Shown here: positions 1 through 64,000 of the stretch, piece by piece
Layout: each line of letters starts with the position of its first letter
How positions within the stretch are numbered: position 1 is the stretch's first letter
NCBI RefSeq assembly: GCF_036588685.1
Contig: NC_086383.1
Span: 45,074,001 to 45,138,000 of the forward strand
Length of the DNA stretch: 64,000 nucleotides
Reading direction: 5' to 3'
Source of the DNA: Mytilus trossulus
Lineage: Eukaryota
Program-made: the position numbers and the translations under genes
The notes under the pieces: model-generated
Database searches by the model: none
What the model was told of the DNA's origin: nothing
Seen by the model: only the letters and a program-made list of their open reading frames with translations

Positions 1-3000
1 GATCTGATGCAGATTGTGAATCATTTCTTTTCTTCTCTCATCTTTGAAAAGTTCGATCTAAAAAATTACAATAAAATTTAATTTTGATAGTGACCTACTG
101 ATTAGAATTATCACTGGGTTTGTACCTATATAAGTAACACTATATGTGCTACATGTGGAGCAGGGTGTGGTTACCATTCTGAAGCACCCTAGAGTATCTC
201 CTTTTTTGGGTTGTGTTTGTGTTGCTCAGACTTTAGTTTTCTATGATGTGTTTATCTTTTGGTGGTTTTTCGTTTTTAGCTGTGGCCTATAGCTAGCTTG
301 TCAGTTTCCTGTTGGCAATGAGTTTGAATATCCCTTTGGTAACAAAGTTTGCCTCTCTCTTTTTAATCTGTTTATTGATTTTTATTTCGTACAGATGATG
401 TCTTCACCATATCATAATTTATAACTCTGAATAAAGATCAGACATTTTTTATTAAATATATACCTTGAAGTGTCATTGACTCATTGACATTGTTTATTCA
501 AAATGGCAATTAGAATTTGATTTTAAAATGGACAAAGATTGGTTTGAGAGATATCTTTTTTGTGGCTGTGAAAATAAATAACTGAAAGTCTGTTCCTCTA
601 TCCAATTGAATAAATAAATTGTTACTTGTTGTTAAAAGATAAAAAGTTATAGCAGCACCATGGATGTATATGATCAAAGCTGTGTAGATTTGTAGAAAGA
701 AACAACTTATTTTTGTTGGTATATTCAGTGGCAGATCCAGAACTTTTCATAAAGGGGAGTGGGGGAGGGGGGGCCTGCTGACTGACCGAAAAGGGAGTGG
801 GGCTCCATTAATGCTTCAGTGATTCCCTATATAATCAACCAAATTTTTCCCACAAAAGGGGGGGCCTGGGCACCCCTCCCCCTTGATCCGCCTATGATAT
901 TATCTGTATATAAACAGTTAATGCAAACTGCTGTATAACTCTATTTTGGTAATGATCTAATTTTTGGCTCATAAGATATAAATAAAACTTTAACTAAATT
1001 TTTCTTTTATTCAAGAGATAAAATTTTTATAAATAATAAAGGGGCATATTCAGCCCATTTTAATATCTCCATTCTAAAGTATTGATTATCAAAAAAAGGG
1101 GGGTCAAACCCCTCCCCCAAACCCCTGGATCTTCCACTGTAATACCACACTCAAATGCTAACTGACGGAATAAATGACTCAAAAGGTATTATAAAAAAAC
1201 AATAACATTCTAAATTGTCAGTCAGTTGATTTTTGGCAAAATCTCTGATTGTCAAATACCCACTACTCCTTTTATTTATATTCCAAACTCTGAAATATCA
1301 AATCAATATATATCAAAGGAAGAAAATGTCTATTTACATTTAAATACCCCTTTTAACTAAAGTCTTTTAAGTGCAAAGTCATAATAATTAAATAACAACA
1401 GGTAAAAGATAATGAAGTACAAAATGTATTTATAAATGCACTATAAATAACTTTCTGATAGAGTAATGCGCAAGTGACAAGTAATCTATTTCCTGTAAGT
1501 ATATGGCTTATTCTATAACTGTACAGTGAAGAAAAATGGCACATTCCTAATCTGTATACTGAAGAAAAATGTCTTATTCTCAAACTGAGCACATAGCACA
1601 ATCTTTTGCAGTGTGTCAAATTTGTGAGGAGTCACCAGATTTAAAATGGAAGTGTATTGAATGTGAATTACTATTTTGTAACAATTGTTCAACAAAGTTT
1701 CATTCAAAAAGCAAAAGTCTAGCAGAACATCATGTCTATGATATAAAAGATTGTGGAGCTGAGAGTACAATAGATTCTATCCGTCTAAATGCTCTGGTGA
1801 ATATAACCTGCCAATTACACACAGGTAAAAAATGCTCTGTTTTTTGCAAAGACTGTGCCGTAACAATATGTACTAAATGTATAAAGGAATTGCATACAGA
1901 CCATGACTTTTGTGATATAAGTGAAGTGTATGAAGAAAAATTATTGAAAATGAAGAGCTATGAGAATAAAGTTGAATCACACATAGAATTTTATTCACAG
2001 GAGGAAGAAAGACTGCAACAAAAGATGTCAACTGGACAAAAACATTATAATGAAATTAAGGAAAATATATCGGAGCAAGAAAACCAAATAGTTAATGCTG
2101 TTAGAAATCATTCAAAAAAGCTTTTAAGTGAAGTAGATTCCCACTGGAAGCCAACTGAGGAAGTTTTGCAACAACAAATCGCGACTATAATGCAAACAAA
2201 TGAGGAGTTAGAGTTGACAAAAAATGAAATCAATAAAACTCTTCAGTCCATTGATGCATCCAAAGTCCTGACAGCAAATATTCAAGCAAAAGAAAAACTA
2301 CTAAAACAAGCTCTCATTACACCAACAAATTTGAAGAACTTTGAGTTTGTAAACAAATCTTTTTCTAACAATGTAATTTGTAGAATTTTTGGCCATGTCT
2401 ATGCAGCTCCAAAATTTGAACTGGTCAAATCTTATGAAAACAGCATAATTTCTAGTGCATCAAAAATGTTAGTACTGGAAAATAATTCTGCTATAATAGC
2501 AAGTATCTGGGAAGATAAATTATACAAAGTAACGCTATCAAATGACTATATAAGCATTGATACTGAGACAACACAATCTTTGTATGACATGGCCATGATG
2601 CAAAATGGCAATGATATCATTTTCTCAGAAAAAGCATCTGATTTGAAAATCCTAAATCTCGGCAGCCTGAGTGACATTAACAGGATTAAATATTTTAAGA
2701 TATTTCATTCATGTCATCCGTTTATAACATTAGGTTTGCATGTAAGCATGGATAATCATATTCTTGTAGGAATAGCAGAGTCCAAGTCTTTTCCAACATC
2801 AAAAGCAGACAGTGCGAATAGAATAATAGTTCTTAGTTCTGAGGGAGAAGTTGAAAAAGTGCATGAGTTTGCTGCAGACCAAGAAAGACTTTTTACTAGA
2901 CCAATTAGAATCAAGACAGACTTTAAAAACAATATATATGTTGTTGATCTTGTTGACAAATCATTCGGAAAGTATGAAGGGAGAGTAGTAACAATTGAAT

Positions 3001-6000
3001 GGACAGGGAACCTTAGATGGATCTATACTGGGGTTCAAATCTTCGACAAATTTTTCCCTAGGGATGTTGAAGTTACTTCAACTGGTACTGTTTTAGTTTC
3101 TGATGAGAAAAATCATGCTTTACATCTTTTGAGCCAAGCTGGGGAAATATTGGGATGCAAAACACTTGCTGAAATGGGGATTAGACTACCACACTGCTTA
3201 TATATGACTGAAAGTGAAGAATTATGGGTTGCATGCAGAAAAGATGATAAATATAGCAATGCCAAGCTCCACTTATTAAAGCTTAATTACCTTATGTAAA
3301 GAGGGTACATGTATATACAATACTGTATATTCAGAAACTATTGCATGCAATTTTTATTGCGATTATGACATTTTAGAACACGATTTTTGTGATATTATGA
3401 AAAATCCTGTTTTATTCATATTATATAAATTTTATTAAATGTGAGTTTAAATTATTGGGATTGTAACCCAGTCGTATTATTTCACATAAGTAAAATCATT
3501 GCAATAATTTCAGCATTTAGAGTAATGTAAAACATTCATATCAAGTCATTTTTAGTTCTTGGAATCATCAATTTGAGTGTCTTCTACAACATTTTAACAT
3601 TTTGTAACTTCATTATAAGATCTATCACAGATACATCCAAAAATATAGGTCCTTTTATTAATAAAGTGACATCATAATGAACAATCATCTCTTACTTTAG
3701 ATTTAGAATTCTTTTAGTTAATAACTTAACATTGTGTTTGCTGTATAATAACTCAACATTGTGTTTGCTGTATAATGAACAAAATTACAAGATAAATTTG
3801 GAGATTTTGGGGAATACTGCATGGGATAATGCTGTCAAATTGTAAAATGTGAGTTTTTGTCTTTGGAAGAACTATCCAGTCTTAAAAGGGGAGAAAAGAG
3901 CAAAAACTTGTGAATTTGCATACATGTATTTAAATTATAATTGTGACATGGAAAATGAATAAATGTGAAAGCTATTTCTATTTTTATGGAGTATGTGTTT
4001 GAGTGCATTTACTTTGAATTATAAGAATATAAAGAACTAAATGGTGGCCCCATTGCTGGCAATGCTAATTTTAGCAATTATATCCTTAAATGGTGTTTTT
4101 AATAAACTAATTATGGAAAAACTGCTGTGATCTAATTGGAGCTCAGTATCTATTTGTGATTTTACCACACTTAAATCAGGGATGGGGTCGATTACTTTAA
4201 AATGTAATCTATTAAATTACAACTACTTTGCTAATAAAATGTAATCGATTACATTACAACTACACCTTATTTCAAATGTAATCGATTATATTAGAGATTA
4301 CTTTTCTTTACATAATTATGATTACTTTGGATTACTTATGATTACATTCAATATTGCAATATCAAAGAATTTCTTACAAAATTTTATTCTCTCGGAAAGG
4401 CTTATTTTGGTGATTTTTAAGCCTTAATTTATTCATCTTTTATAAAAGAATTTAGACAAGTACAGTGTAACATGTGAAAAGTTTGATACCAAATCAATGT
4501 GTCATAGAGAGAGAGAGAGAAGGTCACAGTCTGTTTACTGGACTAGTGTCCTTTCTCTAGAACTTGAATTGTAAGTGGTAGACACAGGCAGTCTTCAGAA
4601 ATGATCACTGGACAATAAAACAAATCAAATGAAAGAGGGTGAGTCTCCCCATCCCCACCCACATCAATTTGAGAATGTTCCAGGAGCATAGCTCCCTATA
4701 CTCTAAGTTAACACGCAGTTGTGTGCACATCGATTCGGCATGCAACAAAATAATTTATAAATTGAATGTTAAATGAAACATGCACCTGTGTTGTCAATAT
4801 TCAATTGATGAAATATCATTAAATAACGGCATTTGATTTCAAAATTAAAGTTTTATTGGAGATTATGACAAAATCGGATAGTAACTTGTATCTTTTACAA
4901 GATTTGAATTTTTTATACTCAGTCTAAGACATGTAGTTTTGGAGCACATTTTTCAGTGTACGTATGGTTCATCAGTTTGAAATGAGGTTTACCAATCGGC
5001 ATTAGAATTATCAGAACCCTTAGATATCGTTGATAATATGCCGAGGGGATGTGGTTGACAGACTACCAGAGCCAATCCCCATGCAAACACGCCAAATCAG
5101 TATTGGAAAGTCCCACTATTTTTTTGTGTTCATAGACCATATGATAAGGGAACTGGAAGTGGAGTCGCGTCTTCTATTATCAGAAAATTGCTTCTGTGCA
5201 CTGTATCTGCTTCATCGTGTTGTAGGAAATATCACAAATGAACAAATCTGAACATTGCCTGAGACATAGGAAACTGACCTTGCATGTAATTTTGACAATG
5301 TTGATCATATAAATTTTAGGACAAATTTGTGCTTGCATGAAACTTTATGCTTTCCAGAAGAGAAAATATAAAAATGATATATCAACCAATCACAGATAGC
5401 CAGCTATGTTTATCTCTATGTCAATATTGTTCCCTTCACAAATGCTGTACCCATATAATTTTATTTAGTATACATTGTAGCCATAAAATTGATATGACAA
5501 GGGGAGTAACTCAACACAAATTATGAATCGTGACTTGTAACAGTTGTAAGTAAATAAAATACTAAAAATGTCAAGGAACAGTACATTTTGTATTTTATCC
5601 AGCAAGTAAATGAAGGTTATTCTTGATAAAAAAAAATAAAAAATTTAGAAATATGAAGGATGTCAACATCCCTATTTTGTTGTAAAAAAAGCAGGAATAC
5701 TGTATGAAAAAAATGAACATTGTATCAAAACAAAAAACTTACGAAACTTCTTCTAAACACACATATTTTTTGCAATATTAAATGTTTCCTACAGAGATTC
5801 CAGTTTGTTTACTTTAAATACTAGAAAAATCTATTTTTTTTCTAAATTTGAAAACCATTTTTATCGATAAAGATTAGACAGTACTTCACATATGAAGGTA
5901 CAACTCATGTTACGTAATGGACATTTTGATGCGTTTTGTAGTGGACAAAAAGTTTCGTAGTTGACATCAACCCTATTATATGTTAATAAAAACATAATAC

Positions 6001-9000
6001 AAATTACATGAAACTAACCCTTGTTATTTGTTTTGCACGAGTATAATTGAAAAAAGATTAAAAAAAGACTGCATGGTAGTGGTAGTGTCCACCACAAAAC
6101 GTTTTTCGTAGGGGACCGTTTCGTAGGGGACATATTCGCATGTTTTATTTTTTCCCCCACAATCCCTATATTGTAATATTTAGCAACAAGACTGATTGTA
6201 TTCATCAAAGCATTTATTAAGCTGTACACTGATGATTTTTCGTAATTTTAAAGCCAGATACTGAAGGAGATTTGACCCGTTTCATAGTGGACATTAACAA
6301 AAATATGGTATCACTCTGGTCCATTTGATGTGCTTAATTTTTCTTACCAACAATTTAATTGCCGTTATAAAAGCATCACTTCTTTTGTAAAACCCTAATG
6401 TTTATATCTCTTGCAAACAAAAATTACATTGATTTTATAAAACTGTTTATTGGCAAATTTTAATTACTTCGTTTTGTAGTGGACATTTTATGAGGGACAC
6501 ACCTTCTGAATTTAAAAATCCTATATTGAAAGCTGTTTATTAAAATATGTTGGCTCTGAACATACTTTTGAATTATTAATGAACTTATGTAAAGTAAAAA
6601 TAACATTTATTTCTTCATTTTTTTACGAAATTTTAGAGTATGAATGTTGAACAGGCGGTCTAAGGACATGCCATTTTGGTTGTTTTAGACCATTCAGGAG
6701 TCAATATCTTATCAATCCCTCTGATAATAAACTGTTTCTTTGCTTAAAAATGTTAAATCTAATTCAATATACTGACTGCACAAAAAAATACTTGCAAAGA
6801 TCAAACAATTTTTTTTTTAAAGTGGCTGGGACAAGAAAATACGTTTTTATTTAAAAACGCCCTTGTACCGAAATATAAATGAAATAGACAATGAACAATT
6901 CAACATTCTAGTATTAAAACTGAATTCAAACTAACAGATAAACAACATGTTCATTGGTTGTCTGCCGTCAAAAACTAATGGTAAAGAATGTACAGATTCA
7001 TTTCTTAATGCACAGTTTAAAGAGTGTTCTTTGGTCAGGTTTATGAATTTGTGTCAGATGTTCAGACTCCTTGGTTATTTTCCTATGATACAAGGTAACA
7101 TTTATGCTCCATCAAACAAGTTTTTCTTTTCATACAAATGTAAAAGACTTCAAAAGCACATGAAATGTCATTTACTAAAATTCAAGCAGATTCTAAATTT
7201 CTTATCTTTCAATTTGAGACCCAAATAATACCAATGCAAATATAAGGTGAAGGTCAACTGTATCCAGTTATTTTAAAAAAAAACGTATCTCCAAATTAAT
7301 TAAACTATCGATTTTTGTAGTTTATTTTGTTCCTTGCTCAAAGCTCTTTCTACTTACAACTATCAATTCTAAATTATAGATTTTATTTAATTTCACATAA
7401 TATTTTTAAGTACATTTTTGTCGAGCCTTCGACTTTAGTCGAAAAAGCGAGACTAAGCGATCCTACATTCCGTCGGCGTCGACGGCGGCAGCGGCGGCGT
7501 CCACAAATATTCACTCTGTGGTTAAAGTTTTTGAAATTTTAATAACTTTCTTAAACCATACTGGATTTCTTCCAAACTTGGACAGAAGCTTGTTTATGAT
7601 CATAAGATAGTATCCAGAAGTAAATTTTGTGAAAATAAAATTCAATTTTTTCCGTATTTTACTTATAAATGGACTTAGTTTTCCTGCGGAAAAACATAAC
7701 ATTCACTCTGTGGTTAAAGTTTTTAAAATTTTAATAACTTTCTTAAACTATCCTGGATTTGTACCAAACTTGGACAGAAGCTTGTTTATGATCATTAGAT
7801 AGTATCCAGAAGTAAATTTTGTAAAACAATAAATCCATTTTTTCCGTATTTTACTTTAAATGGACTTAGATTTTCTGCCAGGTAACAACACATTCACTCT
7901 TTGATTACATTTTTAAAAATTTTGATAACTTTCTTAAAAACTTAAGAAGCTTCTTACAATTAAAAGATAGTATCAAGCAGAATATTTTTATTGATTTTTT
8001 CCCTCAATTTACAGCAAAAGTAGGCGAGACACTGGGTTCCACGGAACCCTTACAAATTTTTTAAATGAATATTCAATGCAAAACTTTCAACTTCCTTAGT
8101 GATTGAATTAACAGATTCCAGTTTTCTTACATATTGCACGGTGTATTTCTGTGGATTCAGTTATTTTCAAGGATATTAATTTTCATGGATTGCTAAAAAC
8201 GGTGTGTTCCCATTTTGCCTTAACTGTGAATTCCAGGTAAAAAAGGTATAAAATATACTAAGGCCAGATGGGAATTGAACTAAGGTGAAATGTGAATTTA
8301 GATAAAAATATTATATATGGATATATCTTTATTCTCAATAAACCATCATTTTGACAAGGTATAGAGAGGTATTAAATAAACAAATTAAACCTTTTGTGTT
8401 TTTATAGCAATTTGAACAACATGTAATTAGGGATTTGTTTCTCTTTAATTATTTTTTTTAATAAAAGTGACCATTTTTATGATTTCAAAAGTTGTGAAAT
8501 CAGGAAAAATCTACAATAAAAAAATGTAGATCTAGCTGGAAAGTTGCTTCTACTGAAATATTGTTTGTTGATCATGTTGATATTTAATAAAAGTTGCAAT
8601 TTTTTTTTAATTCATGCAGTTAGAAAAATTAAAATAATTCAATTATCCTTTACATTGTGCAACATAAAAAGTTTAATAGAAAGAAAAAAAACATATTTTC
8701 CCACAGACTTGTTTAATTACATAACAGAAACTTTAGTAAAAAAAATATTAAAAAATCTCCAAAGCCTTGCTAATTATATATAAAAAGCAAAATCCATGGT
8801 ATTCAATGACTTGACGTCTTCAAGATTTGAACAAATTACCAATGATTAGTTTATCATGAGATGCACAGACCAATTAGACTGCACAAAAACTGCCTTCATT
8901 CGAAAGCAGGAGATCAGCACTCTACCAGACAAAACTGCAATCACGTTTACCAAATACTTAACCAAGAATACACACCTCGGAAAACGCACCACAGACTAAA

Positions 9001-12000
9001 TTAATACCTGCACCAAGTTAACGTATAATTGTGATATGAAGAGAGGTCAGAAACCTACAACCAACCTGGAACCACCACCCAACAGAAGGACCAGGTCAAA
9101 TAATCATTTAGAAGGCTGGCATAACAAGATCCAAAAGACAGCCAAAACAACACATCCAAATATATTTTAAATGATCAATGTGTTCAAGAAAGAGTAGGTA
9201 GCTTACGAGGAAAAGAAAGTCATGGCAGTGTGCAGCAGGTGGCAAGATGAGAGGAAAACCCAAGAAGTATAGATAAATAGAAGAAAGATTCACCACTTTA
9301 AAGGTAACTCTACACAATGGTACAACTGACTATATTCAGTATGGTGATGCAGCATCTTACATCCTCAAACTTGGAAACTAAATTAACCTTGAACATTCAA
9401 ATATGTATATCAGTGCCTTGTACTTGTATGAGTTTTGTCTTTATTTATTCATTCAAATATGAAATGTTCATATCCAATTTGTCATCTCTAATAAGACTTT
9501 ATTTACAAAATATAACACATTAGTAAAAAAAAACACTTTCAGTAAAAAAAGAGCAACTATAAAAAGTGACACACCAAAAATGAAAAAAATATCTTTCCTT
9601 TAAAAAGTATTTCATGGTAGAATTTGACATCAAAATAACAAATATCAACTAATTGCAATACAAACAAAACATAACTTAATTTTATTGTTTACAGAAGCTC
9701 CCATTTCGCCTTAGTTAATTCTTGTGTACCTGAAAATTTGGTTCATTCTGGCTATTCCTACATTTTGAATTTTATAGGTAAAATAGTAAAATCTTATGTA
9801 GGAGTTCCCAGAATTTGTATGTAAACAATCGGATTATGTAGGATTATATTGTAACAACACTTAACTAATTATTTAAGGTAAATCCAGGTAATTCTTGTGG
9901 AAAATAACATAAATTTTATTACAATGTTTTAAATTCAGTCAATATTTCAATATTTTATATATAAATTTGTTAAAAGCAAATTTGTGGTAAATAATATTCA
10001 AAAACACAAAATGAATTTATAGGCTCAATGTTATTTACAAGTATTTGAAATTATATAAAAGTACATTTGTAAATGATATCAATTGAAATATAAAGTTATC
10101 TAAATTGTAGTAATTTTTCTTTGAAATAAAGCACTAATAAATAAGAAATAAATTTTGAGTTACACTACATACTCATTGAAATAAAGCACCAAAAGTACAC
10201 TAAATTGACATTAAAGCAGAGCATTTATACAGTAAAAAATTTCATTTAATTAAACACATAAGAATAAACAAAGTCTGAATGAATGTTCAGCAGATGAGAA
10301 GCAGCATCTACATACTAGATTGGCACACTTTCATAATTCTGTAACCTTGTTTTCAATGTTTGAATACAAAAATTGGAAAATGTGGTATATTTCCATATGC
10401 GACAACTCTCCACAAGAGACCAAAATGACACAGAAATTGACAACTATAGGTCACCGAATGGCCTTCAACAATGAGCAAAGCCAATACCGCATAGTCAGCT
10501 TAAAGACCCCGAAGTGACAATTAGAAATTCATCTCACAAAACACCAAGTGGACGTGGACGAGTACTAATACATCCCCACAACAAGACAACAATTTGTACA
10601 GATCTGAGAGTACTCGCAGTTAGTGACAGCTAGTTTAAATCCGATAACAACTAATAAAAAAATTCATCCATCTCAGACTAAAATATCAAGCTGTTCACAT
10701 CTGACATCCTATGGATTTAGAAAAAAACCATCACAAAGTCTGTCATCTATTTCCCTGTATATTTTCTCCTTCTTGGACCATGTTTACCACCAATTCTTTA
10801 ATGCTTAGTGTGAAGCAAGAGCAAGGAAGGCTTTTTCTTGACTCAACAACTTGATCAAGCTGAAGATGTTTGGGTGTGGTGCATTGGCTAACTTCTTTAG
10901 TTTATTATGTCAACCTTCTAAATGATTTGTTGTTAAAAAATCATTTTTTATTCAAATAATGAAACCATTCAAATCTTTGAAGCTTAAGTTGAAATTGGTG
11001 GGTACTATTAAATGCTTTAACTACCTTTTCTTTTAAATGATTTCATTTTCAAGAAATTCCATATTAGAAACACTTTATAATAAAACTTGATACGGGTTTT
11101 CCAACTACCATAAAGCAACATTTTTTACATAAATTTCATATAATTAACCAGTTGAATTTTTGCAAAATAATTGCTCAACTTTGTTTTTGTACCATTTATT
11201 TGATTTTTGCTTTAGGTTCCAAAAAACGCCAGAATTATGGAACAAAATTATTATCAATCCTATACCTAAAGCAAACATGACAGATCCGCGCGACCCTTTG
11301 TCTTACAGAGGAATTGCATTAGCTTGTGTTTCCTATAAGCTTTATTGTAATATTTTAAACGAAAGGCTTGTGCAATGGATAGATGACAATAACATATTAG
11401 TCGACGAACAAAATGGTTTCCGTCAAAATCGAAGCACTATAGACCAATTGTCTTCTCTTACAAACATAATTGAAGTCAGAAAGAAGCTTCGTAAATCTAC
11501 TTTCTGTGCGTTTATTGATTTTAAAAAGGCATATGATACCATCAATAGAAATATACTATGGTCCAAGTTAAATATAATGGGGGTGGCTGAAAATTTTTGT
11601 GCTGCTATACAGTCTATTTATTCAAATATATTATGTTCAGTACGATTAAACGGCCATTTATCAGAATGGTTTAATGTTAACAGTGGTCTTATGTTGAATT
11701 TAAATGTGGGAATGATATCATTGAATATTCTTCTACTTATACATATTTGGGTGTAGTTTTAAGTGAATTTTTAGATTATAATGTAACTGATAAAGCTGTT
11801 GCAGCTTCTGCAAATAGAGCACTTGGCCTTGTTATAGCCAAGTGCAAAATTTTAGGTGGTGTTACTCATAATGTCTTTTCAAAATTATATGAGAGTTTGG
11901 TGCTTCCAATTGTTGAATATGGTGCTGGTATTTGGGGTTGCAAAAATTTTTCTTTTATAAATGCCATCCATAATAGAGCTTGCAGATTTTTTCTTGGAGT

Positions 12001-15000
12001 GGGTAAATATACTCCAAATGCTGCAGTTGCAGGGGATATGGGGTGGATACCTATCTTTCAAAAACAATGGCAATGCTTAATTCGACTATGGTGCCGTTTG
12101 AACAATATGAGTTCTGAGCGTTTAAACAGAAAAATTTTCATATGGGCAGACATTATGAGTAAAAAACATAAGTGTATAAAAAATTGGAATTTTTATGTAA
12201 GGCAAACGTTTTCTGAGTATAATGCAGAACATTTGTGTATCATTACAGATTATGTTGATAGTACCTCAGTTGTCAATACTGTTATGTCTAAAATAAAATG
12301 TTTAGTAAATATGTCGAACAGTGGCAAGGCAATTTAAAATCAGAGAAAGCTTTATCTGGTAAAGGGGGTAACAAACTTCGCACATATAATTTGTTTAAGA
12401 ACAGTTTTGAAACGGAAACTTATTGTAAAATTCCAATGCCATTTTCGCAAAGGAGTTCTTTTGCCAAATTTCGATGTGGTGTAGCACCACTAAGAATAGA
12501 AACGGGGAGATTTGAAAAATTAATTTTAAAAGATCGAGTATGTGATAATTGTACGAATGTTTTAGAAGATGAAGCCCATGTTATTTTATCGTGTCCTTTG
12601 TATGATGATTTTAGAAAAACATTATTTGATGAAGCAACACATTTTAATAGTGATTTTATGTCTTATGATGATAAACAGAAATTAGTGTTTTTATTTACAG
12701 ATAATAATATGATTCGTAGCTGTGCCAAAGCCTGTAATCTTATTTTAAATAGATGTAGAAATGTTTTATACTGTAAATAATGTTAATGTCAATATGTTTT
12801 ATAATAGATGCATTCTTTATATAATTTTTAATGTTATAGTCTCTTATAATTCTGTACAGAATGGCTCTCTTTTTATATTTATATATTTTTACATTTAATG
12901 TAATGTTGTATTATATATTATTGAGAGATGAGACTTAAATAAAATATTGAATTGAATTGAAAAAAAAAAAAAAAAATTATAAATAGTTATTTTATTTAAA
13001 ATCCACAGTTAAAGTTACCTGGGACCTAATTAGAGACTAATGATTAAAACAACATATCTTGCAATAACAACATCTATTGTTATTCCACTAATCCCCCATG
13101 TAGGAATAGCCAGAATAGAAAAATACAAAATGTAGGAATAGCCAGAAGACACCGAAAATTTGTACTAAGGCAAACTGGGATTAATTTTATATGTAAATTT
13201 GAATGAGAATAAGCCCTAAAAACTTGATTTTTTCGTGGATATTTGATTTCCTGAATCATCATATTGCCAATCTCTGTCATGTCTGTATACAAAGCCTATT
13301 GAAAATATGTTATTCATTGGACACTTGAATTCATGAATCACCTGTACCCACAAACCCACGGAAATTGGTATCAAATCAGGCCTCTACAATAACTTTTTTT
13401 TCAACTTGTCCAGTAGGACAAGTACATACCAAAACTTACTTGTTCGAATAAAATTGTAACTTGTCCAAAAAAAATCTTAATATTAACCTTTTTTGCATTT
13501 CAAGTTGATTCAAGGAACAAAATGAATTAAAAAAAATTGAACAGAATTTGATTTATATCCTTTGAAATACTTTTAAAAGATATGAGCCATGAACAACTGA
13601 ATTTAGTTGTGTCACAGGACTTAGGTTCTAGTTTTTATCAATGCTTAAGTCTCATCATACTTTGCACATAAGGCACCATCTGATTGGCCTCTAAATGTAC
13701 ACTCATTGGATTTTTATCCTATTTTTAAAAAGTTGAAAAAAGGTATTTCAAATGCAATCAATAAAAAGAATATGAGGTATGATTGTCAATGAGACAAAAG
13801 ACCAAATGACACAGAAATTATCAACTATAGGTCACTGCATTGCAAGTATTGTTTTTTCTACATAAAGATCAAACACGATTTGATGATTTTTATGGTAAAT
13901 AATTTCCTCATTCTTATTTAAAAAATACGTTATGGACATTGGTATTAATTATTATAAAGCAACAAAATAAGTTAGGAAAAGAAGTTCTGATTTGTCTTGG
14001 TCCAGAAATGTCTACTGCCTTGCCAAACTGTAAATTAATCATGTCTATGAAATATGTCTCCTACAGTGCCCAACTGTCTATTAAACTTGAAGCCGAATCA
14101 TTTCCGAGCTGGTGACAAACTGTCTTTTAAAGTTACCTTATCTAAAAAGCACATGGTTAAATGGGTTCGGTAAGACTGGTTTCTGAGAAAAGTGTGCTTT
14201 TTACCTGTTAAAAATACTTGACAAAGAACCAGTTTTAAATTATCGATTGCAAGTCTGAGGGGTCTTGAGAAATAAAAAGTTTCAATTAGTTTCAGTTTAA
14301 AAAGGAAAGATGTCAAACAAATCTTCTTTTCTTGTTTTTTTTGTTAATAATTATACTTTGTTTTGATTAAAATTTATTTTCTGCAGAATGATTCTACTTG
14401 TCCCATCGGAAAAGCTTGGTATAGCTTTTACTTGTCCAACCTTTTTTACCTCTGGTACCGGACAATCGGACAAGCGTTATTGTAGAGGCCTGCAAATGAA
14501 TATAAATGAATTCACAGTATACAGAAAAAAGTTACCTGCTCCTTATACAAATCCAGTCTTAAATGTTCATGCTCTTTGACCTGTTCAGGTGTTGGTTCCA
14601 GTAAGTTTTCTTTTGGTTTTACCAATAAGCACACACCTTCAATAAACATGCAAATTTGTTTTTAATAAATATAAAAGAATCATGCAAGAACAAATTGCAA
14701 ATTTGTTTTTATTAAATATAAAAGAATATAAACATATGAGGGGCCTGATAGGGGGTCTCATCACGATTCACGAGTTGACTTTTTTGTCAATCACAATTCA
14801 CAGAAAATAAATTTCCATGTTCATGGATCAAATATATTCTGTAGAAAAACAGATCACAATAGGGAATATGTGCCATTCACGAAGGACGAAAATAACCCAT
14901 CAGGCCCCTCACATATAAGTCTAAGATTGATAAACATGCCTTCAACTACAGTCATGAAAGATGGACAATACGATGATTTTGAGTCAAAAGTAAAAATTTA

Positions 15001-18000
15001 TTATGTCTGTCCATTTGTGCATGCATCTGTCAGTCAGTCTTGCTTTGGGTTAAAGTTTTTGGTCAGGGCAGTTTTTGATGTCCAATCAACTTGAAACTTA
15101 GAACACATGTTCAATATCATACAATCTGTCTAATTCTAATGCCAAATTTTTGTTTTGAAACCAATTTTAAGGTCCACTAGATATAGAAAATGATATTGCA
15201 AGTGGGGCATTCATGTACTTTATGGACTCATTCTTGTTTTTTGTGCTATTGGGTCACTATCAAATTGATATAAATATATATCTCACAACTATTTTTACTT
15301 ACACATGACTCAAAGATATAGACCTTTATATTTAATCATCTAATGAGAATAAATAATAATAATTTTTCAAATTGCTGAATAAGAACTCTGAACTTTTATG
15401 TTGTGTTTATTTGTATAATAGGTAAATACTCTTTTCTAGTAACATTGTTGTTTCCTCTGGAAGTAACTGTAATGGTAGCCCCAGCTGGTTGTTCTGTCGA
15501 GGTAAGCGTGGAAGACATCCCACCAATGATCCAACAATTCTCCATTCTTCCCTCAATGTCACAGAATCTATCAAGGTAAAAAATGTTATAAATCATCAAC
15601 CCAATTACATTTGAAGTGACTAGGGTCAATCAATGTTAAATTTGTCTCAAGTCAGGTTAAATTTATAAGATAATAGGGACACTGAAATAAGTGCTTTTAA
15701 CAATAACACCAAGATTAAAATTAAAGATGATTTATTTTTTTCAGTAAATTGTCAACTTATTACTGATAATTTTATTATAAGTCAGAAATGGTGTCTTCAT
15801 TTGGTTAAAAACTTATTTTGAGATGAGATGTTTACCGCACATAATAAATTTATGGCATATTTGTTTCTTATGGAAGTGGAAATAATATCATGACATGTAC
15901 CAATTCATATCAATCTGTGAAAAGGCAAAATCAGCAAAAATTACAACAAAACCATTATGCCCATTCCATAAGTGTCTATTGGAAAGCTTTAAAACCGCAA
16001 GGGAAAACAACATCATTAAATGTGAAATATTTTTTTTAAAAATCTTCATAGCCTTTAGTCTCTGTATACAAATAACTGAAAAAACATTTCTTAAACAAAA
16101 TTAAGGTGCCTGAAGTGTATATATATATATAGTTCAAAAACACAATTCTTCTTTGAAGAAACATACCTTTTACATATGTTTTATGAAATTCTTTCATTAT
16201 ACATTTTTTTTTGTGATTCACACAATTTTATTTTCTGATTCACACAGCCACAATGTATTTTAATTACCATCTTTATTGGTTTCTGAGAATTATATTTATG
16301 ATACTGTTGTTGTTCAGTCATAATCATTTCTGGTACTTTAAGTGTGAACAATTAATTATTCATTCATAGTTTAAAAGAAACAAAATATATAATTGCTTTT
16401 CTGCATTGAAATTCTGAACAGATTTAAGCTGGACAGTGTACAAATCATATCTCTATCATGTCTATACTGTTTATTTTGTTGCTGTAAAAAATCTAGTTAA
16501 ACAATTACCAATATTAGAGTGAAGGATGATATATGCAGTTTACCTCAGGTACAATGATCAAAAGTTTTCTAGATGTGACTGGATTTGGTTTAGCATGTTT
16601 ATAGTAACATATCAGTTTTTTTTAGTTCCTATTAACAGGGACATTCTATACTAAGTTATAATTAAAGAGATTATAATCATAAGTTGATGTCATACTTTTT
16701 TTTCCATATGTAGATCTTTAATCAATAGTTTCAATTTAATTCATTCATAACTTTTTTTAGATTCAACCAGATAAGGGCGGGTAAAAGGGGTCCTGATCCC
16801 AAAATCCTGGGTTTAAAAACACTAAATCCTGAGGTCCCGAAGTAAAATAAATTTAAATCTCGATATCCCAAAATTGGAAAAAAGAATTCCTGGATCCAGA
16901 AAGGGTCAATCCCGAAATAACGAGCTTAAAAACACCTGATCCTGAAGTCCCAATAAGAGGTCCTATTCCCCTCAGATAAGATATATATATAAACTGATAT
17001 AGTGGCACTTTCTCTCCAAACGTGTTGTTGCCAATAGCAATTGTATAATGAAATGCTCCATTTTACTAGAGGTGTTATTGTGTCATTCAGGGGGAAACAA
17101 AACATGAAAAAATGGCCTTGAATTTTTTTTGTTGTGTAATGTCTTGTCGACTTTTGGTTATATTTCTTCTGCAATTTAAATAGCTGAGTTCTAATACATG
17201 ATATATTTATTAATTCCAGTCCTTACTGTCAATTTAATTGTTGCACAGTGCAAGACTACAAATCCTTGAATTTATTCAATTCAATTCAATTCAATTCAAT
17301 ATTTTATTGGAAAGAGCACAATAGAGGCGTGATCCAAATACAGACAATTATAATATTAAAACAACATATAAATGAAATAAAGATTCATGTAACAAGTCAT
17401 GAGCCAATTCTATGTATACAAATACATTATAGACTGATATTGATACCATAGACTTATATTTCAGTATTATTATAGATTTTCGTATATTTACTTAAAACAC
17501 ACAATACAAGATATTTATATATATATATGTATATGCACAAACTACTGTAAAAGATTATTATCTGATGAAACGGTATGGTGGTCTCTCAAATCAAGAGCTT
17601 CTTCAATATACATACAAATAGATTTTAATTCCTTTTTAGACATAGGATTTAACATTTTGGTAAAATTTTCATCCAAATTATTTGAATTAATATCATTTAT
17701 TTTATATTTAGATCTAATGTTTTTATATTGCGGACATTCAATCAAGAAATGAATCTCATTTTCAATTTTTTCTGTGCAAAATTTACAAAATCTCTCATTA
17801 GATGGTATTTTTGGTCTTGCATACCTCCCAGTTTCTATTGCTAATGAGTGTGCACTTATTCTTAATTTAGTGAGTTTTTTTCTAAGGTATTTAGGAATAT
17901 TAAAATTCAAATATTCTTGTTGTTTAAATTTAGTATAAATTTTACTAAAAAATAAAAGTTTACCACAGTTTCCATCTTTTATCTTAGAAAGTTCAAAAAT

Positions 18001-18300
18001 AATTTTATTTTTGTAGAAATCTTCTAGTTTCTGTTTGAAATTAATATTACAATGCTTGTTAAAGGATATTCCAATATATTTCATTAATTCAGATAGTTTA
18101 TAAGACCATGAATTTTCTTTATTTGTGAGAGTTTTGTCCACTTCAAAAGCAGCTAGTGATTTTGGCATAAATTTATGGTGTTTTTTGTGTTTGTTTTTTT
18201 TTTATTTTACTCTTTATGATGTTATTTCAATACCTTTAGCACTCCATACAAATACATTTTGGTTCTGTAGATATATTTTGATTCTGCAACGATCAGACAT
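1..18300 (-). CDS. TSEN34: tRNA-splicing endonuclease subunit Sen34, 5' part (4 coding exons; continues past the left edge)
   Basis: GT-AG exons with consistent phases: 18300-18234 (MSDRCRIKIYLQNQNVFVWSAK), 15567-15430 (DSVTLREEWRIVGSLVGCLPRLPRQNNQLGLPLQLLPEETTMLLEK), 14636-14536 (SVCLLVKPKENLLEPTPEQVKEHEHLRLDLYKEQ), 57-<1 (IELFKDERRKEMIHNLHQI). The motif VW...LR...G..VG.LPR.PRQN..LGLPL.L.PEE..LL.E matches the Sen34 N-terminus as recalled. None of these exons is in the ORF track in the correct frame. Confidence 0.9.
728..895 (+). repeat. Short GC-rich MITE family (other copies at about 18951-19102 inverted and 48680-48790)
   Basis: GTGGC(A/G)GATCCAG...TTTTCATAA...GCTTCAGTGATTCCC...ATCCGCCT shared among copies. 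Confidence 0.7.
1569..3299 (+). CDS. RING-less TRIM-like protein: two B-boxes, coiled coil, C-terminal NHL-like beta-propeller; intronless CDS, 576 aa
   Basis: B-box1 CQIC..CIEC...CNNC...H....H; B-box2 CQLH....FCKDC...IC.KC...H..H; helical Q/E/K-rich segment; C-terminal repeats such as RPIRIKTDFKNNIYVVD and FPRDVEVTSTGTVLVSD. This architecture is known to be expanded in bivalves. Confidence 0.88.
   Translation: MSYSQTEHIAQSFAVCQICEESPDLKWKCIECELLFCNNCSTKFHSKSKSLAEHHVYDIKDCGAESTIDSIRLNALVNITCQLHTGKKCSVFCKDCAVTICTKCIKELHTDHDFCDISEVYEEKLLKMKSYENKVESHIEFYSQEEERLQQKMSTGQKHYNEIKENISEQENQIVNAVRNHSKKLLSEVDSHWKPTEEVLQQQIATIMQTNEELELTKNEINKTLQSIDASKVLTANIQAKEKLLKQALITPTNLKNFEFVNKSFSNNVICRIFGHVYAAPKFELVKSYENSIISSASKMLVLENNSAIIASIWEDKLYKVTLSNDYISIDTETTQSLYDMAMMQNGNDIIFSEKASDLKILNLGSLSDINRIKYFKIFHSCHPFITLGLHVSMDNHILVGIAESKSFPTSKADSANRIIVLSSEGEVEKVHEFAADQERLFTRPIRIKTDFKNNIYVVDLVDKSFGKYEGRVVTIEWTGNLRWIYTGVQIFDKFFPRDVEVTSTGTVLVSDEKNHALHLLSQAGEILGCKTLAEMGIRLPHCLYMTESEELWVACRKDDKYSNAKLHLLKLNYLM
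7415..8062 (+). mobile_element. Non-autonomous Helentron-associated (HINE-type) element with internal tandem repeats
   Basis: T-rich insertion site, 5' hairpin, (CGG/CGT)n microsatellite, about 190-bp internal repeats starting ATTCACTCTGTGGTTAAAG, 3' hairpin GGGTTCC...GGAACCC. Confidence 0.7.
10375..10520 (+). repeat. Dispersed high-copy repeat (GACAACTCTCCA...CAACTATAGGTCA...GCCTTCAACAATGAG); related copies at about 13770, 25810, 39600 (minus), 49550 and 52460 (minus)
   Basis: Recurrent similar sequence at six or more positions in the window. Confidence 0.7.
11180..12976 (+). mobile_element. 5'-truncated, internally deleted non-LTR retrotransposon (RTE-X/L2-group-like)
   Basis: RT motifs YRGIAL, EQNGFR and FIDFKKAYD, then a jump near 11690 that omits the QG and YADD motifs; frameshifts; C-terminal LRIETGRF...CDNC...EDEAHVILSCPLY; tail AATAAAATATTGAATTGAATTGA followed by poly(A). 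Confidence 0.9.
13377..14492. mobile_element. Non-autonomous TIR element (hAT-like ends, 5-bp TSD)
   Basis: 17-bp TIR CAGGCCTCTACAATAAC / GTTATTGTAGAGGCCTG; CAAAT on both flanks. Confidence 0.85.
17275..18170 (-). mobile_element. 3' fragment of a related non-LTR retrotransposon in TSEN34 intron 1
   Basis: LRISAHSLAIETGRY...CKFC...ENEIHFLIECPQY; (ATTGA)n tail at about 17275-17300, as in the 11.2-13 kb copy. Confidence 0.88.
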
Positions 18301-18500
18301 TACATTTTCCAACGATTTTTAAAGAAAGACAGAAAAATCTACTTTCAGTTTCAGAAGAAGCTAGAGATGATACGAACGAAAACCACGTGGAATAAATAAT
18401 CTAAAAATAACTCCCATGTGACATGAACGGCGGGAAAATAAAGCATTACCTCCACAAAGAAACCAGAACTTAGGAAAACAATATCAAGTAAAAAACTAAA
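18301..18500. promoter_or_regulatory. Bidirectional TSEN34/MCM3 promoter with an E2F-type site and an E-box
   Basis: Start codons are 200 bp apart. GCGGGAAA (reverse complement TTTCCCGC, E2F consensus) at 18430-18437; CACGTG at 18384-18389. Confidence 0.7.
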
Positions 18501-30570
<12,070 letters not shown>

Positions 30571-30730
30571 GTAAGAAGATTTCACTGTTTTGTGTTAAAC
30601 ACTGTATTATTTAAATTTGGAGTAATTATTTAATATGGAATTTAACTAAATAATGAATTTCATGGATTTTACATGTCAAAGCTTGTTACCATGGAAACAA
30701 TAGACAACCAATTAAATATCACATCATGAA

Positions 30731-31410
30731 AAAAATCCCATCCAGCACACAAACCTATTGATAAATATAAATCCTGTGCGGCGCACAGACCTGTTAAAAG
30801 CTATAAATCCTGTGCGGCGCACAGACCAAGTGAAGATTATAAATCCTTTGCGGCGCACAGACCAAGTGAAGATTATAAATCCTGTGCGGCGCACAGACCA
30901 AGGGAAGATTATAAATCCTGTGCGGCGCACAGACCAAGTGAAGATTATAAATCCTGTGCGACGCACAGACCAAGTTAAGATTATAAATCCTGTGCGTCGC
31001 ACAGACCAAGTGAAGATTATAATCCTGTGCGGCGCACAGACCTGTTAAAAACTATAAATCCTGTGCGGCGCACAGACTTGTTGAAAACTATAAATCCTGT
31101 GCGATGCACAGACCTGTTAAAAACTATAAATCCTGTGCGACGCACAGACCAAGTGAAAACTGTAAATCCTCTGTGGTGCACAGACCAGGTGAAAACTGTA
31201 AATCCTCTGTGGTGCACAGACCATGTGAAAACTGTAAATCCTCTGTGGTGCACAGACCAGGTGAAAACTATAAATCATGTGTGTCGCACAGATTAAGTGT
31301 AGACTATCTATCCCGTGCGGCACACAGACCAGGTAAAGATTATAAACAATGTGTGGTGCAGACCAGATAAAGTTATAAATCCTGTTAGCTGCACAGACCA
31401 GGTGATGATA
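30731..31410. repeat. 36-bp minisatellite (about 19 units), each unit with the palindrome CTGTGCG-g-CGCACAG
   Basis: Unit ATAAATCCTGTGCGGCGCACAGACC(AAGTGAAGATT/TGTTAAAAACT); homogeneous core with degenerate edge units. Confidence 0.95.
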
Positions 31411-33349
31411 ACAAGTACTGTATGGTACATAAAATAGAAGACAATAACGTATCCTGTGAAATACACTTAGTTGTAGTTTGAAATTAATATGAATTTTCAT
31501 ACTGAGGTTGTTAAATTGTCTCATTGGCAATTTACACAGCTCTCGATTTACTTTTGAACATGAATGTTAAAATTATTTGGTTGTACTTTTAATGTACTAA
31601 ATTACAAGATGCTTCTTTGAACATAGAAAATTACAAAATGTCAGTTCTATGATATATTTATTTCATATTTGTGTATTTTACTCTTAATATATAATTTTAT
31701 TGTGTCACACGTTAAAGTTACATACAATATAGACAACTCTTACTGTAATTAGCTTGATTATAATAAATAAATGAATATGTCTTACAATAATAATGATCAG
31801 CATTAACAATTCACAGAAAATTCATTACATCATCAAACTGGTGATGTGAGTTACATAGTAATTTATTTTAGGTTAAAATGCAGATGCTGTATGATCTAAG
31901 ATATAAGCATTTGAAAATTATCTAAGGGACATAATATTCAAGACAAAATTAAGGCTGTTTATTTTTTTTCTTAATAATGACTTTGAAAATAATAATTAAC
32001 AAAACATTTATTATGTTATTAAAAACAGTAGAAATGACCACATGGTGATGTTGCATTATGAAAACACTACAAAGTAATCCAGTCTGAAAAGGGAAATGGT
32101 GAAACACTTTAAATATCTATATCTACTGCATTGAGCTAAATAAAAAGTAGCACATGGACCCCCATATTTTACTTTTGCAAAAGGCTTAAGATTGCTTCAA
32201 AGATGTTAGATCAAACAGCTTTCAATATAATAATTCTGTATGACATGACAAAATATAGAAATGTAAGGTATATCTTCATGTATTTACAGGAATCTCGATA
32301 ACAGTTTTAGAATGAAAGAAATTAATATAATGTCTATGAAAGTTAACCATAAAAACATTTTGTTCTTCTTTGCTTGTTTCAAAGTTAACATATAAAATAT
32401 TTTGTTCTTCTTTGCATATTACAGAATTGCACATTAAACTTGACTTGAAAAAAAATGTAATTGTAGGATCTTTACTGTGTGATTTGGCTTAAATTTCCAA
32501 TGACTAAGTGTTCAATACATATTATAACATTTATGACCATGACATGTAGATATATATGGAGAATGTAATGTGAGTTTAAAAATGAAAAGGAAATTACAGT
32601 ATGTATTCTACTCTTACTATATACATCCATGTTCATAGATCAAACAATTTATTGACATCTATTTAGCAAAAATAAATCTGTTTAAGACATTTGTATAAAT
32701 ACAATTATCAGCAAAGTATTTATAAATTAACTACATCTACAATGAATAAAAATATAACTGATTATTGATAAGAAATAGAAAATTTCACAATTGACATGAA
32801 GGTTAAAACTATTAACTATATATGTACTGTGAGCAAAAAGCTCCTTGTTTTGTATTTGAAACCCCAAAATCAATTTGAACATAAATTAGAATAGGGGGTG
32901 CACAATGGCATTATAACTTGAGGATTTTGAAAAAGTGTCTATAAGTTTTTGTGTGTTAGGAAGAGTTATGGATACAAAATGTGTATCCCCATCAAAGAAA
33001 ATAGTCCATAAAATTGTTATAATATGTGTCTTCTTATTTGACAATAACAATGTTCATGTTTTTGTAAAAAATAAACCCCTAAAAATAACTTTTTTTTTAA
33101 ACAAAAAAGTAGGTGTACAAAGGTATGATGAAAGAAATAATATCTGAATTGAATGGTTTTGTTGGAATATTCGTATGAAGCATTGCTAAAATTGAGACAT
33201 TCATTTGTGGACAAAATTAATTATTTCCGAAAAATGCATGAGAAAATCTAATACTATAAAGAAATGTTATAAAATAAGACTACAGGTAAATAACTTTTAA
33301 AAAAACCCAGCTTAATACAAGTTATACCTGAATAAATGTTTTCATATTT

Positions 33350-35900
33350 TCATATTTGCTAATTTGTACATTTTTGTCTTTTAAGTCCATTGAATAATAT
33401 TTTTTTTTGTTGGATAATAGCAAAAATTTTACATGATTTCCACTGTTGATCCCAGCCAGATTTTTTTGTAAGAGCTTTATCTAGAATAGATTTATGAAAA
33501 TCAATAACTCTCTGGACTTCATCAGTAATTACAATTTCCTGTCCCTTAGTTTTTATATCAATATTAAAATTTTGAGGAGCTTTATCTAGAATAGATTTAT
33601 GAAAATCAACAACTCTGTGGAATTCCTCATTAATTACAATTTCCTTTCCCTTAGTTTTAATATCAATATCAAAGTTTTGAGTTGAAGTTTTATGAGCAGG
33701 TGTTTGAGTCTCGACTTCCAAGTCATCTCTATTAGCATTTTCCAGTGCAGGACATTGTGAATATATATTTTTATCTGATTTTTAAGTCAAAATATTTTTG
33801 TCTTTTATAAGAGCTTTATCTAGAATAGATTTTGAGTTGAAGGTTCAGGAGCAGTTGTTTGTGTCTCAGCTTCCTAGTTATGTCTATTAACATTTTCATA
33901 AGCAGGGCATTGTGAATAAATTTATATTTTTGTAACATTTGTATCTGACATTTAAGTCAAAGTTAATATTTTTGTCTTTTGTACATGTTGTAAGGGCTTT
34001 ATCTGGAATAGATTTATGAAAATCAATAACTCTGTGGGCTTCCTCGGTAATTACAATTTCCTTTCCCTTAGTTTTGACTTATAAATTACATTAAAGGTTT
34101 ATTTTACTTTTCAAAGCCAATACTATTGTAAGACCTTTATCTGGAATAGATTTATGAAAATTAACAACTCTGTGGGCTTCCTTACTAATTACAATTTCCT
34201 TTCCCTTAGATTTTATATCAATATCAAAATTTTGAGTTGAAGTATCATGAGCAGGTGTTTGAGTCTCGACTTCCAAGTCATGTCTATTAGCATTTTTATG
34301 AGCAGGACATTGTGAATGAATGTATATTTTTTTAACATTTTTTTCTGACATTTAAGTCAAAGTAAATATTTTTGTCTTTTGTAAGAGCTTTATCTAGAAT
34401 AGATTTAAGAAAATCAATAACTCTGTGGGCTTCCTCATTTATTACAATTTCCTTCCCCTTAGTTTTGACTTATAAATTACATTAAAGGTTTATTTTACTT
34501 TTCAGACCCACTTCTTTTGTAAGAGCTTTATCTAGAATAGATTTAAGAAAATCAATAACTCTGTGGGCTTCCTCAGTTATTACAATTTCCTTTCCCTTAG
34601 TTTTGACTTATAAATTACATTAAAGGTTTACTTTACTTTTCAAACCCACTTCTTTTGTAAGAGCTTTATCTAGAATAGATTTAGGAAAATCAATAACTCT
34701 GTGGGCTTCCTCAGTTATTACAATTTCCTTTCCCTTAGTTTTGACTTATAAATTACATTAAAGGTTTATTTTACTTTTCAAACCCACTTCTTTTGTTAGA
34801 GCTTTATCTGGAATAGATTTATGAAAATAAACAACTATCTGGGCTTCCTCAGTAATTACAATTTCCTTTCCCTTAGTTTTGACTTATAAATTACATTAAA
34901 GGTTTATTTTACTTTTCAAAGCCAATACTATTGTAAGACCTTTATCTGGAATAGATTTATGAAAATTAACAACTCTGTGGGCTTCCTTACTAATTACAAT
35001 GTCCTTTCCCTTAGATTTTATATCAATATCAAAATTTTGAGTTGAAGTATCATGAGCAGGTGTTTGAGTCTCGACTTCCAAGTCATGTCTATTAGCATTT
35101 TTATGAGCAGGACATTGTGAATGAATGTATATTTTTTTAACATTTTTTTCTGACATTTAAGTCAAAGTAAATATTTTTGTCTTTTGTAAGAGCTTTATCT
35201 AGAATAGATTTAAGAAAATCAATAACTCTGTGGGCTTCCTCATTTATTACAATTTCCTTTCCCTTAGTTTTGACTTATAAATTACATTAAAGGTTTATTT
35301 TACTTTTCAGACCCACTTCTTTTGTAAGAGCTTTATCTAGAATAGATTTAAGAAAATCAATAACTCTGTGGGCTTCCTCAGTTATTACAATTTCCTTTCC
35401 CTTAGTTTTGACTTATAAATTACATTAAAGGTTTACTTTACTTTTCAAACCCACTTCTTTTGTAAGAGCTTTATCTAGAATAGATTTAGGAAAAATCAAT
35501 AACTCTGTGGGCTTCCTCAGTTATTACAATTTCCTTTCCCTTAGTTTTGACTTATAAATTACATTAAAGGTTTATTTTACTTTTCAAACCCACTTCTTTT
35601 GTTAGAGCTTTATCTGGAATAGATTTATGAAAATAAACAACTATCTGGGCTTCCTCAGTAATTACAATTTCCTTTCCCTTAGTTTTAATATCAATATCAA
35701 GTTTTGAGTTGAAGGTTCAGGAGCAGGTGTTTGTGTCTCAGCTTCTGAGTCATATCTATTAACATTTTCAGGAGCAGGATATTGTGAGTAAATGTAAAAA
35801 ATTTGTCTGTTTTTATCTGACGTTTAAGTCGAAATATTTTTTATTTTTATTTTGTGGGACAATGTAAAAAATTTCATGTGATTTCCACTGTTGACCCAAT
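33350..35900 (-). repeat. Complex tandem array derived from the last exon and 3' flank of the ParB-like gene (138-bp units inside an 805-bp higher-order duplication)
   Basis: GTAAGAGCTTTATCTAGAATAGATTT variants recur at about 34381, 34519, 34657, 34795 and again 805 bp later. ORFs 34091-34351 and 34896-35156 differ by one residue. All copies resemble 36100-36300 (KGKEIVITEEA..VIDFHKSILDKALTK). Confidence 0.93.
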
Positions 35901-36126
35901 CAAAATTACATTTCAAAATAAGTTTGTCAACTCCTATCTACTAGTGTAGTCCTCGCTTAATCTTAATTGATTATTCTATTTTTACAAAGAAAATGATATT
36001 TATTTTCAGATTATTTTTTTTTAATCTATTACACTACAGCTAGTGTATATAATGGAGGACATTATAATGAAGCTTTTAGAAAATTGTTTAGAAGTGAATT
36101 ATAAATTACATTAATATTTAATTACT

Positions 36127-39100
36127 TTACTCTTCCAAAGGAAGTACTTTTGTAAGAGCTTTATCTAAAATAGATTTATGAAAATCAATAACTTTCTGTG
36201 CTTCCTCAGTAATTACAATTTCCTTTCCCTTACTTTTTATAACAATATTTATTTGAAAATTTTGAGGTGAGGATTGAGTAACAGGTGGTTGTGTATCAGC
36301 TGCTGCTGCTTCATCTATGTCCACTTGTTCTGGAGCAGAAACTTCTGACTCTTCACCATTACTACACACTGGTATTGCTGTCAGTGAGTTGCAGTAGGCA
36401 GTGAAAACTTCAGGAACAAATTTGCGTCTGATTTTTTTTTCTGAAATAAAAGATGATTATCAAACTCATTTTTTTCAAAACCAATGTCTAGATCTTATTT
36501 ACAGCTCTTCCATAAAAGCATGTAATCAACTTGCTTGCTTTGTTTGCTTGGATGTTTGCTAACAATAGGTAGGCAGAGTGTAATTTGTTGACAATAGACA
36601 AGCTGAACATATAAATCTTTTTCATCATATTGTGTTTTTTACTTTTAGTTACAATGTATAATTGTAAGGACTCCACTTAACTATAACAGATTTATATGTG
36701 TGATGAATGTGCAAGAAATAAAATTATTTGTAATTCATATATTTTCTCTTTGATCCTACTGCCTAATATATTCAAGTATCAACATAGTATACTGGCTGTA
36801 TCACTGAAAATATCAGGCAATACAGTGTGTGACGTCATAATTACCGATAAACTGATTAACAGGTAGTTTCGTTTTTGATAATGACGGGCTCGTCTAGATA
36901 TTCCACATGATATAGTCAGTATCAAAAATGAAACTATCTATTGTTCTATATTTAGCTGTGTTTTTTTTTCTTGACGCAACAGTTAGTTTGAGTACAGTTT
37001 CTCAATTCAATCCAAACGTCAAATTTTTTATTATTATATGAATATTTTTTTTAGATAGCTCCTTTGTTTTATACATGTTTATTATATACTTAGCATTGAT
37101 ATAACAGCTTTTGCGTATGTGAAATGAGCAGAAGTTCACAAGCCATAATTTCACACTTGGGCTTATAACCCATATCAGGTGCATCTCATGCAATAACCCC
37201 ATAATAGTGCCTCTCATGCAAGTGACAATATCACCAGATGTTTGCTCTCCCTTGATGATCATGATTATTTCAAACAGGTTTGACTGAACATATGATTCCT
37301 ATATTTAACAAGAGGCTGTCACAACGACAGCAAACTGGATTGATTAATTAATATTTATTTGTGTCCTGGCAATATCACAAGAACCATAACTGATGAATGG
37401 TGAAAGTGAAAATCGTCAATATCAAATTTGGCCTCCATTTTGTAGTCAGTATCAACATATTAAAATTTGAAAAGCTTAGATTGAATGGTTCATGTGTAAA
37501 TGCAACAACGTGAATGGAAACATCATTTTACGATCTTTCAAGAACCATAACTCCTGAATGGTAAAAGTCAAAATCCTCATTATTGAACTCGAACTCTATT
37601 TTGTCATCGGTAACAACATATTAAAATTTTAAAAGCTTTGGTTGAACGGTTCATGAGTTAATGCACGGACACAACTGGAAACTCCATTTTTCAATCATTC
37701 AAGAACCATAACTCCTGAACGGTAAAAGTCAAAATTGCCATTATTGAACTTGACCTTCATTTAGTTGTCAGTTACAACATATTAAAATTTTAAAGCTTTG
37801 GTTGAATGGTTCATGAGTTAATGCACGGACAACATTTGATTGCCGCCCACTCGCCGTACATCCCCAAATCAATAACCGACATTTTTGTCACAAAAATCAG
37901 GTTTAAAATAGTTATGTTCTTACCAACTAGTTCTTCAATTTTACTTGACACCTCAGGGTATGTTTTGTAAGCCTCTTCCCAGGTGTTTATCTTAACTGTC
38001 TGACATAAAAATGTCTGTAAGCTTTTTCGAGCCTTCAACCTATCGACAGTTCCAGCTGCTTTTTCCAAACCCTCTTCGGCAGCAAGGCTTAAGTACGAAA
38101 ATGTGGCCTCCTCAGAAAGGCCTTGTAAAGCCCGAAATAGCTGTAACAGAAAATGGTTTTAAAAGTAATTTAATAACAAAATTGAATAATTCAGATGATT
38201 TAAATAAAAGTTATATGGTGTAGTAAATTCTTTACATAGAGTGTCATGTGGTAACCAGGTTACCCCTATGGTTTACTAAGGGTTTGTAAATTTCATAGTG
38301 GTTCATGACGTCACTTCTATTGATGTTATTGTGTTTTATACTGCAATCAGCTAGTTAACTGTACAGATAAAGCTATACGTATAAACGTTACCTTTATACG
38401 TCAATGACCCCAACTGACCTATTAGCCCCGCCTCCTTATTGTATTTCATCAACAACATCACGTCACGACCATGACAACGTAAAGTAACAATGGTCAAACT
38501 TATTCAATTTAAACTTTTATGTCTTCAAATTGGTTATTTATATATCATGTTTATCAAATGTTATTAATTAAGTTCATTTTACCTTTCTAATTCCTTAATA
38601 CGCCAATGTCTAGCCACCTGGACTAGGCTCATAGGGAAATACCCCAAAATGGTACCTCAAGAGGGAAATTCCAAACACTTTTTTTAACAATTTTTGTTAC
38701 ATGTTTTTTTCATTTTTCATTTTTTTTTTCGATTTCAGTATAAAAACAATATACGTATAGTGTCTTGAAATATGAAATTTATTTGTATTTGGCACGAAAC
38801 GGGAAAATGCTCGGTAGAACATCGCATTTTCCCGTTTCTAAGCCTCATGCAAATAAATTTCATATTTCAAGGCACTATACGTATATTGTCTAATTATTGT
38901 TTATTTTTCCACAAAAGTCACCATCAATCAGTGCACAGTAGACATATTTTCTTGTTATTTATACTGTTGGCAGTATTTCATTCCTTTTTTATTTCGCATA
39001 CCTTGTTTCAGCTTGATAAAGAAATCAAAGTGTAAAACCATGAACAGTTGGGGTAGATTTCAGATTATATAAAAAAAAATACCATGTCTCAAATTAAATC

Positions 39101-42100
39101 ATTGACACATCATACCTTTGTTAGACTTTGCCAATATGATTTATATACATTTATAGAATGTACAGAAAATAAGTAACAACCTTAGACAGTGCAAATCTAA
39201 TCCAGCAACTTTTGTGAAAGGCACAAACTTACTGATTTTGTTAGAAAATAAACATATATTTTACAAACCTTTTGTGGAATATTCTTATGACATCCCTGCT
39301 TAGCTTCAAATTTTTTCACTAAACTAGTAAAATAAACAAAACATCTCTCAGAGTATGACGCCATGCTTTTAATAGTACTGCAGCTGTCTTCAGTTAAGTT
39401 CTGGAGGAAAAAATAAATATATAACATTAAATGCCAATGTAGAATTAACAAATTTTACATTCATCCTAAAATTTGCTACAAAGGCTATTTCAGGTAAATA
39501 CTTCATAAAACTAAGTAGGAGTTATTTGATCCAACTGATTCTAGTTACATATTGTACACATTCATTTTTTATATAATTAAGGATGTAAGCTTTCTCGTTT
39601 GAATTGTTTTACGTTCCCATATCGGGGTCTTTTATAGGTGACAATGCGGTAAGGGCTCTGCTCATTGTTGAAGGATGTACTGTGACCGATAGTTTTTAAT
39701 GTATGTGTCATTTTGGTCTTTTTTGGGCAGTTGTTTCATTGGCAATCATAACACATGTTCTTTTTTATATGACCCTAAATATTATGATCACTCTTGTTTG
39801 AAATACTGGAAGATTTACATGGACCATGTTCTATACACTCTTCAAAACTTTGACTTCTTGGGAATTTGTCACCATATTTAATATCACTCATGACATTTAT
39901 CTCATAGTTAAACAGTTCATTTTTTTGACATTTGTGTTTCATGTAAAAATAGCTACTGTGTTATATGTGTTTGCCTTGATGTACAAATATTCAAATTTGA
40001 TTATGAAAATTGAAATAACTATATCATTCCGTGCTGGGTATATTCCAATCTTGACATGGACAGGCATATCATTTGTCAACATTTTACACCTTGCATATCC
40101 TCGATATAAATATATTGAAAATATACTGTCTATTCCCATGTCGAATGGACATAAATCACAGTATGATACAAGTTAAACTATAAGCTTCTGCTCACTGATG
40201 ATACCTCCGCCACAAGTGGATAATTTAGTCTAAAAATAGGTATTAGTGGAAGCAGGAACAGGAAGTTTGAATCTGAAACTGATCACAGTGCATAGCTGAC
40301 TTATATAAAGATAATTTGTCTCATATTCATCTTTTTTTCTCTCTCTCTAAAATGTTGGTGAAAAATTTCAACGAGTGACCGAACAACACATTTATTTACA
40401 AATGCTCAAAGCACAGGAGTTAATTATCAGTGTTGTTCTGTCACAAGTTGAATATTTTTCGATTTATGATTTCTTTAATTAGTTTTTCTTTTGATTACAT
40501 TGTCTAATGATTTTTTTTTTAAAGAAATTTATGTAAAAACATGTAAGGAACTATATCTTTTTTCTATGCATTCATAATTTGTTATAATCCGCAGTTATCT
40601 ACAACACCTATTGTTGTATGACATTAGAGAGGGAAATAACCACCTCTATTTCGCATGTGAAATTATCGGTTTTCAATGAATGACCGAACAACACTTTTAT
40701 TTACGAATGTTGAAGTGCATGTCAGAGTTAATTATCAGTGTTTTTCAGTCACAAGTTAAATATTTTTTCGATATTTGATTTCTTTAATTAGTTTTTCTTT
40801 TGATTACATTGTCTAATGATTTTTTTTTTTAGAAATTTATGTAGAAAATGTAAGGAACTATTATAACTTTCTACTACACATTGACAATTTGTTTTCATCT
40901 GACGTTATTGACCTCTTGACAACGCCTATAGTTGTATGACGTCAGAGAGTGAAATAACCATGCTTATTTTGCATGTGAAATTATCGGTTTTTATGTAATT
41001 GGGAAATCAATGTAATTCATTGCAACCAATGTAATAATATTTGTTAATGATTTTCTTCTTCATTGTATGATACGTGTGTTTCTTTTAGTGTTGGTCCAGT
41101 ACTGTAAATTATTTATTATGCACTTCAAACTTTGGACTGATACTATATGAAGTTCAATTTTTCTATGCTTTTACGGAATAAGAAATCTAAAAATATGTTG
41201 ATTAAAAGAGTGAAATAGGTTTTTGGTAAAACGACTTACTTGAAATGTCACTGGCAAAGTTGACATTTGAAAGTTATGTCTGTTGCCTAACAGTCTTGCT
41301 TCCTCTGGTGTTAAACCTACATACACTGACACATCTAATTCTCTGCAAAGGAATTACTAAATAAATAATTAACATCCAATATTTGTGAGCTAGGCATATG
41401 AATTTAGTCTTGCTCAAGTTATGCATGCACACTCTTTGAGTATTTTTCTATATTTTAAGAAAACTTTTGTGTGTAAAAATCTAAAAACCCATATATCTTA
41501 TTTTATTCAAATTTCAGCTATATTCATATGCTCTGGCCAAAAGTATCAGTCACCTGCATTTGTAAATGTTAGATCTGTAAATTTGCTTTCCAAATTTATG
41601 GTTCTTCCCTCTCCGGGTTTCCAACCCATGCTACTGTGATATTGTGACACCAAATCGCCTGCACTGCAGCCGTATATTATATGTTATTCAGGTCTCAGAC
41701 AGGGTATATACTGTGACATTCCCGGCTTTGAGTTTATATCCCCTGAGCCAAAGGGGAAGGGGATATTAGCCCTAAGCCGGGAATGTCACAGTATATACCC
41801 TTTCTGAGACCTGAATTACACATATATTACGGATAACCACTGACTTAATGCTATTCCAGTGCAGGTATTTATTGAAAACACATATATATAAGTTGAAAAA
41901 CCCAACCTTATATGTTCGGTATACGTGAAGGATTTTCTAATTTGCTGTGATCATAATTTTATCGTGTATGTAATAATTTATAATAACACTTTTAACATTA
42001 AATTTAAGTATTAAAAGTGTAAATTGCGTGTTTTTGTATCAAAAATGTATTATTGACTGAAGCACGTCATTATTTTTTCTGTGAATCTCTGATAGTCTGA

Positions 42101-45100
42101 TAGCTTTTGACTACGTCACAATATAGTAACTTGTGTTATGATGATGTTTTTGAGGTTCCAATCAGGGATAAAAACGTTGTATATACCCTGGCAGTTTCCT
42201 GAATATATACTGACCATCTCTGTGTTGTTATCCAATCACAAACCTTGACACATTTGTAATCAGTAATATATATATATATATATGTAAAAAATACCATAAT
42301 TAAAAACATTCATAAATTACATGGCTACTGTTAAAGTGATAAAACCAATTTACCCAATTCCTTTAATTCCTTCTTCTTGTAATCCCTTGATAGCAGCCAC
42401 AAGGTGATTACCACCAAGCAAGTAAAGAGTAAAATCAGTAGATTTTATTTCTGAATTACTCTCTAGGAGTTGTCCTCTAAATTTGTCAGGATCAGAACAC
42501 TGTAATAAATGTTAATATGCATATCAACATTTTCTCATTATTTTTATTGTGTATATGACAGATTAAGTAGTAGAAAAGAATTTTGTATTTTGAAACAGTC
42601 TAGTGTATTTTAGTTATATTTTGTACTTATTTAAAAAAAAAACTTAACCATTATAGAGTGTAAATTATTGTAAATTTTAATATACAATCTGCAATCCTGG
42701 AACTATGTACAGAGAGATCAATACACTTACGTATACACTCTCAGGCTTTACAATGATTGTTGTTTTTGGCCCTGAATTCATTAACTGTTGGACCCATAAC
42801 CCCGGAAATAAATCCCAACCTTCTACTTGTGGTATTAAACATTGTGGTATAATTTTAGAGCAATCAAAATACTTATACACAAAGCATCATCCTGAATCTT
42901 GAAAATCACTTAAACTAAAGTTATTGTCCAGAAACCAATGTTTCTTTGGACGACACAGATGATGACATTATATCATTATATTTTGTATATATTGTAATTG
43001 ATCTCAGTTTTGTAGTAATAAGAATTGTTTTTGAATTAAATAACAATTAGAGTGGGCAACCGAAAATTAGATTACAGAAGCAAACAAAAAATTCAGCAAT
43101 TTTTCAATTTGTAAATGGGGCATATCTCTAGAACGGCAAAAGTGTTGTGACACCACTAAAATTCTAAATTTTTTCTGTGTTTTCTGGTAATAAGCACTGT
43201 GTTTTAGTTTTACAACAATATGGTTAAGGCAAACTGAAGTTGGAGATCATAAACAAAATTTAGGTTATACAAACTGACAAGGATAAAACTTATTGCTACA
43301 GCAAGACATTAATAATAATAATAAGATTAACGGTACCAAAACGTATGCATTAAAAGTACAAGGACATGTATATAAAAAAATGTACACTTATTCTTGATAA
43401 GTTTATACTGATTATTAATCAACTGTTATACATTACACGCCTGGAGTGCAAACCCTAAATATTAATACAGTTTTTGTTTCAAATTTTAGTATTTAAAAGT
43501 ACCTGTGATGGGTCCACTAGCACAGGCAGATGTGTCCCCTGTGGGATTGCTGCTTGCTCACGTATCTTATTTCTTATCTCCACAACCCAGTCCTCTCTTA
43601 CTGTCCTGCATAAATATTCCTGTGGTGGGCTAGAAAGGGTCTGAGCATCAACAGTAAATTCACCTATTAAAGCACAAATAATTATTTGATAATGACTTAC
43701 AATAAATTGCATGTATTACAACATTTCTTTGATTTACACCTTCTGATAATGATAAGAATCAATTGCATGCTTCTTAATATGTCCACAGTGATATTATAAA
43801 GTCAATTAAAAAAGCTTTATAAAATTGAGAATGGAATTATATAATAAAATAAATACCATTTTATATGCAGATCACAAAATCCAGGCAAATATATTTTTGT
43901 ACATTATCAACTTATCATGCTTTATATAATGATTAAAAAAATACTTGTAATTGTCTTCAATTTTAGATAATTTAATGAAATACAATTACATACATGAATA
44001 TAAAACTGTAAGAACCAAATTATTTTTAAAATTCCTACTGTTCATATGCTGTAAAAATGTTCAAAATTTCAAATAAATTACCAATCAATTTATCATCTTC
44101 AACAGATTTACCAAAACTGGGCTCAATATGGGTTACTTCTGGCAGTCTGTTCTCTTTTTCTTTGGTTATTTTTCTGGAGGGTTTGGCCTGAAAACTTTTG
44201 ATTACTTCAATGGAACCTGTATATTTGTCTTTGCCCAGTTTAAGCCCCTTCTTCTGACCAATGAAATAAATCTACAAAAAAAGAATACATATGCTTATCT
44301 TGATATGTTACATGCACATTATAGAATACAGAATGGAATCAGGGAATGTGTCAATTATGTATATATACCATTATTACTGACTTTTATTTTCAATAATCAT
44401 AATTTATAACACAATTATAAATGTTTCGAAGGTGATGGTACCCAAATTGCACCTATTTTGACAGTTTTTTCACCTACGTTTTTTTATGATCAAGAAAAAA
44501 TTTCCATTCTGTGTTTATTTTGTAGCCCTATCCTTCTTTACTGTCTAGGTACACCAGTTTGATTTTTAATCTATATTGAGTCATTAAAAATTGGGGTTGA
44601 ATCAACCTCCAAACTATTCATGATTTTGTAATGAGGAGTACCCAAATTGCATCTATGCCTAAATTCACATAGTCAAAAGTCTAATAACCGAGCTTCTGTT
44701 TAATTTCTTTAAAATATTTTGAACAATTGGATATTAGTCCATGCTTACTCTTCATATTTTACTAAATGGATTCTTATAATACATTGTCTTTGCTAATTTT
44801 AAAAAAGATGACGTTTTCGTACATTTTGCTTTTACAGTTAACATCCATCTGTTGATAAATACTGTGAACGTTTTGTGTATATCTGTAAATATGTTTACCT
44901 ATGTTGAGTATCAAATCATAAAAATAAAAATTGTTTAGTCTCTAGAAAATCTTGTAAGATTTCCGTTGCTATTCTTTTCTGAATAGGTGCAATTTGGATA
45001 CCCTTATATTATTGGTCTCTGTGTGTCATTCAAATGCTATATCCATCAAGTATACAATAATATAATTAATGGGAGGGTTATGTATATCTTTCGATATTTA

Positions 45101-45767
45101 TATACCTTCTAAAAATAGAACTCCATAATAAACACATGTAAAAATACTGGTTGCTTTATACGATGTAGTCCGGTAACTCCGCCCACATAGGGCTTTGATC
45201 TGTATATATATCTTTATTCTTTATTATATAAAAATAGCTACATATATATGTAGAGTGATCATATTATCATCAAATTCTTTAACTTTTGTACATCATTAAG
45301 GGTGTTGTCTTCTTGTTAATAAAGAATGCAAATCAACTAAATGTATGTGCGAACAATAATTTTATGTTTACGCCTACTCGGAATTTTTGTAAGTTTAATT
45401 TTAACTTTTGACACATGCGCAGATCTAATTGTTGTCTAACAAGACGACATTCATTTCGACATCTAAAAAGAAGCGATGCCCTGTACTTTAAAATCAGATT
45501 ATAAATCGGACATTGAACATTTTTTAAAGTTAAATAGGATAAAAATATACTTTAATATTGTGAGAATATTGATAGTTGGGAGCCGATAGTTGTAAATGTA
45601 GCGAACTCGCAAGTTCGTGGGCTAAAGCCGATTGATTTCTAATAAATTCTTACCAAGTAGACAAATTTACTCTCTTTGACGGATTTAACCTTCGGATATT
45701 TCTTTCCATTTTCATCAACTGCTTGTTTGCCACCAATTTTTAAAACCCCTGCGTCTATCTTCCACAT
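36127..45767 (-). CDS. ParB/sulfiredoxin-like domain protein, 8 exons, about 458 aa (putative transposon accessory gene)
   Basis: Exons 45767-45654 (MWKIDAG...FVYL), 44271-44082, 43663-43503 (LSSPPQEYLCRTVREDWVVEIRNKI...LPVLVDP), 42499-42354 (FTLYLLGGNHLVAAIKGL), 41342-41240 (LDVSVYVGLTPEEARLLGNRHN...VTFQ), 39400-39269, 38140-37924 (LFRALQGL...TWEEAYKTYP), 36440-36127 (stop). All introns are GT-AG with matching phases and there is no internal stop (1377 nt). R..REDWV / PVLV / LLGGNH..AA / VY.GLT.EEA..L...HN follows the ParB N-terminal (Srx) fold pattern. Confidence 0.8.
37307..37905 (-). mobile_element. HINE-type element with internal repeats of about 160 bp
   Basis: AACAAGAGGCTGTC...GACAGC hairpin end; repeated CAAGAACCATAACT units. 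Confidence 0.65.
44435..45005. mobile_element. MITE in intron 1 of the ParB-like gene
   Basis: GTACCCAAATTGCACCTATT / AATAGGTGCAATTTGGATAC inverted termini. Confidence 0.7.
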
Positions 45768-46079
45768 CTTGAGTTTGATTATTGACAGACGATCAGCTGC
45801 ACGTGACCAATTTACAACCACAACACAAACAAAGCGAGCAAAGTAGTTCCATCAACAATGCGCGAATTCATATGCTGTTGCCGACATTTAGCATGTTTGA
45901 AGTAAAACGCAAACAAGTTATTTCATTAACTTTATCACAATTACATCAAATATATATCTGGAGTAATAATATCTTTAGAAGTTACTTATATTACTCCACG
46001 AACGAAAATAGAATTTGGAAATCCGCACGCGATTTGACTTCCAGATCGTCTGAACAGACTGCTGAACAGCTGAAGGAAT
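45768..46079. promoter_or_regulatory. Divergent promoter between the ParB-like gene and the transposase gene
   Basis: The inferred ATGs (45767 minus, 46080 plus) are 312 bp apart. The region is CpG-richer than its flanks, with CAGCTG and CACGTG E-box motifs at about 45794-45805. Confidence 0.65.
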
Positions 46080-49000
46080 ATGGCAGATTCTGATGATTAT
46101 TTCAATTCGTTAGAAGATGTAATAGGTAAGGCTTGGTTCCCAAAAAGCATTTACACATTTAAAATACTGATGTTTCAAATAAGAATAATGATATGGCCAG
46201 TTGAGACAGTTTACAATATTTCCGTGTAAGTGTGTAACATTTGATACCCGATTCACCGTAAATCGACAACTTTCAAGGACTGAAAGTTCCAATATTTTCC
46301 TACAAAACTTCAGTAAATAAAAATTGCTCCTGCCTGTTACAGCTACAACAAGTTTTTCTCATCCATACAGTTAAATTTTCCATCAAAATTTACAATGACA
46401 TACATGTAATTATTAAAATCAAACTTGGACAGAAGCTTCTAAGTCCTCTTAATACTGACAAAAGATAGTATCTAGAGGAAAATATGAAAGAAGCGAAAAA
46501 CCTCAGTTACAAATTTTTATTGAAAAAATTGAGGTTGTTGCACCATAGCTCTGGATAAATTTTTCACCAAATAAAAACTAAATAGCAAGAATTATTTGCT
46601 TATTTAGGTTAAAATACTCAAAGTCAATGTGCTGATTTGAAATAGTTTAACAAAACCCTGCTAAAGTGACCACATGTATAAAACAAAACATAGAAAAAAA
46701 CCTATAAGCCACACTATCTTCACATGTACAAAAGAGTTAAATTTTCCACGTACAGAAACAATAAAAAAAAAAAGTGCTTTGAAACATAAAAAATATATGT
46801 ATCTAACTCCTTAATTTTTTAATTCAATGAAATGAAGGCTTACGAATTGTTTGTATCTGTTATTTACATTTAATGTCTTGCATATTATAATTGATAGAGA
46901 TAAACTGTGAACAGCAAAATTGTTCAGCAAAGTAATATCTACAAAAAAGTCAAAATGACTCTGAAACAAAAGCATTTACAGCAATCTGAAATTGGAAAAA
47001 AAATTTCATCACTTCAAGTTCTATCTGCTCAGAATTTTAAGACACATTATACCACCTGTTGATGGGTTGCTGCCCAAAATTGAAAATTTATGTAAACTTT
47101 ACAAGTTTTTGGTTAATTTCTTGAAAATAATGTTGAGTAAAGAGACCGCATATGCCCTGCAGGGCACAGCTTTATATGACTGCAAAGGTAAAAATGATAA
47201 ACCCCACCCCCTTTTTTTATTTTTAGCTCCCCTTCTAATTTCTAATGGAGTTGGCAACAATAAATACTCATTTTAATACATCATGAGTTATAAAATGTTA
47301 TATGAGGGTGGTAAAGGGGGGTACTGAACACGGAAATACATGAAATAAAAATCATAAAAACGTAGCACGAAAAATAAAAATCGAGAGAAACGAAGCACGA
47401 GAAATAAAATCGTAAATATTAAGATTGATTGTTGGTTGCTTAACGTCCAGTGTAAATATTAAGAAAAAAAGTACCAGCAGTTATTACTCAGCCGTTCTTG
47501 GAGTTCATGTAGATATTGTTAATGGACATACTGTAAAGACCTTGTGGTCACCTTTACACATCTGCTTTGAATAAATATTATTAGAATGGTAACAATATAC
47601 ATCAATTTCTATTATATTACACAAGTTTCAAAAAGTACAATAACTCACTGACTTTGAGTTAGTTTCAATTTACTTTTTCATCAACTTCTTTATGCGGAAA
47701 AAGGCAAGAACGAGAAATTAGGAGCACCGACACGAAACACAGAAAATAAATAAGGGGAAATACAAAGCATGCACATCGAACCAAACACGGAAACATGCGA
47801 AATAAAAAGGCTGAAAACGTTGCACGTAAATAACCCTTTAACACTCTCTTATACAGTCATGTTTAAAAGTAATATTAATTAATACAGAAACTTATAAAAA
47901 TAAATTTACAGCTACATGTACACATCTCAAGAAAGTCTGTTATGACCAAGCTGTCTAACAGTCAACATACATAAAAGATCAGTAATACAAGATCAAGAAA
48001 ATAAGATTATTGTCATGAATAAAATTGAAAATGGAAATGGGTAATTTGTCAAAGAGACAACAACCCGACCATAAATCAGACAAGACAGAAGGCCGCCAAT
48101 GGGTCTTGGTTGCAGCAAGTAACTCCAGCATCCAGAAGCATCCTTAAGCTGACCCATAAACAAATATATATACTAGTTCAGTGATAATGGACGTCATACG
48201 AAACTCCGAATTATACACAAAAAATAAAATTAAAAATCATACAAGACTAACAAGCTTTTGACTTGGGACAGGCACAGAAATGATGCAGGGTTAAACATTT
48301 TTTTTTTTAGATCTTGACCTTCCCGCTGTACCTCTTGACTATTTTTGTCTTCAATGTTAGTGTTCTTGATGTTTGATTTGCCCATAGACCAACTTGGGTG
48401 TCATGGCCTGCTTTTTTTTTTATATTTCCTCCTTATCCACTCACCCTGGAAATTAATTGGTAGCTCTTTATTCACATACAAATGTCAAAATCAATGTAAT
48501 ATTTTGTTCTGCCCCTTTATGGATATATTGTATATTGATTGATGCTTTAATCTGTTCAATATTTCTTTAGATTCAGATTATGTAAATTTCACAGATACAT
48601 GGATGATGGAAATGAATAGGCCTGATGAAAGTGATAATGGTGAAGGTAATAAATTTGATTAAGGATTTTGATTGTTTAAGAGGGGGTACTGCTTTATTCA
48701 TGCTTCAGTGATTCCCTATATGATCAGCCAAAGTTTTGCCAAAAAAGGGGGTCTAGGGCCTCCTGGAAAATCCTCTAAATCCACCTCTGTAAATTTTTGA
48801 ATATGTAAAACTGATTGATTATGAACATTTTTTTTTAGCCCCAAACTCAATATCACAAATTATATTTTGGTTTGAATATTCAATTACCTGATTTGACGAT
48901 ATTGTGATATGAATGCATAAAAAAACAAATTAAGTCGTGCACAGAAGACTTATTATATTATATGGTGATAAATTTTACTTTCTCGATGTCCAGCTTAGAT

Positions 49001-52000
49001 GAGGCCATTTAAATATTATAAAAATGAGAAATCTTTAAGCTAAAGGATGTCAATTCCAGTCAAACGTTGTTAGCTTAACAGTACATAGCTACAGTTGATT
49101 TCAAAACCATACAGAAGCCGACAATGACAACATTGTTGGGTTGATGTTTAGACGAGTTGTATATACATGTATATGAGGATACTTTTTATATGGCGTTCCA
49201 AATATCGTTTCGATCCCTAACATCACTGAAGAGACATTTAATGTCGAAATCCTGATCTGGTGTACTAAAATATATTGACACTGTATGTTTGTGGCATAAG
49301 ATCGCGGCCACAAGTTTAAAAAGTGTTTCTGTTTAGTATTAAATTTATTTTAAGATCCATTTGGTTACATCTTGTGATCAATTTTATTTGGCAATTGTCA
49401 ATGGCAGTAAGCAGGGTTAAGAACATCAGTTGTTCGACCGGTTAGTCAAATGCGTTTTGTTTAAATATGCTTTTTCACTTTTTGGGTCTTTTGGAAAATG
49501 TTGTTTGTGCAATTTAGACTCGTATATATATATATATATATACAGATATAGAAGGATGTGGTATGAGTGCCAATGAGACAACTCTCCATCCAAATAAAAA
49601 TTCATAAAAGTAAACCATTGTAGGTCAAGGTACAGCCTTCAACAAGGAGGCTTGGCTCACACAGAACAACAAGCTATAAAGGGCCACAAAAAATACTAGT
49701 GATAAACCATTTAAACAGGAAAACCAACAGTCTTATTGCTTAAAAAAATGAAAAATGCATTTGTTCAAGATTGGATCAACATTATTTTTTACCAGTCACT
49801 CATTTCATATAATTTATAAAATGTATGCTATAGGTACAAATGTATAGTTATGTTTTAATCTGTTCAATAATTCTTTAGATTCAGATTATGAAAATATCAC
49901 AGATACATGTATGATGGAAATGAATAGTCCGGATGAAAGTGATAATGGTGAAGGTAATAAATTTAAGGTGGCTTAGGGTGTCTTAATAAAAACTGACAGA
50001 ATTTTTTGATAACTTGTCAAAATGAAGCTTTTATCATGCTTTTTTCAAATTGTCAGATTTTGAATAGCTTATTAATGGAAAATCAAATTTTGTGTGATAA
50101 AAAGAAAACGTTCTATAAGAACTTTAAGACAAAATGTGAGAATATTGCTCTTATAACATGCTTTCAAATAAGTAAAAGAAAAATGGGGTCACTGAACTTG
50201 TTTTCTTGCTACATATTGAAATAGGTAAATTTATAACACTTTCTATTGTAAAAATTACCTCATCGGAGTTATTTCCCCTTATTTGTCAAATTTAGAAAAA
50301 ATCTAATGAAACAGAAACAAGGTGTTTTTGAAAATTACAACTGCAATTATGTTTAAACACACAATTTTCTATATTCATATCAAAAGTCTTGTACAAAAAT
50401 TACATACAACTCTCAAAATTTGCACATTTCACCAAATATATAGACTAAAGATATCTGCTTATTCAAAATCGAAGATGGAGGAAGACACCCAAGCCTTATT
50501 AATTAATGATTTTGATTGTATAAGTAGCAAAAACTTAAAGTTTGTAGCTCCCAATTGTAATATTATAAGATTTATTCCAATCACAAATATCATCCCCAAA
50601 TGCATGATTTCCTTGGATTATGCTTTCATGCATATTACACTTACTACTGTATAACAATTTATACTGCAACCAGTTGTTTGTTTCCTAAATATAGTAATAC
50701 AGCTATATTTTCTGCAATGAGAATTTTATCATGCAACACTTTTCCACAATCAGGGGTTCCTAAAGGATGAAAATAAGTTTGAATTTAGTTTTACAATTTT
50801 AATAGCTATCATTGTATTAATTTAAGTTGCAGTACAAAAACAATATAAAGTCAATTTAAAACAAATATAAATTAACTTAGAGATACTCCTGCTTGCATGG
50901 TTACAATTTCTAAAGTAAATTTCTTAAAATTAATTTACTATTTTGAATTAAGTGAATTTATTTATTTTTCAAATTTCAGACAGCTATCAAGATACAGATG
51001 ATTCTGAGCTAGAATGCGAGTCAGGAGATGAAGTTGCGGAAAATATTGAAGCTGCAGGTAAATACTTTAAAGATGTGTATCTAAGGTTCTATGTTACACA
51101 ATTTAATAGAAAAAAAACAAGGTGTTCGCCTTTTTACTGATTTTTTGTCAAGCCTGCAACTTTTTTTGCAGAAAGCTCGACATAGGGATAGTGATATGGT
51201 GAGGGCAGCAGTGGTGTTAGCTAACAGTCTTAAAAGCTTTATATTTTAGAAGGTGGAAGACCTGGATGCTTTATACAAGTTTAATTTGACCTTGACCTCA
51301 TATTTATGGTTCATTGCTTAGTGTTTAGTACATGTATTTGTGTTTTAGTCTTCATGTTATCATGGTAATGTTTGCATTTCAGCACATAGAAAAAGAGGAA
51401 GACCATTTGGGTCTTCTGTTGACTGTCATCTGAATTATCCTGGAGATGAAACAATGGAAACTCCTGTGAGAAAAAGTAAGTAGCATGTATATATAATTTT
51501 ATATGTTCAGCCCTATGTCAACTTGGATGCAGACCATTAATCACCCCCCTTTATTGCATGTCTACCCATTATCACACACAAAAATTCTTCGGCGGTTCCA
51601 AAATGGAAACAGTCATTACAGCATTTTTCTCAATAAAATCACAGTCTTCACGTAGAACCAAAATTTAAAGGCCCAACAGCCCAGGCTTTTAAAATTGCTC
51701 TTGTGCCTGTAAAAATCAGTATACGTGTTATCAAATTGTTAGAAGGTACAAGGGATGTGACACTAAATTCATCTGTGTGTCCAATGTAAGACATTCTATG
51801 TTTGTGCTTATAATTGCTGGATGCTTGCCTAAGTGACATAAACCAATCACCGTTTTGCATGCACTTAAATATTCAGAATCTTTCAAAGGCAACTCATTGA
51901 CCCACTCAATATATTTTGATAAAATATTATATGAAAGTAAAAGTGTATCACATGTTTGTGTGCTTGAAGCGAGATGATTATTTCTGATGTTTTTAAAGGG

Positions 52001-55000
52001 AGATAATCCAATTAATGGGTTTTATGTTGTCACTTTGGGCTGTCACTCAGTAAGCTCATTTTCATTCCATTTATTTACATTTTGCAGAAAGAAGAAGCCT
52101 GAAAGCACTGACATCGTTCGCATACATGGTTTGCTGTTCAATGCTTTGCATATCAGGATTGGACATTATGACCGCAGAGACAGTTCGAAATAATTTTCAA
52201 TCCCTGTCTACAAATGAAAGAAGTCAGTTTATTCTGAATTGGCTACAAAGCCATTCTAGGTATATATTCATTACTGCACAATTTTCATCTCTCATCATGT
52301 TTATATTTCAATATAAGAAGATGTGAAATGATTGCCATTCAAAATATCAGCAATTACAATTAGGAGATAACTGTATTGTAATTTAAGCTCCGACGGCACC
52401 TACCGTCACTGATGAGTCTTTTGTAAATGAAATGCGCCTCTGGCATATATAAATTTTAGACCGTTGGTTTTCCCGTTTGAATGGTTTTACACTAGTAATT
52501 TTGGGGCCCTTTAAAGCTTGTTGTTCGGTGTGAGCCAAGGCTCTGTGTTGAAAGCCGTACATTGACCTATAATTTTTTAATTTTTTTTAAATTGTTATTT
52601 GGATGGAGAGTTGTCTCATTGGCACTCACACCAAATCTTCCTATATCTATTTATAATGACAAAAATATCTTTAACTTATGACAACATAAAAATGTAAATG
52701 AATACTGATTAAATAAAACATGTTCTTATTCTCTTTTAGGATCAATGAGCTTACTTGCAAGTATGAGTTCAAGTACCTGATAGGTACATCTTCAGTGTGT
52801 CTATCAGCCTTTCTACTGGTTCTTGGAATCCCCAAATCAACGTACTATAGTATTCAGAAAAAGTTTTATGGTAAATATATAATTGCATCACACAACTAAA
52901 ATTGAATATGCTTTCATTTTTCTGATTGCTAGCAGTTATATATTTAAGCCCACTTATGGTATTTCATCCATTCTAGGAACACATCTGTTTCACTGAGACA
53001 GAATTTTGTAGATTCAAACTTCTATTAAAGAAGAAGTGAAAAAAAAAATCCAAGCTGTCAACATAACAACAGTTTCAGAATCATAAACCCAAATTGTTTT
53101 AACAACATTAACCTTTCAAGTATTAAATACACACAGGTATTTTTTCTGGTAAAAAAAAATGTTATGTATGAACATATTTGAAGTTTCTTGTGTCTGGCTA
53201 CATGAGTAATATAATTCTTATCGTCCATTCCATTCAATTATAGATGGATCAGTTGTCATCAATAAAATTGGTAATCGTCTTGGTAGAATGAAAGCTTCTA
53301 GCCAAAGTGCAATGACATGGTTGCATATGTATGCAATCCAGTTTGGTGAGAAATTACCCAATCAGGAGAAAATACACCTACCACCATGTGTGACCAAAAA
53401 GTCTATTTACAGTGAGATGGTTGAATACCAACATGACAAAGGGGAACCAGAAGTTATTTCCATGTCACATTTTATGTTACTCTGGAGAACATGTTTGTGT
53501 CATATTGCCATCCCTAAGGTAACAAATCCATTTTGCCAAAAATAAAATATTGTTTGTTTCCCCAATTCCAACCGACCCAGCAAAATCGGTCCTACTCAAA
53601 CAAATTTATTGTCCAAACTTAGTCAAATATTATTTTATTCATTTCTGAATTTCAGGCTTACCAGATCAACCGGCTAAATTCCAGCTTTTAGGAAAAAATA
53701 AAATTATTTCCCTACCTACCTACCCACACCTGGCTTCGCAGGGTCAGCATTTGGGAAACAAACAATATATTAATTTAGGCCTAAATTAATGACCTGAATC
53801 ATTATTTGTATTTAATTCTTATAAAACTTGGAAATTGGGGAATACATCGACATTAAAAAAATGAAGTTATAAGTTTTAAAAGGCCAAATTGTTTATTGAA
53901 GTGATAACCTAGGAAAGAAAGTCTGAATTAGAAATCACAAACAAGTACATTTTTATGTTGATATACAAACAAAATCATAACAAGAATTAACATCCCATCA
54001 ACGACCTCATTTAACCCTGTGTGTCAGCAGCACTAATTTTGATGAAAAACTTGTTAAATAATAAGAATTTTTTTATTCTTGGATCATATATATTTTAAAA
54101 CTACCATATATCAAGGTTCAGAAAATAGAAATTGCCTTTGAACTGTAAATAAAGTTTTTTTTACGTTTCCATGTGATAGATGCAGACACCGTAGAGCCTT
54201 CAATAGTGAGCCTATTTACAGAGTTGATTTATTTTTCAGGTATCAAGATTTTCCAAATGCAATAAATGCATCAAAATAAAGACAAAACTTTCTTCAACAA
54301 GAAGCAAGACAAAAAAGCAAGAACTACAAAGAAGGAGAGAAAAACACTTAAAACAACAAAAGTTAGTGTTGTAAACTTTTCATTATTTCTTAATAATATT
54401 AAAATTTTCTCTTGAAATCTTTAAGTTATTTCATAGATAAGATGGTTCATTCTCTTTGGTAACATTTATGATTTATAAATCATGTACATATACTTGTTTT
54501 GTAAATATATAAACACACTTATTTCTCAGATCAAATGTTTCAATCAATTTTCAAACTGATTTCATTATAACAAGGCACTTAACCCTGGCTTTAATTTTAT
54601 TCATAACATAACTGGAATTATTTAGATTTAAAATCACTTCTTTCCAAATGTGAAAATAAGTTAATAATTGTCAAGAAACTTGCTGCTTTGAAGAAAAAAA
54701 ATTGATATATTACAATTTAATTGAACTTCAAAGTCGTTGTATGTTTAATATATTGATATAATGGTTTTTTTTGGTTTTTTTTATGATTACACAATATATT
54801 TTGCTATTATCAATTGAATTACTACACATGTGGACATTTACATATAAATGTCAATTACTTTAAATAGATTTTATCAAAAATCAATCAATTAGGATTACAA
54901 TTATCTCATCCCTTCTTCATTTCCTTTTATTTATTCTTTCAGCATGGAAAGAAGGAAATATTACAAGCATATTCAGAAAGCTAAAGAACAACCGGAAAAA

Positions 55001-58000
55001 TATTTATCTGTCATAATTGACTCAATGGACCAAAGCAAAACTCAGCTTCCACACTTCCTGTATAAATCAAAGTTTACAGGTAATATGTGGAAGCTGAGGG
55101 TCCACTTAATTGGGGTTTTGCTTCATGGAATAAGCACATATGGATTTTTTGACTTATTTGAATATCCTCACTCAGCAAATCTCACAATCTCAACATTGAT
55201 AAACATATTGGCAGGTTTGGAAGACATCCCACCTGTCCTTTACCTGCAAATGGACAATTGTTACAGGGAAAATAAGAACAGGTTATTTACTTTTATTTAA
55301 CTCTATGACCATTGATTGAAAGAATGTTACAATATAACAAAATTTAAGAAAACAATACATAAAAAATCCTGAAATTTGTGCTTTGTGAATTTTATTCATG
55401 AAATCTTCAATGAAATTTATCAATTTAAAGTTTGAAAATATGATCTGTCATTGAAAAAGCACTTTTTAAAATACAGAAATGCTCAATAAAAAAATGCAAC
55501 TTGTATTTTTAATTAAAAAGAGATAATGAACCTATCGGAAGATATTTTGTTGAGTTCAAATACTGTTCGATGTAGGAATTTATTTCTTATGTTTATTGAT
55601 ATCAAATATATGTATTACAGATTTGTCTTTGGATTCCTTTCATTGTTAGTGGAGCTGGGTGTATTTAAAAAAGTTAAAGTGTCATTCCTTATGGTAGGAC
55701 ATACACATGAAGACGTTGACCAGGTATTTTCAAGGTACGTAATATATAACATAATGCTAAAATTACCTTTTTGCTATCCTTGACCAGCAAAGTAAGACCT
55801 ACAAATAAGTTAACATGACCAAAATGTCAGTCAACCCCTTAAGGAGTTATTGCCCTTTATAGTCAAATTTTATCAACTTTTCTTCTTTTTTTGTAACTTG
55901 AACAAAAATCTTCTTCTCTGAAACTGCATGGCCAAATTTAACAAAACTTTGCCACAATTATCATAGTGGTATATAGTTTAAAAGATGTGTTCCATGACCC
56001 TGCCTACCAAACAAAATGGCTGACATGATTAAAATTAGAACATAGTGGTAAAATGCAGTTTTTGATTTATATCTTTGAAACTAAGACATTTAGGGCAAAA
56101 CTTTCAAGATTTAAATGTCCATCAGAATAAGATCTATCCCCTCACAAATGATGAATCTGACAACTTGTTGTTGGGTTGCTGCCCTAAAATTGGTAATTTT
56201 TAGGAAATTTTGCAGTTTTTGGTTCATATCTTGAATACTTTTAAAGATAAGATAAGCTGTAAACAGCAATAACGTTAGCAAAGTAAGATATACAAATAAG
56301 TCAGCATGATCAAAATTGTTAGAGGACCCCTTAAGGAGTTATTGCCCTTTATAGTCAACACCTTTTCTTCATTTTTGTAACTTGTACTAAATCTTCTTTT
56401 CTATAACTATGGGCCAAATTTACCCAAACTTGGCCACAATTATTACTAGGGTATCTATTTAAAAAAGTGTTAAATGACCCCACCTACCAACCATGATGAC
56501 TGACATCAGTAAATACAAGTGAGCAACACAGGCTCTTGAGAGCCTCCACTGGACGTTAAGCAACCAACAATCAATCAATCATTCTAATGCAACAAAGTTT
56601 GTAACGTTCATTTTGATTGGATAACGTCACTTTCTTACATGGCATCAATTGACAATTGATGCTATGGGACGTACGCGCAAGCGCAGACGGCATATGACAG
56701 ATTTTAAATACATGTTTTAACGTTGTTTTCTCTCAGTTTCATTAGAATGGAGATAACAATATTGTATTTTAAGCTCCGACGGCATCAATTTGGGATTTGA
56801 TGGTCGCAAATACCCGTTTACTGTCTCCGCTAACGCGTCGCCAGTAAACTTAATTTGCGACCATCAAATCCCCAATTGATGCCGTCGGAGCTTAAAATAC
56901 AATACAGTTATCTCCTAAATCTTGAGAGCCTCTAGTTAAGATTAGAATATGAAAAGTAAATAAAGGCACTACAGACACCAAGTGATGGCAATAACTCACA
57001 CAAACCTTTAAGGCTAAGGTCAGAAAACACAAATGTTAACTGTTTTACACATGTCTGTCATTCTGTCCATCTGTTTTATGAATACTTTGACACATTTTTC
57101 TGAGCAACTGAATAATAAGCTTTTCTAAAATTTGATATCAATGTTTATATGAGTGAGCTAGACTGTAATGCTTTTTTCAGATTGACTAAACAGCAACTTC
57201 CTGTTTAACAAACACTAAAAATTTCTACACATGACCAAAAAAAAAGTGAACTATGTTCTGATGTATGGTTGCCGTGTTTTCTTCATGCTACAATTCTGTC
57301 TTAATTTAATTGCAGATTTTCTTCCTGGTTGGCAAGACAGGCAGTTCTTACATTGCCCAAACTTATGAGAGCTTTTGAGTCATGCACTACTCCAAATCCA
57401 GTGTCAGTTCAAACATCAAAAGTGTGGGATATAGCTGGCTGGATATCTCAGTATCTGAACAAAATGTGTAACCATTCATACCCCCACATATTTAAGATAA
57501 TCAAGAAAGATGAGAAAACAAGACTGTTTTACAAAAAATGGTCAACTGACAAGGTATAATTAAATACTTTCAAATACTAACAAATTATGTAATAAATGAA
57601 TTAGTTATTTATTTTGTTTGAATGTTATGAATCAGTTATTTATTTTGTTTGAATGTAATGATTTGATTTAAAGTACTTGGAATCCATCAGTGTAGAATCT
57701 TTTGCTGTTTGTCAACCACAGCATTTTCATTTCAACATGTATCCTCAGTGATGGAGGATCCAAGACTTGAAAAGGGGTGCCCACTACTTTTATTTATCCT
57801 GTAAGCAGTAAGGGGAATAAATAGGGGCATCCCGTACAAACTTTGTATAACACTGTTTATGAACTTTTAGAAAATACACTTTCATCATTCTATTTATTTG
57901 GACCAACATATGTGAAAGATCTGTAATATTTAAAAATATTCTGTCAAGACAGAATGCCTTAATTTTCAGGAAACCTGGAGCACTTTTAATCTTATAATTG

Positions 58001-59099
58001 TAGAAGTTACATGTCAATACATTCAGTAATTTAAAAACGTCTGCTTCCTTATTAGCTCACCTGGCCTAAAAGGCCATGTGAGCTTTTCTCATCACTTGGC
58101 GTCCGTCGTCGTCGTTAACAATTTTTCAAACATCTTCTCCTCTGAAACTTAGCATGATTGTTCCTTAGTATATTCTGCACAAAGCATGCAAAGTGTGTGC
58201 TTGGATTTTTGATCCGTCAAAAAACATGGCCGCCGTTACTTAAAATAGAACATAGGGGTCAAATGCAGTTTTTGGCCTATATCTTAAAAACGAAAGCATT
58301 TAGAGCAAATCTTACATGAAGTAAAAATGTTCATTAGGTCAATATCTATCAGCCCTGAAATTTTCAGATGAATCAAACAACCCATTGTTGGGTTGCTGCC
58401 ACTTAATTGGTAATTTTAAGGAAATGTTGCAGTTTTTGGTCATTATCTTGAATATTATTATAGATAAAGATAAACTGTAAACAGCAAAAATTATCAGCAA
58501 AGTAAGATCTACAAAAAGTCAGCATGACCAAAATTGTCAATTGACCCCTTAAGGGGTTATTGTCCTTTAATGACAATTTTTCACAATTTATTCATCATAT
58601 TTGCTACCTTTAAAAAATCTTCTCCTCTAAAACTACTCAACCAAATTCAACCAAACTTCAACTGAATGATCAGTAGGGTGTATAAAATAAAATTTGTGCT
58701 TCAAAGAACATTTAAATTAATTGAAAAGCCAAAATAATCATTGATGAGAGATTTAACCAAAAAAAATCAGGTGAACGATTCAGGCTCTTGAGAGCCTCTT
58801 GTATTATGGTAACTGTCATCCAATCAGAACCCTTGATACACAAATTGCTTTAAAATTATTTACATACTGTAACAAAATGTGGTTAAAAATGTCAAATATA
58901 TTTCAGACTTGGCAAGAACCAGAGGAGCAGCTTCTACTTAGTGTTCCCACAGACTCTCCAAAAATAATAATTCCTGACTACAACAAAATAGACCTGGCCA
59001 AGCTAAAAAACGATATCACTGGTTCATTTTCATATTTCAAGAGAGAGGAAGATAAAAAGTGGTGGACTGATTTTTTCACAGATCTTTCTAGTAATAATG
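46080..59099 (+). CDS. Spliced DDD/E transposase-like protein (DUF7869 / Sola1-like), at least 13 exons and 650 aa, 3' incomplete
   Basis: Exons 46080-46125 (MADSDDYF..), 48571-48645, 49879-49953, 50980-51057, 51383-51475 (AT-hook-like RKRGRP), 52088-52259 (CCSMLC), 52740-52870 (VCLSAF...GIPKSTYY), 53244-53518, 54240-54361 (FSKCNKC...H), 54943-55281 (IIDSMDQSK ... LYLQMDNCYRENKNR), 55621-55734 (SFLMVGHTHEDVDQVFSR), 57316-57553, 58907-59099. All phases are consistent with no stop over 1951 nt, and the candidate acidic triad is intact. Confidence 0.88.
56749..56915. repeat. Long hairpin (about 167 bp) ending a short non-autonomous element; same architecture at 25389-25557, 36857-36944, 38746-38889 and 41672-41830
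   Basis: GGAGATAAC..ATTGTATTTTAAGCTCCGACGGCATCAATT / AATTGATGCCGTCGGAGCTTAAAATACAAT..GTTATCTCC. Confidence 0.85.
58048..58802 (+). mobile_element. HINE-type element (related partial copy at about 55780-56550)
   Basis: TTAGCTCACCTGGCC...(CGT)n...CAGGTGAACGATTCAGGCTCTTGAGAGCCTCTTGT; shares internal sequence with 55780-56550. Confidence 0.7.
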
Positions 59100-59596
59100 G
59101 TCAGTACCAATTTAAGTTTATTTGATTAATTAACAACAAAAAAAGTTATTTCTTTATAAATATTCAAAATTTAGAAAAATCCTACAGACAAAATAAAATT
59201 TTCATTAGGGCCAAAATGTATGATGTATTCCTTCAATACTACTATATGCTCTCCCAACGTGGCAGGTATTTATATTTATACTGTGGGTTTTTCCTTGTGC
59301 AAATACAGTGGTTAAACGAAACTATCTGCCAAAAAAAGTATCATGTAGCAGAGATTTTAAGATTGTAAACATGTGCTACAACACAACTCAGCATTATCAA
59401 GCCTTAATGATATATAAAATTATAAATTTTTCCATGTTAGATTGTTAATATCCTTTGATGTCAGCTCCCGTTAGATTTTAATAAATTTTTCAGTAATTTT
59501 TCTTTTTCATAAAAAAAAGGGGGGATTTTTCAGTTTGCGACAATAATTGAAAAATGCTTTCAGCAATTCTCAAGAATTGTTTGTGAATTGTTTATA

Positions 59597-59598
<2 letters not shown>

Positions 59599-59631
<33 letters not shown>

Positions 59632-62600
59632 TTGTTTTTCAGTAGTCAGGCTTTTACAATCCCTTTACATCACCACCTGACTATGGTGTTAAGAGGTTTG
59701 ATATATATATATACAACAAAAAATTGACTACATTTTTTTCTTCTAATGTGAATATATATTATTTAAATATTAACATTATAATAAAAAGTGGAAAAGAAAC
59801 AATCACACACACATACACACACTCTCGCACTTGCATTAACATAACATAAATCAACTTGTGTATTGCAAAGAAAAATGTTATCTTTGTAAAGATCTGCTCT
59901 TTATGAACTGTAAGTTTCATTTTTTATTTTATATGATTTGAATCAAAAGTAATGGTGACTAATCAGTAAAAATGTAATCTAATGGGGCCCAGAATTTTTG
60001 AAAATAAGGTGTGGTACCATTTTTCTTTGCTATATAATGTTCATTTTCCTGATATTTTCTTATTTTTGCTAATAACCCTATAATACTTGGTTTCTTTTCA
60101 TACAATTTACATTTGTATATATAGTTCTTTGCAATAATAATAATCAAATTCAACAGTAAACTCTCATTTTGAAGACCAAGAAAAATGTGCTTCTTAGATA
60201 ATGTAAAGTTCACAAAATATCTTTTCAGTTTTTGTGAAAAAGTTTGCCATATAAAATGTGTTATTGGACATTCATAGAATAAATGCTCCATGGTTTCATC
60301 AGAAACCTTACAAAAAGTACAAAGCTTTGAATCTTTAAGTTTAACTTTATATAAGAAAGTGTTAGTTGCAATTATTCTATGTAAAAATTTATATTGAAAA
60401 GTTCTTAAATAAGTGTCTTTACATGATTTTCTTAAAATAACATAATATTCTGACCAATCTGCAATTTCAATACCTAGTGATTCCTCCCATTGTAAGAACT
60501 TTTCTGTTGGCAGTTGCACATTTCTGTCAACAAGATCTTTGTATACAAACTTTGCCTTTTTGTTACACAATAATCTTTCCAAAAAAATATCAATACAGTT
60601 AAAAGTTTCAAAATTTACATGAGCAATCTTTTCTTTAATATATTCTCTCATATACTTTGGAATGTTAGCAATGAGACCATAATACTTTAAAAAATTATTT
60701 GTTTGAAGTCTTGGTCCTATCTTATCAAAATTACAAAAGTCCTTAGTCTCTAAGTTAATAAGGTCAAACAAAGACTGCACTCCCCTTCTATGCCACTGAA
60801 TAAAATACGGAAAATCTACTAGAGGTGCGAAATTTAAAATATCTAATGACAAAATATCTTGAACAGAAATATTGGTAGCAGGCTTTGCTACATGAAAGCT
60901 AAAAAAAACATCCTTCCAAAAAGGATTGCTAAGACTATCAGAGATTTCTCTGAGTTTCTCCTTTTGAAAATGCAATACCCTTTCTCCACCATACTGTTCA
61001 AGGTTTTTTAATAATAATGATTGCCAACTACCATATAAATTGGATGAAAACCTCTTTATCCAGCCAATCTTAAGGTATATATTAAAATAATGTATATTAA
61101 TCATATTTAAACCTCCTTGTGGAATATCTCCGATTAAAGTACTTCGTCTAATTCGATCAGGTTTTCCATTCCATATGAATTGAAAGAATAAAGTATTCAA
61201 CTCATTTAATTTTGATTCTGGCAAGTTGGGTAGTGCAGTCAACAGGTGAATTAATTTTGGAAGTGCCAAAGTCTTGATAACAGTAATCTTTCCCATTAGG
61301 GTTAATTTTCTATGTTGCCAACTCTTAAGAATGCCTGACACTTCCTTTATCTTTTTGGAGAAATTAATTTCTGGCATACTATCAAGATCTAAAGAGAATT
61401 CAATTCCCAAAAGTTTAAAATTTGAATAGCACCACTGAAGTTTTAAATCAGGACAGAGAATCAGATCTGAATACTTTTTATTCCCAACCCACACAGCTTT
61501 AGTTTTAGAAGAATTAATTTTTAACCCAGATACTTTTTGGAATGAGTCGAAACAATTTAAAGTCTCCCTCAAAGATGTTTCAGTTCCATCCAAAACAAGG
61601 AAAGTGTCATCAGCATATTGACTCAAAAGGGATTCATTTTCATGAACAAAAGTTCCCTTTATTTTGGGGTTTGACCTTATTTTCATAGAAAGTAACTCAA
61701 CACCTATAATAAAAAGATAAGGGGAGAGGGGGTCACCTTGTCTACAGCTTCTCTCCAAATTAAAGAAGCTTGAAAGATGGCCATTATTTATAACACAACT
61801 TGATGCTTTCAAATAAAATACTTCAAACCATCTGCATATAGATGGCCCAAAATTGAAACTCTTCAATGCTTTTTTCAAAAAAGACCATTCAATAGAGTCA
61901 AAAGCCTTTTCAAAATCTACTAGTAGTAAAAGACCAGTTTTGTTATGCTTTTCCAAATAGTGCATCAAATCATACAATAGACGTGTATTCTCACCCATAA
62001 ATCTATCTTTAATAAAGCCTTTCTGACAGTCACTGATAATAGATGGTAAAACAGGTTTTATTCTATTAGCAATAACGGCAGAAGCAATCTTGGTGTCAGT
62101 ATTCATAAGGCTAATTGGGCGCCAATTAGCTAGATAACGTCTATCTTTATCTTCTTTTGGAATACAGGTAATGACACTTTGATACTGAAATTTAGAAAAT
62201 TCCCCATTTTCATAGCCAAAATATAATGATCTAAAAAGAAAAGGTCCAATATCTCGCCAAAAGACTTTGTAAAATTCTACAGTATACCCATCTGAGCCTG
62301 GACTCTTTCCATTTGACATAGATTTTAGAGATTCTGCACATTCTTTAAAAGAAATATTACCCTCACACAAATCCTTCTCTTCTTCTGTGAGTTTAACATT
62401 GTGCTTGAAAAAGGAATCATCATCACATTCCAGATTTTTACTTGAGTATAATGTTTTATAAAAATTCATTTCTTCTTGTAAAACTCTAGATTGATCTGAT
62501 ATATGTTTTCCATTTTCATCTATGAGCTCAGTTATCGTTTTTTTAATAAAATTTTTCTTTTCCAATTTACAAAAAAACTCTGAACACTTTTCCCCATTCT

Positions 62601-64000
62601 CTTGCCAGTTAGCGTGGGATCTTAAAAAAACACCTTCAATTTTTCTTTCTCTTATATTTTCTAATTCTAACTTTTTCTGGTTTAAAGCTGCATGAATTTG
62701 ACCATCAGGAGATATGTTCATATGATTTTCCAAACTTTGAATGTCATTTTCCAGTAAAAGTGTTGCAGCTTTTTCCTCTCTAGCTTTTTGAATACTGTAA
62801 CCAATAGACAAAGATCTAATTTTCATTTTTATCAACTCAAAAAATACTTGATCATTGCATGAGAGTTTAACATTTAACAGATCATCTATGTTGCCTGATT
62901 CATAATATTCTAAAATACTCTCATTTATACATGTTTTAACTTTTTTGATATAGTCTAAATCTCGCAACAGTTGGGAGTTAAATTTCCAATATCCCTTTCC
63001 CCGCTTTGCTAAACTGGCAGAAAAGGTGAAAGTTATAGCTGAATGATCTGTCTTATACCCAGGAATAATGTTAGTATTTTTCATGAGTGAAAACAGATCC
63101 TCTGTGACTAGAAAAAAATCAAGCCGACTTTGTTTTATGGGTGAGCATTGACGCCATGTATATTTTCTATCGTTTGGATAACAGGTCCGCCAAGGATCTA
63201 ATAACTCAAGACTTTCTACTATTTCTTCAATCTTTTTTCGTGAGTTTGGGTTTCTATTATGAATAATATTGTAAGTGTCTATGTTTGTATCTTGTACAAC
63301 ATTCCAGTCCCCACATAATAAAAAGCTAGTATTTGAAAATGATGCCATTTTCTTATAAATGTCATTAAAAACTGAAGGTTCATCAGTATTAAATCCATAC
63401 AAACAAACAAAAGTAATGCGTTGACTTGACAAGGATAAATCTAAGATAATATAACGACCATCTATATCAATAATAGAATTATGCACTTCAAAATCAAGAC
63501 CTAATTTGAACATAATACTGACACCTGCACTTTTGTTACTATGATGACTGAAAAAACATGTATTTCCCCATTCCTCTTCCCATTTTTTTTCAATATCTTT
63601 ATTACTATGGGTTTCTTGAAAGCAAATTACTGAAGCATTTTTGCCCTTCGCCCAATCAAAAACATCTGTTCTCTTTTTTGAATTAGAAAAAAGACCCCTT
63701 ACATTCATAGACAACACTGTTACAATATTATCCATTATCATATAAAACAAAACAATATTTCAAACTTGAGCAGATAAATTCTAACTTAAAAACCAATACA
63801 CAATCATAGTTTATACAATCATACACACATTCAACAATAAGATGACACTTTGGCATAGATACCTGTAAAGTCATTTTTGTACAACAAAATTTCATTTACA
63901 GTATGGCATTTAATTATTTACAATATAAAGATAGTTGTTTTCTAAAGACAATGTATTAATTAGTATATATATTTAGTTGAGAGATTCATGATAAGTAAAA
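59599..64000 (-). mobile_element. L1/Tx1-clade non-LTR retrotransposon with poly(A) tail; 5' part outside the window
   Basis: Poly-T at 59599-59629 on plus, 3' UTR 59630-59958, complete ORF2, AT-rich spacer upstream of ORF2. Confidence 0.93.
59959..63750 (-). CDS. L1-Tx1 ORF2: APE endonuclease, reverse transcriptase and C-terminal zinc finger, 1263 aa
   Basis: NVRGL, QETH, GDWN, SRLDFF, TDH (APE); KSPGSDG, WRPISL, LLVDFEKAFDS, RQGDPLSP, QYADD (RT); CTFC...ETMEHLFYECP. Confidence 0.97.
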   Translation of the reverse strand: MFYMIMDNIVTVLSMNVRGLFSNSKKRTDVFDWAKGKNASVICFQETHSNKDIEKKWEEEWGNTCFFSHHSNKSAGVSIMFKLGLDFEVHNSIIDIDGRYIILDLSLSSQRITFVCLYGFNTDEPSVFNDIYKKMASFSNTSFLLCGDWNVVQDTNIDTYNIIHNRNPNSRKKIEEIVESLELLDPWRTCYPNDRKYTWRQCSPIKQSRLDFFLVTEDLFSLMKNTNIIPGYKTDHSAITFTFSASLAKRGKGYWKFNSQLLRDLDYIKKVKTCINESILEYYESGNIDDLLNVKLSCNDQVFFELIKMKIRSLSIGYSIQKAREEKAATLLLENDIQSLENHMNISPDGQIHAALNQKKLELENIRERKIEGVFLRSHANWQENGEKCSEFFCKLEKKNFIKKTITELIDENGKHISDQSRVLQEEMNFYKTLYSSKNLECDDDSFFKHNVKLTEEEKDLCEGNISFKECAESLKSMSNGKSPGSDGYTVEFYKVFWRDIGPFLFRSLYFGYENGEFSKFQYQSVITCIPKEDKDRRYLANWRPISLMNTDTKIASAVIANRIKPVLPSIISDCQKGFIKDRFMGENTRLLYDLMHYLEKHNKTGLLLLVDFEKAFDSIEWSFLKKALKSFNFGPSICRWFEVFYLKASSCVINNGHLSSFFNLERSCRQGDPLSPYLFIIGVELLSMKIRSNPKIKGTFVHENESLLSQYADDTFLVLDGTETSLRETLNCFDSFQKVSGLKINSSKTKAVWVGNKKYSDLILCPDLKLQWCYSNFKLLGIEFSLDLDSMPEINFSKKIKEVSGILKSWQHRKLTLMGKITVIKTLALPKLIHLLTALPNLPESKLNELNTLFFQFIWNGKPDRIRRSTLIGDIPQGGLNMINIHYFNIYLKIGWIKRFSSNLYGSWQSLLLKNLEQYGGERVLHFQKEKLREISDSLSNPFWKDVFFSFHVAKPATNISVQDILSLDILNFAPLVDFPYFIQWHRRGVQSLFDLINLETKDFCNFDKIGPRLQTNNFLKYYGLIANIPKYMREYIKEKIAHVNFETFNCIDIFLERLLCNKKAKFVYKDLVDRNVQLPTEKFLQWEESLGIEIADWSEYYVILRKSCKDTYLRTFQYKFLHRIIATNTFLYKVKLKDSKLCTFCKVSDETMEHLFYECPITHFIWQTFSQKLKRYFVNFTLSKKHIFLGLQNESLLLNLIIIIAKNYIYKCKLYEKKPSIIGLLAKIRKYQENEHYIAKKNGTTPYFQKFWAPLDYIFTD

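What the first reader, a model, noticed from the sequence alone, without database searches (positions are those of the whole stretch)
30731..64000. Candidate giant, intron-rich, two-gene DNA transposon: DUF7869/Sola1-like transposase paired head-to-head with a ParB-like gene
Seen: two multi-exon genes that the ORF track shows only as fragments. Both splice into unbroken frames (8 exons, 458 aa, minus; at least 13 exons and 650 aa, plus), their ATGs are 312 bp apart, and a palindromic array lies at the left. Known: the D..MDQ / QxDNC..ENKN / GHTHEDxDQxFS motifs mark the DUF7869 RNase H-fold family related to Sola1 transposases, and ParB/Srx domains are nucleotide-binding modules of prokaryotic partition and mobile systems. 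Inference: a single mobile unit of over 28-33 kb with a dedicated ParB-like accessory gene. I do not know this architecture as a described transposon type, since Sola elements are described as compact single-gene elements.
Basis: partly seen in the sequence, partly recalled or inferred. Interest (0 to 1): 0.9.

Follow-up and report, generated by a model that had tools for sequence, protein, structure and literature searches.

The report
Giant two-gene mussel DNA transposon
This is a real, recently active 32-40 kb cut-and-paste DNA transposon of a mussel. It carries an intron-rich transposase gene head-to-head with a ParB-fold gene, a pairing so far described only in a brown alga.

Summary

**Borders.** The element starts at window 30598. 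It ends outside the window at coordinate 70405 (C11:45144405) and is 39.8 kb long. It has about 555-bp inverted ends, each with an array of 36-bp palindrome-bearing units, and a 4-bp duplication (GTTA).

**Copies.** Six other copies at unrelated loci are 99.2-99.7% identical. Four of six complete copies have perfect 4-bp duplications.

**Position.** It sits 27 bp into an MCM3 intron.

**Plus-strand gene.** It matches Pfam DUF7869 in three phase-compatible exons and continues beyond a nested LINE (59603 onward).

**Minus-strand gene.**
Three introns are confirmed by spliced contigs.
- This copy has lost a 35-aa exon that other copies and the 495-aa Mytilus edulis protein keep.
- Neither the exon pieces nor the database homologues of this gene match any Pfam ParB model.
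- Two structure models place it firmly in the ParB/Noc/KorB fold.
- An oyster homologue shows long-term conservation.

**Novelty.** A 21.5-kb Sola1 element of Ectocarpus with an opposite-strand ParB-like gene was published in 2025. The mussel element lacks that gene's methyltransferase domain and is, as far as I found, the first animal case.

**Not tested.** Sola1 membership of the transposase could not be tested directly.

The parts
30514..30570 (+). Host MCM3 exon ([18 protein letters not shown]). Its donor lies 27 bp before the element.
   Evidence: Sequence read. The neighbouring exon 29779-29946 matches the Pfam MCM P-loop domain at E 2.9e-10. The next MCM exon (YVLYTAPRAVATTGRGSSGVGLTAAV) lies about 690 bp beyond the right end.
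30594..30597 (.). Left copy of the 4-bp target site duplication, GTTA.
   Evidence: The same GTTA follows the right end at C11:45144406.
30598..31155 (+). Left terminal inverted repeat, starting AACACTGTATTATTTAAATTTGG.
   Evidence: Positions 1-554 align to the inverted right end at 86.6%. The terminal 168 bp are 97-100% identical at 13 ends of 7 copies.
30748..31346 (.). Subterminal array of 16.7 units of 36 bp, each with the near-palindrome CCTGTGCGGCGCACAGACC.
   Evidence: Tandem repeat score 692. There are 16 cores spaced 36 bp apart. The same consensus occurs at the right end and in the older C7 lineage. The right-end array has 11.2 units.
33464..35686 (-). Tandem, partly decayed copies of the 3' part of the last exon of the ParB-like gene.
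   Evidence: Tandem repeat periods of 105, 138 and 391 bp. tblastn of P0009 residues 423-494 hits about 10 times, several with stops.
36127..45767 (-). ParB-fold accessory gene, 8 exons and 458 aa in this copy.
   Evidence: Exons are 45767-45654, 44271-44080, 43661-43503, 42499-42354, 41342-41240, 39400-39269, 38140-37925 and 36441-36127, all GT..AG and in frame. Spliced contigs confirm three introns. It is colinear with the M. edulis protein P0009.
40361..40379 (.). Deletion point. A 526-bp piece carrying exon 6 (35 aa, QKVEQARLYFKAG...INKT) is missing here.
   Evidence: The piece is present in copies C6b and C9. The exon is found at 100% in both and is absent from the window.
38326..38915 (.). 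Nested MITE-like repeat inside an intron of the ParB-like gene.
   Evidence: More than 40 copies genome-wide at 96-97% with inverted ends. It is shared by C6b and C9 and absent from the older C7 copy.
45768..46079 (.). The 312-bp spacer between the two divergent start codons; presumed bidirectional promoter.
   Evidence: ATG positions. Contigs cover 45074-46125.
46080..59099 (+). The part of the DUF7869 transposase gene that lies in the window. The gene continues beyond a donor at 59100.
   Evidence: The exon 1 donor at 46125 is seen in contigs. The last in-window exon ends in phase 1 at a GTCAGT donor. Candidate terminal exons lie in the right 4.9 kb of other copies (L017:~470-620 and 2011-2367).
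54943..55281 (+). DUF7869 exon holding the first two catalytic acidic motifs (IIDSMDQ, LQMDNCYRENKN).
   Evidence: Pfam PF25273 at E 5.8e-23, profile positions 4-77. Junctions.
55621..55734 (+). DUF7869 exon holding GHTHEDVDQVFS.
   Evidence: PF25273 at E 4.3e-18, profile positions 75-113. Junctions.
57316..57553 (+). DUF7869 exon, C-terminal part of the domain.
   Evidence: PF25273 at E 5.6e-15, profile positions 119-192. Junctions.
55785..56546 (.). Nested repeat inside a transposase intron.
   Evidence: More than 30 copies genome-wide at about 90%. It is shared by C6a, C6b and C1.
59603..64000 (-). Nested LINE, specific to this copy. Its poly(A) abuts 59602 and it runs past the window end.
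   Evidence: The ORF 59959-63750 has endonuclease, RVT_1 and zf-RVT domains. No other copy has this piece.

Best explanation
**What it is**

A young family of giant cut-and-paste DNA transposons of a Mytilus genome. The genome is most probably M. trossulus.

- The ancestral element is about 32 kb. The window copy has swollen to 39.8 kb through nested insertions.
- Each end is a roughly 555-bp inverted repeat. It consists of about 150 bp of unique terminus followed by 11-17 units of 36 bp with a near-palindromic core.
- Insertion duplicates 4 bp of AT-rich target.
- Two intron-rich genes are transcribed divergently from a 312-bp spacer.

**How it most likely works**

- Plus strand: a DUF7869 RNase H-like protein with D, D, E/D motifs. 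It is the only candidate transposase. Inferred: it cuts at the AACACTG termini and integrates with a 4-bp stagger, as Sola-superfamily enzymes do.
- Minus strand: a two-domain ParB-type protein with an N-terminal ParB/Srx nucleotide-binding fold and a helical DNA-binding part. The GERR motif is replaced by GGNH.
- Inferred, not shown: this protein binds the palindromic 36-bp arrays at both ends. It then helps pair or mark ends that lie 30-40 kb apart, or shields the element.
- Internally deleted copies that have lost one or both genes keep their ends and target duplications. They are presumably moved in trans.
For: **Mobile unit**
- There are 13 near-identical termini in 7 copies.
- The 4-bp duplications are GTTA/GTTA, AATA/AATA, TATT/TATT and TAAA/TAAA, plus TAAG/TAAA. 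By my own calculation from base composition, the chance of 4 perfect matches out of 6 is about 3e-8.
- Flanks are unrelated and single-copy.
- Copies are 99.2-99.7% identical over 14-25 kb.

**Both genes travel together**
- C6b holds every exon of both genes; the window copy, C6a and C9 hold parts of both.
- Diverged pairs in the same divergent arrangement lie at C9:14199616(-)/14213627-14216324(+) and at C11:41370379(-)/41412595-41417874(+).

**Transposase**
- DUF7869 scores are above the Pfam cut-off in three exons.
- Intron positions are shared by all copies.

**ParB fold**
- Foldseek top hits are ParB, Noc and KorB, with E 3.5e-4 to 7e-4, probability 1.00 and about 250 aligned columns.
- VIA-align gives PadC Z 8.6, pNOB8 ParB Z 8.4 over 211 residues, sulfiredoxin Z 7.3 and Spo0J Z 6.1.
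- A first model of a 46%-identical homologue gave the same result.
- An independent ESM Atlas model has ParB_N + HTH_ParB clusters as its structural neighbours.

**Expression and conservation**
- Spliced contigs occur in three runs.
- An oyster homologue is colinear over its whole length at 32-34% identity.

**Precedent**
- Ectocarpus Sola1-1_Ec32 (PMC12477816).
Against: - No Pfam ParB model matches any exon or any full-length homologue. A profile search against PDB sequences also finds none. ParB identity therefore rests on predicted structures with mean pLDDT 56-62.
- The nucleotide-binding arginines of ParB are absent.
- Binding of this protein to the arrays is pure inference. The transposase could equally be what reads the arrays.
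- Only one fetched copy has both genes complete. Copies without the ParB-like gene still have duplications, so the gene may be dispensable.
- Exon and intron divergence against the old C7 copy are alike.
- One copy (C1) has no matching duplication.
- Homology of DUF7869 to curated Sola1 transposases was not tested.
- The runs laid are only guessed to be RNA.
Confidence: 0.8

Rival explanations
1. The ParB-like gene is a passenger. It was a captured or hitch-hiking gene carried by a giant transposon, with no part in transposition, like genes in Pack-MULEs or other giant elements.
For: Deleted copies lacking it (C1, C14, C6a) still have ends and mostly have duplications. The window copy has lost an exon. 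There is no excess exon conservation against the C7 copy. The Ectocarpus paper notes that many giant elements carry accessory genes of unknown function.
Against: The same divergent pairing recurs in two older lineages of this genome, where the ParB-like exon is 45-47% identical. It also recurs in a brown-algal Sola1 family. The protein is conserved between mussels and an oyster. It is spliced and expressed.
Confidence: 0.2
2. The element is not a Sola1 relative. It belongs to another superfamily, or to a new one, that also makes 4-bp duplications. A CACTG-ended CMC/Chapaev-like group is one example.
For: The termini read AACACTG..., reminiscent of CACTA/CACTG ends. The duplications do not follow the AWWT pattern given as the Sola1 hallmark (PMC3845634). 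No direct comparison with Sola1 transposases was possible.
Against: DUF7869 is not one of the Pfam families of CMC transposases. The duplications are 4 bp with a central WW in every case. In 2017 the Sola RNase H domains matched no Pfam family (PMC5751038), which is compatible with a later DUF entry. A Sola1 element with a ParB-like partner gene exists.
Confidence: 0.25
3. The repeated 30-kb blocks are segmental duplications of a host locus, not transposition products.
For: Copies are few and very similar.
Against: Homology stops sharply at identical inverted termini. Flanks are unrelated on different chromosomes. Four perfect 4-bp duplications are present, and one insertion splits an MCM3 intron cleanly.
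Confidence: 0.02

Closest known systems
Sola1-1_Ec32 of Ectocarpus (Dinatale et al., Genome Biol 2025, PMC12477816)
   Same: It is a giant DNA transposon (21.5 kb). A ParB-like gene is transcribed on the strand opposite the transposase. Nested TEs are shared among copies.
   Different: The algal protein is 1104 aa and is fused to an N4/N6 DNA methyltransferase. The mussel protein is 458-495 aa, and no PF01555 match exists anywhere in the genome. The host here is an animal. The element is larger, at 32-40 kb. The 36-bp palindromic end arrays are described here only.
Sola1 transposons as curated in animals (Bao et al. 2009; bivalve library of PMC10294476)
   Same: They have a 4-bp target duplication, inverted ends and an RNase H-like acidic-triad transposase.
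   Different: Curated bivalve Sola1 elements average 5.4 kb with a single ORF. This one is six times longer, has two genes and many introns. Its duplications are NWWN rather than AWWT.
Bacterial ParB/Noc/KorB CTP-dependent DNA clamps
   Same: The predicted two-domain fold is shared: an N-terminal ParB/Srx domain plus a helical DNA-binding domain. Palindromic candidate sites are arranged in arrays on the same element.
   Different: There is no sequence-level match. GERR is replaced by GGNH, and the ENxxR box by GNRHN. There is no ParA partner. The gene is eukaryotic and has introns.
Other giant eukaryotic DNA transposons (KDZ, giant EnSpm, Teratorn; review PMC6431247)
   Same: They are tens of kilobases long, carry accessory genes, and give rise to internally deleted derivatives.
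   Different: The transposase family differs. The 2019 review mentions neither Sola, ParB nor molluscs.

Membership tests
Pfam DUF7869 (PF25273) | Match to the family model above its gathering score (26 bits) | tested here: met
   Three consecutive exons score 81.9, 66.0 and 55.9 bits. They cover profile positions 4-192 of 192.
Sola superfamily (Sola1) | 4-bp target site duplication | tested here: met
   Four of six complete copies have perfect 4-bp duplications and one has 3 of 4.
Sola superfamily (Sola1) | AWWT target preference (given as the Sola1 hallmark in PMC3845634) | tested here: inconclusive
   The observed duplications are GTTA, AATA, TATT, TAAA and TAAG/TAAA. The centre is always WW, but the outer bases are not A..T. 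Only six sites were available.
Sola superfamily (Sola1) | Transposase homologous to curated Sola1 transposases | not testable with these tools
   No Sola1 reference sequence or profile is held. No paper mentions DUF7869. Acidic motifs with about 38 residues between the second and third are visible in the exons.
Sola superfamily (Sola1) | Terminal inverted repeats | tested here: met
   The ends align over 554 bp at 86.6%, and the first about 135 bp are nearly identical.
ParB/Srx superfamily | Sequence match to ParB_N (PF02195) or to solved ParB/Srx chains | tested here: not met
   There is no hit for the exons, for P0002/4/6/8/9/10/11, for the six-frame genome scan, or for profiles A1 and A2 against PDB sequences.
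ParB/Srx superfamily | ParB/Srx fold of the N-terminal domain | tested here: met
   The best matches are PadC Z 8.6 (rmsd 2.8 over 97 residues), sulfiredoxin Z 7.3 and Atu1540 Z 6.8. Foldseek probability is 1.00 for more than 20 ParB/Srx chains.
ParB/Srx superfamily | Helix-turn-helix DNA-binding domain following the N domain, as in ParB/Noc/KorB | tested here: met
   Alignments of about 250 columns to KorB (target TM 0.61), Caulobacter ParB (0.63) and Noc (0.55). pNOB8 ParB aligns over 211 residues. This rests on a predicted model only.
ParB/Srx superfamily | GERRxRA CTP-binding motif | tested here: not met
   The equivalent stretch reads LLGGNHLVAA in all seven homologues that cover this stretch.
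Giant Sola1 with ParB-methyltransferase accessory gene (Ectocarpus type) | ParB-like gene on the strand opposite the transposase inside one element | tested here: met
   The genes are divergent with ATGs 312 bp apart, inside one TIR-bounded unit.
Giant Sola1 with ParB-methyltransferase accessory gene (Ectocarpus type) | DNA N4/N6 methyltransferase domain fused to the ParB-like domain | tested here: not met
   PF01555 has no match in the whole genome. The full-length homologues have no Pfam domain.

The most novel reading that the evidence does not exclude
The ParB-fold protein loads on the 36-bp palindromic arrays at both ends, as ParB does on parS. It then bridges or marks ends that are 30-40 kb apart. 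On this reading, ParB-assisted transposition is the trait that lets one Sola1-related lineage grow giant. The pairing would be ancient, since it is shared by brown algae and bivalves.
Probability: 0.3. Interest if true: 0.8.

Novelty: new variant of a known kind. Interest (0 to 1): 0.62.

Why it matters
Giant DNA transposons are rare in animals, and how their distant ends are brought together is not understood.

- **A tractable system.** This family is recent, with copies more than 99% identical. Its borders are exact and its derivatives are deleted in different parts. It offers a candidate protein and a candidate site array to test.
- **A wider pairing.** The pairing of a Sola1-type transposase with a ParB-type protein was known from one brown-algal family. 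[quoted passage not shown] This case extends the pairing to Metazoa. It also shows that the ParB module can stand alone, without a methyltransferase.
- **Tolerance by the host.** It documents a 40-kb insertion 27 bp from a splice donor of MCM3, an essential replication gene.
- **Annotation.** It gives the Pfam family DUF7869 a concrete genomic context as a transposase.

Tried and rejected
**Searches that found nothing**
- Exon-by-exon Pfam scans of the ParB-like gene, up to E 10.
- PF02195 and PF01555 six-frame scans of the genome.
- Profile searches against PDB sequences. The only hit was a chance ferrochelatase match at E 0.07.

**Tests that gave no answer**
- Homodimer prediction of residues 95-410 of P0009 returned 'no answer' (score 0.00). 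It counts neither way.
- Exon versus intron divergence against the old C7 copy was uninformative. Both are 7-12%.
- The empty-site search found that both flanks occur once only in the assembly, so no alternative haplotype was seen.

**Literature**
- Yuan and Wessler 2011 and Bao 2009 could not be opened.
- The term DUF7869 occurs in no paper.

The neighbourhoods of the M. californianus, M. edulis and oyster homologues therefore could not be read.
The diverged pairs on C9, C11, C7 and C10 are therefore known by coordinates only.

- Joining was done only inside a script, to count frame and stops.
- The full 13-exon transposase model was not rebuilt.
- The segmental-duplication reading was rejected on the termini and duplications.


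Full report
**Setting**

The window is C11:45074001-45138000 of a 1.3-Gb, AT-rich genome (31% G+C).
- A protein found later, Mytilus trossulus LOC134721749, sits on a contig of 91,445,414 bp. That is exactly the length of contig C6 here.
- The host is therefore most probably M. trossulus.

Yes.
- Three open pieces on the plus strand match Pfam DUF7869 far above its cut-off: 54944-55300, 55526-55783 and 57329-57559. They cover consecutive profile positions 4-77, 75-113 and 119-192.
- Their borders are canonical and phase-compatible: AG|54943...55281|GT, AG|55621...55734|GT and AG|57316...57553|GT. A further exon, 58784-59099, ends in phase 1 at a GTCAGT donor.
Eight GT..AG exons join to 1377 nt, giving 458 aa without a stop (the join was made only inside a script to count the frame).
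- The two start codons, 45767 and 46080, are 312 bp apart.
- The left array is 16.7 units of 36 bp, with a conserved core CCTGTGCGGCGCACAGACC.

**Is it one mobile unit?**

Yes, and the borders can be given to the base.
- A DNA search of the genome found other copies of both halves. I fetched and aligned them.
- All copies begin at window 30598 with AACACTGTATTATTTAAATTTGG. The flanks before that point are unrelated.
- A search with the terminal 168 bp found 13 near-identical termini forming inverted pairs:

| Copy | Coordinates | Length |
|---|---|---|
| Window copy | C11:45104598-45144405 | 39.8 kb |
| C6b | C6:13608223-13640611 | 32.4 kb |
| C6a | C6:69514023-69544481 | 30.5 kb |
| C9 | C9:36079711-36105762 | 26.1 kb |
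| C1 | C1:68476957-68499194 | 22.2 kb |
| C14 | C14:76641454-76650039 | 8.6 kb |
| C7 (older, 86-89% identical) | C7:39224064-39258888 | about 35 kb |

- The right end of the window copy therefore lies at window coordinate 70405, outside the window.
- The 4-bp duplications are GTTA/GTTA, AATA/AATA, TATT/TATT, TAAA/TAAA, TAAG/TAAA and, for C1, AATT/ATAT. With this base composition a 4-bp match has a chance of about 0.007, so four of six is far beyond chance.
- Left and right ends of the window copy align over 554 bp at 86.6%.
- Copies differ from the window copy by 0.3-0.8% substitutions over 14-25 kb. Amplification is therefore recent.
- Both flanks of the window copy are unique in the assembly.

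**Where it sits**

- The exon 30514-30570 ([18 protein letters not shown]) ends 27 bp before the element.
- The previous exon matches the MCM P-loop domain.
- The next exon (YVLYTAPRAVATTGRGSSGVGLTAAV) lies about 690 bp after the right end.
- The motif GDPSVAKSQ is that of MCM3, by my own knowledge of the family.
- A roughly 0.7-kb intron has thus become about 40.5 kb.

**What is not ancestral**

- From 59603 to the window end there is a minus-strand LINE. Its ORF, 59959-63750, has endonuclease, reverse transcriptase and zf-RVT domains. Its poly(A) abuts 59602. No other copy has it.
- In the other copies another 4.9 kb follows position 59602. It holds two coding-looking pieces that are probably the last transposase exons, and then the right array.
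- Other nested repeats (38326-38915, 55785-56546, about 58049-58701) are shared by the young copies but missing from the older C7 or C4 copies. The element kept moving after being hit by other TEs.

**The second gene**

*Sequence searches find no ParB.*
- Exon-wise Pfam scans found nothing.
- A search of 1.84 billion representatives with the exon 43503-43661, followed by a profile search, found annotated relatives:

| Id | Species | Length |
|---|---|---|
| P0009 | M. edulis | 495 aa |
| P0002 | M. coruscus | 178 aa |
| P0010 | M. trossulus | 174 aa |
| P0004 | M. californianus | 361 aa |
| P0006 | M. galloprovincialis | partial |
| P0011 | the oyster Saccostrea cucullata | 492 aa |

- P0009 is colinear with the window exons at 87-100% identity, except for residues 239-273.
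- That 35-aa exon lies in a 526-bp piece present in copies C6b and C9 but deleted from the window at about 40361-40379. This explains 458 aa against 495 aa.
- The oyster protein aligns along the whole length at 32-34%. The motifs PPQxY, LPVLVDP, GGNHL and LGNxHN are conserved.

*Transcripts.*
- Spliced contigs in three runs of two organism labels join 44080|43661, 43503|42499 and 42354|41342, with CT..AC ends on the plus strand, which read GT..AG on the minus strand.
- Contigs also break at 46125, the donor of transposase exon 1.
- The runs are only guessed to be RNA, but spliced forms argue for it.

*Predicted structures do find ParB.*
- None of these proteins matches a Pfam family or a PDB sequence.
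- The model of P0004 has pLDDT 70-85 over residues 60-185. Its best matches are PadC, ParB, Noc, KorB and sulfiredoxin, with PadC Z 8.5, pNOB8 ParB Z 7.3 and sulfiredoxin Z 7.3.
- The better model of P0009 has pLDDT 70-89 over residues 100-410.
- Foldseek gives it six hits at E 3.5e-4 to 7.4e-4, all ParB, Noc or KorB with probability 1.00. Each aligns over about 250 columns, covering both the N domain and the DNA-binding domain.
- VIA-align gives PadC Z 8.6, pNOB8 ParB Z 8.4 over 211 residues, and Spo0J Z 6.1 over 163 residues.
- The ESM Atlas's own model has ParB_N + HTH_ParB clusters as its neighbours.
- The fold assignment is therefore sound. The ParB CTP-binding motif GERR is replaced by GGNH.

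**Do the genes belong together?**

- Among the fetched copies, C6b has every exon of both genes.
- The window copy has all in-window transposase exons and lacks one ParB exon.
- C6a lacks ParB exons 4-7. C9 lacks the catalytic transposase exons. C1 and C14 lack most or all of both genes.
- Two older lineages repeat the arrangement. In the first, a ParB-like exon at C9:14199616 (minus, 45% identical) lies 14 kb upstream of DUF7869 exons at C9:14213627-14216324 (plus).
- In the second, one at C11:41370379 (minus, 47% identical) lies upstream of DUF7869 exons at C11:41412595-41417874 (plus). Both have the same intron positions as the window gene.
- About 60 DUF7869 loci are spread over 1.3 Gb, so this is not chance.
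- Further diverged ParB-like genes on C7 and C10 had no listed DUF7869 neighbour. That list is a lower bound.

**What is known already**

- Sola transposons make 4-bp duplications, and Sola1 prefers AWWT (PMC3845634).
- Curated bivalve Sola1 elements average 5.4 kb (PMC10294476).
- In 2017 the Sola RNase H domains matched no Pfam family (PMC5751038).
- Decisively, Dinatale et al. 2025 describe giant Sola-1 elements in Ectocarpus. In the 21.5-kb Sola1-1_Ec32 family a gene on the strand opposite the transposase encodes a 1104-aa ParB-like plus DNA methyltransferase protein. [quoted passage not shown]
- The mussel genome has no PF01555 match.
- The 2019 review of giant transposons mentions neither Sola, ParB nor molluscs. 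No other paper in the library links them.

**Verdict**

- The element is larger than the window shows, and its last 4.4 kb in the window is a foreign LINE.
- The window copy's ParB-like gene is a deletion variant.
- The architecture has a published algal precedent, so this is a new variant of a known kind and probably the first in an animal.
- The proposed job of the ParB-fold protein, reading the palindromic arrays to handle very distant ends, is inference only.
- The homodimer prediction gave no answer.
- Sola1 membership fits the duplication length and the precedent, but was not testable.

Noticed in passing
window 33464-35686: About ten tandem, partly decayed copies of the 3' part of the ParB-like gene's last exon (motif KGKEIVITEEAxRVIDFHKSILDKAL) lie just downstream of the gene. 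All copies of the element share them. Whether they are coding, regulatory or binding sites is unexplained.
   Followed up: partly
window 38326-38915: A 570-bp MITE-like repeat with about 145-bp inverted ends. More than 40 copies across the genome are 96-97% identical, so this is a very young family.
   Followed up: no
window 48543-48659 and 49848-49973: Two copies of one candidate transposase exon (…SLDSDYxNxTDTxMMEMNxPDESDNGEGNKF) lie 1.2 kb apart. Copy C6a has only one, apparently through recombination between them.
   Followed up: no
window 1563-3296 (+): An intronless 578-aa ORF with two B-box zinc fingers and NHL repeats (TRIM-like), upstream of MCM3.
   Followed up: no
window 11148-12777 (+): A reverse-transcriptase fragment (RVT_1, E 4e-16) of another non-LTR element.
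   Followed up: no
G000 C7:65641938-65646729 (-), C7:65676691-65681482 (+), C10:73660683-73664994 (+): Three copies of a more distant ParB-like gene, about 48% identical in one exon. Two of them form an inverted pair 30 kb apart. No DUF7869 hit was listed nearby.
   Followed up: no
G000 C5:40887516, C8:41958077, C10:40653661: DUF7869 matches lying in uninterrupted 667-aa open frames. These are compact, intron-less relatives of the transposase in the same genome.
   Followed up: no
G000 C1:68476957-68499194: This copy has both ends but no matching 4-bp duplication (AATT against ATAT), and it has an 11-kb internal deletion. It may be a recombinant of two insertions.
   Followed up: no
G000 C3:27172906-27175326 (+): A fragment 79-83% identical to the C-terminal part of the M. 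californianus ParB-like protein. A second lineage of the gene is therefore present here only as a remnant.
   Followed up: no

Follow-up and report, generated by a model that had tools for sequence, protein, structure and literature searches.

A spliced ParB-like gene, probable cargo of a giant Sola1-like transposon in an MCM3 intron of the mussel Mytilus trossulus

The window analysed here, the whole 64,000-nucleotide stretch of contig NC_086383.1 of Mytilus trossulus, carries on its minus strand a multi-exon gene whose product is predicted to have a ParB fold. The gene is probably an accessory gene of a giant transposon, Sola1-like and likely seated in an intron of the MCM3 gene, and its DNA-binding product would bind an array of its own element. 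That the gene is transposon cargo is very likely, and binding of the 36-bp array is a putative activity of the protein towards which we lean. The coordinates of the features are collected in Table 1.

Table 1. Features of the window discussed in the text (positions within the window)
Feature	Position	Strand	Remarks
Host MCM3 exons	22702..30570	+	End with the Walker A exon
36-bp tandem array	30733..31429		17 units; each holds a 15-bp palindrome of 7-bp arms around a single free base; 9 of the palindromes are perfect
Repeat region	33464..35686		Mytilus-like protein P0011 is built from such repeats; contigs over parts
ParB-like gene, last exon	36127..36440	-	Stop codon 36127-36129; acidic linker, then the conserved hairpin and helix of the C-terminus
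ParB-like gene, exon 8 (7th in window copy)	37924..38140	-	Helical domain
ParB-like gene, exon 7 of intact copies (6th in window copy)	39269..39400	-	Helical domain
Intron without the 105-nt exon 6 of intact copies	39401..41239	-	Tandem duplication 40366-40991, 83% identical
ParB-like gene, exon 5	41240..41342	-	Box III-like HN motif; end of N-domain
ParB-like gene, exon 4	42354..42499	-	GGNH motif at the Box II position (Box assignment inferred)
ParB-like gene, exon 3	43503..43663	-	ParB N-domain begins; LPVL strand, Box I-like helix and the nearly invariant R121
ParB-like gene, exon 2	44082..44271	-	Small N-terminal region and basic linker
ParB-like gene, exon 1	45654..45767	-	ATG at 45767; junction seen in run X1
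Spacer between the two start codons	45768..46079		312 bp; likely bidirectional promoter
Multi-exon DUF7869 transposase-like gene	46080..59098	+	Matched by residues 1-625 of P0080 (792 aa)
LINE	59599..63759	-	Endonuclease and RT frame 59959-63759; poly-A 59599-59639; after the last mapped transposase exon

The frame spliced from eight minus-strand exons, running from 45767 to 36127, encodes 458 aa and holds every motif quoted in the initial annotation, and the introns of this model are GT..AG throughout with one open frame. Splice support was taken from four of 24 RNA-like runs, compared as contigs, the RNA nature of the runs being a guess. Junctions 2-3, 3-4, 4-5, 6-7 and 7-8 are seen in runs X1, X5 and X9, which belong to three studies, and junction 1-2 is seen in X1 only, i.e. 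six of the seven junctions of the window model appear in RNA-like contigs; run X2 shows none of these. At junction 5-6, X1, X5 and X9 carry 105 extra letters instead (among the matches listed), and the annotated Mytilus proteins P0002, P0004, P0005, P0006 and P0007 have 35 extra residues at the same place. Because these residues are without a match in the window (against a self score of 174, the best local score of the peptide is 35 anywhere in the window and 23 within intron 5), the gene has nine exons, the sixth of which is absent, in frame, from the window copy. The eight exons first described, with their introns and frame, are retained, while the count has to be raised by one. Nor is the gene hidden, as first described, since NCBI lists annotated close copies under the label uncharacterized protein. 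Two tiny candidate exons, 39002-39011 and 38583-38617, were rejected, the transcripts joining 39269 directly to 38140.

The intact protein has 493 aa, and the missing exon corresponds to residues 239-273, which make up the first third of the helical domain, including two helices at its start that are lost in the window copy. Exon 3 matches Mytilus proteins at 96-100% identity. As exon 6 is absent, the window product would likely be a poor DNA binder in need of its sister copies; this copy is thus likely crippled by exon loss, and the missing exon is here a real sign of decay. It is quite unlikely that the deletion is instead an assembly collapse in the window and the copy in truth intact. Such a collapse would fit with the window protein agreeing, missing exon aside, with P0007 (M. 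trossulus) at every one of the 458 aligned residues, and with the tandem duplication and repeats in the intron concerned, but the transposase residue 521 differs between the window and P0080, which shows that the two are not the same locus sequence, the window is without any N, and other broken copies exist.

The scan with P0002 in HMMER gave 66 proteins at E<=0.001, and the sources named among the 20 that were looked up are Mytilus, Mercenaria, Ruditapes, Mya, Owenia, Tubulanus, Amphiura, Anneissia and Lytechinus. The family alignment has 55 rows; excluded were chiefly chimeric gene models, short fragments and Mytilus copies that hardly differ from one another. GGNH is found in 38 of the 48 rows covering the motif and in four animal phyla (bivalves, an annelid, a nemertean and echinoderms), the motif counts being biased upward because the query itself bore the motif. 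The position of the Box II GxxR arginine (column 188, in a register set from the GxxR definition in the accessible part of PMC12704722 and not from a structural alignment) is L, I, M or V in 45 of 47 rows and R in one, and an arginine stands one position further on in 17 of 48. The absence of the Box II arginine noted in the initial annotation is thus confirmed, and the alignment of homologues it had proposed gives GGNH as the family consensus; the arginine-less motif is, on the aligned sequences, a trait of the family and therefore not the product of decay, the alternative that had been offered. A tree of the 26 longer rows has at least four deep lineages within Mytilus, and several of its branches are long.

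A model of the sister copy P0007 built from the 55-row alignment has a mean pLDDT of 82.9; an earlier one from a 7-row alignment (pLDDT 34.5) was unusable. In Foldseek against the PDB all ten matches at E<=0.001 are Noc, ParB or KorB, and sulfiredoxins appear only at E 0.1-0.4. The best match in VIA-align is the pNOB8 ParB (5k5d; Z 9.4, rmsd 4.4, 208 aligned, residues 93-358), the second is PadC (Z 8.8), and KorB, Srx, SerK, Atu1540, SbnI and Spo0J come next with Z 6.1-7.4; ranks 1-9 are all chains of the ParB/Srx fold or near it by title, with moderate scores (Z mostly below 8, 10-17% identity). The ParB/Srx fold first proposed from the letters is thereby upheld by prediction. The model is helical after the N-domain, and the isolated DNA-binding domains of ParB, KorB and SopB align to about residues 235-355 with Z 3.6-4.5, values that are weak and by themselves at background level; this match is contiguous with that of the N-domain and lies in a segment partly deleted in the window copy. 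A DNA-binding role had been suggested for a helical region from FRALQGL to WEEAYKTYP; FRALQGL falls inside this weak match, in favour of the suggestion, but WEEAYKTYP falls outside. Further on, the model has an extra helical segment at about 355-411, and a C-terminal hairpin and helix that are conserved and confidently modelled.

Many of the top matches among viral structures are likewise ParB or Spo0J, and two of the 55 family members give weak matches to PHROG ParB families. In Pfam no ParB or Srx family was matched by eight single exon frames, by P0002 and P0006, or by the 55 members, a profile search of the PDB sequences had no match of any kind, and a tblastn of phage genomes had none either. 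The protein is a predicted member of the ParB/Srx fold but, lacking the GxxR arginine, not a canonical ParB, and would consist of an N-domain and a ParB-type helical DNA-binding domain. It is placed closer to ParB, Noc and KorB than to Srx because a helical domain of the ParB type follows the N-domain. A sulfiredoxin was rejected, the position of the sulfiredoxin Cys being Asn in 41 of 48 rows and the model having several domains.

Other residues likely to line the nucleotide pocket are kept, namely R121 in 35 of 36 rows, H226 in 41 of 46 and N227 in 44 of 47. Together with N186 and H187 this conservation suggests a pocket that has been rebuilt and not lost. According to the accessible part of PMC12704722, the proteins tested there no longer bound NTP once their Box II arginine had been replaced. 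As this arginine is replaced across the family, a CTP switch of the classical type is unlikely in the form known so far. The same five residues would also suit an enzyme of the Srx/SerK/SbnI kind (kinase, phosphatase or nuclease, dependent on a metal or a nucleotide), in which the N-domain would be neither clamp nor scaffold; the His/Asn-rich pocket would be its active site, with the element's own chromatin or DNA as substrate. The structural neighbours include Srx, SerK and SbnI, and proteins of the ParB fold bind ATP, GTP or CTP (PMC12704722, accessible part). The same part of that survey describes Srx, SerK and SbnI as being without the helical DNA-binding and C-terminal domains, however, while the alignment to ParB spans both the N- and the helical domain (208 residues in 5k5d, 163 in 1vz0), and the best Foldseek matches are clamps. 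An enzymatic N-domain is very unlikely, and a DNA-binding protein of the ParB type is the preferred reading of the fold. A fused enzyme domain was detected neither by Pfam, run on P0002, P0006 and P0007, nor by the fold search.

The ParB-like gene stands head-to-head with a transposase-like gene, which the initial annotation overlooked, as it did the palindrome array and the break in MCM3. P0080 of M. trossulus is 100% identical to one of the window exons and contains DUF7869 (E 2.4e-68), and exons of the window account for 622 of the residues 1-625, the exceptions being two gaps at exon junctions and one substitution at 521; its residues 626-792 are absent from the window. The protein has D-D-E-like motifs near D357, D435 and E474, which may be the triad of a putative DDE transposase of the Sola1 type. 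DUF7869 was named in no paper found in the literature search. P0080 is encoded by LOC134720824 and the intact P0007 by LOC134720826 on the same 91.4-Mb contig and, judging by these locus numbers, the two genes would be adjacent in a sister copy as well. The divergent Mytilus paralog P0033 has a gene model fused to another DUF7869 protein, 58% identical to P0080, with the ParB-like part and the transposase on one strand and not head-to-head, and P0033 itself matches the window a second time on the plus strand (54243-55741), within the transposase-like gene. In P0073 a tnp2-like frame (Pfam E 0.018, below the cut-off) is joined to the last exon. The search for relatives in other material gave two single-exon loci only in metagenome contigs (L001 of 3.2 kb and L002 of 2.5 kb), too short to show neighbours, and in viral contigs no locus for the transposase and none for two sub-alignments of the family.

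Copies of the ParB-like gene are scattered and in part broken. P0005, identical at 456 of 458 residues, is on an 82.3-Mb contig, P0001 has two records, and P0001 and P0003 are truncated or exon-less, as is the window copy. It might be supposed that the gene pair belongs to the host, as a domesticated or immobile locus that has a host role and was multiplied by segmental duplication; it is intron-rich and transcribed, has open frames in several Mytilus species, and neither end of an element is seen. This is highly improbable in view of the near-identical copies on the 91.4-Mb and 82.3-Mb contigs, the truncated or exon-less ones, the several deep lineages in one genus, the position inside MCM3 and the LINE, which is likely nested in the element. 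Cargo of a mobile element is therefore the reading followed here.

The host gene MCM3 breaks off in the middle in the window; of the seven MCM motifs searched for, six are absent from the window and Walker A alone is present, so the element likely lies in that MCM3 intron. Elements of the Sola1 type have terminal inverted repeats and an AWWT target duplication (PMC3845634). Candidates for AWWT-G are found at 30615 and 30633, both unpaired, and inside the window the left end has no partner with which it would form a terminal inverted repeat, the right end lying beyond the window. With more than 33 kb, nested inserts included, the proposed element is far longer than the curated Sola1 elements of bivalves, which average 5.4 kb (PMC10294476).

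About 160 bp past the MCM3 donor at 30570 starts the tandem array, likely a candidate binding-site array at the left end of the element, to which we infer that it belongs. The palindrome pattern has 13 matches against 0.02 expected, and when the unit was shuffled 20000 times, 97 of the results contained such a palindrome. The differences among units 1-11 fall on 2 of 154 arm positions, 4 of 11 central positions and 31 of 219 flank positions; over all 16 scored units the contrast of the arms is weaker (15 of 224 against 45 of 324 in the flanks). Contigs over 33000-33493 reach up to about 1.3 kb further left, and the 3' UTR of the ParB-like gene would come near the array if the contigs are collinear.

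The gene may be cargo and the array all the same unrelated to it, a minisatellite or a Helentron MITE that lies in the MCM3 intron, with the protein binding elsewhere or without sequence preference. In bivalves, Helentron MITEs often carry short tandem arrays, and those borne by HINEs are common (PMC7492417, accessible part). The palindrome has no match elsewhere in the window, and among the metagenome contigs searched, where the array pattern has no match, array and gene are not linked by any second genomic copy. Against this, the palindrome is the best-kept part of the unit in units 1-11, the site lies past the 3' end of the ParB-like gene as described in the accessible text on PAG3 of Bostrychia, and no clear pair of inverted repeats brackets the array, bar one AT-rich pair of 21 nt with 81% identity. 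An unrelated array is unlikely on balance, and an array bound by the ParB-like protein of the same element is the explanation we prefer.

In the mechanism that we propose, both genes would be co-expressed from the 312-bp spacer. The 15-bp palindromes would be the target of the intact nine-exon protein, which would contact them by its helical domain of the ParB type in the way that ParB contacts parS. Adjacent molecules might then assemble through the N-domain, giving a nucleoprotein patch on the element's own end, which could help the element to escape silencing or could organise its far-apart ends for the transposase. Mobility would be of the cut-and-paste kind, by the DUF7869 transposase, and the exon-less window copy would have to rely on its sister copies. 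It is possible, though doubtful, that giant transposons of marine invertebrates carry in this way a minimal ParB-parS system without ParA, in which a ParB that stands alone, its pocket rebuilt and arginine-less, would load at the array and spread on or bridge chromatin, thereby shielding the element from silencing or joining ends that are tens of kb apart. If true, a bacterial-style DNA clamp would be operating on an animal chromosome.

The bacterial clamps ParB, Noc, KorB and SopB resemble the mussel protein in the predicted order of N-domain, helical domain and C-terminal element and in having tandem palindromes nearby, and the palindromes near the mussel gene resemble the sopC arrays. The mussel protein differs from these clamps in having no GxxR arginine, in being encoded by a spliced eukaryotic gene, in an identity of 10-17% only and in the extra segment at about 355-411, and no ParA, the partner in bacterial systems, was noticed among the frames of the window. 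With sulfiredoxin, SerK and SbnI the protein is predicted to share the ParB/Srx core fold. Sulfiredoxin is a single domain with its catalytic Cys in the motif GCHR, whereas the mussel protein has no Cys at that position, has an extra domain of the DNA-binding type, and is found in the context of a mobile element. Srx is given as the main eukaryotic form of the ParB fold in the accessible part of the recent survey (PMC12704722). DUF3723 of the fungal Starships is a look-alike of the N-domain in a language-model comparison (0.94-0.95), a lead only, and Pfam DUF3723 was matched by none of the 55 family members; from the accessible text of bioRxiv 10.1101/2021.12.13.472469, DUF3723 is a conserved accessory gene of these giant elements, which are mobilised by a tyrosine recombinase.

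The closest parallels in architecture are found in algae. Sola1-1_Ec32 of Ectocarpus (PMC12477816, accessible part) is a giant Sola1 of 21.5 kb whose transposase and ParB-like accessory gene lie on opposite strands, as in the mussel, and nested insertions are common in elements of this kind; the likeness is one of architecture. Its ParB is, in the same text, part of a 1104-aa fusion with an N4C/N6A methyltransferase in a brown alga, whereas the mussel protein has 493 aa, no detected enzyme and an animal host. Plavaka PAG3 of the red alga Bostrychia (bioRxiv 10.1101/2025.02.11.637652, accessible part) has a ParB-like gene adjoining tandem inverted-repeat arrays and proposed to bind its own element, which is like the mussel gene beside its palindromes. 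It differs in its EnSpm/Plavaka transposase, its 2OG-oxygenase fusion and its three accessory genes, the mussel protein being without a detected fusion. The literature searched, outside which lay Repbase, most subscription journals and the algal supplements, gave no report of ParB-like genes in animal transposons. ParB-like accessory genes of transposons have so far been reported from algae and fused to DNA-modifying enzymes, whereas the mussel version is stand-alone, comes from an animal and is transcribed. Multi-copy mussel genes listed as uncharacterized are in this way explained as likely transposon cargo, the GGNH family allows a test of the role of the ParB pocket without the Box II arginine, and the candidate 15-bp site beside the gene permits a direct test of whether eukaryotic transposons use self-recognition of the ParB/parS type.

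The tandem repeats of 105, 138 and 391 bp at 33464–35686 are an amplified 3' end of the last exon of the ParB-like gene, and the homolog search also found a protein, P0011, that is built of repeats like these. In the array of 36-bp repeats, the palindrome of three distal units (31169–31255) has its two CpG sites altered by shared C-to-T changes, the pattern that methylation decay would give. The second exon of the DUF7869 transposase-like gene is present in two copies on the plus strand, at 48546–48644 and 49854–49952, with the upstream copy being the more diverged.

Other features are listed in the table. The LINE at 59599–63759 lies beyond the final mapped exon of the transposase, and the intronic inverted repeats are likely MITEs. 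The remainder of the host MCM3 gene past the Walker A exon is absent from the 64-kb window, and the gene therefore either has an intron of >33 kb or is a broken copy.

Other elements and genes in the window
Feature	Position	Strand	Remarks
TRIM-like gene	1569–3299	+	B-box/coiled-coil/NHL; one frame, 576 aa
LINE-like reverse transcriptase frame	11148–12780	+	broken
LINE-like reverse transcriptase frame	17542–18201	-	broken
Host MCM3 gene	22702–30570	+	ten exons seen, Walker A exon last
Short hairpin-like inverted repeats	25380–25566, 38746–38889, 41670–41832, 56749–56915		intronic
LINE	59599–63759	-	open frame of 1266 codons with endonuclease, RT and zinc finger; poly-A tail

For residues 95–250 of P0007, the intact M. 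trossulus sister copy, the language-model look-alikes include clusters of fungal Starship DUF3723 proteins and one cnidarian cluster, which suggests a broader set of ParB-like accessory genes in giant eukaryotic elements. The M. coruscus gene model P0073 joins a tnp2/EnSpm-like frame to the last exon of the ParB-like family, hinting that a second transposon superfamily may also carry the gene; such carriage on more than one superfamily would resemble that of the PAG genes of algae.

Follow-up and report, generated by a model that had tools for sequence, protein, structure and literature searches.

How does a gene broken into many exons, with other repeats lodged between them, keep its reading frame? 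We addressed this for a transposase gene of the mussel Mytilus trossulus in a window of 64,000 nucleotides (contig NC_086383.1, positions 45,074,001 to 45,138,000, forward strand). A sequence-only reading had proposed purifying selection on the exons, either in a long-lived active element whose introns can take up cargo or in a domesticated host gene; it caught the gene itself but not that it sits in a 40-kb element with a ParB-like second gene, nor that the host site is an MCM3 intron. We conclude that the gene very probably encodes a spliced DDD transposase belonging to a giant (~33-40 kb) Sola1-type element, recently spread together with its intron cargo and likely served by a ParB-like helper. 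This conclusion builds on direct observation of the ends and duplications, of the two gene models and their splicing, of near-identical copies at unrelated sites, of shared and private insertions and of exon conservation; the two folds on which it also draws are predicted.

Table 1. Features of the element copy in the window (copy W) and its host site; positions are those of the window, and L047 positions lie past its end.
Feature	Position	Strand	Remark
Giant DNA transposon, putatively Sola1-type, copy W	30598..64000, plus 6,405 bases past window end	+	
Left target-site duplication GTTA, 4 bp	30594..30597	+	same four bases after right end
Left terminal inverted repeat, 5'-AACACTG	30598..31330	+	
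Host MCM3 exons just upstream of element	~29816-29946, ~30514-30571	+	
Host MCM3 exons resuming beyond element	~L047:7101-7196, ~L047:7701-7910		
Degenerate 105- and 138-bp tandem copies of ParB-like gene 3' end	33400..35900	-	
ParB-like second gene	36127..45767	-	head-to-head with transposase (start codons 45767, 46080)
ParB-like exons (approximate)	45767-45654, 44271-44080, 43661-43503, 42502-42353, 41341-41240, 39400-39270, 38143-37925, 36441-36127	-	
Site of 542-bp loss in copy W	40361..40369	.	9-bp microhomology
Transposase exons 1-7	46080-46125, 48571-48645, 49879-49953, 50980-51057, 51383-51475, 52088-52259, 52740-52870	+	
Transposase exons 8-13	53244-53518, 54240-54361, 54943-55281, 55621-55734, 57316-57553, 58907-59099	+	
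Transposase exons 14-15	L047:1716-1858, L047:3264-3623		past window end
Tandem duplication of 75-nt acidic exon (exons 2 and 3)	48542..49964	+	
RNase H-fold catalytic core (DUF7869)	54943..57553	+	predicted triad D382, D460, D502
Hairpin repeat, intron 11	56586..56917	.	private to copy W (missing in A, B, C, D)
750-bp dispersed repeat, intron 12	58052..58798	.	common to W, A, B, C; missing in older copy D
Full-length L1-Tx1-like LINE, intron 13	59585..64000 (continues past window)	-	5.9 kb

The 12 phase-compatible GT-AG junctions first read from the letters held up: exons 1-13 (46080-59099) splice into 650 codons with zero stops. Exons 14 and 15, where stops or frameshifts would have spoken against the frame, instead complete an open, stop-free frame of 817 amino acids in 15 exons, raising the count to 14 GT..AG introns (at least 13 had been foreseen), and every residue of the translation is identical to RefSeq XP_063407546.1. 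The Pfam family DUF7869 is matched in order (positions 4-74 by exon 10, 76-112 by exon 11 and 114-192 by exon 12), and in contigs from four of four sequencing runs intron 12 is missing exactly between its GT and AG; the RNA nature of these runs is a guess (0 of 24 listed as RNA), uncovered parts are not counted as absent, and the RNA-like contigs are not assignable to copy W in particular. Because of the consecutive DUF7869 matches and the intron 12 skipping in all four runs, we regard the gene model as beyond chance. The transposase also contains a KRGRP motif, and the exon 2/3 duplication is reduced to a single exon in copy C.

The gene lies within an element of 39,808 bp (C11:45104598-45144405) inserted in an MCM3 intron of the host. 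Its left flank occurs just once in the assembly, where no empty MCM3 allele was seen. The left and right ends of copy W are inverted repeats, 99% alike over the ~120 terminal bp and 87% over ~550 bp, and across four copies they extend ~550-590 bp at 85-87%, with the first ~120 bp at 97-99%. A 4-bp target duplication is exact in six of eight paired copies (permutation p=0.0002) and inexact in copies A and C; among the same eight, a 2-bp duplication occurs once and 3-, 5- and 6-bp duplications never. An AA|TT target model without duplication was dropped, 4-bp duplications outside AA/TT being exact at six of the eight sites. An Rfam search of 29000-64000 gave no matches.

Counting copies and comparing their identity, the first check proposed for this locus, yielded seven near-identical copies that differ by 0.13-0.51%, introns counted. 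Six have both ends (on C1, C6 (two), C9, C11 and C14; 8.6-39.8 kb) and the seventh, on C2, has one end found. High identity, and tandem arrays near the ends that could seed recombination, might suggest segmental duplications or assembly artefacts, a reading we consider barely credible: homology stops at the identical terminal base in every copy, the flanks are unrelated, and every copy shows a target duplication of its own along with private indels. Copies A, E and F carry internal deletions with both ends retained, many copies are frameshifted or deleted, and both genes are whole in just one of the seven, copy B. No transposition event itself was seen among these copies.

Domestication, the second of the two alternatives, would have the transposase selected for a host function. 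The intact 817-aa frame fits this, and so do the exon conservation described below, the spliced contigs of the four runs and the transposase proteins of two further Mytilus species, which are 97% and 94% identical. We reject it as very improbable because of the inverted ends, the 4-bp duplications and the presence of copies at unrelated sites with at least 99.5% identity; its location within an MCM3 intron and the many deleted or frameshifted copies also count against it. The scattered young copies already point largely to insertion sites that vary among individuals and species. Of the two alternatives it is the first that holds, a long-lived and recently mobile element with cargo in its introns.

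Purifying selection on the exons is supported. With the exon 2/3 duplication stretch masked, four copies vary at 7 of 2,258 exon sites vs 84 of 8,875 intron sites (p=0.0015), and against copy D the transposase has a pN/pS of 0.43 (p=0.008), not near 1. Single-pair exon-versus-intron tests were significant in one of six only, and of the eight exon differences counted against copy C, five arise artificially from its collapsed exon 2/3 duplication. Against three other families, pS is saturated (0.79-0.84) and dN is 0.49-0.58, in rows that are partial (the C7:50.94-Mb locus is wrong at two junctions and family 2 is short of exons). The open frame of copy W also owes to the youth of the copy.

The claim that the introns are full of transposable elements proved about half true. 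Among 19,090 intron bases, 4,784 match other DNA (528,700 bases compared) and a further 5,944 are L1, and introns 5, 7, 8 and 9 have no match in that comparison. The hairpin element and the L1-Tx1 that had been read there are both present (Table 1); the latter is full-length and flanked by a 15-bp target duplication, its two frames ORF1 (319 aa) and ORF2 (1260 aa) are open, and it is private to copy W, missing in all six other copies that cover the site. The intronic repeats are mostly common cargo, inherited with the element rather than acquired at this copy; the 750-bp repeat of intron 12 is such cargo, copied together with the element.

The candidate catalytic acids and Cys/His clusters were likewise read correctly as intact: in 17 aligned homologs D382 and D460 never vary, and D502, C322, C325 and H351 scarcely do. 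In the predicted fold the triad falls where strands 376-383 and 454-460 end and helix 501-514 begins. The best fold matches are TnsB, IstA, Mos1 and integrases, at modest scores (best E 8.5e-4, Z 8.5-8.7, pLDDT 68.5); a sequence search of solved structures returned no match at E<=1, and the 30 ESM Atlas matches of the C-terminal domain are all without a name. Around the second Asp, LQMDNCYRENKNRFV has the same spacing as the Sola1 profile consensus lysDncagqNknsfv (by eye, unscored), and the first-Asp motif IIDSMDQ fits the profile's vsfdlqk loosely only. By the same by-eye comparison the Sola3 group was set aside, its motifs dwaqk and dnaGcYhs being unmatched; of the Sola2 profile just the last seven positions were seen, and no Sola rows turned up in a search of the Majorek 2014 supplement. 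The element shows the features of the Sola superfamily, namely three Asp on an RNase H fold (catalysis predicted only), 4-bp duplications and terminal inverted repeats. We assign it to the DUF7869 / Sola1 type of DDD transposases, an assignment read from by-eye motif match and end structure rather than from a tree.

CACTA/EnSpm (CMC) elements begin with CACTR and make 2-3-bp duplications. The mussel element has CACTG at end bases 3-7, subterminal tandem repeats and two spliced genes, all of which invite that placement. We find it highly improbable: AA precedes CACTG in all copies, related families begin AACAG and AACAA, the duplications are 4 bp (2-bp in one of eight, 3-bp in none), and no CACTA transposase family was matched in Pfam.

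In copies B and F the second gene encodes a protein of 493 aa; in copy W the 542-bp loss takes out its 105-nt sixth exon. Its predicted model (pLDDT 79.9) found only Noc/ParB/KorB/Spo0J among nine Foldseek matches at E<=0.001, over residues ~95-360 (prob 1.00), with a ParB N-terminal fold that leads into a helical domain; VIA matches reached Z 9.2 (rmsd 4.6, 210 aligned) and Z 8.8 (rmsd 2.9, 96 aligned). UniRef names one homolog a ParB/Sulfiredoxin domain protein, a Pfam search of the 493 aa returned no family, methyltransferase and oxygenase included, and the ESM Atlas pointed to DUF3723 (0.95, 165 shared features), which serves only as a lead. A homodimer prediction scored 0.00 and carries no weight either way. 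Bacterial ParB proteins bind CTP through an arginine patch, GxRRxxA. The mussel protein has GGNHLxxA at that position (G184 in 44/45, G185 in 43/45 and H187 in 43/44), and because GGNH replaces the patch its use of CTP is uncertain. A 15-bp palindrome occurs 13 times in the left end at 36-bp spacing, 8 times in the right and never inside; such arrays are candidate parS-like binding sites for the ParB-like protein.

Two further families of like layout, each with its own palindromes, occupy the genome (33,371 bp and 92,283 bp). All three families share ancient intron positions, and the palindromes, 14-16 bp, differ from family to family. The 92-kb element has an exact 4-bp duplication, and its non-coding relatives have one in two of four pairs. 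A related transposase locus at C7:50.94 Mb showed neither a ParB-like gene nor matching ends in the 60 kb covered; an inverted pair around it was ruled out as a terminal repeat. Both genes are also found in M. californianus and M. edulis, with adjacent gene or accession numbers.

Subterminal repeats are often transposase binding sites. The palindromes may be bound by the transposase of a mobile Sola1-type element whose ParB-like gene is a regulator, a chemical marker or a neutral passenger, a version to which we give about an even chance. Copies A, C, E and W exist despite a partial gene (supply in trans is possible), and algal ParB accessories are fused to DNA-modifying domains with a proposed role in marking the element (PMC12477816; bioRxiv 2025.02.11.637652). 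Marking sits poorly with the lack of a methyltransferase or oxygenase family in the 493-aa protein, and a neutral passenger is disfavoured because the gene and its exon borders are retained across the three families while their transposases are only 41-47% identical.

Taken as a transposon with a ParB-like helper, the element likely spread to several chromosomes by cut-and-paste, and D382, D460 and D502 would cut and join DNA. Insertions would be tolerated in the introns as splicing strips them, with the ends alone required in cis; selection would then work via transposition, broken copies riding on intact ones. A predicted C-terminal chromo/PWWP-like barrel may read chromatin. The ParB-like protein might load on the parS-like arrays and draw together ends 30-90 kb apart, or repress the shared promoter; this role is the weakest step, and we think it somewhat less likely than not. 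Rather unlikely in our estimation is the broadest version, in which a clade of 30-90-kb mussel transposons, moving by cut-and-paste and ranking with the largest of any animal, would beat the length limit through ParB-like end-pairing on palindrome arrays, a bacterial segregation device in a eukaryotic transpososome.

Transposition is thought to drop steeply with length, and diploids are expected to purge giant elements (PMC6431247; PMC12477816), which PMC12477816 links to haploid-phase organisms. In the mussel, a diploid animal, copies of 22-40 kb that bear nested cargo and 14 old introns have recently spread, and one copy lies in an MCM3 intron. Copy B, with both genes whole, defined ends and candidate binding sites, makes the role of ParB-like accessories in eukaryotic transposons, and large-cargo delivery, directly testable. 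Public records label both genes as ordinary uncharacterized host genes, and ORF-based screens would overlook such elements because their exons stay at or below 120 codons. What part transposable elements play in the presence-absence variation of mussels was not settled in PMC7653742, and these elements are of fitting size for the question; should the broadest version be true, the large hemizygous blocks that underlie gene presence-absence variation in Mytilus would arise directly from these elements and their numerous non-coding relatives of 30-50 kb.

We found no animal report of such a design in the literature covered, with Repbase, subscription journals and bioRxiv supplements outside its scope. 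As summarized in PMC10741241, Sola elements have a DDD transposase, 4-bp duplications and inverted ends of 11-1,124 bp, and are mostly 2-9 kb, some >15 kb; the Sola1 profile carries D-N-C-x-x-x-N-K-N (PMC5751038 supplement), and curated bivalve Sola1 elements average 5,445 bp (PMC10294476). The mussel element shares the DDD, the duplications, the inverted ends and the motif, and is far longer. Bacterial ParB, Noc, KorB and Spo0J resemble its accessory in predicted fold and in 14-16-bp parS-type palindromes, but differ in identity (12-17%), in the arginine patch, replaced by GGNH, and in the ParA partner, of which none was seen here. Plavaka of Bostrychia (17-19 kb) encodes PAG3, a ParB domain fused to a 2OG oxygenase, with tandem inverted-repeat arrays as proposed PAG3 binding sites (bioRxiv 2025.02.11.637652). 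It too is a giant DNA transposon with a ParB-domain accessory and arrays as candidate binding sites; as described there, it belongs to EnSpm/CACTA and its arrays adjoin the gene, whereas ours lie in both termini. The closest precedent is Sola1-1_Ec32 of the brown alga Ectocarpus, with a ParB-methyltransferase gene. PMC12477816 gives it 21.5 kb, AACCG ends (the one reference for the AACAC, AACAG and AACAA of the three mussel families), long imperfect inverted ends, a 4-bp duplication and, on the strand opposite the transposase, an accessory of 1,104 aa with a ParB-like domain and a methyltransferase, and describes nested elements fixed across copies of giant algal families. On that description the mussel elements differ in their animal host, their 33-40 kb with a 92-kb relative, their 14 transposase introns, a 493-aa accessory in which no methyltransferase domain was found, and palindrome arrays within both ends; they share with it the giant Sola1 form, 5'-AAC ends, 4-bp duplications, long inverted ends and an opposite-strand ParB-like accessory.

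The sequence-only reading had proposed a transposase gene that stays in frame through 12 GT..AG introns, and its 13-exon model (window 46080-59099) indeed splices to 650 stop-free codons. Placing the window on the assembly (G000:C11:45074001-45138000) adds 2 exons beyond the window end, giving 15 exons, 14 GT..AG introns (19,090 bp) and an 817-amino-acid protein identical to stored protein P0032 (XP_063407546.1), labelled at source as an uncharacterized Mytilus trossulus protein. Exons 10-12 match DUF7869 at consecutive profile positions. Intron 12 is skipped at its GT..AG in contigs from 4 of 4 sequencing runs (from four studies and under two organism labels), and in one 870-nt contig the distance between exons 10 and 12 is roughly the length of exon 11; the RNA label of these runs is a guess, and the splice evidence comes from the 15 joints listed of 207.

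The predicted structure (pLDDT 68.5) opens with an acidic disordered stretch containing KRGRP; helical and winged-helix-like regions come next, then a cluster of CxxC..H type, the RNase H core and finally a barrel at the C terminus. D382 and D460 never vary across 17 homologues, among them proteins of sea urchin, lancelet and hemichordate; D502 is nearly invariant. Foldseek ranked TnsB, IstA, integrases and Mos1 highest (best E 8.5e-4). VIA gave middling scores, both against integrases and Mos1 (Z 8.5-8.7) and for residues 715-817 against chromo and PWWP domains (Z ~7, rmsd 2.6-3.1, 67-68 aligned). Compared by eye, the second-Asp stretch LQMDNCYRENKNRFV agrees in spacing with the published Sola1 profile lysDncagqNknsfv; the Sola3 profile, also compared by eye, fails to match.

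Exon 10 has 49 matches in the genome, with 100% protein identity at four places and 96% at one. Many decayed exon-10 relatives cluster on contig G000:C5 (about 23-72 Mb), which may reflect local hopping. Copies align across introns, and their homology ends at an identical terminal base. Searching the genome with this end gave 17 matches: six near-identical copies with both ends (W, the copy in the window, 39.8 kb; B, 32.4; C, 30.5; F, 26.1; A, 22.2; E, 8.6), the lone end G, H (a diverged 35-kb pair accounting for three matches) and a further lone end that matched weakly. Element ends open with AACACTG. Of the 8 paired copies counted, 6 have exact four-base duplications, namely W, B, E, F, H and a member of a second family (permutation p=0.0002); those of A and C are inexact. 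Pairwise divergence between copies is 0.13-0.51%. Copy W sits in an intron of MCM3, which shares its strand with the transposase, and the MCM3 exon downstream has a single full match in the genome. Just before that exon lies a ~50-bp duplication (L047:7045-7100). Multiple copies aligning through introns, the common terminal base, inverted-end pairs and 4-bp duplications rule out a domesticated host gene, an origin that the sequence-only reading had left open. What lies here is a genuine giant transposon of Sola1 type that has moved recently and whose partner gene is ParB-like.

Locations of the element, its relatives and neighbouring features (G000, M. trossulus assembly; C, its contigs, C11 being NC_086383.1; L, stretches of genomic DNA, L047 starting just past the window end)
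Feature	Location	Strand	Size	Remarks
Element copy W	window 30598-70405		39,808 bp	
MCM3 flanks of copy W	window 29816-30571 and L047:7026-7910			
L1-Tx1-like LINE, full-length	window 59585-64000 and L047:1-1529			both ORFs open, 15-bp target duplication
Family 2	G000:C9:14191072-14224442 (L099-L102)		33,371 bp	head-to-head gene pair, AACAG ends 1.3 kb, exact duplication
Family 3	G000:C11:41345891-41438173 (L126:5891 to L109:8173)		92,283 bp	463-bp ends 98.7% alike, exact 4-bp duplication
Intronless TRIM-like frame	window 1563-3299	+	578 codons	B-box and NHL matches
Broken reverse-transcriptase (LINE-like) frame	window 11148-12780	+		judged from translations alone
Broken reverse-transcriptase (LINE-like) frame	window 17542-18201	-		judged from translations alone

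Matches to unrelated DNA cover at least 4,784 intron bases; with the 5,944 of the L1, this makes a minimum of ~56% of intron length. Only the L1-Tx1 and a hairpin (window 56586-56917) are clearly private to copy W: the former is missing from all 6 other copies that span the site, the latter from A, B, C and the older, decayed copy D. Because the LINE has no match in the 528,700 other bases compared, it is possibly young and low-copy. W, A, B and C share a 750-bp intron-12 repeat that D lacks; it was therefore copied along with the element.

Purifying selection on the exons, as first proposed from the window, is supported. Among W, A, B and C (duplicated exons masked), 7 of 2,258 exon sites are variable versus 84 of 8,875 intron sites (p=0.0015), and each of five young copies carries 0 small indels in exons and 4-15 in introns. 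Of six single-pair exon-versus-intron substitution tests, only one fell below p=0.05. The ends of copy D are gone, and frameshifts interrupt its exons 9, 12, 14 and 15 (pN/pS 0.43). Exon conservation and the decay of copy D therefore point to selection on the transposing lineage, with copies decaying once transposition stops.

The second gene has nine exons on the minus strand, starting at 45767, 313 bp from the transposase start; 2 of the 4 sequencing runs skip its intron 1, and 3 skip its intron 2 (RNA label again a guess). It is whole (493 amino acids) in copies B and F, and in copy W a 542-bp loss removes its 105-nt sixth exon; both genes are whole in copy B alone among seven young copies. 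Its predicted structure is confident (pLDDT 79.9). Foldseek gave nine matches at E<=0.001, every one of them a Noc, ParB, KorB or Spo0J protein, and VIA gave Z 9.2 and 8.8. Relatives number 71 among cluster representatives, the named ones (10 of 71 looked up) coming from clam, nemertean and annelid. A conserved GGNH motif stands where bacterial ParB has an arginine patch. In window 33400-35900, the last ~45 ParB-like codons are tandemly amplified past the stop in 105- and 138-bp units, their number varying between copies.

Both W and B carry 13 copies of a 15-bp palindrome in the left end and 8 in the right, with none in between. The ParB-like protein may bind such family-specific palindromes and help to pair distant ends or control the shared promoter; the palindromes could instead be bound by the transposase. 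In the most likely mechanism, the spliced transposase would bind the ends, excise the element and insert it into AT-rich sites with a 4-base stagger. Insertions within introns would be removed by splicing and carried along, and deleted copies would be mobilized in trans. We infer binding, excision, insertion and trans mobilization from the element's anatomy and DDE/D chemistry.

Copy W's element belongs to a clade of such elements and is not a lone case. The palindrome of family 2 is 14 bp long and particular to it, with 14 copies on the left, 12 on the right and one inside. The ends of this family recur in short relatives, those on C14 (5.6 kb, with an exact duplication) and others, and public protein model P0079 joins exons from both of its genes although they lie on opposite strands, which looks like an annotation artefact. 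Family 3 carries a transposase (P0008/P0034) and a ParB-like gene head-to-head, with a 16-bp palindrome (7 left, 6 right); the one exon tested is single-copy in the genome, so this element may have grown in situ. Of 171 candidate matches to its ends, 40 places were scored, many of them paired 30-50 kb apart, and high-copy relatives (L134-L151) have ends 91-93% like its own. The one such relative read (L152-L155, G000:C65:2481298-2513333, 32 kb) contains nested LINE fragments and repeats and neither of the two genes; 60 kb around one other transposase locus yielded neither ParB-like gene nor ends. Intron positions and phases are shared with the transposase at 5 of 6 modelled introns in family 2, 7 of 12 in family 3 and 3 of 7 at a decayed locus, at 41-47% amino-acid identity (automatic models, partly faulty); the transposase introns are thus old. 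Pieces of these transposon genes (P0015, P0017, P0022, P0024 and P0051) carry names like 'ATP binding', 'LAMB1', 'nipped-B-like' and 'CCKAR' in public records, apparently from mis-annotation or fused models.

Most Sola elements span 2-9 kb, and curated bivalve Sola1 elements average 5.4 kb (PMC10741241, PMC10294476); DNA transposon size limits are treated in PMC6431247, mussel hemizygosity in PMC7653742, and classification context in PMC4455052, PMC3985635, PMC5751038 and bioRxiv 2021.09.26.461848. Outside Repbase and the original Sola paper, we found no literature report of such a design in an animal. The precedent is algal: Sola1-1_Ec32 is a 21,549-bp element with AACCG ends that shows a 4-bp duplication and carries a ParB plus methyltransferase gene on the opposite strand, and the same source describes giant families with nested TEs fixed across copies (PMC12477816). 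In red-algal Plavaka elements, ParB-oxygenase genes adjoin inverted-repeat arrays (bioRxiv 2025.02.11.637652). New relative to this precedent are its occurrence in an animal, its size, a ParB-like protein that stands alone, palindrome arrays at the termini and 14 introns of old age.
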